From: Terriglobia bacterium
Lineage (GTDB): Bacteria > Acidobacteriota > Terriglobia > UBA7540
Length of the DNA: 33,817 bases
Direction of reading: 5' to 3'
Assembly (NCBI GenBank): GCA_050745605.1
Contig: JBOGKI010000001.1
Coordinates: 1-33,817 of the forward strand
The notes under the pieces: model-generated
Seen by the model: only the letters and a program-made list of their open reading frames with translations
Database searches by the model: none
What the model was told of the DNA's origin: nothing
Translations under genes and position numbers: made by a program
Part shown: one piece after another, positions 1 through 33,817 of the stretch
Position numbering within the stretch: position 1 is the first letter of the stretch
How the letters are laid out: each line of letters starts with the position of its first letter

Positions 1-138
1 GGCGGTCACAGACCGCCGCTACAGGAGCCAAACTGAGTCACTACCACACGACGCAGTTGATTGACAGTCAAGAGAGCACTGTGTTAGCCTGAGTGTTTTG
101 CGCCCTATCTCGACAACTAACATGCGGGGAGGCTGCCG

Positions 139-1317
139 GTGCCGGAAGGCGGAGAGCATTACCTTTTCAGTTCGGAGTCTGTGACCGAAGGACACCCGGA
201 TAAGATTTGCGATCAAATCTCGGACGCAGTGCTGGATGCCGTGCTCTCCGAGGATCCAACGGGCCGCGTGGCGTGCGAGAGCATGGTGAAGGACCAGTCG
301 GTCTACGTGATGGGCGAGATCACTACCCACGCCAAGCCCAAGATTGAGGAGTTGGTGAGATCGACGGTACGCGCCATCGGCTACACCGAGCCTGATTGCG
401 GGTTCACCGCCGACGGCTGCGAGATTCATGTGAACTTGAGCCGCCAGAGCGGCGACATTAACAGGGGCGTGGAGACGGGAGGGGCCGGCGATCAGGGCCT
501 GATGTTCGGCTTTGCCTGTGACGAAACCCGTGAGATGATGCCGTTCCCCATCATGATGGCGCACAAGCTCTGCCTGCGCCTGGCCGAGGTCCGGCGCAAA
601 AAGATCCTGGATTTCGTCAGGCCCGACGGCAAAGCGCAGGTGACGGTGGAGTATGAGGGTAACACTCCGAAGCGCGTGGACGCCGTCGTGGTGTCCACCC
701 AGCACAACGATGCTGTGACCCCGGAAACGTTGCGCGAGGGCGTCCTGCAATGCGTGATTAAGACGGTCATCCCCGCCGCGATGCTCGACGCCGACACCAA
801 GTACCACATCAATCCGACGGGGCGCTTCGTGGTGGGTGGACCGGTGGGCGATTCCGGACTCACCGGGCGCAAGATCATTGTGGATACTTACGGTGGCAGC
901 GCCCATCACGGCGGCGGCGCGTTCTCCGGTAAGGATCCGACGAAAGTGGACCGTTCCGCCACCTACATGGCGCGCTACATCGCCAAGAATATTGTGGCGG
1001 CGGGCCTCGCCCAGCGCGTGGAAGTGCAACTGGCCTACGCCATCGGCGTGGCGGAACCGGTTTCCGTGATGGTTGAGACTTACGGCACGGGCCGCGTCGA
1101 TAACACGACGCTGGTGAGCCTGATCCGCAAGCACTTTCAACTGACCCCGCTGGGCATCATTGAATCCTTGAAGTTGCGGCGCCCGATTTACAAAAAGACC
1201 GCGGCTTACGGGCACTTCGGCCGCAGCGAGCCGGAGTTCACCTGGGAGTCGACCGACGTTGCTGAAAAGCTGCGCGCGGATGCCGCTGGAAGAATGCGAA
1301 AGGAGATTGGCGCATAG
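139..1317 (+). CDS. metK: S-adenosylmethionine synthetase
   Basis: 392-aa ORF with hallmark MetK motifs in the translation ([48 protein letters not shown]). GTG start at 139 with GGGGAGG 6 nt upstream. Confidence 0.97.
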
Positions 1318-2598
<1,281 letters not shown>

Positions 2599-2612
2599 AG
2601 GTGCAAAGCGTT

Positions 2613-2690
2613 CAGCATTCAGCTATCGGCTGTCAGCATGGGTGGGTAGATTTTTTCTGCTGAATGCTGATAGCTGACCGCTGAATGTTG
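2613..2690. repeat. long imperfect inverted repeat (about 27-bp arms, 24-nt loop containing T6) between ahcY and tldD
   Basis: Hand pairing of arm 2613-2639 with arm 2664-2690. Perfect blocks are cattcagc/gctgaatg and tcagcat/atgctga, with one 2x2 internal mismatch and a few G-T pairs. The loop is gggtgggtagattttttctgctga. Confidence 0.4.
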
Positions 2691-2752
2691 TCGGCCTCTT
2701 GGATGATTCGACCTTTGGAGCACTTCGTCTTCAACTTTTGTCCTGCGATCCC

Positions 2753-4210
2753 ATGAAAGAAATTGCTCAAAGCGCGCTGGAAACAGCGCGAGTTCGTGGC
2801 GCGGCCTACGCGGACGTTCGCGTCATGGATCTCCGCCAGCGCTTTATTTCCACCAAGAACGGGCAGGCGGCGCAGGTGCGTGAATCGCAGTCCGTGGGGC
2901 TTGGCGTCCGGGTGATTGCGGATGGCTCCTGGGGATTCGCTTCGACCGAGGACCTGGCGCGCGCCTCGGCGGACGTTGCCGCCGCCAAGGCTGTCGAGAT
3001 AGCCAGGGCTAGCGCGCTTTGCAAGAAGCACGACGTGAGCTTGGCGCCCGAGCAGAAGGTGGTTGACCACTGGGAAGCCCCCTGCCGCATTGATCCGTTT
3101 GCCGTTGCGGTTTCGACTTGCCTTGACCTGATGCTGAAGGTCGATGCCGAACTGCGCCGCGTTCAGGGCGTGACGCTCGCCGAATGTGCCATGGACTTCC
3201 GCCGCGTCGATCAGCTTTTCCTGTCCAGCATTGGCTCTGAGATCCACCAAGTGAAGACCCAGACGGGCGCGGGATATTCGGCGACTTCTTTTTCCGGGAA
3301 TGAAATCCAGCGCCGGTCTTATCCCAACTCCTTCGGCGGCCAGTACCAGACCAAGGGCTATGAGTTGATTGAGGAGTTGAGCCTGTTGAGCAATGCGCCG
3401 CGCATCGCCGAGGAAGCTGCCGCGCTTCATGGCTGCGATCAGTGCCCGGCCGGCGTTAAGGACATTATCCTGGGCGGATCGCAACTGGGCTTGCAGATTC
3501 ACGAGTCGATCGGACATCCTATTGAGCTTGACCGCGTCCTGGGTGATGAGGCCAATTACGCGGGCATGAGCTTTCTGACGCTGGAAAAGCTCAACCAGTT
3601 GCAGTACGCCTCCGAGATGGTAAGCGTAGTGGCCGATGCCACCGTCAACCACGGGCCCGGTCTTGGCACGTTCGCCTATGACGATGAGGGCGTGCCGGCG
3701 CAGTGCACTCCGATCATCAGCAATGGCCGGTTTGTGGGCTATTTGAGCTCGCGGGAATCGGCCGCGTCCATCAAGCAGCCACGCTCCAGCGGCGCCATGC
3801 GGGCCGAAGGCTGGAACCGCATTCCGCTGATCCGCATGACCAACGTCAGCCTGCTGCCGGGCAAATGGCGCCTGGAAGATTTGATCGCTGACTCTCAGGA
3901 CGCCATCTACATGGAAACGAACCGGAGCTGGTCGATTGATGACCGGCGCTACAACTTCCAGTTCGGGACCGAAATCGGGTGGGAAATCAAGAATGGGAAG
4001 AAGACCCGGATGCTGAAGAACCCGAGCTACGGCGGCATCACCACCGAATTCTGGAATTCGTGCGATGCCATTTGCGGGCCGCGGGAATGGACGCTGTGGG
4101 GTACGCCCAACTGCGGCAAGGGCCAGCCCATGCAGACCATGGGCACCGGCCATGGGGCTGCTCCGGCTCGATTCCGGAAGGTGCAGGTGGGAGTGGCATA
4201 TCAGCCGTAA
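2753..4210 (+). CDS. tldD: TldD-family metalloprotease
   Basis: HESIGHPIELDR (HExxxH) and IPLIRMTNVSLLPG motifs. The ATG at 2753 (MKEIAQSALE...) gives 485 aa, typical for TldD. The ORF track's upstream TTG at 2699 is an alternative start. Confidence 0.9.
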   Translation: MKEIAQSALETARVRGAAYADVRVMDLRQRFISTKNGQAAQVRESQSVGLGVRVIADGSWGFASTEDLARASADVAAAKAVEIARASALCKKHDVSLAPEQKVVDHWEAPCRIDPFAVAVSTCLDLMLKVDAELRRVQGVTLAECAMDFRRVDQLFLSSIGSEIHQVKTQTGAGYSATSFSGNEIQRRSYPNSFGGQYQTKGYELIEELSLLSNAPRIAEEAAALHGCDQCPAGVKDIILGGSQLGLQIHESIGHPIELDRVLGDEANYAGMSFLTLEKLNQLQYASEMVSVVADATVNHGPGLGTFAYDDEGVPAQCTPIISNGRFVGYLSSRESAASIKQPRSSGAMRAEGWNRIPLIRMTNVSLLPGKWRLEDLIADSQDAIYMETNRSWSIDDRRYNFQFGTEIGWEIKNGKKTRMLKNPSYGGITTEFWNSCDAICGPREWTLWGTPNCGKGQPMQTMGTGHGAAPARFRKVQVGVAYQP

Positions 4211-4292
4211 ATGGGTTCGTAGGGACGAACGCGCGGGCCGCCCTCGGGCCGGGTCCGCCCCAGGGTGATTCCTGCGCCACGAAGATCAATCC

Positions 4293-5627
4293 ATGCTAAA
4301 TCGTAAGCGTGCCGACGAACTCTTTGAAAAAGTTCTGAAATACTCCACCGCCGACGAGACGGAAGCTCACATCGCCTACACTTCCTATTCGCTCACTCGC
4401 TTCGCCAACAACACCATTCACCAGAATATGTCGGAGGAGGACCTGAACCTCTCGGTGCGGGCCGTTGTGGGCCACCGCACGGCGCGCGCCACCACCAATA
4501 AGCTGGACGAGGCCTCCATCCGCGAAATGTGCGAAGCAGCCCAGGCGCTGGCGCGCCTGCAGCAACCGAACCAAGAGTTGCTGCGCATGCCAGGGCCCCA
4601 GACCTACCGCGGTGTGGACCGTTGCGACGCGGAGACTGCGGAGCTGAGCCCACGCGCCCGCGCCGAAAGGGTGAAGCAGGTGATCGAGCGCGCGGAACGG
4701 GATCAGCTCACGGCGGCGGGCGTCTTTTCCAACGGCAAGGTAGTTCAAGGGCTCTACAACTCCCGTGGCCTCCGTGCCTATCATGAGGAGTCGGTCTCCG
4801 AGTTTTCCGTGACCATGTTGGCCGATACCGCATCGGGCTGGGCCAAGAAGACCGGCCAGCGGCATCAGACACTCGATCACGTGGCCCTGGCGGACCGCGC
4901 CGCCGCCAAGGCCCTGCGCAGCCGCGAACCGAAGGAAATTGAGCCGGGCCGTTACACGGTGATTCTCGAACCCTCAGCCGTGATGGATATGCTGGGCTTC
5001 ATGCTGCTCGACTTTGGCGGTCTGGCCGTGCTCGAGCAGCGGAGCTGCCTCACGGGCCGCGAGAGGCAGAAAGTGTTCGGCGAGAACATTCAGATTCGGG
5101 ATGATGTTTTTCATCCCTCTCAGAGCGGCGCACCGTTTGACGGCGAAGGCATACCCCGGCATCGAGTCAACCTGGTTGAAAACGGAATCGTGCAAAATCT
5201 TGTTTATGCCCGCCAGACGGCCCGCAAGGTGGGGAAAGAAGCCACCGGTCACGGTTTTCCTCTGCCCAACGAAATGGGTGAAGCGCCACTGAACATCGTC
5301 ATGGAAGGTGGACGCGGCACGGTTGAGGAAATGATCCGGTCCACGGAACGCGGGTTGCTTTTGACCCGGCTTTGGTACATCCGCGAAGTCGATCCTTACC
5401 TCAAAATACTGACGGGCATGACCCGCGATGGAACATTCTTTATCGAGGACGGAGAGATTCGGCACGGCGTCAAAAACCTGCGATTCAATCAAAGCCTGAT
5501 TGACTTGCTGAACCACGTGGAGATGATGAGCGCCCCGCAGCGCGCCGCCGGCGAGGAGTCGATTGAGATGGTGGTGCCGGCGATGAAGGTTGCCGATTTC
5601 AACTTCTCATCGACGACGAAGTTTTAG
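4293..5627 (+). CDS. pmbA: PmbA/TldE-family protein (TldD partner)
   Basis: 444-aa ORF immediately after tldD. It has the PmbA_TldD-family C-terminal motif TGMTRDGTFFIEDGEIRHGVKNLRFNQS and lacks the HExxxH of TldD, as expected for the PmbA paralogue. Confidence 0.85.
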   Translation: MLNRKRADELFEKVLKYSTADETEAHIAYTSYSLTRFANNTIHQNMSEEDLNLSVRAVVGHRTARATTNKLDEASIREMCEAAQALARLQQPNQELLRMPGPQTYRGVDRCDAETAELSPRARAERVKQVIERAERDQLTAAGVFSNGKVVQGLYNSRGLRAYHEESVSEFSVTMLADTASGWAKKTGQRHQTLDHVALADRAAAKALRSREPKEIEPGRYTVILEPSAVMDMLGFMLLDFGGLAVLEQRSCLTGRERQKVFGENIQIRDDVFHPSQSGAPFDGEGIPRHRVNLVENGIVQNLVYARQTARKVGKEATGHGFPLPNEMGEAPLNIVMEGGRGTVEEMIRSTERGLLLTRLWYIREVDPYLKILTGMTRDGTFFIEDGEIRHGVKNLRFNQSLIDLLNHVEMMSAPQRAAGEESIEMVVPAMKVADFNFSSTTKF

Positions 5628-5733
5628 GGCTACCTAGCGGAATTGACAGAGGTTGGGGCCCGGTGCTAGAAAAGCTAGTGGGGCCAGGCGGTATCTCCGG
5701 TTGGCATTTCATGCGGCACCTGGGGGGCGAGCG

Positions 5734-6120
5734 ATGCGAAAGCGGATTCGATTTGCTCCTTTGCTCCTCATTGTAGCCGCGAGCTTTGCCGTTTGGGCAG
5801 AACACACGCACAGCCGCAGCCTCGGAATCGCAGCAGGCGTTTTCCTGTTCACGGTGGGGGTTTACGTGCTAGCGCTGTCAGCCATTCGCTTGGCCTTTCG
5901 CGAGCAGGGCCGTTCCAAGATCCTGCTGCTCTCTGCGGGTCTGTTTTTAGGAGGTGTGGTGTTGGCCGGATGGATTAGCTTAAGGCACTCAGCGGGTTTG
6001 GATCCCGTGCTTCTGGTGATCATGCTGGCATGCACGACCTTCCCCGTGATGTTGTACGGGTTAGTGCTGGCCGCCGCGCGGCAAGTTATTAAGGAACGCC
6101 AATGCGTAGAGACTGGATGA
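5734..6120 (+). CDS. small integral membrane protein (about 4 TM), unknown function
   Basis: ATG at 5734 (MRKRIRFAPLLLIVAASFAV...) followed by four hydrophobic stretches. The longer ORF-track start at 5653 adds an Arg/Gly-rich leader that looks non-native. Confidence 0.5.
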   Translation: MRKRIRFAPLLLIVAASFAVWAEHTHSRSLGIAAGVFLFTVGVYVLALSAIRLAFREQGRSKILLLSAGLFLGGVVLAGWISLRHSAGLDPVLLVIMLACTTFPVMLYGLVLAAARQVIKERQCVETG

Positions 6121-6211
6121 GCGAAAGAGTGACCTTGGCGGGACCGCTGTGGTGCGAACAGCTTGATGGTCGAGACACAGCAACAGCAGCCCCTAGCCGG
6201 GGGAGAAGCTG

Positions 6212-6496
6212 ATGGACAGACTTGAACAAGTCGAAAAGAACCTGGTAGAAATCAGCGGCAACCTGCTGGTGCAAGCCCAGCTCATGGACCGTCTGGAACG
6301 GCGTGTGGACGATTTTCACCGTGAGACACGGGAGAGATTTGAAAAGCTCGAGGAACAAGTCGATGAAAATCAGGCGCGGGCCGCTCAGCACGAGATTGAG
6401 CTTCAGGAATTCCGCGCCACCGTGGCGCGGGTTCTGGACCTGTTGGAGCGCTTTGTTGCCGGCCGCGGGCAGAGCGGAAACGGCAATGAGGAATAA
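6212..6496 (+). CDS. small coiled-coil protein, unknown function
   Basis: 94-aa ORF with a GGGGGAGAAG Shine-Dalgarno just upstream. Heptad-like Leu/Glu/Arg-rich sequence (LEQVEKNLVEISGNLL...EKLEEQVDENQ). No family recognised. Confidence 0.45.
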   Translation: MDRLEQVEKNLVEISGNLLVQAQLMDRLERRVDDFHRETRERFEKLEEQVDENQARAAQHEIELQEFRATVARVLDLLERFVAGRGQSGNGNEE

Positions 6497-6591
6497 TCGA
6501 GCCGGCGACGGAGGTTGAGGGTCACGCCAGGTCGCAGCGCGCAGCCGCCAAGACAACCACGATCAAGAAGACAACCAGCTTGAGTTACGAA

Positions 6592-6666
6592 CGGCGCTAT
6601 CGTCTAGGGGTTAGGACGTGAGATTCTCAATCTCAAAACCCGGGTTCGATTCCCGGTAGCGCTACC
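6592..6666 (+). tRNA. tRNA-Glu (anticodon CUC), CCA encoded
   Basis: Cloverleaf folded by hand. Acceptor GGCGCTA/TAGCGCT (G1-U72 wobble). D arm GTCT-AGGGGTTA-GGAC. Anticodon stem TGAGA/TCTCA with loop TTCTCAA (CTC at 6625-6627). 4-nt variable loop. T arm CCGGG-TTCGATT-CCCGG. Discriminator A plus CCA. Confidence 0.9.
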
Positions 6667-6938
6667 AAATCTTCACGTTAGTATCAAAGCCGCATAGGTA
6701 TTGCTTGAAACCGATGTCGAACCTTCCTTCTTTCCAGTCTCTCGGAGTCCCTAAAGTCTGCGCGGAACCCCATGAAAATGGACACCACATGGACACCAAG
6801 CCGAAAGGAGTTGATCTTATCTCCGATTGGCAGCAATTCTTTTGGGGCAGGCGTACCTCTGCGGCGACACGAGCGCGACCCCGCAGCTATCGTAGCATCA
6901 CAGCGAGTCGCCCGATCTCAGCCAACCGCCCTCACGTC

Positions 6939-7970
6939 TCAGCCCTGGCCAGTGAGGCTGCTTTCAGTTGGCGGCGGGGGTCCAACGGAGCCGTCTGCGG
7001 CACCCTGAGGAGACTGTCGCGCTTGGCGCTGGGCGTCGTCTTTTCCGGCGATGACGGAGCGCAGTTGAATCAGGTTCTTGAGCGCGTTGTACCAGAAGGG
7101 CGCACCGAGACTCAAGAGCATGGCGGACAGCAGGATGCCCGGCAGCCGGAGAGGACGCCACTGGTTCCTCCAATCCTGCACGCTCTGTGGCAGGGTGAGG
7201 AGTCCGTCCTTCACCAGCAGCCCGTAGTACTTGTCGTAGTAAGCGCGGTCGGGCTGGGCGGCGGAAGAGGAGTCCTTTAGGATACCCGCTGACGCCTGGG
7301 CCAGCGACGTGCGCGCCGCATCATCCATCGACAGCCGGTTGATGAGCGCGACGGCGTCGAGCTGCAGGACCAGTGCGACCAGCAGTGCGGCGACGAAGGT
7401 CACGACGCACGCGCTGGAGGTGAAGCGCTCTGAAATTCGGTCGATGGTCTGGTCGAACCAGGCGTTCACTTTGGCCACAAAGTCGCTTCCGCCCTCATGG
7501 AGAATCGCGAGGTTCTTCCGCACGTTGTTGGCCAAGCCGGGCCAAGCGAGTTCCAGTTGCAGTGCCGCTTGGCGGATGTTTCTCAGCGTCGCCCCCGGGT
7601 CGCTGATGCCATTGGCTTCGAGCACCTGCATCAAAGCCGCTTGCGCCGGACCTCCCAGTTTCTGCGGCCCGTCGCCGGACGCCAGCTCGAGCAATAACTG
7701 CGTCAGCTCCTCGCGATGAATCACCGTTCCCAGACGCCCTCCGGCTTGGGCGATGAGCGGGTGTTTCAAAACCCCGGCCACGATTTCGGCAGCCATCGTC
7801 TGGGGCAGCGTCGGATCGATCTGCTGCAGCAGACCCACCAGGCCCCTTTTCAGATTCCGTCCCCGGCTGTTGACGACGCTGGTCCAGAAATGCGTCAGCA
7901 CTGTGACTGCCATACTGACGATCAACATGACCACCGAGACGCCAATCAAGACGTCAACGGTTTTGAGCAT
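6939..7970 (-). CDS. 3-TM membrane protein, unknown function, co-transcribed with the LuxR-type regulator
   Basis: 343-aa ORF with AAGGAG 7 nt before the ATG. It has an N-terminal TM (VLIGVSVVMLIVSMAVTVL), a helical soluble region, two further TMs (VVTFVAALLVALVLQL; ILLSAMLLSLGAPFWY) and a Pro/Gly-rich tail. It starts 39 nt after the stop of the upstream regulator gene. Confidence 0.7.
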   Translation of the reverse strand: MLKTVDVLIGVSVVMLIVSMAVTVLTHFWTSVVNSRGRNLKRGLVGLLQQIDPTLPQTMAAEIVAGVLKHPLIAQAGGRLGTVIHREELTQLLLELASGDGPQKLGGPAQAALMQVLEANGISDPGATLRNIRQAALQLELAWPGLANNVRKNLAILHEGGSDFVAKVNAWFDQTIDRISERFTSSACVVTFVAALLVALVLQLDAVALINRLSMDDAARTSLAQASAGILKDSSSAAQPDRAYYDKYYGLLVKDGLLTLPQSVQDWRNQWRPLRLPGILLSAMLLSLGAPFWYNALKNLIQLRSVIAGKDDAQRQARQSPQGAADGSVGPPPPTESSLTGQG

Positions 7971-8009
7971 GAGGGCTCTCCTTGTCAGCTTGGAGCGACG
8001 TCAAGTCCT

Positions 8010-8666
8010 TCACGGCGCGGCTGCGGCGCCGGACGGCGCTGAGGCCCGCAGCAACTCCTGCCGGTCCTGAACCCCGATCTTATTGAAGAGATTGGAGACG
8101 TGAAACTTCACAGTGCGCTCGGAAATCTCCAGTGCTTCGCCAATTTCGCGGTTGGAACGCCGCCGGACCATGAGCTGCAACACCTGGCTTTCCCGGGCCG
8201 TGAGCTTGCGGCCGGCTTCCAGGTCCAGCAGTTGAGTGGTCTCGCGCACGTATTGCCGGATTACGTGGTACGGGACCCAGAGGTCGCCCGCCATGACGGC
8301 CTTGATCGCCTGTGGCAGTTCTTCCTCCACCCGGTCCGAAAAGCTCACCATCCCGTCGATGCCGGAATAGAGCAGCCGTAGGATTTCCTCGTCGCTCGTC
8401 GTTCCCGCCGGCCGGAGAGCGAGGAACCTGCTGCCCGGAAACCGAAGGCGCAAGCGGCGGCTTAGCGGGTTCAAATCCTGGCCGAGCGAGCAGGAGTCAA
8501 GTACGAAGAGACGCGGATACTTTACCTGCAGGCCGTCTTCCAAGACCGCCAGCCCCGGCAGCCCCGGCAGCAGCCACTGCTTTAACAGCTCATGCATGGC
8601 CAGGACGCGAGAGAGCAAATGGGGTACCAGGGGATGTGCGGAAACAATCTGAACGTACAGGTCCAT
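8010..8666 (-). CDS. LuxR/FixJ/NarL-family transcriptional regulator with degenerate receiver domain
   Basis: C-terminal LuxR HTH (LTARESQVLQLMVRRRSNREIGEALEISERTVKFHVSNLFNKIGV). The N-terminal REC-like fold keeps an Asp in FVLDSC. The acidic pair is replaced (IVSAHP versus the usual DDHP) and I cannot align the conserved Lys. Start chosen at MDLYVQIV (GAGGG 7 nt upstream). The 333-aa ORF-track version would run into the sheath gene. Confidence 0.85.
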   Translation of the reverse strand: MDLYVQIVSAHPLVPHLLSRVLAMHELLKQWLLPGLPGLAVLEDGLQVKYPRLFVLDSCSLGQDLNPLSRRLRLRFPGSRFLALRPAGTTSDEEILRLLYSGIDGMVSFSDRVEEELPQAIKAVMAGDLWVPYHVIRQYVRETTQLLDLEAGRKLTARESQVLQLMVRRRSNREIGEALEISERTVKFHVSNLFNKIGVQDRQELLRASAPSGAAAAP

Positions 8667-8743
8667 AGTTCTACCCTCAATGCCCGGACTGGGATGTGCT
8701 GGCAAACACTTGTAGACTCCTTCCAACATGGTGTCAAGTACCG

Positions 8744-8757
8744 TATGCATATGCATA
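8744..8757. promoter_or_regulatory. 14-bp perfect palindrome TATGCATATGCATA in the divergent intergenic region (candidate operator)
   Basis: Read directly: the sequence is its own reverse complement. It lies in the AT-richest part of the 328-bp spacer between the regulator gene and the sheath gene. Confidence 0.3.
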
Positions 8758-8901
8758 ACTCGGTAAGCTTGATACGTCCCATGTGTACTCCTGTCCAGCG
8801 GCGGTACCGCTGGAGGGCAACGTTTCGCCCCATCTTCGCTGTCCTCACCAGTCCTCAATTCATGCTGAGAACCTGTCCCACCCACCCTTGGGGCAGTACA
8901 G

Positions 8902-8930
8902 TTGACAGCCGCCGGCTTCGGGCCTAATAT
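8902..8930 (+). promoter_or_regulatory. sigma70-like promoter candidate for the CIS operon (TTGACA-N17-TAATAT)
   Basis: Perfect -35 TTGACA at 8902-8907, a 17-nt spacer, and TAATAT at 8925-8930 (4/6 to TATAAT). It sits about 65 nt upstream of the sheath ATG, which has a GAGGGAGGA Shine-Dalgarno. Confidence 0.4.
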
Positions 8931-8994
8931 CTGGGGCGATAAGAGCGCGGCGCATCCCAGCACAAGCTTGTGCGCAGTAACGAGGGAGGATTCT

Positions 8995-10530
8995 ATGCCA
9001 GTCACGGTCACCTATCCAGGCGTCTACATCGAAGAAATCCCCAGCGGCGTCCACACGATTACGGGCGTCGCCACGTCGATTGCGGCTTTCGTGGGCTGGG
9101 CACCCCAGGGCCCCACCGACTCGGCGCAACTGGTCCTGAGCTGGCCCGACTATTACCGGCAGTATGGCGGTCTCGACTCGCGCAGCCTGCTCGGCTACGC
9201 GGTATCGCAGTTCTTTGGCAACGGCGGCACACAGGCTTACATCATTCGGGTGGTGGCGAGCGATGCTGCGACTGCGAGCACCAGCCCGACGGTGGCCGCC
9301 GGCACGCTGACGATCTCGGCTCAGAGTCAGGGCGGGTGGGCGAACAGCTACGGCATCCTGATCAAGAACCAAAGCGGAGGCACCAACCGTTTCCGATTGC
9401 AGATTGCTTACGCGCCGTCGGGCACTCCGACGCCACCACCGGTCGTGGTGGAGTCTTTTGAAAACCTCTCGATGACCAGTCCCGATATCCAGGGACGCTA
9501 CATTGCAGACATCGTCAACGCGCAATCGAACTTTGTCACCGTGGCCGTGACCGGCACGCCGACAGCGCCGCCCGCTGACATCACCACCCCGCAGAACCTG
9601 GCGGGCGGTAAAGATGGAACGGTGCTCACTCCAGGCACTTCCACCGGAACCTTTGAAAACGCGGTGCTCCCAGGCAGCGGAGCGGGGGGTGTGCACTTTT
9701 TGGAGCACGTGGACCTGTTCAATCTGCTGTGCGTTCCGGGTGAAGGTGATCCCACCACTCTTTCCTCGCTCGAGACCTTTTGCCGCGCTCACCGTGCTTT
9801 TCTGATTGCCGACTGCGCCGAGGCCGATACGCTCACGACCCTGCAGAATGGCCCGAGCTCCAGCATCACGGGCAATGACGGCATCAATGCGGCTTTCTAC
9901 TTCCCCTGGATCAATGCGCCGGACCCGCTGAACCAAGGGGGGACGGGCCCGTTCCCGCCTGGCGGCTTTGTGGCCGGTATCTATGCCGCGACTGACGGCA
10001 GCCGGGGCGTTTGGAAGGCTCCGGCGGGGACGGCAGCAAGTTTGACGGGCGTACTCGGTGTCAGCGTTCCCTTGAACGATCCCGAAAACGGCATCTTGAA
10101 TCCCGTAGCGGTGAACTGCATCCGCAACTTCAGCGTCTACGGCACGGTAGTGTGGGGCGCGCGCACGCTTCAGGGCAATGACGAAATCGGTTCGGAATGG
10201 AAGTACGTTCCCGTCCGCCGCACGGCGCTTTACATCGAAGAGAGTCTGTATCGCGGCACCAAGTGGGCGGTGTTCGAGCCGAATGACGAACCGCTCTGGT
10301 CACAACTGCGGCTGAACGTCGGGGCGTTCATGCACGACCTGTTCCGCAAAGGCGCCTTCCAGGGGCAGACGCCGCAAGACGCTTACTTCGTGAAGTGCGA
10401 CAGCACCACGACCACCCAGAGCGATATCAACTTGGGAATCGTGAACATTGTGGTCGGCTTTGCTCCGCTCAAACCCGCCGAGTTTGTGGTCATTCAGATC
10501 CAGCAGATGGCCGGCCAGATTGCTACGTAA
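8995..10530 (+). CDS. contractile tail sheath protein (Afp2-4/Pvc2-4-like)
   Basis: The N-terminus MPVTVTYPGVYIEEIPSGVHTITGVATSIAAFVGWAPQGP is the canonical phage-sheath signature. 511 aa. Start taken at the ATG behind GAGGGAGGA rather than the ORF-track start at 8902. Confidence 0.93.
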   Translation: MPVTVTYPGVYIEEIPSGVHTITGVATSIAAFVGWAPQGPTDSAQLVLSWPDYYRQYGGLDSRSLLGYAVSQFFGNGGTQAYIIRVVASDAATASTSPTVAAGTLTISAQSQGGWANSYGILIKNQSGGTNRFRLQIAYAPSGTPTPPPVVVESFENLSMTSPDIQGRYIADIVNAQSNFVTVAVTGTPTAPPADITTPQNLAGGKDGTVLTPGTSTGTFENAVLPGSGAGGVHFLEHVDLFNLLCVPGEGDPTTLSSLETFCRAHRAFLIADCAEADTLTTLQNGPSSSITGNDGINAAFYFPWINAPDPLNQGGTGPFPPGGFVAGIYAATDGSRGVWKAPAGTAASLTGVLGVSVPLNDPENGILNPVAVNCIRNFSVYGTVVWGARTLQGNDEIGSEWKYVPVRRTALYIEESLYRGTKWAVFEPNDEPLWSQLRLNVGAFMHDLFRKGAFQGQTPQDAYFVKCDSTTTTQSDINLGIVNIVVGFAPLKPAEFVVIQIQQMAGQIAT

Positions 10531-10562
10531 GCACGCGACGTAAGGACGCAAGGAGGACTTTC

Positions 10563-11090
10563 ATGGCTGAATTTACCGTTAACGCCCAGCGCTTCGACCC
10601 GTACAAGAACTTCAAGTTCCGGCTGAAGTGGGACAACACCTATGTGGCCGGGGTAAGCAAGGTCAGCATGCTGAAGCGGACCACTGAGGTGGTGAAACAC
10701 CGCGAAGGCGGCGACCCTTCAAGCAGCCGCAAATCGCCCGGGCGTACCGAATACGACGCCATCACGCTGGAGCGCGGTGTGACCCACGATTTGGCGTTTG
10801 AGCAATGGGCCGGCAAGGTTTGGGCTCTCGGCAACGGGCTGGGGCAGGAAGTGTCCCTGAAAGACTTCCGGAAAGACATCACGATTGAGGTTTATAACGA
10901 GGCTGGCCAGAAGGCCCTGGCCTACAACGTTCACCGTTGCTGGGTGTCAGAGTACCAGGCGATGCCGGACTTTGACGCCAACGCCAACGCCGTGGCCATC
11001 CAGCATATCAAGCTGGAGAACGAAGGCTGGGAGCGGGACCTTTCGGTAACGGAGCCCACCGAGCCGTCCTTCAACGTCCCGACAGGATAA
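10563..11090 (+). CDS. tail tube protein (T4 gp19-like, Afp1/5-like)
   Basis: FDPYKNFKFRLKWDNTYVAGVSKVS...HREGGDPSSSRKSPGRTEYDAITLERGVTHD is typical of the gp19-like 'conserved phage tail region' tube family. AAGGAGGA Shine-Dalgarno before the ATG at 10563. Confidence 0.9.
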   Translation: MAEFTVNAQRFDPYKNFKFRLKWDNTYVAGVSKVSMLKRTTEVVKHREGGDPSSSRKSPGRTEYDAITLERGVTHDLAFEQWAGKVWALGNGLGQEVSLKDFRKDITIEVYNEAGQKALAYNVHRCWVSEYQAMPDFDANANAVAIQHIKLENEGWERDLSVTEPTEPSFNVPTG

Positions 11091-11096
11091 CAGAAG

Positions 11097-11831
11097 ATGC
11101 GCGCGCTGTCGGCGTCGGAGCTTCTGGAAGTGTGGGAGCGTGGGCTGGTTCAGGGACCGGTGGAGCGGGCGCTGACACTGTGGGGAGCGGCCTGCCCGGA
11201 GACGCCGCGCGAGGGCCTGGCCGCGCTCAGTATCGGACGCCGGGATGCCGGCCTGCTGACGCTCCGCGAATGGACTTTCGGTCCTCAATTGGCCAGTCTG
11301 GCAACCTGCCCCCACTGCGGCCAGCAACTCGAACTCACTTTCAACGTCGAGGACATACGCGTGACCCCGGCGGCGGAACCGGCCGCGGAGTCTATGATGA
11401 CGGTGGCCGGTTACGAGCTGCAGTTCCGGCCGCCGAACAGTATGGATATCGCTGCGGCCGTTGACGGGTCCGGGACCGGTCGCGAGCGAAGGACGTTGTT
11501 TGAGCGCTGTCTGATGGCGGCTCGCTGGCAGGGCGAACCGGCAACGCCGGACGAACTGCCGCCGGAGGTGGTTGACGCCATGGTGGACGGGATGGCTGCG
11601 ATGGATCCTCAAGCCGACATTGAGCTCAGCATCTTGTGTCCGTCGTGCGGCCAGCGATGGCACGCGGTGTTTGACATCGTCTCCTTCTTCTGGAGTGAGA
11701 TCGACGCTTGGGCCCGCCGGATACTGCGCGAGGTCCACGTCCTGGCGTCCGCCTATGGCTGGGGCGAGCGTGAGATTCTGGCTTTGAGCCCGTGGCGGCG
11801 GCAACTCTACCTTGAGATGGTGGGCGGATGA
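11097..11831 (+). CDS. CIS-associated protein with two CxxC pairs (putative split zinc ribbon), function unknown
   Basis: 244-aa ORF 6 nt after the tube gene. CPHC at aa 71-74 and CPSC at aa 181-184. Its stop overlaps the next start (ATGA). No family name recalled. Confidence 0.75.
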   Translation: MRALSASELLEVWERGLVQGPVERALTLWGAACPETPREGLAALSIGRRDAGLLTLREWTFGPQLASLATCPHCGQQLELTFNVEDIRVTPAAEPAAESMMTVAGYELQFRPPNSMDIAAAVDGSGTGRERRTLFERCLMAARWQGEPATPDELPPEVVDAMVDGMAAMDPQADIELSILCPSCGQRWHAVFDIVSFFWSEIDAWARRILREVHVLASAYGWGEREILALSPWRRQLYLEMVGG

Positions 11832-12694
11832 GCGACTTCCTGGCGCATCTGGCGGCAAGAAGCTCGGGGTCGGGCGAGATCATCAGGCCGCGAGTCGCCT
11901 CGCTTTTTGAACCGTTGCCGTCGCCTGTCGGGCCCATCGGGCTGGGCGGCGGATTCCCGACGGCCTCAGAACCGTTTGTTACCGAGCGTCCGGTATTCGA
12001 GGAGAGCGAGGCCCGTGTTTCGGCCGAGCGGTCCGCAAGTCCTGTGGCCGGATTGTCGAACGCACGGACGGAGGGCCGGCCGGACGAGCGTCTGCCGCAG
12101 GGCCGTTTGCCGACGCGGGACTTTGCCTCGCTGCCGCGTCCAGGAGTACAACTCGTGGCTGAGGAAGCCCTTTCCCAACTGCCGGGCTCCGAGGCTCCAT
12201 GGCCTCGGTCCGCGGGGAACGTTGTGCGGGTCTCGGCCGCGCTGCCGGCGGAATCCCCTGGCGACCGCGCGCCCAGCAGCTTGCAAACGCCCAAGCTGGG
12301 AAGCGACCGCAAACCGCCCGCCGGGGACAGTCGCGAGGCTCGATCGCAGGGGCCTGAACACAAGCCTCCCCTTGACGGAAATCGAGATCCGGACAGCCGT
12401 CCCAGCGAGCTCTCTCTCCTTTCCAGACCGAACCCGGCCGACGCGATTCTGCAGCCACACCTCAAGGCCGCGCCCCAGACCGACCATCCGTGGCCGAAGC
12501 GGGCGCGACCGGCGGTGGAACCAGAGCCTACGATTCAAGTGACCATCGGCCGCATCGAGGTGCGAGCGACGTCAACGCCAGCCCCAGCGTCTGCGAAGGA
12601 ACGCCAGGTGCCTCGCGTCATGAGTCTGGATGAGTACTTGCAGCGCCGAAGCGGTCGAGGCGGCGGCCGAGGTGGCGCCGGAGGCGGCGAGTGA
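11828..12694 (+). CDS. disordered Pro/Ser/Arg-rich protein, candidate tape-measure/length-determining protein
   Basis: 288 aa and low complexity, except for the N-terminal FLAHLAARSSGSGEIIRPR and the C-terminal TIQVTIGRIEVRA...MSLDEYLQRR followed by GRGGGRGGAGGGE. Both ends are translationally coupled. The functional call rests on position only. Confidence 0.55.
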   Translation: MSDFLAHLAARSSGSGEIIRPRVASLFEPLPSPVGPIGLGGGFPTASEPFVTERPVFEESEARVSAERSASPVAGLSNARTEGRPDERLPQGRLPTRDFASLPRPGVQLVAEEALSQLPGSEAPWPRSAGNVVRVSAALPAESPGDRAPSSLQTPKLGSDRKPPAGDSREARSQGPEHKPPLDGNRDPDSRPSELSLLSRPNPADAILQPHLKAAPQTDHPWPKRARPAVEPEPTIQVTIGRIEVRATSTPAPASAKERQVPRVMSLDEYLQRRSGRGGGRGGAGGGE

Positions 12695-13908
12695 GCAACG
12701 CCTTGGCCATCGCCGCCGTGACTGCCACCCTTGAGGCCATCGTCGGGAAGGCCGTGACCGCCGACCCCGACCTGAACGATACCCAGATGACAGCGCTGCC
12801 ACCAGACAAGGCGCGCGGCGCCATCACCACCAATCAACTCAACCTGTTTCTCTACCAGATTCTGCCTGACGCGGCCTGGCGCAACATGGATGTCCCGACA
12901 CAGGTGAAGCCCGGCGAAACCGGCATGCCACCGCTGGCCCTGACCCTGCATTACCTGATGACGGCCTACGCTCGCGAAAACGACACCAGCGAGCCGTTTG
13001 ACCACCATCTGCTCGGCAAAGCCATGAGCGTCCTTTACGATCACGCCCTGCTCGGTCCGGACGAAATCAAGCTGGCTCTGCCGGGGAGCGGCCTGGAGCG
13101 CCAGGTGGAGCGGGCGCGCATCACCCTGCAGCCCCTGTCGGTGGAGGAGATTTCCAAGCTGTGGACGGGTTTCGCCACCCAGTACCGGCTCTCGGTGGGC
13201 TACGAAGTTTCTGTCGCGCTGATTGACAGCACCCAGCCGGTGAAGACGCCATTGCCGGTGTTGACGCGCGGAACACAGGACCGGGGACCGTCCTCGCAGG
13301 CGGACCTGATTCCTCCGTTTCCGGCTCTTGACACCGTGCTACTCCCCAACCAGCAGCCGAGCGCCAGGCTGGGCGATACGCTCACCCTCGCCGGTCACGA
13401 CCTGGACGGCACCAACCTGGGGGTGATGTTCGACCACGCGCTGTGGACGAGTCCGCAGGAAGTCGCGCCCAGCCCCGGCGGCACTTCCACCCAACTTACC
13501 GTGACGATTCCCAACCTGCCGGCGGCGTGGCCGGCAGGCTTTTACACCCTGGCGGTGCTCGTGCAGCGGCCGGGCGAGACGTATCGCCGGACTACGAATC
13601 AGCTCTCGTTTTCGCTTGCACCCGGCATCGCCATTGCGCCCAACACGGCCCCGGCGGGGAACGTGACGTTCACCGTGACCTGCAGCCCCGAGGTCTGGCC
13701 GCAGCAGAGCGTGTCATTGCTCCTGGGCGACCAGGATCTTCCCTCGCCCTCCGTCCTCAGCAAGACCGCCACCTTGACGTTCACTACCAGCCTGGTGAAG
13801 GGCGATTATTTTGTCCGCTTGCGCGTGGATGGCGTGGACAGCCTGCTGGTGGATCGTTCCGTCACCCCACCGGTATTCGATCCGACGCAGAAGGTGACAA
13901 TTACATGA
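12691..13908 (+). CDS. DUF4255 (Pvc16/Afp16-like) tail terminator/cap protein with C-terminal extension
   Basis: GTG start overlapping the upstream TGA. MSNALAIAAVTATLEAIV... and NQLNLFLYQILPDAAWRN match my memory of DUF4255 proteins. The C-terminal ~200 aa is beta-rich and looks like two Ig/IPT-like repeats. Confidence 0.8.
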   Translation: MSNALAIAAVTATLEAIVGKAVTADPDLNDTQMTALPPDKARGAITTNQLNLFLYQILPDAAWRNMDVPTQVKPGETGMPPLALTLHYLMTAYARENDTSEPFDHHLLGKAMSVLYDHALLGPDEIKLALPGSGLERQVERARITLQPLSVEEISKLWTGFATQYRLSVGYEVSVALIDSTQPVKTPLPVLTRGTQDRGPSSQADLIPPFPALDTVLLPNQQPSARLGDTLTLAGHDLDGTNLGVMFDHALWTSPQEVAPSPGGTSTQLTVTIPNLPAAWPAGFYTLAVLVQRPGETYRRTTNQLSFSLAPGIAIAPNTAPAGNVTFTVTCSPEVWPQQSVSLLLGDQDLPSPSVLSKTATLTFTTSLVKGDYFVRLRVDGVDSLLVDRSVTPPVFDPTQKVTIT

Positions 13909-16049
13909 GCGACTTGACAAGCTGGCAGGAAGGCAACGAACGCTATCTTTCGGCCGCGCTGGCCTGGTTGCGCGCACGGCTGGAGCGGCAGGCCGGCCAC
14001 GGTCAGGGGGCGCTCGCCTTGTCTCTCCCGCAGCCTCGGCCTCAAGTTCAGCCTCAGGCCGGAAGCAGGTCGCTCTGGACCCAACTCATTCGGCGGCCGG
14101 CCTCGGCTCCGGTAGCGAGAACGCCTTCGCTGCTTCCGCCGGCGCGGGGACACGACGCGGACGAGCGCGTGGCGCAAGCGGCCGCCGCCATGCTCACCGC
14201 CGCGGCGCAGCCGGGCCATCCACCGGCGCTGACGTTGCTGGGACAGCAGCTCGGCTTGTCGCGGTTTGACCAGGAACTTCTGTTGCTGTGTGCGGCGATG
14301 GAGCTCGATACCGGCACTGCGTCACTTTGCGCGCGCGCTCAAGGCGATCCAAGCCGGCCCTACCCGACCTTCGCTCTGGCCCTGGCGCTGTTCGACGAGC
14401 CGGCGTGGGGCGCCCTTTCACCCGAGCACCCGCTGCGTTACTGGCGCCTGATTGAGATCACCCAGCCGGCGGGCCTGCCGCTCACGACGAGCCCTTTGCG
14501 CGCCGACGAACGCATCGTGAATTACCTCAAGGGGCTGAACTATCTTGATGACCGGCTGGGTTCCCTCGTGGCGCCGCTTGACATGGCGGGCGGCGAAGCC
14601 GGTCTGCCGCCCTCGCAACAGACGAGCGTCGCCGCGATTGCGGGCCATCTGAAGCCCGGTCGGAATCTCGCCGCGGTCCAGTTGTTGGGGGCTGACCCCG
14701 CCAGCAAGCAACTGGTGGCAACGCAGGCCGCGGCCGCTCTCGGCCTGCGCGTATACCGGTTGCCCGCCACGCTCATCCCCGCCCAAGCCGTCGAGCTCGA
14801 GACCCTGGCGCGGTTGTGGCAAAGGGAGAGCCTGCTGCTGCCGATCGCGCTCTACGTGGACGCGCTGGGGTCCGAGACGGACGCTCCATCTGCCGGGCAG
14901 GCGTCTCCGCTCAGTCGTCTGCTGGGCCGTCTCAGTGGCAGCGTCGTGTTCCTCGACACGCGTGACCTGTGGCCCGGCCTGGCACAAGGCAGTCTGGCGG
15001 TCGACGTAAGCAAGCCGACTGCCGCCGAACAGCGGGCCGCCTGGACCGCAGCCCTAGGTGAAACGGCGGGCGAAGCCCCGGCCAAACTGGCCGGCCAGTT
15101 CAACCTCGGGCTTTCCGAAATCCAGCAGATTGCCCATAAGGCGCTCTCCGAACCGGCCACCGAGGAACGCCCCATACCCGACCGCCTTTGGGATGCCTGC
15201 CTCGCTGGCACCCGCCCGCGGCTGGACATGTTGGCCCAGCGCCTCGAGCCCAAGGCCACCTGGGATGACATCGTGCTGCCGACAGCGGAGAGCAATCTGT
15301 TGCGCCAAATCGCCGCCCAGGTCGGGCAGCGGAGCACGGTGTATCAGTCCTGGGGATTTGGTGACAAGATGAGCCGCGGCCTCGGGATCAGCGCCCTCTT
15401 TACGGGCGACGCGGGCACCGGCAAGACCATGGCGGCCGAGGTCATCGCCAACGAGCTGCGCCTGAACCTCTACCGCATCGACCTCTCCGCCGTGGTGAGC
15501 AAGTATATCGGCGAAACGGAGAAGAATCTGCGCCGGCTCTTCGATGCCGCGGAAGACGGCGGCGCGATTCTCTTCTTTGACGAGGCCGACGCCCTTTTCG
15601 GCAAACGCAGTGAAGTGAAAGACAGTCACGACCGCTACGCCAACATCGAGATCAACTACCTACTGCAACGCATGGAAGCCTACCGCGGCCTCGCCATTCT
15701 GGCCACCAACATGAAGAGTGCCCTCGATCCCGCGTTCATGCGCCGGCTCCGCTTCGTTGTGGGCTTCCCGTTTCCCCGCGTCACCGAACGCAAAGTGATT
15801 TGGCAGAAAGTGTTTCCGCCCCGGGTGCCGGCGGCCGGGCTCGACTTCGATCGTCTCGCGCGCTTGAACTTGACCGGCGGCAACATCCAGAGCATTGCGC
15901 TCAATGCCGCCTTTACGGCGGCGCAGGCCGGAACGCCGGTGACGCAGCCCTTAGTCCTGGACGCGGCTCGCACGGAACTGCGCAAGCTCGGACGCGTGGT
16001 CAACGAGCTGGAGTTTCGCGGCCAGGCAGCGGCTGGAAGGGTGGCATGA
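13905..16049 (+). CDS. AAA+ ATPase (Afp15/Pvc15-like CIS assembly ATPase)
   Basis: Walker A GDAGTGKT (15405-15428), Walker B ILFFDEADALF, and LAILATNMKSALDPAFMRRL (sensor/Arg-finger region) in the C-terminal third. Large N-terminal domain of unknown fold. Start at the ATGA overlap (MSDLTSWQEG...). Confidence 0.9.
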   Translation: MSDLTSWQEGNERYLSAALAWLRARLERQAGHGQGALALSLPQPRPQVQPQAGSRSLWTQLIRRPASAPVARTPSLLPPARGHDADERVAQAAAAMLTAAAQPGHPPALTLLGQQLGLSRFDQELLLLCAAMELDTGTASLCARAQGDPSRPYPTFALALALFDEPAWGALSPEHPLRYWRLIEITQPAGLPLTTSPLRADERIVNYLKGLNYLDDRLGSLVAPLDMAGGEAGLPPSQQTSVAAIAGHLKPGRNLAAVQLLGADPASKQLVATQAAAALGLRVYRLPATLIPAQAVELETLARLWQRESLLLPIALYVDALGSETDAPSAGQASPLSRLLGRLSGSVVFLDTRDLWPGLAQGSLAVDVSKPTAAEQRAAWTAALGETAGEAPAKLAGQFNLGLSEIQQIAHKALSEPATEERPIPDRLWDACLAGTRPRLDMLAQRLEPKATWDDIVLPTAESNLLRQIAAQVGQRSTVYQSWGFGDKMSRGLGISALFTGDAGTGKTMAAEVIANELRLNLYRIDLSAVVSKYIGETEKNLRRLFDAAEDGGAILFFDEADALFGKRSEVKDSHDRYANIEINYLLQRMEAYRGLAILATNMKSALDPAFMRRLRFVVGFPFPRVTERKVIWQKVFPPRVPAAGLDFDRLARLNLTGGNIQSIALNAAFTAAQAGTPVTQPLVLDAARTELRKLGRVVNELEFRGQAAAGRVA

Positions 16050-16420
16050 AAATCAACGTTCGCATCGAGCGGCTGATTCTGGACGGCCTGCCCGTTGCGA
16101 CACTGCAGGGTCCGCAGGTCGCACGCGGTGTCGAAAAGGAACTGGCGCGCCTGCTCGCGGTGAATGGGTTGTCCGACGAGCTTCGAGGCGGCATCGCCGT
16201 CCCTAGCGTGCACGCCGGGGCCGTCCGGCTTGGCAAAGAGACTCAACCGGCAAGATTGGGGCAGAGCATCGCGCGTGCCGTTCACGAAGGCATTGGGAAC
16301 TGTGGTGCAGGCATCTTGCCTGCAGAAGACAGGGTTCGTAGCATTGCAGCCTGGAAGGCTGCACCACAAGAAGGGACGAGGCCTGTGCACCTTCCAGAGC
16401 CGGGAGGGAGTCCGCGATGA
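16046..16420 (+). CDS. small hypothetical protein coupled between the ATPase and the DUF4157 gene
   Basis: 124-aa ORF (MKINVRIERLILDGLPVATLQGPQ...) with ATGA overlaps at both ends. No family recognised. Confidence 0.6.
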   Translation: MKINVRIERLILDGLPVATLQGPQVARGVEKELARLLAVNGLSDELRGGIAVPSVHAGAVRLGKETQPARLGQSIARAVHEGIGNCGAGILPAEDRVRSIAAWKAAPQEGTRPVHLPEPGGSPR

Positions 16421-17874
16421 GCAAGCAAGCGGCAACCCAGGCGAAGCAGAGTCTTGCGCCGGGGTTCACTCGCGCTCGCAGCAGTCTCTTAGAGCGCTAC
16501 AACACGCTGGGTCCGCACCTCTGTATTCAACGTGAAGCGATGGGCCCTGCCGTGCATCCCTCGGCGCCGACTTTGGTGCGCGACGTGGTGGAATCCCCGG
16601 GCCGGCCGCTCGATGCCGCGACACGTTCGTTCATGGAACCGCGCTTCGGCTATGACCTGAGCCAGATACGTGTACACACTGATGACCGGGCGGCGGAGTC
16701 GGCGCAAGCCGTCCGCGCCAATGCCTACACGGCGGGAACGCATGTCGCCTTTGGTACAGGCCAGTATGCGCCCGGGACACCGGGCGGTCAGCGGCTGTTG
16801 GCACATGAGTTGACCCACGTTGTGCAGCAGGCCTCCGGGCGTGTGGCCTCTACTCCCATCGCTGACCGTTTGTCGGTCAGCGACCCTTCGGATCGTTTTG
16901 AGCAAGCTGCCCGAGAGAACAGCGCCGCGGCGATAGCCGCACCAAACAATGACCCGAAGGTCGTGTCCGGTTTGCCGACCCTGCCTGCCGCTGCCACGTC
17001 GGAGAGCGACACCCTATTACAGCGTCAGCAGGAGGGCCCCGCCGCCTTTACTGGCGCAATTGCCGGTGGGTTCAGCGCTGTTTTCGCAGGTATCGGACTC
17101 ATTCCCGCGTTTGAGAGCGCCGCCGCCGGCAAGCGCCAAGCAGCGGAAGCGGAGAAGCAGACCAAAATCGCTCAAGCAAACCTGGATGTCGCCAAAGAGG
17201 CACTAGCTGTCGCCGACAACCCTCCGGTGCCTGCTCCCACCACGGGCGGCATCGTCGTGAACAACGGCGCCGGATACGCGGACATTTCCCCTTCAAAACT
17301 TCCGAAAGGAGTCGAAGCCGGAGAGGGGAAGGAAGTGCCGTTGACGCTTCTAAAGGTATCTCAGGGGGCGAATGACTTCGCGAATTTTAACGCCGTCGTC
17401 AAGACCGACGGAAAGAACATCACGGGGGGATACCTCCAAGACGGCCCGGCCCAGGGTTACCTGGGCGGTTCCGCAGGAAGCAACCTTAGCTTGTCGCTAA
17501 AACCGGTCGAGGGTCCCGCCATTCCGCAGGTGGCGCCAGGCGGAAAGACAAAAGGCAAGCCCCGGCCGATTGCGAGCGTGCGGTTCTTGATCAGCGGCAA
17601 CAACATCGCTCCGAGAACGCCGCCGGCGGGTGCAAGTCAAATCCAGCGCTTCAGCGGAAGCGTGTCGGTATCGGCGGCAGGCGACGTGGTGGCCAGCAAG
17701 CCATTCTCCGCAACTCCCGGAACCATGACGCCCGGGGATGGGGTCTCAAGACCGGCTGTCGCCATAGATCTTCCGCCCAGCCAACCCGCACCCACACCGC
17801 CGCCCATTCCGGCTCCGGCTAAGAAGAAAGCTACAGGTGGCGGTACTCCTGCGCCGGGGGGAGGCGCAAAATAA
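16417..17874 (+). CDS. DUF4157 (HExxH, 'PVC-metallopeptidase'-type) protein with uncharacterised C-terminal module; candidate effector
   Basis: FMEPRFGYDLSQIRVHTDDRAAESAQAVRANAYTAGTHVAFGTGQY...LLAHELTHVVQQ is a textbook DUF4157 signature (HELTH codons 16804-16818). GGGAGGGAG Shine-Dalgarno. 485 aa. Confidence 0.9.
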   Translation: MSKQAATQAKQSLAPGFTRARSSLLERYNTLGPHLCIQREAMGPAVHPSAPTLVRDVVESPGRPLDAATRSFMEPRFGYDLSQIRVHTDDRAAESAQAVRANAYTAGTHVAFGTGQYAPGTPGGQRLLAHELTHVVQQASGRVASTPIADRLSVSDPSDRFEQAARENSAAAIAAPNNDPKVVSGLPTLPAAATSESDTLLQRQQEGPAAFTGAIAGGFSAVFAGIGLIPAFESAAAGKRQAAEAEKQTKIAQANLDVAKEALAVADNPPVPAPTTGGIVVNNGAGYADISPSKLPKGVEAGEGKEVPLTLLKVSQGANDFANFNAVVKTDGKNITGGYLQDGPAQGYLGGSAGSNLSLSLKPVEGPAIPQVAPGGKTKGKPRPIASVRFLISGNNIAPRTPPAGASQIQRFSGSVSVSAAGDVVASKPFSATPGTMTPGDGVSRPAVAIDLPPSQPAPTPPPIPAPAKKKATGGGTPAPGGGAK

Positions 17875-18536
17875 TGGCCGCCTTTCCTGGATCGCCGCGC
17901 GTGCTGAAGGGCGGCATCGTGCTGCTCGATCCTGACCAGTTCACCGTGCTGCCGAACGGCATCATTGTGTTGCAGTACAACCCGGACACGCTAACGCGGA
18001 CGCTCAAGATAAAAGGCGCGGAGGAGGGCGGCGACCACTCCGAGGCCCTGCGGCTCACCGGGCCGCCCGTCGAGACCATCAAGCTTGACGCCGAGATCGA
18101 CGCCACGGACCAGCTTGAGCAGCCGGACCAAAATTCCAACACGGTGCAGAACGGCATCTTCCCGCAGCTTGCGGCGCTTGAAACCATCGTCTATCCGGCC
18201 AGTGCAACCTTGCAGAACAATTTCAACCTGGCGCAGCAGGGGACGCTCGAAATCATGCCCATGCTGGCTCCGTTCACCTTGTTCGTGTGGAGCGCGAACC
18301 GCATTGCGCCGGTGCGCATCACCGACCTCAGCATCACGGAAGAGGCCTTCGACCCGAGGCTCAATCCCATCCGCGCCAAGGTCAGCCTGGGCTTGCGCGT
18401 CCTGACCATTGACGACCTGAACTTCTCCGACAAGAGCGGCAGCCTTTACATGACGTACCAGCAGCAGAAGGAGAGTCTCGCTCAGTTGGTTCAGGGCGGC
18501 ACTTTCAGCAATCTCGGCATCACGGGGATTCCATGA
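17874..18536 (+). CDS. putative tube-initiator/baseplate-hub adaptor (CIS tube-like N-domain)
   Basis: 220 aa, with a TAATG overlap to the upstream gene. VLKGGIVLLD...IIVLQYNPDTLTRTL resembles the '...NPE/D...' strand motif of tube-like domains in Afp7/gp54-type initiators. The assignment is tentative. Confidence 0.5.
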   Translation: MAAFPGSPRVLKGGIVLLDPDQFTVLPNGIIVLQYNPDTLTRTLKIKGAEEGGDHSEALRLTGPPVETIKLDAEIDATDQLEQPDQNSNTVQNGIFPQLAALETIVYPASATLQNNFNLAQQGTLEIMPMLAPFTLFVWSANRIAPVRITDLSITEEAFDPRLNPIRAKVSLGLRVLTIDDLNFSDKSGSLYMTYQQQKESLAQLVQGGTFSNLGITGIP

Positions 18537-18907
18537 GCAACGGCGTACAGACGGATCCGGTCCAGGCGCTCCTGGCGCAGACCGCCCTGCAGAGGACGCT
18601 CTTCACGGCGACCAGCCGATACTACGGAATGGGCACGGACACGCTCGACTTGCCGCAGGGGAAGACCATTATTTACCTGCGCCGCCGCTTCGTGCCGCCG
18701 CCGGAAGGCTTCCAGTTGCTCCAGGAGCACACCGTCGTCCAGGGCGACCGTCTGGACAACCTCGCGGCGCAGTACCTGGGTGACCCGACGCTTTTCTGGC
18801 GGCTCTCGGACGCTAACCGGGCCATGCGGCCCGAGGATCTGACCGCGACGGCGGGCCGCAAGCTGTGCATCACGCTGCCGGAAGGCATTACCGGAAGCTC
18901 GCTATGA
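18533..18907 (+). CDS. LysM-like tail protein (P2 gpX-like)
   Basis: 124 aa. HTVVQGDRLDNLAAQYLGDPTLFWRLSDANRA is a LysM-type motif as found in P2 gpX and CIS baseplate LysM proteins. ATGA overlaps on both sides. Confidence 0.7.
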   Translation: MSNGVQTDPVQALLAQTALQRTLFTATSRYYGMGTDTLDLPQGKTIIYLRRRFVPPPEGFQLLQEHTVVQGDRLDNLAAQYLGDPTLFWRLSDANRAMRPEDLTATAGRKLCITLPEGITGSSL

Positions 18908-20031
18908 ATCGGGGTTTCTATCTGACGCTGATGATGGGAGGCTTCAACGCCAGCCCCGTGCCGCAGCCTGTCATCGACGCCTTGACCGACGTGCAAGTGA
19001 ACTCCACCGTCGGCAGCCAGGGCGGCTTCCAATTGAAATTCACCCTGGGCAAGAATTCCCCCATTCAGCAGATGTTGAGCTCCGGGTTCTTCGATCCCCG
19101 CACCCGCGTGATTATCGCCGTCACCGTGAACGGGTCGACCGAAGTTCTGATGGACGGGATCATCACCAAGCAGGATGTAACGCCCTCGATCGCCGCAGGC
19201 AAGTCAACTCTATCAGTCACCGGGCTCGACCTGACGGCGCTGATGGACTTCATCGACCTCACCGGCATCCCCTATCCCGCCCTGCCGGAGTTTGTGATCG
19301 TGGAGGCTATCCTGGCCAAGTATTTGGTCCTGGGCGTCGTACCCCTCGCGCTTCCCGCGAGTATCCCCTCGTTTGAGAACCCGCTCGAGCATTTCGTCAA
19401 GCAAGATGGAACGGACTATGCCTTCGTGACCGCGATGGCGCGTAAGGTGGGCGCTGTCTTCTACCTCGATCCCGGCCCGAAGCCCGGGTCGAGCTTGGCC
19501 TACTGGGGCCCGGATATCAGCAAGCTTTTCGGCAGCCCGCAGCCGGCCCTCAGCATTAACCTGGATGCCAGCACCAACATCGACTCGCTCAGCTTCTCCT
19601 TTGACGGCACGCTGGCCACGCAGTATCTGGTGACCATCATCGAGCAGAACACCCAACTGCCCATTCCCATTCCAGTGCCCAACATCACCCTGCTGAAAGG
19701 TCCGCTGGCCGCGCAGTTGCCTCCCATCGCCAAGGTCACGCAACTGAGGCCCATCGCCAGCGAGAATCCGGTGGGAGCGGCTCTGGCGGCCCTTGGCACC
19801 CTCTTCTCAACTCCGGACGTCATCTCCGCGCAGGGTCAGCTCGACGTGCTGCGCTACGGGCACGTCTTCAAGGCGCGGCAACTGGCGGCAGTGCGGGGCG
19901 CAGGTTCGTATTACGACGGAAAGTATTATGTGAAAAGTGTCACCCACAGCATCAAGCGGGGCGAGTACAAGCAGAGTTTCACCCTGTCGCGAGGCGGAGT
20001 GGTTTCGGACGTGTCAACCGTGAGCGTATGA
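18904..20031 (+). CDS. baseplate hub protein (phage late control gpD / gp27-like)
   Basis: 375 aa. The C-terminal ...YYDGKYYVKSVTHSIKRGEYKQSFTLSR is typical of gpD/VgrG N-domains. Position is immediately before the gpV-like spike gene. Confidence 0.8.
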   Translation: MNRGFYLTLMMGGFNASPVPQPVIDALTDVQVNSTVGSQGGFQLKFTLGKNSPIQQMLSSGFFDPRTRVIIAVTVNGSTEVLMDGIITKQDVTPSIAAGKSTLSVTGLDLTALMDFIDLTGIPYPALPEFVIVEAILAKYLVLGVVPLALPASIPSFENPLEHFVKQDGTDYAFVTAMARKVGAVFYLDPGPKPGSSLAYWGPDISKLFGSPQPALSINLDASTNIDSLSFSFDGTLATQYLVTIIEQNTQLPIPIPVPNITLLKGPLAAQLPPIAKVTQLRPIASENPVGAALAALGTLFSTPDVISAQGQLDVLRYGHVFKARQLAAVRGAGSYYDGKYYVKSVTHSIKRGEYKQSFTLSRGGVVSDVSTVSV

Positions 20032-20543
20032 TTACGAGCACCAAATACTACGGCATCTATCGCGGCACAGTGGTCAACAACATCGACCCCTTGCAGATCG
20101 GCCGGATCATGGTGACGGTTCCCGACGTGGGTGGTATCACGCCCTCCACTTTTGCAACTCCCTGCGTGCCTCTGGCCGGCAAACAGATGGGGACTTTCAT
20201 GGTGCCGCAGATCGGCGCCGGAGTGTGGATCCAGTTTGAAGCGGGAGACCCGGACCGTCCGGTCTGGAGCGGGGGTTGGTGGGGCAATGCGGCGGAGGTG
20301 CCGGCCCTGGCGCTGGCCGGCGTCCCGGCGGATCCCAACATTGTCATTCAGACGACTCTGCGGAACGCCATCGTGATCAGCGACCTTCCGGGTCCTACCG
20401 GCGGCATCATGCTCAAGAGCACCACCGGGGCCACGATCATCGTGAATGACACGGGGATTTACATTCAGAACGGCAAAGGGGCGAGCATCATCATGACCGG
20501 CCCCACCGTCACCGTCAACGCCGGAGCCCTCGTGGTCGTCTAG
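20028..20543 (+). CDS. spike protein (baseplate assembly protein V / gp5 OB-fold, Afp8-like C-part)
   Basis: YYGIYRGTVVNNIDPLQIGRIMVTVPDV...GAGVWIQFEAGDPDRPVWSGGWW is the gpV/gp5 OB-fold signature. The C-terminal beta-helix-like repeats are IVIQT/IVISD/IIVND/IYIQN/IIMTG. Confidence 0.85.
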   Translation: MITSTKYYGIYRGTVVNNIDPLQIGRIMVTVPDVGGITPSTFATPCVPLAGKQMGTFMVPQIGAGVWIQFEAGDPDRPVWSGGWWGNAAEVPALALAGVPADPNIVIQTTLRNAIVISDLPGPTGGIMLKSTTGATIIVNDTGIYIQNGKGASIIMTGPTVTVNAGALVVV

Positions 20544-20559
20544 GCTAGAGGTGTATGAC

Positions 20560-20883
20560 ATGCCGGGATTCCTGGTCCACGTCGGAGCTACCGTCACCTG
20601 CGCCCACGGCGGGCAGGCGCAGCCCACCGTCCCCAACCCGCGCGTCACGGTGATGGGGCAGCCCACGGTGACGATCGCAGCACCGTACGTCGTCGCCGGT
20701 TGCGCGTTTCCGCCGCCCCCCGCCGCCAACGGCCCCTGCGTGACGGCGCAGTGGGTGGTGGGGACGACGCGCCTGACTTCCAGCGGCCAGCCGCTGGTCG
20801 TCTTGAGCAGCCAGGCGATCTGCGCGCCCACCGGAACGCCCCTACTGATCCTGGTGACGCAGACTCGAGTTACGGCGATTTGA
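20560..20883 (+). CDS. PAAR-like spike-tip protein (Afp10-like)
   Basis: About 107 aa, small and Gly/Val/Thr/Pro-rich with conserved-looking Cys (VTCAHGG, VAGCAF, GPCV, AICAP), directly after the spike gene. ATG at 20560 sits 8 nt after GAGG; GTG at 20551 is an alternative start. There is no literal PAAR motif, so this is a family-level call only. Confidence 0.65.
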   Translation: MPGFLVHVGATVTCAHGGQAQPTVPNPRVTVMGQPTVTIAAPYVVAGCAFPPPPAANGPCVTAQWVVGTTRLTSSGQPLVVLSSQAICAPTGTPLLILVTQTRVTAI

Positions 20884-20889
20884 GGTGCC

Positions 20890-21252
20890 ATGAACATCGA
20901 CTTTCCCTATCACTTCGACGGACGTGGCCGGACCGCCTCGACGGATGACGATGACCACATCCGCGACATGATCGAGCAATTGCTCTTCACCAATCCCGGC
21001 GAGCGTGTGAACCGGCCGGACTTCGGCAGCGGCCTGCTGCAGATGGTGTTCGCGCCCAACAGTCCCGAGCTGGCGGCGGCGCTGCAGTTCACCATGCAGG
21101 CGGCCCTCGTGCGATACCTCGGTGACCTGATCGACCTGAAGTCGCTCGAAGTGACGGCGCAGGATTCCACCCTGAGCGTGGTCATCCAGTACCTGGTGCG
21201 GCGCACCCAGGAAAGCCGCAGGGAGACGTTCGTTCGGAGCGGTGTGCAATGA
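20890..21252 (+). CDS. baseplate wedge protein GPW/gp25 family (Afp9-like)
   Basis: IRDMIEQLLFTNPGERVNRPDFGSGLLQMVF is the GPW/gp25 signature. 120 aa. Confidence 0.9.
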   Translation: MNIDFPYHFDGRGRTASTDDDDHIRDMIEQLLFTNPGERVNRPDFGSGLLQMVFAPNSPELAAALQFTMQAALVRYLGDLIDLKSLEVTAQDSTLSVVIQYLVRRTQESRRETFVRSGVQ

Positions 21253-24089
21253 ACCACCCCAGCCTGGCCTGCAAGGAAGAGCACCGTCGCGACGACGTTC
21301 GTGCCGCGAGCGTCTTTGGCCTCGACTACGCGGAGGTGAGCGACGACCAGTTGACCATCACGGTGTTCTTCCTCGGCAAGGCGCCGCAGAGCATCGAGAA
21401 AGCCAACATCGCGCTCGCCGGCGGAAGCCGCATCCGCGACCTGCAGATGGTCAACCTGCGCCTGCATCGGCAGGCGGATCCCACGCTCGACGATTCCATG
21501 GAGGTCGTCGTCAATCAGCCGGGCGATTTCTCCACGTACACCCTGAGCGTCGTCCAGTTTGACGATCAGGGAGCCCCCCGGCCGTTCGACGGCTTCGACC
21601 CGCGATACCATCAGGTCGATTTCACCTTTAAGGCGTCGTGCCCGAGCCCGCTCGACTGCAAGACGGCCCCTGTCTGCCCGCCGCCCCAGCGCTCCGAGCC
21701 CGAGATCAATTACCTGGCCAAGGATTACGCCAGTTTCCGCCAGCTTATCCTCGACCGCTTGGCGCTCATCCTTCCCGCCTGGCAGGAGACCCACGTCCCG
21801 GACCTCGGCATCATGCTCGTCGAGCTCCTAGCCTACGCCGGGGACTCCCTGAGCTATTACCAGGACGCCGTGGCCACCGAAGCCTATCTCCCCACCGCCC
21901 GCCAGCGCATCTCCGTCCGCCGCCACGTGCGGCTGGTGGACTACGCCATGCACGAGGGAAGTAACTCCCGCGCCTGGGTGACCATCCACACCGATACCGA
22001 TGAGCCCTTCGACCCCAAGCGAATTTACTTCATCACTGCCTATCCCGGCTCTCCGGGCGCGCGCCTGATCGATTCCACCGCGCTCGCCCAGGTACCGGCC
22101 TCCACCTACCAGGTGTTTGAGCCGCTGTGGCCGAGCGGGCAGATTTCCATCTACGCCGCGCACAGTGAGATTCACTTCTACACTTGGGGCGACTGCGAGT
22201 GTTGCCTGGCTACCGGAGCCACCTCCGCCACGCTGGTGGACCAGTGGGTCCCGGCGCCGGCAAACGGCGAAGGCGGGACAGGGACCGCCGGAACCCCGCC
22301 CGGCCGCGTTCCGTCGTCTGTAGGGCCGGGGCTTGCCCCGGCCGTCGTGCCGGCCGGAGTCCCAGATCGCGTTCCGGTACCGGGCGGCGTGCCGCCCGCG
22401 CCTCCGGCAACCTCCGCGACCGACGGCCCGCCCGGGACCGTCCGCGCCCTCCGTTATCTGCAACCCGGCGACGTGCTCATCTTCGAGGAAGTCATCGGCC
22501 CGAAGACGGGCAGCCCCGCCGACAGAGATCCCAAGCATCGCCAGGCGGTGCGGCTCACCACGGTCACGCCCGCCGTTGACCCGCTCTACCACCCTGACGC
22601 CGCTCACCCGAAGTTCGGCCAGCCGATTGTGCAGATCGAGTGGGCGCCCGAGGACGCGCTCACCTTCCCGCTCTGCCTTTCCGCTCCGGCGCCGCCGCCC
22701 GATTGCTCCTGCACCGAGAACATCAGCGTGGCGCGCGGGAACGTGGTGCTCGTGGATAACGGCTCGAGCACCGGCGAGACGATCGGCACCGTGCCCACCG
22801 AATCGACCACGGAAACCTGTCCCACGCCCTGCACCCCGGGCGAATCCCACGTCGTGCCCTGCGTCTTCCGCCCCACCTTGCAGTCCGCGCCGCTCACCTT
22901 CGCCCAGCCCATCCCGCCCGGCGCCTGCTCGGCGGCGGAGATGATCGTCCAGGACCCGCGCCAGGCGCTGCCCGGGATTTCACTCGTCGGCACGCTCAAG
23001 ACCCCGGAAGGCGAGACCGTCACCACTTGGTGGCCGCTTTACGATCTGCTCCAAAGCGGCCCCGCCGACAACGACTTCGTGGTGGAAATGGACAACGACG
23101 GTTACGCCCACTTGCGCTTTGGCGACGGCAACCTGGGGCGCATGCCGGCGGCGGGCGTCGCCTTCCAGGCCAGCCTGCGGGTCGGCAACGGTCCCGCGGG
23201 CAACGTCGGCGCCGAGACCATCACCTACCTCGTTCTGCGCAACCAGCAGTCGAGCGGGCCGGCCATCACGCCGCGGAATCCCCTGCCCGCCACCGGCGGC
23301 ACGGCGCCGGAACCCCTCGCCGAAGTGAAGGTTTTCGCGCCTTACGCCTTCCGCGACGTGCTGGAGCGCGCCATCACTGCCGACGATTACGCTACACTGG
23401 CCGCCGACAACGCCCGCCGCCTCGAAGAGCGCTACACCGCCGTCGCCGCCGCCGACCCCGGCACGGACGCCTGCCTCTCACCCTTCATCACGCTCCAGGG
23501 CGCCAAGGCCACGCTGTGCTGGACCGGCAGTTGGTACGAGGTGCTCGTGGCCATCGACCCCGAGGGCACCGAAGACGCCTCGCCGGCGCTGGTCGAGGAA
23601 ATCACCGATTACCTCGAACCCTACCGGCGCATCGGGTACGACTTGATGGTCGCGCCCGCCGAGTACGTGCCCCTCAGCCTTGGGCTCACGATCTGCGTGC
23701 TGCCCAACTATCTGCGCGCCCACGTCGAGGCCGCGCTGCTCGACATCTTCAGTAACCGCGTTTTGCCGGATGGCACGCTCGGCTTCTTCCATCCCGACAA
23801 CTTGCCCTTCGGCGAGGGCGTTGACGTCAGCAAGATTGTTGCCGCCGCGATGGCGGTCACTGGCGTCCAGAACGCCGTCGTCACCGAGCTGGAGCGTTTT
23901 GAAGCGAGTGAGCCTGCGCCCGCCGTCGATCAACCCGGCGAAGAGCTCCCAAGTGTGCTCGGGCCCGGCGGTGTGCTGGCGCCCACCGGTGTGCTTTCGC
24001 TCGGCCCGTTCGAGATCGCCCGGTTGGATAACGATCCGAATTTCCCCGAGAACGGGCGCCTGACGCTCGACATGCGAGGTGGGCGATGA
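21249..24089 (+). CDS. baseplate J-like protein (gp6/gpJ, Afp11-like), 946 aa
   Basis: YLAKDYASFRQLILDRLALILPAWQETHVPDLGIMLVELLAYAGDSLSYYQDAVATEAYLPTA and a later GNGPAGNVGAETI match baseplate-J motifs. Contains a Pro/Gly-rich insert (aa ~335-396). Confidence 0.8.
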   Translation: MNHPSLACKEEHRRDDVRAASVFGLDYAEVSDDQLTITVFFLGKAPQSIEKANIALAGGSRIRDLQMVNLRLHRQADPTLDDSMEVVVNQPGDFSTYTLSVVQFDDQGAPRPFDGFDPRYHQVDFTFKASCPSPLDCKTAPVCPPPQRSEPEINYLAKDYASFRQLILDRLALILPAWQETHVPDLGIMLVELLAYAGDSLSYYQDAVATEAYLPTARQRISVRRHVRLVDYAMHEGSNSRAWVTIHTDTDEPFDPKRIYFITAYPGSPGARLIDSTALAQVPASTYQVFEPLWPSGQISIYAAHSEIHFYTWGDCECCLATGATSATLVDQWVPAPANGEGGTGTAGTPPGRVPSSVGPGLAPAVVPAGVPDRVPVPGGVPPAPPATSATDGPPGTVRALRYLQPGDVLIFEEVIGPKTGSPADRDPKHRQAVRLTTVTPAVDPLYHPDAAHPKFGQPIVQIEWAPEDALTFPLCLSAPAPPPDCSCTENISVARGNVVLVDNGSSTGETIGTVPTESTTETCPTPCTPGESHVVPCVFRPTLQSAPLTFAQPIPPGACSAAEMIVQDPRQALPGISLVGTLKTPEGETVTTWWPLYDLLQSGPADNDFVVEMDNDGYAHLRFGDGNLGRMPAAGVAFQASLRVGNGPAGNVGAETITYLVLRNQQSSGPAITPRNPLPATGGTAPEPLAEVKVFAPYAFRDVLERAITADDYATLAADNARRLEERYTAVAAADPGTDACLSPFITLQGAKATLCWTGSWYEVLVAIDPEGTEDASPALVEEITDYLEPYRRIGYDLMVAPAEYVPLSLGLTICVLPNYLRAHVEAALLDIFSNRVLPDGTLGFFHPDNLPFGEGVDVSKIVAAAMAVTGVQNAVVTELERFEASEPAPAVDQPGEELPSVLGPGGVLAPTGVLSLGPFEIARLDNDPNFPENGRLTLDMRGGR

Positions 24090-27000
24090 ACCAACCGTGC
24101 GGCTGCTGCGCCGGCATTCAGATTGTCACCCCGGAACCGGAGGCCAACCGGCCCGGCTTGAGCGCCATCGTCTACCGGGTAGGCACGCAGGCCACGTTTT
24201 TCGAGACCATGCTGGCGCGGCTCTCGAACCTCTATCTCGACCTGCCCGCCGCCGATGGCTCGGGCTCGCTCGACCGCATCTCCCCGCTTGCGGCGCTCAC
24301 CACCCGCGAGCTCGACGATCCTTCCATCGCCCTGCTCGACGCCTGGGCCACCGTGGCCGACGTGCTCACTTTCTATCAGGAACGCATCGCCAACGAGGGA
24401 TACCTGGGCACGGCCACGGAGCGCCTTTCCATCCTTCAACTGGCTAGGCTAGTAGGCTACAGGCTCCGGCCCGGCGTTTCCGCCTCGGTATACCTGGCCT
24501 TCACCGTGGCCGGCGGCTTCACCGGCGCGATTCCTTCCGGCACCCGCGCCCAGAGCATCCCCGGCGCCGGCCAGATGCCGCAGTTCTTTGAGACTTCGGC
24601 CTCGCTCGCCGCCCGCGACGTCTGGAACGATCTCGGCGTGCGCCTCACCCGGCCGCAGATCATCACCCTCGGTAACGACGGTCCGGGCCCGCAGCCGCTT
24701 CCCTTCGATCCAGACTTTGACGCCCGCACGCGTGACACCGTCTATTTTCAGGGCATTTCAACCAACTTGAAGGTCGGCGACCGGCTGCTGTTCGTCGCCG
24801 GTGAAGGTTTGGGGCAGCAGGCGCTGCGCCCTATCGTCTCCGTGGAGGCGCAAGCCAGCCAGAACCGCACGGAAGTGGTGTTGCAGGAGGCGCCGCCACA
24901 GCTCCTGCAAAGCGGCAACGCCGTACCGGCGGCGGTGGGAACCCTGCAGGCGGCGTTCAACCCTTTTATTGAGGGCGCCGCCAGCGACTTTCCCGGCAGT
25001 GACACGGCTAACCGGGTCGTGGCCATTCTCACCACCCTCCTCCAGAACGCCGCATCGGCTGCGAGCGCTACGGCCGTGGGCGCGATGGTGCAGGCCGTCG
25101 CGCCCCAGGTTCAGCAGTTGCACGACAACGCCGCGAAACGCGGCTTTACGCGCCTCGAGCCGTGGACCGCGGACATTCTTGCCTCCCTCAACGCCCTCGC
25201 TTTGCAACTGCCCAGCCTCGACGGCGGTGATTTTCCCGTGGGAGGCGGCGTGATCGTGACGCAGGCAATGGCCACCCTGGCGCCTTCTGCCCTGGCCGGT
25301 CTCACGGCCATCGTTGACCAACTGGCCCTGCCGCCCTCCGTGCAACCGGCCAACTCCATTCGGCTGGCCCGGACGGTGGCCCAGACCTTCTCCCCTCAAT
25401 CCGATACCGCCCCGCGGCTTCTAGCCGCCTTCAAGCCTGCGGCGGCCCTCACGCTTTACAAGGCCTGGGGGAATATCGCGCCGGTTTCACCGTCGCTCCC
25501 GATTGAGGTGAACGCCGTTCGCGCGAAGGCCACGCTCTTTGCGAGCACTTATGGCGGGCCTGCCACTGTTCCCCAGGCCGGTGGCACCGTCACTTTTTCG
25601 AACGCGCCGACGATCGCCAATGCCTGGACCGGTCTGGTCCCCATCACCGCGGGTACCACCACCCCCTCCGGCCCGCCGACGGCCGTCGCGCTGGATGCCA
25701 CCTATGAACAGATCCAGATCGGCACCTGGGTGGCCATCGACCGCCCGTCCACGGACAGCTCCGGGAATCCGATCCGCACCACCACCTATCACCAGGTGCA
25801 AGCCGCGCAAACGCAGAGCATGGACACCACCACCGGCTTCACCGCCAAGGTGACCGTGTTAACGCTCAATCCCCTATGGCTGAGCGATTCTTCCAAACTG
25901 ACTAACGATCTGACCGGCGCAACGGGCACCGCCGTGCTTCGCGGCACGGTGGTTTACGCCCAGGCGGAGACGCTCGGCCTCGCCGAAGAGCCGCTCGACC
26001 GGGACGTGGAAGGCAACACCATCGAACTCGACGGGCTGTACGACGGCCTGGAATCCGGGCGCTGGATCATCGTATCCGGCGAGCGGACTGATATCACAGA
26101 CTCTGCCGGCTCGACCACCGCGACCGGAGTCACTGGCGACGAGCTGGTGATGATTGCCGCCGTTACCCAGGGAGCGGGCAAGCAATCGTGTCTGCCGTAC
26201 ACGACCAGCACCATACCGTTCACGAGCATTTACTACGTGACTGACCCGAATGCCGCCGGCGACCAACTGGTGGTCGGCGTGCCGGCGGCGCTGCCGTCTG
26301 TTTTCCTGAACGCCGTGCCGCTGCCAAGCGCCACCAACCAGCAGATTTGCGATCCCGTCCAGCTTGCGCCCGGGTTCTATGCCAATGCCTACGTTCCGAC
26401 CGCAGCAGAGCGGGGCGGCGACTTCAGCGCCTTCGGCGCGCCGCTCATCGACCCGGCCAACAATCAGCCTTTTGCGGGCGGGCAGATTCCGGCGGCGCGC
26501 TCGGACCCGACCGTTTCGAGCGGCGCAGTCTTCGCTTGGCGGACAGGCTCGGTGGCCAGCGGCTCGGACACGCCGCATACGACGCTGGTGCTCGCCAACA
26601 ACCTTGCTTACAAGTACGACAGTACCAAAGTCACCGTCTATGGCAATGTGGCCAAGGCCACGCACGGGCAGACGGTGGGCGAGGTGCTCGGCGATGGCAA
26701 CGGCGGACAGTCGCTGCAAAAATTCACGCTCGGACAGTCGCCCCTCACTTACCTGCCTGCTCCGACGCCTGCGGGCGCGAAGAGCACCCTGGTGGTGCGG
26801 GTGAACGAGGTCGAGTGGCACGAGGCGGACAGCCTCGCCGGGCTTGGCCCCCGCGACCGCGACTACATCACCCAGGCCGACGATGCCCAGAAGACCGCCG
26901 TGATCTTCGGCACTGGCGACCACGGGGCGCGCCTGCCGACCGGCAGTTCCAACGTCAAGGCGACCTACCGATACGGCATCGGTGCGTCGGGCAACGTGGA

Positions 27001-27781
27001 CGCGCAACAGATCAGCCAGCTCGCAACGCACCCGCTGGGCGCCCAGGGGGTCATCAACCCGCTGCGGGCGAGCGGCGGCGCCGACCGCGACAGCCGCGAC
27101 CAGGGGCGGCACAACGCGCCCCTGGCGGTGGAGGCGCTCGACCGCTTGGTGTCGGTGGAGGACTACGCCGACTTCGCCCGAACCTACGCCGGCATCGGCA
27201 AGGCCAGCTCGGTGCGGCTTACGGACGGCCGCCGCCTCGTGGTCCACGTCACCATCGCCGGTGCCGAAGATATTCCGATTGACCCCAACTCCGACCTTTA
27301 CCAGAACTTCGTCCAGGCGCTCTATCAGAACGGAGACCCTTACCAGGCTATTCAGGTGGCGCTGCGGAAGCTCAAGCTGCTGGTGATGAGCGCCGGGGTG
27401 AAGGTGCTGCCGGACTATCTGTGGGAGTCGGTCGAGCCGAACATCCGGGCGGCGCTGCTCGGTACCTTCGGCTTCGATCAGCGCGACCTGGGTCAGAGTG
27501 CGTTTCTGGGCGAGGTCATCAGCACCATGCAGGCCGTGGAGGGCGTGAGCTACGTGAATGTGACCACATTTGACTCCGTGGCCGAAGACGTGACGGCAGC
27601 GCAATTGGCGTCGCTCACAGATCCCAAGTTGGGGCTGCAGTTGCAGGATGTCGTGGAGGCAGACTTGGCAAAGGTCGTTCCGACCGAGACGGATCCGACG
27701 AAGCGCATCGTGCCGGCGGAACTGGCGATCGTGACCCCGGACATTCCGGACACCGTGATTCTGACGCAGATTACGACGTGA
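24086..27781 (+). CDS. second giant baseplate assembly protein (J-like paralogue, Afp12/gp7-position), 1231 aa
   Basis: The N-terminus CGCCAGIQIVTPEPEANRPGLSAIVYRVGTQATFFETML and ALLDAWATVADVLTFYQERIANEGYL resemble the 'putative baseplate assembly protein' family. YRYGIGASGNVDAQQI is a J-type motif. ATGA overlap with the upstream gene. Confidence 0.75.
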   Translation: MNQPCGCCAGIQIVTPEPEANRPGLSAIVYRVGTQATFFETMLARLSNLYLDLPAADGSGSLDRISPLAALTTRELDDPSIALLDAWATVADVLTFYQERIANEGYLGTATERLSILQLARLVGYRLRPGVSASVYLAFTVAGGFTGAIPSGTRAQSIPGAGQMPQFFETSASLAARDVWNDLGVRLTRPQIITLGNDGPGPQPLPFDPDFDARTRDTVYFQGISTNLKVGDRLLFVAGEGLGQQALRPIVSVEAQASQNRTEVVLQEAPPQLLQSGNAVPAAVGTLQAAFNPFIEGAASDFPGSDTANRVVAILTTLLQNAASAASATAVGAMVQAVAPQVQQLHDNAAKRGFTRLEPWTADILASLNALALQLPSLDGGDFPVGGGVIVTQAMATLAPSALAGLTAIVDQLALPPSVQPANSIRLARTVAQTFSPQSDTAPRLLAAFKPAAALTLYKAWGNIAPVSPSLPIEVNAVRAKATLFASTYGGPATVPQAGGTVTFSNAPTIANAWTGLVPITAGTTTPSGPPTAVALDATYEQIQIGTWVAIDRPSTDSSGNPIRTTTYHQVQAAQTQSMDTTTGFTAKVTVLTLNPLWLSDSSKLTNDLTGATGTAVLRGTVVYAQAETLGLAEEPLDRDVEGNTIELDGLYDGLESGRWIIVSGERTDITDSAGSTTATGVTGDELVMIAAVTQGAGKQSCLPYTTSTIPFTSIYYVTDPNAAGDQLVVGVPAALPSVFLNAVPLPSATNQQICDPVQLAPGFYANAYVPTAAERGGDFSAFGAPLIDPANNQPFAGGQIPAARSDPTVSSGAVFAWRTGSVASGSDTPHTTLVLANNLAYKYDSTKVTVYGNVAKATHGQTVGEVLGDGNGGQSLQKFTLGQSPLTYLPAPTPAGAKSTLVVRVNEVEWHEADSLAGLGPRDRDYITQADDAQKTAVIFGTGDHGARLPTGSSNVKATYRYGIGASGNVDAQQISQLATHPLGAQGVINPLRASGGADRDSRDQGRHNAPLAVEALDRLVSVEDYADFARTYAGIGKASSVRLTDGRRLVVHVTIAGAEDIPIDPNSDLYQNFVQALYQNGDPYQAIQVALRKLKLLVMSAGVKVLPDYLWESVEPNIRAALLGTFGFDQRDLGQSAFLGEVISTMQAVEGVSYVNVTTFDSVAEDVTAAQLASLTDPKLGLQLQDVVEADLAKVVPTETDPTKRIVPAELAIVTPDIPDTVILTQITT

Positions 27782-27788
27782 TTCGTAG

Positions 27789-27830
27789 GGCCGCGGCTTG
27801 CCGCGGCCAAGGCCGACCCCAGGATCGGCC
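27789..27830 (+). promoter_or_regulatory. two tandem GC-rich hairpins in the only sizeable intergenic gap of the operon
   Basis: ggccgcgg-cttg-ccgcggcc (27789-27808, 8-bp perfect stem) and ggccga-ccccagga-tcggcc (27811-27830, 6-bp stem). No U-tract follows. GGAG Shine-Dalgarno and the ATG at 27861 lie downstream. Confidence 0.35.
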
Positions 27831-27860
27831 CTGAAAGAGCGGTAGTTGGAGACCTGACGC

Positions 27861-30047
27861 ATGAACGCTGACCCTGACCGGCTCTACGAACTGGTGCCCG
27901 CGATCTATCGCCTGCGGGACGCGGAGCAGGGCTATCCTCTGCGCGGCTTGTTGCGCGTCATCTCCGAACAGGTGAACCTGGTCGAGGCCGACATCGCCCG
28001 GCTTTACGAGAACTGGTTCATTGAGACTTGCCAGGACTGTGTGGTGCCGTACATCGGCGAGCTGATCGGCTATACGGTGCTGCCCGACGGGACAGAGGTG
28101 GCCGAGGTCGAGACGGCGCGGGGCGAGGCGCGCAACCGCATCTTGATTCCGCGGCGCGAGGTGGCCAATACCATCCACTACCGTCGGCGCAAGGGTACGC
28201 TGGCGCTGCTGGAGGATCTGGCCCAAGCCGTCGCCGGATGGCCGGCGCGGGCGGTGGAGTTCTATCGGCTGCTCGGGTGGACCCAGAACATCAATTACCT
28301 GCACCTCGACCGGGGCCGGACGGTGGACGTCCGGGATGGCGACGCGCTCGACGACATCAATAGTGCCTTCGACGAATTAGGGCATACTATTGATGTAAGA
28401 TGTAAAAGTGTGGAGTTTCTCCACACTTTTCCGAGGGCCGGAAATATTCCCAAAGTTGGGGTATTTGTGTGGCGGCTGACGTCGTATTCGGTGACCGAAA
28501 CTCCCGCCTTCTGCTTTGAGGAAGAAGGCCCTAACTGCTTTCTGTTCAGTGTATTAGGCAATGACGCCCAACTGTTCACCAGACCCCAGCTTCCCTCGCC
28601 TCATCCCCCGGGCAAGCTCAACTTGCCCATGCCGATCCGTCGCCGCGACTTCGAGACAATTGAGACAGCCGAGATAGCCGAGTCGAGTGATTCGGGCGTA
28701 CCGGCTTACTACGGCGACGGCAAGAGTCTGCAGGTCTGGACCGGGTCGCCGCGCCAGCCCGTCCCAGCGAAGTACATCGTCCCGGCGGACCTGACCGACT
28801 GGACCTATCGTCCGCTACCCGGCCAGGTCGCAGTGGACCCTGTGTTGGGTCGCATCGCTTTCCCGCCGGGTCAATCCCGCCGACAAGGCGTGTGGGTTTC
28901 GTATTATTACGGATTCAGCGCCGACATTGGTGGCGGAGAATACGACCGGCCGCTTGCGCAGCCTGCCAGCTACAAGCTTTATGTTGTCGGCGAGCAGCAA
29001 CCCTTCGCCCGTATCAACGACGCCCTGACGCAATGGAAGAGCGATGGGCCGGCAAACGCCGTGATTGAGATCGCTGACAGCGGCGTCTATGTCGAGCCCG
29101 TCAGCATCGCGCTGAAGGCCAAGCAGACGCTGCAGATTCGAGCCGCCAATCGCAAGCGCCCGGTACTCCGTCTCCTGGACTGGCAGACGTCCCAGCCCGA
29201 CGACCTGACGGTTACCGGTGAGCCGGGTACTTGGTTCACCCTCGACGGCCTGCTAATCACGGGGCGGGGAGTCCAAGTTGAGGGCAACGTGGCGGGCGTG
29301 ACCATCCGACACTCGACGCTCGTGCCGGGATGGGGTCTGCAGTGTGACTGCGAGCCGCTCCACCCCACCGAGCCGAGCCTGGAGCTCGTCAATTCGCCGG
29401 ATTGCATCAGCATCGAGCACAGCATCATCGGCAAGATCCAGGTGGATCGCGACGAAGTGAAGGAAGACCCTGGGCTGATCCACATTAGTGACAGCATCGT
29501 GGATGCCACCAGCCCGAAGCGGGTCGCGCTGGGCGCGCCCGAGAGCCTGTGCGCTTACGCGATCCTGACCATCAAGCGCAGTACGGTTTTGGGGCAGATT
29601 CAGACCCACGCCATTGCGCTCGCCGAGAACAGCATCTTTATGGGTTCGATTCTGGCCTGCCGCCGGCAGCAAGGCTGCATGCGGTTCTGCTACGCGCCGC
29701 CCGGCTCGCGCACGCCGCGGCGGTACCACTGCCAGCCTGATCTGGTGGAGGCGGCGGTGGCGGACCTCTTCACCCGTGGCGACCTTACGACGGCGGAAAG
29801 GGACGCGTTGTTGGCGAGCGAGCGGCTCCGCGTCGAGCCCGAGTTCAACAGCACACGTTACGGCGCGCCCACTTACTGCCAGCTTGCAGACGACTGCGCC
29901 TGCGAAATCAGGCGCGGGGCCGACGACGAGTCGGAGATGGGCGTTTTCCATGACTTGTACCAGCCCCAGCGGCTGGCCAACCTGCGCACCCGGCGTGACG
30001 ATTACACGCCGGCCGGTATGAATGCCGAAATCATTTACGCCAGTTAG
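27861..30047 (+). CDS. phage tail protein (P2 gpI-like N-domain) with C-terminal parallel beta-helix-like repeats; candidate fibre/receptor-binding protein
   Basis: LYELVPAIYRLRDAEQGYPLRGLLRVISEQV...ARLYENWFIETCQDCVVPYIGELIGY matches the gpI-like 'phage tail protein domain'. Later there are periodic rungs (VIEIADSGVY, LQIRAAN, FTLDGLLITG, VTIRHSTLVPG, ISIEHSIIG, IHISDSIVDA, LTIKRSTVLG, LAENSIFMG). Confidence 0.75.
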   Translation: MNADPDRLYELVPAIYRLRDAEQGYPLRGLLRVISEQVNLVEADIARLYENWFIETCQDCVVPYIGELIGYTVLPDGTEVAEVETARGEARNRILIPRREVANTIHYRRRKGTLALLEDLAQAVAGWPARAVEFYRLLGWTQNINYLHLDRGRTVDVRDGDALDDINSAFDELGHTIDVRCKSVEFLHTFPRAGNIPKVGVFVWRLTSYSVTETPAFCFEEEGPNCFLFSVLGNDAQLFTRPQLPSPHPPGKLNLPMPIRRRDFETIETAEIAESSDSGVPAYYGDGKSLQVWTGSPRQPVPAKYIVPADLTDWTYRPLPGQVAVDPVLGRIAFPPGQSRRQGVWVSYYYGFSADIGGGEYDRPLAQPASYKLYVVGEQQPFARINDALTQWKSDGPANAVIEIADSGVYVEPVSIALKAKQTLQIRAANRKRPVLRLLDWQTSQPDDLTVTGEPGTWFTLDGLLITGRGVQVEGNVAGVTIRHSTLVPGWGLQCDCEPLHPTEPSLELVNSPDCISIEHSIIGKIQVDRDEVKEDPGLIHISDSIVDATSPKRVALGAPESLCAYAILTIKRSTVLGQIQTHAIALAENSIFMGSILACRRQQGCMRFCYAPPGSRTPRRYHCQPDLVEAAVADLFTRGDLTTAERDALLASERLRVEPEFNSTRYGAPTYCQLADDCACEIRRGADDESEMGVFHDLYQPQRLANLRTRRDDYTPAGMNAEIIYAS
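28404..28430. repeat. perfect 12-bp inverted repeat with 3-nt spacer inside the tail-protein CDS (intrinsic-terminator-like)
   Basis: aaaagtgtggag-ttt-ctccacactttt read directly. This is an 8-bp G/C-containing stem flanked by A4 and T4, embedded in a locally AT-rich patch (24/60 G+C by hand count around it). Confidence 0.6.
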
Positions 30048-30060
30048 GGAGAAGAGAACC

Positions 30061-31731
30061 ATGAAGGCCGACCTTACCCGCAACACCTTTGATCCTTCCA
30101 AGCACTTCACGCGCGTCATCATGCAACAGGGACGGGTGCAGCTCGATGCCGACTGGAACGAACAGGATGCCATTCTCGTGCGCAACCTGCGCGCTTTCGT
30201 GAGAGACGCCCTCGACCCGGCTTTTGGTCCGCCCGGCAGCCAGGGGTTTCTGATTACCCCGGCGCGCGCCAAGGACTTCCAGATCGGCGGCGGACCCTAC
30301 TACGTTGACGGCATCCGGTGCGAGGTGGATTCCGCACCGGTCTTGATTACCGGCTTTCCTTCGACAAACACGAAACAGGTCCAGGTGGGGGACTGGATCG
30401 CAGACGGCGTCCAGTTTGAAAAGCTCCAGTACGTTATGGTCTCGGGCGGGTCCAGCGCGCCTCCGGCGGCGCTGGTCCAGATCACGGACGTGGACCCGGG
30501 GAATCGGATCCTGACCTTCGATACCGATGTGAGTGGCTTCAAGAAATTCAGTCCGCAAGTGCAGCACGTGATTACCTACCTCAGCCAGCCGGACCATCCA
30601 TTGCCCGATCCGGGAATGCCGAGTGGCGGAGCGCTCTCGGCGGGTAGTTACCAGGTTTACCTCGATGTGTGGGAACGCCACATCACTTACATCGAAGACG
30701 ACAGCATCCGCGAAGTGGCTTTGAACGGGCCGGACACGGCAACCCGGGCCAAGCTGGTGTGCCAGGTGAAGGTGACAACACCCTGCCAGAGCCAAGGCAC
30801 GAGCGACGCGGCCGGCGGCGCGGTTTGCTGCACGGCGCAGCAATTGACGAGCACCTTCCAGCCCGGCAACCGCGGCCGGTTGAAAGCCAGGGCCAAGCAA
30901 GCGTCGGCCTCGACCGATCCTTGCATCATCTCTCCGCAGGCGCGCTATCGCGGGCCGGAAAACCAGCTTTACCGAGTGGAGATTCACACCGGCAGCCAGG
31001 ACGCTCAGGGCAATGCAACCACGCCCACGTTCAAGTGGTCACGGGAGAACGGCTCGGTCGTCTTTCCGATCGTCAGCATGGCCACTGCCAGTGGAAGCGC
31101 TACAACCACCGTTACGCTGGAAAACCTCGGGCGCGATGATCGCTTGGGGTTGGCGGTGGGCGAGTGGGTGGAGATTCAGGACGACACCTACGTGCTGCAG
31201 AACCGCGCCGAACCCCTGCTCAAGGTACAGTCCATTGACCGCGCCAGTCTGACGGTGACGCTGACAGGCGCGCCCAGCTCCAACGTGGGGCAGTTCCCGG
31301 GGCTGCATCCCTTGCTGCGGCGCTGGGATTACCAGGCAGGTGACCCGGCCGAGGGAGGGCTGCAGTTGAGCACGACGGACAACGCCGCACTGGTTCAGGA
31401 GGACGGAAATTGGCACGAATTGGAAGACGGAATCCAAATACAGTTTCAGGCCCCGGACGCCGGCCAGCCACCAACCTCCTATCGCACCAGCGACTACTGG
31501 CTGATTCCGGCGCGCACCGCCACCGGTGACGTCGAGTGGCCGATTGCAACCGATACTCAGGGCAATCCCGAGTTGGACAGCCAAAACAATACCATTCCCA
31601 TCGCCCTGCCTCCCCTGGGAGTGCAGCATCACTACGCGCCGCTCGCAGTCATCACCCTTGATTCCGGAGGGGCCGTTATCCCTCAAGCCCAGAACGGCGG
31701 CGTTCAGGATTGCCGGAAGCCACTGAAGTGA
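30061..31731 (+). CDS. conserved CIS-distal protein of unknown function (possibly DUF6519-like)
   Basis: 556 aa, with GGGAGAAGAGA before the ATG at 30061. The N-terminal KADLTRNTFDPSKHFTRVIMQQGRVQLDADWNEQ is a motif I recall from uncharacterised proteins next to phage-tail-like clusters. The DUF number is from memory and unverified. Confidence 0.65.
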   Translation: MKADLTRNTFDPSKHFTRVIMQQGRVQLDADWNEQDAILVRNLRAFVRDALDPAFGPPGSQGFLITPARAKDFQIGGGPYYVDGIRCEVDSAPVLITGFPSTNTKQVQVGDWIADGVQFEKLQYVMVSGGSSAPPAALVQITDVDPGNRILTFDTDVSGFKKFSPQVQHVITYLSQPDHPLPDPGMPSGGALSAGSYQVYLDVWERHITYIEDDSIREVALNGPDTATRAKLVCQVKVTTPCQSQGTSDAAGGAVCCTAQQLTSTFQPGNRGRLKARAKQASASTDPCIISPQARYRGPENQLYRVEIHTGSQDAQGNATTPTFKWSRENGSVVFPIVSMATASGSATTTVTLENLGRDDRLGLAVGEWVEIQDDTYVLQNRAEPLLKVQSIDRASLTVTLTGAPSSNVGQFPGLHPLLRRWDYQAGDPAEGGLQLSTTDNAALVQEDGNWHELEDGIQIQFQAPDAGQPPTSYRTSDYWLIPARTATGDVEWPIATDTQGNPELDSQNNTIPIALPPLGVQHHYAPLAVITLDSGGAVIPQAQNGGVQDCRKPLK

Positions 31732-31872
31732 CGATGGGCATCATCGCGACGAGGTGATTGGGAAACACTTTGGGCCGCTGGGGACGTCGTAATACATAGG
31801 TCAGTCAATTCTTTGTTTCTTGCCCGGCCGCTGCATATTTCAGAGTTGGGACGCGTGAGGAGTTGAGACCGG

Positions 31873-32328
31873 ATGAATGCAGCGAAGCGAAGGTTTGGAC
31901 GCGCGGCGATTGTGAGCGGCGGCTTCTATTTCGGTTTCCTTCTGCTCGCCATCGCGCTGACCAAGTTCACAATTTACATTAATTCCTTGCCCTATGCTCC
32001 TGCCGTTGCTGGTGACCCGGCGGCGCTGAGCAGAGCCCAGGATGCGTACGCTGGCGTGGCTAACCTGCTCACTTCTCTGGCCACCGGGTTGCTTGCGGCC
32101 TTGGGGTGGTTCTTGGCCAAATTACCCAAACAGCGCTATTCTGCGCGACATCTCTGGCCTGCCATCGTAGGGGCTTTTTTTGCGTTATTGTCCATTTACT
32201 TCGGGTATGTCTCCTCGCAGAACGTTGAATGGGCGATAGAGTGGTCTGTCCCTAGCCTCGATATTCCCAAGCTCATGTGGTTTAGGTATGGGCAATTTTC
32301 CGCGATTGTGCTAATATTACTATGTTAA
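31873..32328 (+). CDS. membrane protein (3-4 TM), 3' end apparently replaced by a MITE-like insertion
   Basis: 151-aa ORF with a GAGGAG Shine-Dalgarno and hydrophobic segments (GGFYFGFLLLAIAL, LLTSLATGLLAALGWFLA, WPAIVGAFFALLSIYFGYV). The last TM is cut short, and the final 5 sense codons (the first only partly) plus the TAA stop lie inside the inverted-repeat element. Confidence 0.55.
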   Translation: MNAAKRRFGRAAIVSGGFYFGFLLLAIALTKFTIYINSLPYAPAVAGDPAALSRAQDAYAGVANLLTSLATGLLAALGWFLAKLPKQRYSARHLWPAIVGAFFALLSIYFGYVSSQNVEWAIEWSVPSLDIPKLMWFRYGQFSAIVLILLC

Positions 32329-32467
32329 GTTGGGCGAGTTGCCATCGCAATTCAGATAATAAAATTGCGGCAGGAAGGGCAACCATACAACTTTAATCCG
32401 CCCGAAAATGGATGTTGTTTCAAGCCTTGAAACTGGCGGATTTCTCGACAGACTTAACATAGTAATA
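32315..32467. mobile_element. 153-bp MITE-like element: 16-bp perfect terminal inverted repeats flanked by a CTAA direct duplication
   Basis: The left arm tattactatgttaagt (32315-32330) is the exact reverse complement of acttaacatagtaata (32452-32467). CTAA occurs at 32311-32314 and again at 32468-32471. The AT-rich interior has two nested perfect hairpins (gttgcc/ggcaac with cgcaatt/aattgcg; aatccgcc/ggcggatt with gtttca/tgaaac). Confidence 0.5.
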
Positions 32468-32519
32468 CTAAGTGTCCTCTTTTTCGCCGACTTTATAAGG
32501 CGAGATTGGACCAAGGTGG

Positions 32520-32877
32520 ATGAGCATGAAGGCCCAACGAATGTTTCGAGCGCCTGAAATTGTGCTGTGCTGTGTGCTCCTGTTCCCGGCGCCTTTGCTG
32601 TCGCAGAGGCCCGAGGCGCCTGGCAGGTTATCTGTCACGTCGACGGGGGTGCGCCGAAATAAGCATTGACGGCCGGGATACACATCAAGTAACCCACGAC
32701 GCGAAGGAAGTAAGACAATCCACTTTCGTTGTTTCTCCCGGCGACCACTACGTGTCGTTGGCAAGCGGAAGCTTGAAGAAGTGCCAATCGCCATCGCCGA
32801 GGGTGACAGTGTCTCCTGGTACCAACTGGTCAGTCAACTGCACTGCGGCGGGATGGGATGTTCCTATCCAACATTGA
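32520..32877 (+). pseudogene. secreted PEGA-domain-like protein, apparently frameshifted at a G5 run
   Basis: ATG at 32520 follows AAGGTGGA and gives a signal-peptide-like MSMKAQRMFRAPEIVLCCVLLFPAPLL...GRLSVTSTG, then a stop at 32667-32669. The +1 frame continues AEISIDGRDTHQV...SPGDHYVSL...VTVSPGTNWSVNC (PEGA-like) to 32877. The switch point coincides with GGGGG at 32645-32649. Confidence 0.35.
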
Positions 32878-33615
32878 GAAGGTGATCATCAACTGGCGCG
32901 TCGAACGATCTCGGAGTGCCTCGCCCTGCTGCCGGAAGATTCGACGGGCGTCATCGATCCCGACCAATACGCGCTGAGGGTTATCGGCACCGGGCCTTCA
33001 GTGGACGGTCACTTCCTCCGGCTCGATCTCAATCCTGACCAGCGGAATCCCGGCCTGGCGGAAGGCTCTTGCTTTCGAGCGATGTACGCGTCGTCGTGGA
33101 CGCTCTCCAGGGTTTCGTCGAGCTCCCGAAGCGCGGATTCGATTCTGGCCAGTTCAGGCTCGAAGTTGGCGGGCCCGTAACGCCCGCTCCCACAGTGCCT
33201 GTAGCACCTCCCGTGGTCGTCAAGCGCCGAGGTGGACCCTCACGATTCCGTAAGAAATGAATCGGCCTCAAAATTGTCGGAAGCTGCTGAAGCCCGTAGC
33301 GATGGAATAAGCGCGCGACAAGGTCCGGATTGGGTCGCCCTGTCGCGTCTTGGCTTCGCACGGGCCGGGACCGAACCGCCACCCCCAACCCGAATGGCGC
33401 GTCGGTTCGCCTTGCTCATCCCGCCCTCAAAACACTTCCTGCATCATCCCGCCACGCGGCTAGCCTAACTTCCGCGCCCCAAGGCGATTTTGGGGCGGTT
33501 TCGGAAGGCAAGACTATTGTTTTCAACGCGAGATGCTTTTTGGCCCAGAATAGTGACGAATATGTGTCATCATTTTCCTTGACATGAGCAGGTTAGATGA
33601 TGTACATAGTGTCCT

Positions 33616-33817
33616 GTGTACATTCGCAAGACCGCCAAGTCGCACAAGGGCAAAACCTATACCAATTACCTGCTCGTTGAGTCCGTGGCGACGCCCAAGG
33701 GCCCTCGCCAGCGCATCATCTGCTCGCTCGGCAGCCTCGCCCCCGCACCTGCCGAACAGTGGCTGGACTTGGCCCGCCGCCTCGAAGCCCGCCTGCAGGG
33801 ACAGACCTCGCTAACCC
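33616..33817 (+). mobile_element. 5' end of an IS1634/IS4-superfamily DDE transposase gene (partial, runs off the window)
   Basis: Frame-1 GTG at 33616 (in-frame TAG at 33607) gives VYIRKTAKSHKGKTYTNYLLVESVATPKGPRQRIICSLGSLAPAPAEQWLDLARRLEARL. This resembles N-termini of IS1634-type transposases as I remember them. It is not in the ORF track because there is no stop within the window. Confidence 0.55.

What the first reader, a model, noticed from the sequence alone, without database searches (positions are those of the whole stretch)
8995..31731. 22.7-kb headless contractile injection system (eCIS/PLTS-type) operon with non-Afp/PVC architecture
Seen: 19 same-strand ORFs with gaps of at most 79 nt. 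Eleven junctions have overlapping stop/start codons (ATGA, GTGA or TAATG at 11828, 12691, 13905, 16046, 16417, 17874, 18533, 18904, 20028, 21249, 24086). Motif-level matches cover sheath, gp19-like tube, DUF4255 cap, dedicated AAA+ ATPase, DUF4157, LysM/gpX, gpD, gpV, PAAR-like, gp25/W, two J-like giants and a gpI-like tail protein. Capsid, portal, terminase, integrase, lysis genes and T6SS TssJLM/ClpV-type genes are absent from the window. Established: a phage baseplate and tail plus a DUF4255 cap and a dedicated AAA+ ATPase, without head genes, is the signature of extracellular contractile injection systems (Afp, PVC, MAC, AlgoCIS, Streptomyces CIS). Inference: the cap, ATPase and tape-measure-like genes sit between the tube and baseplate modules, whereas in Afp/PVC they are at the 3' end. 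The block order sheath-tube-X-X-cap and V-W-J-I mirrors phage P2. The layout, together with a neighbouring LuxR regulator, is closest to my memory of the poorly characterised lineage that includes the cytoplasmic Streptomyces CIS. Whether the particle is released or acts intracellularly is therefore open.
Basis: partly seen in the sequence, partly recalled or inferred. Interest (0 to 1): 0.85.

Follow-up and report, generated by a model that had tools for sequence, protein, structure and literature searches.

The report
Phage-tail-like injection system operon
This is a genuine but ordinary member of a very common, already catalogued family of headless phage-tail "syringes" (contractile injection systems) in soil bacteria, here in an acidobacterium; how this subtype is deployed has not been shown experimentally.

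Summary
Window 8995-31731 carries 18 (not 19) co-directional genes at 99.7% coding density. Profile searches recover sheath, gp19 tube, Pvc16_N/DUF4255 cap, WHD+AAA ATPase, DUF4157/eCIS_core, CIS_tube initiator, gpV OB-fold, DUF4280 (PAAR-like), gp25, two TIGR02243 baseplate proteins and DUF6519. The LysM, gp27/gpD-like and gpI-like calls rest on weaker, family-level evidence.

The flanks are cellular genes (metK, ahcY, tldD/pmbA, tRNA-Glu). Relatives on long contigs also lack head, terminase and lysis genes.

The non-Afp/PVC layout is not new. It is the standard lineage II layout: two afp11 copies, split afp8 and a PAAR-like gene fit subtype IIa/IIc, not the Streptomyces coelicolor IId type. 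It also matches the DUF6519/eBAP5 subtype described in 2026. The same genes in the same order occur in 56 genomes from many phyla, and thousands of metagenomic homologues exist.

The ATPase-to-tube-initiator interval is a hypervariable cargo slot holding 0-6 DUF4157 genes. The window has a minimal version, whose one DUF4157 protein has a rare C-terminal domain of unknown function.

Whether the particle is released or acts from within the producer remains open.

Verdict: new member of a known kind; modest interest.

The parts
8010..9011 (-). LuxR/GerE-type regulator, divergent from the operon. These coordinates are the maximal ORF. The real start is probably near 8668 or 8756, because the maximal ORF overlaps the sheath start.
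   Evidence: GerE HTH, E 2.2e-18. Response-regulator-like models match only from about residue 121. GerE regulators lie next to 25.8% of eCIS loci (PMC8213781).
8902..8930 (+). Sigma-70-like promoter match (TTGACA-17-TAATAT), about 65 nt upstream of the sheath ATG.
   Evidence: 10 of 12 consensus positions. This is a consensus match only, not evidence of function.
8995..10530 (+). Contractile sheath (Cis2/Afp2-like), 511 aa.
   Evidence: Phage_sheath_1 and Phage_sheath_1C. Best solved matches are 9ezm (3.5e-78) and 8bky (5.4e-74).
10563..11090 (+). Inner tube protein (gp19/Cis1-like), 175 aa.
   Evidence: Phage_T4_gp19, 5.2e-45. TIGR02241, 2.5e-44. Solved CIS tubes match.
11097..11831 (+). T4_baseplate-family protein with Cys-pair (zinc-ribbon-like) motifs, 244 aa. 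Probably a hub or assembly factor.
   Evidence: PF12322, 4.4e-14. PHROG 150 'baseplate hub', 9e-10. Conserved in this slot in relatives. No solved homologue.
11828..12694 (+). Pro/Ser/Arg-rich protein of 288 aa with a conserved C-terminus. Function unknown.
   Evidence: No family hit. Only weakly conserved in relatives.
12691..13908 (+). Tail terminator/cap (Pvc16/Afp16-like, DUF4255), with a C-terminal extension of about 200 aa.
   Evidence: Pvc16_N, 1.8e-44, residues 9-191. Weak TIG hit at residues 218-298.
13905..16049 (+). Dedicated AAA+ ATPase (Cis15/Afp15-like), 714 aa.
   Evidence: WHD variant, 5.9e-19, and AAA, 1.9e-26.
16046..16420 (+). Small 124-aa protein that follows the ATPase. 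Its N-terminal motif, MKINVRIERLILDG, recurs in relatives.
   Evidence: No family hit. Homologous N-termini occupy the same slot in several relatives. GC3 is 0.63.
16417..17874 (+). DUF4157/eCIS_core protein of 485 aa; putative cargo/effector. From the N-terminus: HExxH domain, one hydrophobic Gly-rich segment (residues 210-228), a long helix, then a rare beta-rich C-terminal domain.
   Evidence: eCIS_core, 2.2e-32. The C-terminal half has 4 homologues among 5.8e9 protein clusters and 34 representative clusters among 1.84e9. It sits in the hypervariable slot. GC3 is 0.67.
17874..18536 (+). Tube initiator (CIS_tube, Cis5/Afp5-like), 220 aa.
   Evidence: PF19266, 28.0 bits against a cut-off of 27. 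60-88% identical in relatives.
18533..18907 (+). LysM/gpX-like baseplate protein (Afp7-like), 124 aa.
   Evidence: LysM, E 0.0096, below threshold. The orthologue in L063 is annotated 'tail protein X'.
18904..20031 (+). gp27/gpD-like spike base, 375 aa. This is the N-terminal half of a split VgrG/Afp8.
   Evidence: Family profile hits VgrG 9rce_F, E 3.6e-5. Weak VgrG_rel hit.
20028..20543 (+). gpV/gp5 OB-fold spike protein, 171 aa.
   Evidence: Phage_base_V, 2.4e-22.
20560..20883 (+). PAAR-like spike tip (DUF4280), 107 aa.
   Evidence: DUF4280, E 1.9e-4, 22.4 bits against a cut-off of 26.3. 57-90% identical in relatives.
20890..21252 (+). gp25/gpW baseplate wedge protein, 120 aa.
   Evidence: GPW_gp25, 1.3e-18.
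21249..24089 (+). First Afp11/Cis11-like (gp6/J-like) baseplate protein, 946 aa.
   Evidence: TIGR02243, 6.4e-86, above cut-off. PHROG baseplate wedge, 5.6e-19.
24086..27781 (+). Second Afp11/Cis11-like baseplate protein, 1231 aa.
   Evidence: TIGR02243, 2.2e-70. Baseplate_J, 3.3e-8. S. coelicolor baseplate J chain 9gtp_1K, 8.9e-6.
27861..30047 (+). Peripheral baseplate protein of 728 aa. The N-terminus is gpI/Mu gp48-like, supported only at the family level. The centre is a right-handed beta-helix.
   Evidence: No Pfam hit for the window protein. Of 26 homologues' N-termini, 11 hit Phage_Mu_Gp48 and 3 hit Tail_P2_I. The AF2 model reaches pLDDT 70-95 over residues 370-600, with pectin-lyase-fold matches at probability 0.99.
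30022..31731 (+). DUF6519 (eBAP5) baseplate-anchored fibre-like protein, 569 aa; an alternative start lies at 30061. Last gene of the operon.
   Evidence: DUF6519, 5.5e-95. Defined as eBAP5 in PMC12923769. Relatives' operons also end here.

Best explanation
The block is one operon of a Terriglobia (Acidobacteriota) chromosome. It encodes a phage-tail-like contractile injection system of lineage II, of the DUF6519/eBAP5 baseplate subtype.

Shown: three parts.
- Module A: sheath, tube, T4_baseplate-family protein, a disordered protein, Pvc16-like cap and AAA+ ATPase.
- A short cargo slot: a 124-aa protein and one 485-aa DUF4157 protein.
- Module B: tube initiator, LysM/gpX-like protein, split gp27-like and gp5-like spike, PAAR-like tip, gp25, two Cis11/gp6-like proteins, a gpI-like beta-helix protein and DUF6519.

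Inferred from the solved Afp, PVC, AlgoCIS and Streptomyces machines:
1. The baseplate assembles around the spike in the cytoplasm.
2. The tube grows from the initiator and the sheath polymerises around it in the extended state.
3. The cap terminates the assembly.
4. The ATPase assists assembly and/or cargo loading.
5. The DUF4157 protein is carried in the tube lumen or at the spike.
6. A signal at the baseplate periphery triggers sheath contraction. That signal would come through the beta-helix protein plus DUF6519, probably on binding a surface glycan.
7. Contraction drives the spike, tube and cargo through a target envelope.

The divergent LuxR/GerE regulator probably controls expression.

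My best guess, at about 55%, is the classical extracellular mode: release by producer lysis, then binding to another cell. This step is inferred, not shown.
For: Identity of the parts: profile hits above curated cut-offs for 10 of the 18 proteins, counting the two TIGR02243 matches separately. Family-level support covers the LysM, gp27-like, PAAR-like and gpI-like genes.

Single unit: 99.7% coding density and 11 overlapping junctions. The same genes occur in the same order in 56 genome loci from Acidobacteriota, Proteobacteria, Cyanobacteria, Myxococcota, Chloroflexota, Planctomycetota and others.

Not a prophage:
- The window's flanks are cellular genes.
- Relatives on contigs from 82 kb to more than 300 kb are flanked by cellular genes, and their operons end at DUF6519.
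- The best phage sheath is 33% identical.

Host: the 90%-identity MetK cluster holds Terriglobia MAGs.

Cargo slot:
- The ATPase-to-initiator interval ranges from 263 bp to more than 8.5 kb and holds 0-6 DUF4157 genes.
- Those genes carry varied C-termini.
- The window's cargo genes have lower GC3 than the rest of the operon.
- DUF4157 is a published eCIS toxin marker (PMC8213781).
- A DUF4157 protein in the same slot is a loaded effector in S. davawensis (PMC11126660).

Extracellular leaning:
- A DUF6519 fibre-type protein and a pectin-lyase-like beta-helix sit at the baseplate periphery (PMC12923769).
- No membrane-anchor protein is encoded in the operon.
- The neighbouring TM ORFs are not conserved in relatives.
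Against: - No experiment exists for any close relative.
- The two nearest solved sheaths come from systems that do not act as released particles: the membrane-anchored Halogeometricum CIS and the cytoplasmic S. coelicolor CIS (PMC11566945, PMC10066040).
- No lysis cassette is present to release particles.
- The DUF6519 protein has no extra receptor-binding domain beyond the family domain.
- The gpI-like assignment is sub-threshold for the window protein, and hhalign against P2 gpI alone was not significant.
- The cargo's C-terminal domain has no recognisable fold or activity.
- Subtype placement rests on gene architecture, not on an Afp11 or sheath phylogeny.
Confidence: 0.85

Rival explanations
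1. Same machine, different deployment. The particle is not released. It fires from within the producer in one of two ways. Either it is anchored to the cytoplasmic membrane like a T6SS, as in Halogeometricum. Or it is free in the cytoplasm or directed at the producer's own envelope, causing regulated lysis, eDNA release or developmental effects, as in Streptomyces coelicolor and S. davawensis.
For: - The nearest solved sheaths are exactly these two systems (PMC11566945, PMC10066040).
- Gene-for-gene orthologues exist on a Streptomyces plasmid.
- The locus-tag numbering given for S. davawensis is consistent with the same gene order (PMC11126660).
- A DUF4157 protein with a hydrophobic segment and a long helix sits immediately upstream of the tube initiator, like the Tme effector.
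- No lysis genes were found.
- The DUF6519 protein lacks an added receptor-binding domain.
Against: - No conserved membrane-anchor gene was found. The three TM ORFs next to the operon are absent from relatives.
- Homology to the haloarchaeal anchor Hbor_38620 or to Streptomyces CisA could not be tested.
- Peripheral beta-helix and fibre-type proteins are more typical of surface binding.
- The host is a diderm, whereas the cytoplasmic examples are monoderm actinobacteria.
Confidence: 0.35
2. A defective prophage remnant or an R-type tailocin. That would be a phage tail used as a bacteriocin that kills by membrane depolarisation, with no cargo delivery.
For: The sheath, tube and V-W-J-I order mirror phage P2. 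No effector with a recognisable toxic activity was identified.
Against: - The Pvc16_N cap, dedicated AAA+ ATPase, DUF4157 and CIS_tube families are markers of CIS, not of tailocins or myoviruses (PMC6899500, PMC8213781).
- No lysis cassette, integrase or head genes occur here or in relatives.
- The best phage sheath is only 33% identical.
- The gene set is conserved intact across many phyla, which is not expected of a decaying prophage.
Confidence: 0.04
3. A canonical type VI secretion system.
For: Shared ancestry of the sheath, tube, gp25, VgrG-like and PAAR-like parts.
Against: - No TssB/TssC-type sheath match; all sheath matches are to CIS or phage sheaths.
- No TssJLM, TssK/F/G, TssA or ClpV families in the window.
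- Afp11-, cap- and DUF4157-type genes, which are present here, are absent from T6SS i-iii (PMC6899500).
Confidence: 0.01

Closest known systems
DUF6519/eBAP5-type eCIS loci (Levy lab catalogue, Nat Commun 2026, PMC12923769)
   Same: The last gene is a DUF6519 protein. It lies downstream of a gpI/Tail_P2_I-type adaptor and the Baseplate_J genes. No Afp12 or Afp13 is present. A pectin-lyase-type beta-helix occurs in the peripheral baseplate proteins.
   Different: The paper reports eBAP5 as correlated with Actinobacteriota. Here the host is a Terriglobia acidobacterium, and the closest relatives are Acidobacteriota and Proteobacteria. The DUF6519 protein is bare, with no macroglobulin shaft or lectin. 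The beta-helix sits on the preceding adaptor instead.
Lineage II eCIS, subtypes IIa/IIc of dbeCIS (Chen et al. 2019, PMC6899500)
   Same: Two afp11 copies. afp8 split into gp27-like and gp5-like ORFs. A PAAR-like gene is present. No afp14 tape measure and no afp6. Cap and ATPase are not at the 3' end.
   Different: Placement on the Afp11 tree was not done, so IIa and IIc cannot be told apart. The only characterised IIa system is archaeal.
Halogeometricum borinquense CIS ('archaeal T6SS', clade IIa; PDB 9ezm; PMC11566945)
   Same: Best-scoring solved sheath (E 3.5e-78). Two cis11 genes. No plug, tape measure or crown genes.
   Different: It is archaeal and plasmid-borne, with two sub-clusters split by an 8.7-kb spacer. 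It is anchored to the cytoplasmic membrane, and that mode correlates with a conserved 6-TM protein. The operon here encodes no TM anchor, and the neighbouring TM ORFs are absent from relatives.
Streptomyces CIS: S. coelicolor CIS-Sc (IId; PDB 8bky/9gtp) and the S. davawensis Tme-carrying CIS (PMC10066040, PMC12237407, PMC11126660)
   Same: Second-best solved sheath (5.4e-74). The baseplate J chain matches Cis11b. A Streptomyces plasmid carries orthologues of the operon's structural genes at 27-81% identity. A DUF4157 protein lies just upstream of the tube initiator, as Tme does.
   Different: S. coelicolor has a single cis11 and a contiguous VgrG (IId), and it depends on the membrane protein CisA. 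Tme is 2247 aa, the largest ORF of its cluster, and ends in an EndA-like nuclease. The window protein is 485 aa with an unrelated, unassigned C-terminal domain. S. davawensis sequences could not be fetched, so that comparison rests on locus-tag order only.
Afp / PVC (lineage I eCIS)
   Same: The eight core components are all present: tube, sheath, LysM, VgrG, gp25, Afp11, AAA+ ATPase and cap.
   Different: One sheath gene instead of three. No Afp14 tape measure, Afp12 or Afp13 adenovirus-like fibre. Cap and ATPase lie mid-operon. Cargo lies mid-operon rather than at the 3' end. The spike is split.

Membership tests
eCIS/CIS superfamily (core set of Chen et al. 2019) | Tube (Afp1/5) and sheath (Afp2-4) homologues | tested here: met
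   Phage_T4_gp19, 5e-45. CIS_tube. Phage_sheath_1 and Phage_sheath_1C. Solved CIS sheaths and tubes are the top matches.
eCIS/CIS superfamily (core set of Chen et al. 2019) | Afp16-type cap (DUF4255/Pvc16_N) and Afp15-type AAA+ ATPase | tested here: met
   Pvc16_N, 1.8e-44. WHD + AAA, 5.9e-19 and 1.9e-26.
eCIS/CIS superfamily (core set of Chen et al. 2019) | Afp11 (Baseplate_J/gp6-like), Afp9 (gp25) and Afp8 (VgrG-like) | tested here: met
   TIGR02243 twice, above cut-off. GPW_gp25 and Phage_base_V. The gp27-like half is supported by a profile hit to VgrG, 3.6e-5.
eCIS/CIS superfamily (core set of Chen et al. 2019) | Afp7 LysM-domain baseplate protein | tested here: inconclusive
   LysM, E 0.0096, below threshold. 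The positional orthologue in L063 is annotated 'tail protein X'.
Lineage I (Afp/PVC-type) | Afp14 tape measure and Afp12/Afp13 fibre present; ATPase and cap at the 3' end; multiple sheath paralogues | tested here: not met
   No such families were hit. There is a single sheath gene. Cap and ATPase are genes 5 and 6 of 18.
Subtype IId (S. coelicolor CIS type) | Single afp11 and a single contiguous afp8 (PMC6899500) | tested here: not met
   Two TIGR02243 genes, 21249-24089 and 24086-27781. The spike is split between 18904-20031 and 20028-20543.
Subtype IIa/IIc | Two afp11 copies, afp8 split into gp27 and gp5 ORFs, afp10 (PAAR) present | tested here: met
   The PAAR-like DUF4280 hit is sub-threshold (22.4 bits against 26.3) but is conserved in all relatives.
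Subtype IIa/IIc | Placement within the IIa or IIc clade of the Afp11 tree | not testable with these tools
   dbeCIS reference sequences and profiles are not available here, and no supplement is held for PMC6899500.
DUF6519/eBAP5 subtype (PMC12923769) | DUF6519 protein downstream of the baseplate genes | tested here: met
   DUF6519, 5.5e-95. It is the last gene of the operon, and the same holds in L060, L061 and L063.
DUF6519/eBAP5 subtype (PMC12923769) | Tail_P2_I-type adaptor instead of Afp12 | tested here: inconclusive
   The window protein has no hit. Of 26 homologues' N-termini, 11 hit Phage_Mu_Gp48 (best 0.0012) and 3 hit Tail_P2_I (best 0.0065). hhalign against P2 gpI gave E 0.66. The N-terminus was not modelled.
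Tme-like tape-measure-related effectors (S. davawensis, PMC11126660) | N-terminal DUF4157, and the gene immediately upstream of the tube initiator | tested here: met
   eCIS_core at residues 64-141. The gene ends at 17874, where the CIS_tube gene starts.
Tme-like tape-measure-related effectors (S. davawensis, PMC11126660) | Largest ORF of the cluster; multiple TM helices and coiled coils; remote homology to phage tape measures | tested here: not met
   At 485 aa it is the seventh-largest ORF of the cluster. It has one hydrophobic segment (residues 210-228) and one long predicted helix (residues 234-267). No tape-measure family was hit.
Canonical T6SS | TssB/C sheath, TssJLM membrane complex, TssK/F/G, ClpV | tested here: not met
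   None were found among the window ORFs. The sheath matches only CIS and phage sheaths.
Intact or defective myovirus prophage | Capsid, portal, terminase, integrase and lysis genes linked to the tail genes | tested here: not met
   Absent from the window and from 10-kb flanks of relatives on long contigs. The window is a whole contig, so this organism's more distant flanks remain unseen.

The most novel reading that the evidence does not exclude
This very abundant soil CIS subtype, in a diderm acidobacterium, is not a released eCIS. It acts from inside the producer, either membrane-anchored or directed at the producer's own envelope, as in Halogeometricum or Streptomyces. On this reading the short DUF4157 protein serves both as a tape-measure-like lumen protein and as a membrane-active effector, through its single hydrophobic segment and its rare beta-rich domain.
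Probability: 0.25. Interest if true: 0.6.

Novelty: new member of a known kind. Interest (0 to 1): 0.3.

Why it matters
Contractile injection systems are being engineered as programmable protein-delivery devices, and they shape microbial interactions. This subtype is among the most abundant in public, largely soil-derived data. The subtype-specific 728-aa baseplate protein alone returned 7,717 significant clusters. It occurs in Acidobacteriota, a dominant and poorly studied soil phylum. Yet no close relative has been studied experimentally.

The practical value of this window lies in three things:
- A clear parts list.
- Identification of the mid-operon cargo slot, which would be the natural place for payload swapping.
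- A list of cultured relatives in which the mode of action could be settled: Collimonas, Paraburkholderia, Inquilinus, Dyella and Sorangium.

The window itself adds no new principle.

Tried and rejected
1. Looking up the source contig with the DUF6519 protein as I delimited it (start 30022) found nothing on record. The window turned out to be the whole contig.
I repeated it with database homologues.
3. The AF2 model of the 728-aa protein left the N-terminal 206 residues unmodelled, at pLDDT about 30. The gpI-like fold could therefore not be tested structurally. Foldseek saw only the beta-helix.
4. hhalign of the 728-aa family against P2 gpI alone was not significant, at E 0.66.
5. The AF2 model of the DUF4157 protein was poor, at pLDDT 42. 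Its Foldseek matches are meaningless. A 25-sequence profile found no solved homologue.
6. phmmer found no solved homologue for the cap, for Cis11a or for the T4_baseplate-like protein.
7. I looked for a repeat of the tRNA-Glu 3' end as an island boundary and found none.
8. The downstream 4-TM ORF (31873-32328) and the upstream TM ORFs are not conserved in any relative, so I rejected them as candidate membrane anchors.
9. The two hairpins in the 79-nt spacer are not better than shuffled sequence, z = -1.6.
10. The open frame at the window's end was not confirmed as a transposase.
11. No supplement of the dbeCIS paper is held, so subtype labels of named genomes could not be looked up.

Full report
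OBSERVATION

Window 8995-31731 contains 18 + strand genes. Ten are ATGA/GTGA 4-nt overlaps and one is TAATG. The largest intergenic gap is 79 nt, at 27782-27860. A sigma-70-like match (TTGACA-17-TAATAT, 8902-8930) and a strong Shine-Dalgarno sequence precede the first gene. The window is the entire 33,817-bp contig.

GENE CONTENT

These families were hit above curated cut-offs (Pfam; NCBIfam):
- sheath (Phage_sheath_1/1C)
- tube (Phage_T4_gp19, 5e-45)
- a T4_baseplate-family protein with Cys-pair motifs (4e-14; PHROG 'baseplate hub')
- cap (Pvc16_N/DUF4255, 1.8e-44)
- WHD + AAA ATPase
- DUF4157/eCIS_core (2e-32)
- CIS_tube initiator
- gpV OB-fold (2e-22)
- gp25 (1e-18)
- two paralogous TIGR02243 baseplate proteins of 946 and 1231 aa (6e-86 and 2e-70)
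- DUF6519 (5.5e-95)

- LysM reaches only E 0.0096. The orthologue on a Streptomyces plasmid is annotated 'tail protein X'.
- PAAR-like DUF4280 scores 22.4 bits against a cut-off of 26.3.
- The gpD/gp27-like gene has no Pfam hit. A 14-sequence profile matches a solved VgrG at 3.6e-5.
- The 'gpI-like' 728-aa protein has no hit at all on its own.

For the 728-aa protein I scanned the N-terminal 215 residues of 26 homologues. Eleven hit Phage_Mu_Gp48 (best E 0.0012) and three hit Tail_P2_I (best E 0.0065). hhalign against P2 gpI alone was not significant, although the ExW..(D/E)TC....(V/L)P(Y/W) motif aligns. An AF2 model left the N-terminus unmodelled. It gave a confident right-handed beta-helix for residues 370-600, with pectin-lyase-fold matches.

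Two small genes have no family: 11828-12694 (288 aa, proline-rich) and 16046-16420 (124 aa).

CONTEXT

Upstream lie metK, ahcY, tldD, pmbA, a tRNA-Glu and a divergent LuxR/GerE regulator. Downstream lies a non-conserved 4-TM ORF, followed by largely non-coding sequence. No head, terminase, integrase, lysis or T6SS membrane-complex families were found.

The 90%-identity cluster of MetK contains Terriglobia MAG proteins, so the host is an acidobacterium.

Relatives on long contigs have cellular genes upstream. Their operons end at DUF6519, followed by cellular genes. The best sheath match in 50,697 phage records is 33% identical.

RELATIVES

The sheath search hit its 8,000-candidate ceiling, and its 120 best hits are 63-100% identical. 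The subtype-specific 728-aa protein returned 7,717 significant clusters, none carrying a Pfam annotation.

A genome scan found 56 loci. They come from Acidobacteriaceae (up to 82% identity), Vicinamibacterales, Collimonas, Paraburkholderia, Rhizomicrobium, Inquilinus, Methylomirabilis, Calothrix, Sorangium, Dyella, Chloroflexota and Isosphaerales. A tblastn matrix shows the same genes in the same order.

A Streptomyces europaeiscabiei plasmid carries orthologues of the operon's structural genes at 27-81% identity. Its baseplate module is inverted and its DUF4157 gene lies elsewhere. One cyanobacterial locus has the sheath-to-ATPase module inverted. The system therefore consists of two separable modules.

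CARGO SLOT

The interval between the ATPase and the tube initiator varies from 263 bp to more than 8.5 kb. It carries 0-6 DUF4157 genes. These have diverse C-termini, including weak transglutaminase-like, Gly-zipper and thioredoxin + M48 hits. LGT-like and HEAT-repeat genes accompany them.

The window has a minimal slot of 1.8 kb, with the 124-aa gene and one 485-aa DUF4157 protein. Both have lower GC3 (0.63 and 0.67) than the other 16 genes (0.71-0.86).

The C-terminal half of the DUF4157 protein is rare:
- It has four homologues among 5.8 billion clusters in the word-indexed search.
- It has 34 representative clusters among 1.84 billion in a full HMMER scan.
- In the 24 homologues aligned, the HExxH motif of the N-terminal domain is invariant, and the one locus examined places the gene in the same CIS slot.

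The protein has one hydrophobic Gly-rich segment (residues 210-228), a long predicted helix and a beta-rich domain. No fold or solved homologue was recognised.

COMPARISON WITH WHAT IS KNOWN

The eight core eCIS components of Chen et al. (PMC6899500) are all present. The same paper states three relevant points:
- Lineage II lacks Afp14.
- Subtypes IIa and IIc have two afp11 copies.
- Subtypes IIa, IIb and IIc have afp8 split into gp27 and gp5 ORFs; PAAR is present in IIa, IIc and IId.

By these criteria the window is IIa/IIc-like and fails the IId definition (S. coelicolor type). Geller et al. (PMC8213781) already describe DUF4157 as a core, toxin-associated eCIS domain, and GerE/LuxR regulators next to 25.8% of loci. 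The 2026 receptor-binding-domain catalogue (PMC12923769) defines DUF6519 as the eBAP5 fibre anchor, found in loci that use Tail_P2_I-type adaptors and lack Afp12. It calls this a previously missed subtype, correlated there with Actinobacteriota.

The nearest solved sheaths are Halogeometricum Cis2 and S. coelicolor Cis2. The first is clade IIa and membrane-anchored, an 'archaeal T6SS' (PMC11566945). The second is cytoplasmic (PMC10066040). Both score ahead of PVC, Afp, the Anabaena CIS and AlgoCIS.

In S. davawensis, a DUF4157 protein encoded just upstream of the tube initiator is a loaded, tape-measure-related effector (PMC11126660). The locus-tag order reported there is consistent with the window's gene order, but I could not fetch those sequences. 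The window's DUF4157 protein shares the slot and the N-terminal domain. It does not share the size, the multiple TM helices or the nuclease domain.

MECHANISM

The parts list and the operon structure are shown. The following steps are inferred from solved homologous machines:
1. Cytoplasmic assembly on a spike-centred baseplate.
2. Tube growth from the initiator and sheath polymerisation around it.
3. Capping by the Pvc16-like protein.
4. ATPase-assisted assembly and/or cargo loading.
5. Contraction-driven delivery of the DUF4157 cargo.

The deployment mode is not determined. Two points favour release and binding to another cell:
- The peripheral beta-helix protein and the DUF6519 fibre-type protein.
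- The absence of any conserved membrane-anchor gene.

Three points favour an intracellular or anchored mode:
- The identity of the two nearest characterised systems.
- The lack of lysis genes.
- The bare DUF6519 protein.

I put extracellular at about 55% and anchored/cytoplasmic at about 35%.

VERDICT

The finding is real and was correctly read. It is a new member of a known, catalogued and very abundant kind, not a new architecture. Its main residual interest has three parts. This subtype has no close relative that has been studied experimentally. Its mid-operon cargo slot is clearly delimited. Several cultured relatives exist in which the open question of deployment could be settled.

Noticed in passing
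window 16046-17874, compared with L004-L059: The interval between the AAA+ ATPase and the tube-initiator gene is hypervariable among otherwise syntenic loci. It ranges from 263 bp to more than 8.5 kb and holds 0-6 DUF4157 genes, plus LGT-like and HEAT-repeat genes. The window's two slot genes have GC3 of 0.63-0.67, against 0.71-0.86 for the rest of the operon.
   Followed up: partly
window 6593-6667: A tRNA-Glu(CTC) gene lies between the housekeeping block (metK, ahcY, tldD, pmbA) and the LuxR-CIS block. No repeat of its 3' end and no integrase were found, so an island boundary is not demonstrated.
   Followed up: partly
window 33616-33816: An open frame runs off the end of the contig (VYIRKTAKSHKGKTYTNYLLVESVATPKGPRQ...). 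From memory it resembles the N-terminus of an IS-type transposase, which would explain the assembly break. No NCBIfam hit and no plasmid tblastn hit was obtained.
   Followed up: partly
window 8010-9011 (- strand): The maximal LuxR/GerE ORF overlaps the sheath start codon, so the true start is probably at 8668 or 8756. Response-regulator models align only from about residue 121 and there is no Pfam Response_reg hit. This suggests a degenerate receiver domain.
   Followed up: no
window 27782-27860: The only sizeable intergenic spacer in the operon (79 nt, between the second Cis11 gene and the 728-aa gene) contains two GC-rich hairpins. Folding energy is not significantly better than shuffles (z = -1.6).
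   Followed up: yes
window 12691-13908: The cap protein carries an extension of about 200 residues beyond the Pvc16_N domain. A weak IPT/TIG (Ig-like) hit covers residues 218-298. This may be a decoration at the distal end of the particle.
   Followed up: no
L063 (Streptomyces europaeiscabiei plasmid NZ_CP109155) and L047 (cyanobacterial MAG): The same gene set is rearranged as two modules. In L063 the baseplate module is inverted and convergent with the sheath-ATPase module, the DUF4157 gene is upstream and divergent, and a BTAD regulator is adjacent. In L047 the sheath-ATPase module is inverted.
   Followed up: partly
window 5653-6120 (+), 6939-7970 (-), 31873-32328 (+): Three predicted membrane proteins (4, 2-3 and 2-4 TM segments) flank the operon. 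None has a family hit and none is found next to related CIS loci, so they are unlikely to be system components.
   Followed up: yes

Follow-up and report, generated by a model that had tools for sequence, protein, structure and literature searches.

What is a gene for a DUF4157 protein, with a C-terminal part that carries no annotated domain, doing in the midst of the structural operon of an eCIS? No marker of eCIS cargo is more widespread than DUF4157, and the C-termini attached to it are mostly uncharacterised. The gene considered here (16417..17874 including the stop; this and all other features lie on the + strand unless stated otherwise) encodes, as its ORF and translation indicate, a 485-aa DUF4157-headed protein of the eCIS cargo type. 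It lies in a window of 33,817 nucleotides, the whole stretch of Terriglobia DNA that we analysed. A sequence-only reading had taken the protein to be the cargo of the particle and thought that its payload domain might be new. With a probability of roughly 0.6, we consider that the gene does encode a polymorphic cargo (effector) of the surrounding eCIS. Read in this way, it is an ordinary DUF4157-headed cargo protein, of which only the C-terminal payload is uncharacterised.

The operon around the gene is a complete eCIS, with sheath, tube, Pvc16_N cap, AAA ATPase and CIS_tube genes, and it also holds spike, PAAR-like, gp25 and Baseplate_J genes. The upstream border of the slot is an AAA+ ATPase of the Afp15/Pvc15-like type (13905..16049; Pfam AAA and WHD), the position of which is constant in all related loci examined. 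The downstream border is an Afp5-like tube initiator (CIS_tube, 17874..18536; Pfam PF19266), 65-96% identical over 80 metagenome loci. Between the ATPase and the DUF4157 gene there is a small 124-aa ORF (16046..16420), recognised by syntenic counterparts of 86-124 aa at the equivalent place in related loci and without a match in Pfam, NCBIfam or PHROGs. A kinship of this ORF with a 288-aa neighbour, suggested by a similar-looking I-x-V-x-I-x-R-I-E stretch, was rejected, as BLASTP shows none. The DUF4157 gene has an RBS-like GGGAGGGAG 7 nt upstream and begins in an ATGA (16417-16420), its start overlapping the upstream stop; it ends in a TAATG (17872-17876), with a 1-nt overlap with the tube-initiator start. 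The placing of the gene between the ATPase and the baseplate genes was therefore correct, with overlaps at both junctions. Other ORFs of the operon, of 1231, 946, 728 and 714 aa, are larger, and the window holds no other toxin-like gene, leaving the 485-aa protein as the sole cargo candidate.

Some coding features of the gene also set it apart from the structural genes. GC3 is 0.67 in the DUF4157 ORF and 0.63 in the small upstream ORF, compared to 0.75-0.86 in the structural genes. This low GC3 over the whole ORF is more telling than the local fall in GC that had been suspected at about 17280-17460, which is real (0.575-0.59 versus 0.61-0.66 nearby) but modest. Low GC3 together with fast divergence could mean relaxed constraint instead of an arms race. 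Three overlapping ORFs, at 16489-16905 (-), 16949-17206 (+) and 17831-18187 (-), are taken to be by-products of high GC, because the + frame of the gene has a Pfam match and homologues throughout. The protein has 1913 homologues in total, about 60 of them full-length.

The first 204 residues look familiar. Residues 1-49 (16417..16563), a basic region with few aromatics, are predicted from AF2 and charge to be disordered and are a candidate loading signal; AF2 pLDDT, used as a proxy for disorder, is below 50 over residues 1-41, and residues 1-63 have a net charge of +4. Within this region, IQR(E) occupies residues 37-40 (nt 16525-16536), with Q38 and R39 at least 90% conserved. The DUF4157 or PVC-metallopeptidase fold follows at residues 50-175 (16564..16941), as judged from the Pfam match, an invariant zinc site and pLDDT above 90. 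Pfam PF13699 (now eCIS_core) matches residues 64-141 over profile positions 1-78 of 79, scoring 111.5 bits where the cut-off is 22 (E=2.2e-32). HELTH (nt 16804-16818) stands within LLAHELTHVVQQ (residues 127-138, nt 16795-16830), Q137 is at nt 16825-16827 and E162 at nt 16900-16902, and H130, E131, H134, Q137, Q138 and E162 are invariant across 58 homologues. The HExxHxxQ-E signature that defines the PVC-metallopeptidase (PMC3482391) is intact, as had been claimed. A linker delineated by conservation and HMMs (residues 176-204, 16942..17028) ends in LQR (residues 201-203, nt 17017-17025), part of the DTLLQRQ noticed earlier, which we located at residues 198-204; in this boundary motif Q202 never varies and R203 is conserved to at least 90%. 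Conserved hydrophobic-Q-R motifs thus flank DUF4157 at set spacings. In this protein the first precedes HExxH by 93 residues, a place where 24 of 43 independent slot proteins have such a motif, and the second, the LQR of the linker, follows some 70 residues behind HExxH.

With an HMM of residues 142-208, many unrelated slot proteins align as far as the LQR motif, and an N-terminal HMM likewise matches unrelated slot proteins, whereas an HMM of residues 205-485 finds no match among them. On these sequence comparisons, the linker is the junction of a constant carrier and a variable payload, and residues 1-204 are shown to be that constant carrier, consisting of a disordered basic N-terminus, an intact DUF4157 and a linker with a hydrophobic-Q-R motif.

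Cassette-like replacement of the C-terminus among related loci had been named beforehand as a check of the cargo reading, and the result was positive. Loci were sampled through the neighbouring Afp5-like gene; 24 of them form an unbiased close set, with Afp5 at least 75% identical (75-96%). In 65 of 69 related loci, one to four tandem DUF4157 genes lie between the ATPase and the Afp5-like gene, and the number of slot genes ranges from 0 to 4 per locus. The location of the gene is thus no oddity but the standard cargo slot of the clade. The 119 slot proteins fall into 64 unrelated C-terminal clusters, 48 of them singletons, and slot proteins of close loci with near-identical structural genes range from 332 to 1138 aa. 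BLAST homology of the 485-aa protein to slot proteins of the close loci mostly ends at residue 137-239, and usually by about residue 137-200. A contig profile search with the family alignment, which also supplied independent loci for the slot analysis, recovered among the matches listed the DUF4157 domain only and no full-length relatives. The C-terminal module might have been thought a fixed core part of the lineage, given that seven loci have identical synteny. That is a matter of ascertainment bias, because those loci were retrieved through homologues of the 485-aa protein itself; with sampling through the Afp5-like gene, the module is kept in only 5 of the 24 unbiased close loci and replaced in 19.

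Where the module is kept, it has changed more than its surroundings. L088 is the nearest complete locus; identity there is 84% for the N-terminal region, 71% for DUF4157 and 24% for the C-terminal domain (CTD), against 90-94% for the Afp5-like, LysM-like, Afp7-like, spike, PAAR-like and gp25 genes. Over the loci compared, CTD identity spans 24-62%, whereas that of the tube, gp25 and the Afp5-, Afp7- and PAAR-like proteins is 72-96% and that of the spike 64-93%. Among the named related loci compared, the one nearest in most shared genes is from an Isosphaerales MAG (L086); others come from Korobacteraceae (L003) and Paraburkholderia sacchari (P0011). Neither strict conservation of the C-terminal region nor, by Foldseek, any structural counterpart among tube or baseplate components was seen. 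The swapping of C-termini at the slot supports the cargo reading, and the comparison of loci shows residues 205-485 to be one of many interchangeable payload cassettes at a fixed slot.

What, then, is the payload? It opens with a Gly/Ala-rich hydrophobic segment (residues 209-238, 17041..17130), glycine-zipper-like and a candidate membrane-inserting helix. The 28-residue stretch described by the sequence-only reading does exist, at residues 211-238 (nt 17047-17130), 6 nt downstream of the range first given for it. With a Kyte-Doolittle 19-mer maximum of 1.84 it is borderline for a transmembrane helix; all 58 family members preserve the hydrophobicity (median 1.83) with the sequence varying, and KD19 is at least 1.6 in 50 of the 58. 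AF2 leaves the segment unmodelled (pLDDT <50). The only match from a sequence-profile search of the PDB, to ATP synthase subunit c (E=0.89), is compositional, not significant and confined to this segment. Similar hydrophobic segments occur in 34 of the 119 slot proteins and 13 of the 64 cassette families, often directly past the boundary motif. The Lys/Glu/Ala helix that had been expected next, and called short, is modelled as a long helix at residues 232-267 (17110..17217; AF2 pLDDT 82-89), and its length varies in the family alignment by indels of about 26 residues.

The region of about 190 residues beyond the helix had been described as Gly/Ser/Asn/Lys-rich. The region is there, its composition is Gly/Pro/Ala/Val/Ser-rich instead, and it is not low-complexity filler: residues 268-452 (17218..17772) are predicted to fold into an all-beta domain of unrecognised fold (AF2 pLDDT 90-98), with the motifs PP..P.TTGG, GYLGGS, G.N and QRF. 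The AlphaFold model of the C-terminal domain by itself is also confident (pTM 0.72). The protein ends, as had been noted, in a Pro-rich/KKK/Gly-rich tail; by composition, residues 453-485 (17773..17871) are a Pro-rich spacer and a Lys/Gly tail (..PAKKKATGGG..), residues 451-485 contain P11 A6 G6 K4, and a P-x-K-[AKG]-GGG-like motif closes most, not all, family members.

For the C-terminal part, Pfam (E up to 10), NCBIfam and PHROGs returned nothing. Foldseek searches with the full and the CTD model gave nothing significant, the best E values in the PDB being 0.29 (full) and 0.53 (CTD) and the best in BFVD 0.06. The weak top hits, LptE-like, NTF2-like and BPI-like, have TM scores of at most 0.38 (at most 0.27 in the PDB) and were set aside as not significant. 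The payload is thus unmatched to any toxin family in these searches, in agreement with what had been said of it, and the suggestion that its domain is new gains weight, since it is unannotated and without a fold analogue in the PDB or BFVD. The family alignment has no conserved D/E/H/C/S columns in the CTD. Searched with the single CTD sequence, 1.84 billion proteins yielded 29 representative clusters, the lengths of which fit the same protein family or its truncated calls, and a CTD profile search gave 23 matches, all with PF13699 bar one truncated gene call. In both searches the CTD is confined to one architecture, with no fusion to PAAR, Rhs, VgrG, CDI or other carriers. Many polymorphic toxin domains, unlike the CTD, are shared among different carriers. 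There is no immunity gene directly downstream, the next gene being the conserved Afp5-like tube initiator; in L001, L003, L084 and L086 the tube initiator likewise adjoins the cargo gene downstream, again with no immunity gene. Both the single architecture and the missing immunity gene speak against the reading as a polymorphic effector.

In-cluster DUF4157 cargo is not new; it has already been documented experimentally (PMC8894135, PMC8894136, PMC11126660, PMC11566945), for instance for AlgoCIS Cgo1/2 and for Tme, and in H. borinquense the secretion of DUF4157 proteins is sheath dependent (PMC11566945). An unannotated C-terminus is also the rule for DUF4157 effectors, given that 983 of 1130 predicted ones have no other annotated domain (PMC11297309). 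The protein resembles Cgo1 and Cgo2 in its disordered N-terminus, central DUF4157 and ordered, variable C-terminal domain, in having its gene inside the CIS cluster and, for Cgo1 (498 aa), in size. Cgo1, however, has a predicted second metalloprotease at its C-terminus, where the 485-aa protein has the hydrophobic segment, the helix and a beta domain, without recognisable relatives. For Cgo1 and Cgo2, residence in the tube lumen and loading by means of the N-terminus have been shown (PMC8894135; bioRxiv 10.64898/2026.05.27.728243); for the 485-aa protein we infer the same. With the polymorphic toxins headed by a PVC-metallopeptidase (Zhang et al. 2012) and the DUF4157 eCIS toxins (Geller 2021; Danov 2024), it shares the constant HExxHxxQ-E peptidase at the N-terminus, hypervariable C-termini, the eCIS linkage and the often missing immunity gene. 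In contrast to those toxins, its CTD is not common to other secretion systems; it belongs to none of the catalogued Tox/Ntox or Pfam families and has no conserved catalytic-type residues.

A different role is suggested by Sle2 (SLIV_17110) of the S. lividans phage-tail-like particle, also a DUF4157 protein genetically tied to a CIS. Sle2 binds SlpT2, a tube initiator of the Afp5 type (PMC13277306), the same kind of protein as is encoded next to our gene. The 485-aa protein might then be an adaptor or plug and not a toxin, docking on the tube initiator and spike via DUF4157, priming or plugging the lumen and possibly recruiting cargo encoded elsewhere, like Sle2 with this Afp5 homologue. We regard this as unlikely. 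A single DUF4157 gene in the operon, overlapping the tube-initiator gene by 1 nt, would suit an adaptor, but the window has no other cargo gene to adapt, and the number of slot genes elsewhere, anything from none to four, fits such a part poorly. Extra DUF4157-toxin genes do stand beside window-type genes in L002 (Gln_deamidase_2), L085 and L098, and in S. davawensis the PAAR-like, spike and tube-initiator proteins elute together with Tme (PMC11126660); an adaptor would, however, be expected to co-evolve with its partners, which are 80-96% conserved, and the CTD is instead replaced at most of the close loci and strongly diverged in L088. A CTD without catalytic-type residues is consistent with a structural part, yet none of the solved CIS, phage or T6SS components matches its fold. 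Finally, Sle2 is essentially DUF4157 alone, bridging a separate effector, Sle1, whereas here DUF4157 is fused to a C-terminal module of its own and no Sle1-like gene is found nearby.

It is quite improbable that the DUF4157 metallopeptidase itself acts on target proteins and that the C-terminal part serves for targeting or anchoring only. The zinc site, intact and invariant, would permit such activity, the PVC-metallopeptidase does occur as a terminal toxin domain, as in VgrG2b (PMC3482391, PMC6899460), and among the slot proteins a second DUF4157-like domain comes back repeatedly as the C-terminal cassette. Nevertheless, toxicity of Cgo1 is independent of its metalloprotease motifs (PMC8894135), and a constant N-terminal domain followed by hypervariable C-termini is what one expects of a carrier or of a processing domain and not of a payload (PMC3482391).

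The S. davawensis Tme (BN159_7576) and the 'tme-like' genes share with our gene an N-terminal DUF4157, a place directly upstream of tube-initiator/baseplate genes and hydrophobic and helical segments after DUF4157. Tme, however, has 2247 aa, more than any other ORF of its cluster, and some 70% of it is disordered; several transmembrane helices are predicted in it, it is remotely homologous to tape-measure proteins and it ends in an EndA-like nuclease. The 485-aa protein has one hydrophobic segment, a compact beta domain and no tape-measure or nuclease similarity. That it is a miniature Tme, placed in the tube at assembly, helping to set its length and forming a membrane channel after ejection in the manner of phage tape-measure proteins, is highly improbable: it does have the DUF4157, hydrophobic segment and helix, its gene directly precedes baseplate/hub genes, a place also taken by tme and by the tape-measure genes of phages (PMC11126660), and the operon has no tape-measure gene recognised by Pfam, NCBIfam or PHROGs (nor has the S. 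coelicolor CIS cluster, which yet gives particles of uniform length; PMC12237407), but the full protein and its residues 179-485 and 228-485 have no such match in Pfam or PHROGs, only about 35 residues are helical and the C-terminus is mostly compact beta domain, ORFs of 1231 and 946 aa exceed it in the operon, and slot proteins so variable in length and copy number beside near-identical structural genes fit a ruler poorly.

Returning to the reading as polymorphic cargo, we imagine that, by analogy with AlgoCIS Cgo1 and Cgo2, the disordered N-terminus would direct ATPase-dependent loading into the tube lumen and that contraction of the sheath would expel the protein. Given that no catalytic-type residues are conserved and that no immunity gene is adjacent, we infer that the payload is a non-enzymatic effector, probably membrane-active. 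The glycine-zipper-like segment and the adjoining helix may insert into the target membrane and the beta domain may bind or oligomerise there, with membrane damage or a conduit as the possible outcome. As a hypothesis only, DUF4157 might cut at the flanking Q-R motifs and so free the payload. A 'releasing peptidase' has been proposed before, and immunity genes are often missing in PVC-type systems (PMC3482391). Doubt is cast on a processing role by AlgoCIS, in which DUF4157 is dispensable for loading and Cgo1 toxicity is HExxH independent (PMC8894135; bioRxiv 10.64898/2026.05.27.728243). Taken to its full extent, the proposal would make the C-terminal module (segment, helix and beta domain) a new, non-enzymatic class of membrane-inserting or pore-forming eCIS effector and the Q-R motifs self-cleavage sites of the PVC-metallopeptidase; in this form we find it doubtful.

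The current picture of how eCIS work is unchanged by this protein. To that picture it adds one well-defined cassette family, with a confident predicted fold that has no analogue and no catalytic signature, and a hydrophobic segment that recurs right at the junction of carrier and payload. As the sole cargo candidate in its operon, it offers a simple case for loading, Q-R processing and membrane activity. Were the new effector class and the Q-R self-cleavage true, this single-cargo operon would be a minimal system for DUF4157 function. For eCIS engineering, the carrier-payload boundary near residue 204 is a possible graft point for foreign payloads.

The gene at 16417-17874 (+) encodes a 485-residue protein that is a constant carrier (residues 1-204) joined to a swappable payload (residues 205-485), and it lies at a dedicated slot between the AAA+ ATPase and Afp5-like tube-initiator genes of an extracellular contractile injection system (eCIS) operon. 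A GGGAGGGAG box stands 7 nt 5′ of its ATG; the ATG shares bases with the stop codon of a small ORF before it (ATGA), as does the TAA stop with the start codon of the next gene (TAATG). Its GC3 is 0.67, compared to 0.75-0.86 for the structural genes. Pfam places PF13699, formerly DUF4157 and now named "eCIS core domain," on residues 64-141 (111.5 bits, E=2.2e-32), and the zinc-site signature HExxHxxQ...E (H130, E131, H134, Q137, and E162) is invariant in 58/58 homologues. AlphaFold2, run with 58 homologues, gave a model of mean pLDDT 80 in which residues 1-41 are disordered (pLDDT <50) and residues 50-175 form a confident DUF4157 fold (pLDDT >90).

We considered and rejected the C-terminal module as a fixed component; all seven loci retrieved via homologues of the window protein shared gene order, but this sampling was biased. 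Because the locus sample had been drawn through homologues of the window protein, we resampled through the conserved Afp5-like neighbor, obtaining 80 metagenome loci (identity, 65-96%), which were pooled with loci among the DUF4157-motif matches listed. Of these, 69 loci extend 1500 nt or more beyond the Afp5-like gene on its upstream side. DUF4157 genes occupy the slot in 65 of the 69 (one in 29, two in 20, three in 12, and four in 4), and the 119 slot proteins have C-termini that sort into 64 clusters, of which 48 have a single member. Counted in the unbiased subset, the window-type module is present in 5 of the 24 loci whose Afp5 has 75% identity or more and in none of the 17 more distant ones. 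L087, whose tube initiator is the most similar (96%), has a 332-aa slot protein resembling the window protein only to residue 176. In L088, the nearest complete locus with the module, identity drops along the DUF4157 gene, from 84% in the N-terminal region to 71% in the DUF4157 domain and 24% in the C-terminal module, while the downstream baseplate genes stay similar (Afp5-like, 94%; LysM-like, 90%; Afp7-like, 94%; spike, 93%; PAAR-like, 93%; gp25, 91%). HMMs built from the N-terminal region and from the linker after the domain each hit many unrelated slot proteins; the C-terminal-module HMM had zero matches among them. L201-Q202-R203, a conserved hydrophobic-Q-R motif, marks the point where the constant part gives way to the variable one. 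The sequence-only reading had proposed that this protein is cargo, to be supported by cassette-like replacement of its C-terminus and refuted by strict conservation with a structural match; replacement is what we found, in support of cargo, and the refuting outcome, when looked for, was not.

That the window protein is instead a Sle2-like adaptor or plug seems unlikely; tight coupling to the tube-initiator gene agrees with such a role, but the module is replaced in 19 of the 24 close loci. A toxic activity of DUF4157 itself is more doubtful still, being at odds with a constant carrier beside variable payloads. Least probable is a tape-measure-like protein (mini-Tme): the gene position fits and the operon has no recognized tape-measure gene, as is also true of the Streptomyces coelicolor CIS (PMC12237407), but Pfam and PHROGs show no tape-measure similarity, the helical part of the protein amounts to only some 35 residues, and loci with near-identical structural genes have 0-4 slot proteins, which range from 332 to 1138 aa.

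Window-type cassettes are also found with further tandem DUF4157 genes (L002, 6044-7786; L085, 11317-13554; L098, 4418-5677), so the window-type protein is not always the sole cargo, nor does it always adjoin the tube-initiator gene. One additional tandem DUF4157 gene is fused to Gln_deamidase_2, a recognizable toxin domain.

All strings quoted from the protein in the sequence-only reading are present, as is the hydrophobic segment, although its coordinates were off by 6 nt (correctly, nt 17047-17130). The segment has a Kyte-Doolittle peak of 1.84; its sequence varies, and its hydrophobicity is retained by all family members (median, 1.83; at least 1.6 in 50/58). AlphaFold2 left the hydrophobic stretch (residues 208-234) unmodeled and predicted a helix at residues 232-267 and an all-beta domain of long strands at residues ~300-450 (pLDDT, 90-98); residues 228-470 modeled separately gave a pLDDT of 87 and a pTM of 0.72. 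Across the last 280 residues, the columns with strong conservation are those of glycines and prolines and of L312, A322, I335, Y348, N396, Q410, and F412. The family alignment has no conserved Asp, Glu, His, Cys, or Ser column there, which argues against an enzyme. Searches of Pfam (E up to 10), NCBIfam, and PHROGs gave no match within the module, and Foldseek with full and domain-only models found nothing significant (best E=0.29 and 0.53 in the PDB, where solved structures of CIS, phage tails, and T6SS are represented, and 0.06 in BFVD; TM-scores of the best matches ≤0.38, those from the PDB ≤0.27). The suggestion that the payload may be new holds in the sense of uncharacterized. When residues 262-485 were searched with phmmer, 1.84 billion representative proteins yielded only 29 clusters, with lengths fitting the window-type family or truncated calls of it; a profile search of the module against 5.8 billion proteins gave 23 hits, all carrying PF13699 save one truncated gene call, itself in identical synteny. 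By these searches, the module exists only behind DUF4157.

Hydrophobic-Q-R motifs, often followed by K or Q, lie at nt 16525-16536 and 17017-17025 in the window protein and are about 6-fold above composition in DUF4157 proteins (L004-L083; P0001-P0120). Their distance to the HExxH histidine is sharply fixed, at −93 in 24/43 proteins and −120 in 16/43; a second motif follows 50-75 residues past that histidine, also where C-termini are unrelated, and a "D..EqEA....hydrophobic-QR" module may stand on both sides of the DUF4157 domain. The motifs could be recognition or cleavage sites; that DUF4157 cleaves at them is speculation.

By its predicted gene content, the surrounding operon is a complete eCIS. 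It comprises the sheath (8992-10530), gp19-type tube (10563-11090), Pvc16_N cap (12691-13908), AAA+ ATPase (13905-16049), Afp5-like tube initiator (17874-18536), LysM-like protein (18533-18907), Afp7-like hub (18904-20031), gp5-type spike (20028-20543), PAAR-like protein (20551-20883), gp25 (20890-21252), large baseplate proteins (from 21249), and DUF6519 (30022-31731). Directly 3′ of the tube gene, apart from the remaining baseplate genes, 11097-11831 (+) encodes a 244-aa protein with CxxC zinc-ribbon motifs (Pfam T4_baseplate, E=4e-14; PHROG 150, "baseplate hub"). Between it and the cap gene, 11828-12694 (+) encodes a disordered-looking, Pro/Ser/Ala/Glu/Arg-rich 288-aa protein with no family match, conserved in position and only 26-33% identical across loci, although its C-terminus (IQVTIGRIEVRA...) looks conserved by eye; as the operon has no recognized tape-measure gene, this is another tape-measure candidate. 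A 124-aa ORF (16046-16420, +) links the ATPase gene to the first DUF4157 gene, overlapping each. Pfam, NCBIfam, and PHROGs give no match for this ORF, which is fast evolving (37-73% identity) with a low GC3 (0.63) and has an 86-124-aa counterpart at the equivalent place in many related loci, whatever cassette follows; it may be a cargo-handling accessory. GerE-type regulators have been reported beside eCIS operons, in agreement with a divergent GerE/LuxR-family gene (8010-9011, −; Pfam E=2e-18) just 5′ of the sheath gene. Past the last eCIS gene (DUF6519), a 151-aa ORF (31873-32328, +) with several long hydrophobic stretches and no Pfam match could encode a membrane protein for particle release or anchoring; beyond it are only short ORFs, none with matches. 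The genes at 139-5627 (+), 5′ of the eCIS, are presumably housekeeping (MetK-, AhcY-, TldD-, and PmbA-like, judged from their translations), and, if so, the eCIS sits in the chromosome and not on an obvious mobile element. No further toxin-like gene was seen in the window.

The study that defined DUF4157 as the PVC-metallopeptidase, with the signature HExxHxxQ...E, proposed that it is a releasing peptidase on the N-terminal side of hypervariable toxin domains, which frequently lack immunity genes (PMC3482391). DUF4157 is a core eCIS domain tied to validated toxins (PMC8213781, PMC11297309), and 983 of 1130 predicted DUF4157 effectors have no other annotated domain (PMC11297309). AlgoCIS Cgo1 and Cgo2, encoded within their cluster, likewise combine DUF4157 with a disordered N-terminus and a C-terminal domain that varies; both fill the lumen of the tube, and loading requires the N-terminus while DUF4157 is dispensable (PMC8894135; bioRxiv 10.64898/2026.05.27.728243). 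Two DUF4157 proteins copurify with the Anabaena CIS (PMC8894136), and five are secreted by that of H. borinquense (PMC11566945). In S. davawensis Tme, encoded directly 5′ of the baseplate genes, DUF4157 occurs together with transmembrane helices, coiled coils, and a nuclease; Tme coelutes with the tube initiator and the spike (PMC11126660). Sle2 of S. lividans likewise contacts its CIS, by binding the tube initiator (PMC13277306). Given these cases, the in-operon position, which had been thought unusual for cargo, and the general architecture are ordinary for the class.

By analogy with Cgo1 and Cgo2, the disordered N-terminus would be recognized, with the adjacent AAA+ ATPase assisting, and the protein would be kept in the tube lumen and expelled on sheath contraction. 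The sequence suggests that the payload then works without catalysis, most plausibly on a membrane, since the glycine-zipper-like segment is the only property of the junction region always retained, similar segments recur in 34/119 slot proteins and 13/64 cassette families (often right behind the boundary motif), and no immunity gene accompanies the DUF4157 gene. Binding, oligomerization, or pore formation are candidate roles for the predicted beta domain. The chief value of the window protein is that it offers a clean case, with a single cargo, for testing what DUF4157 does and for testing a possibly new membrane-active fold.
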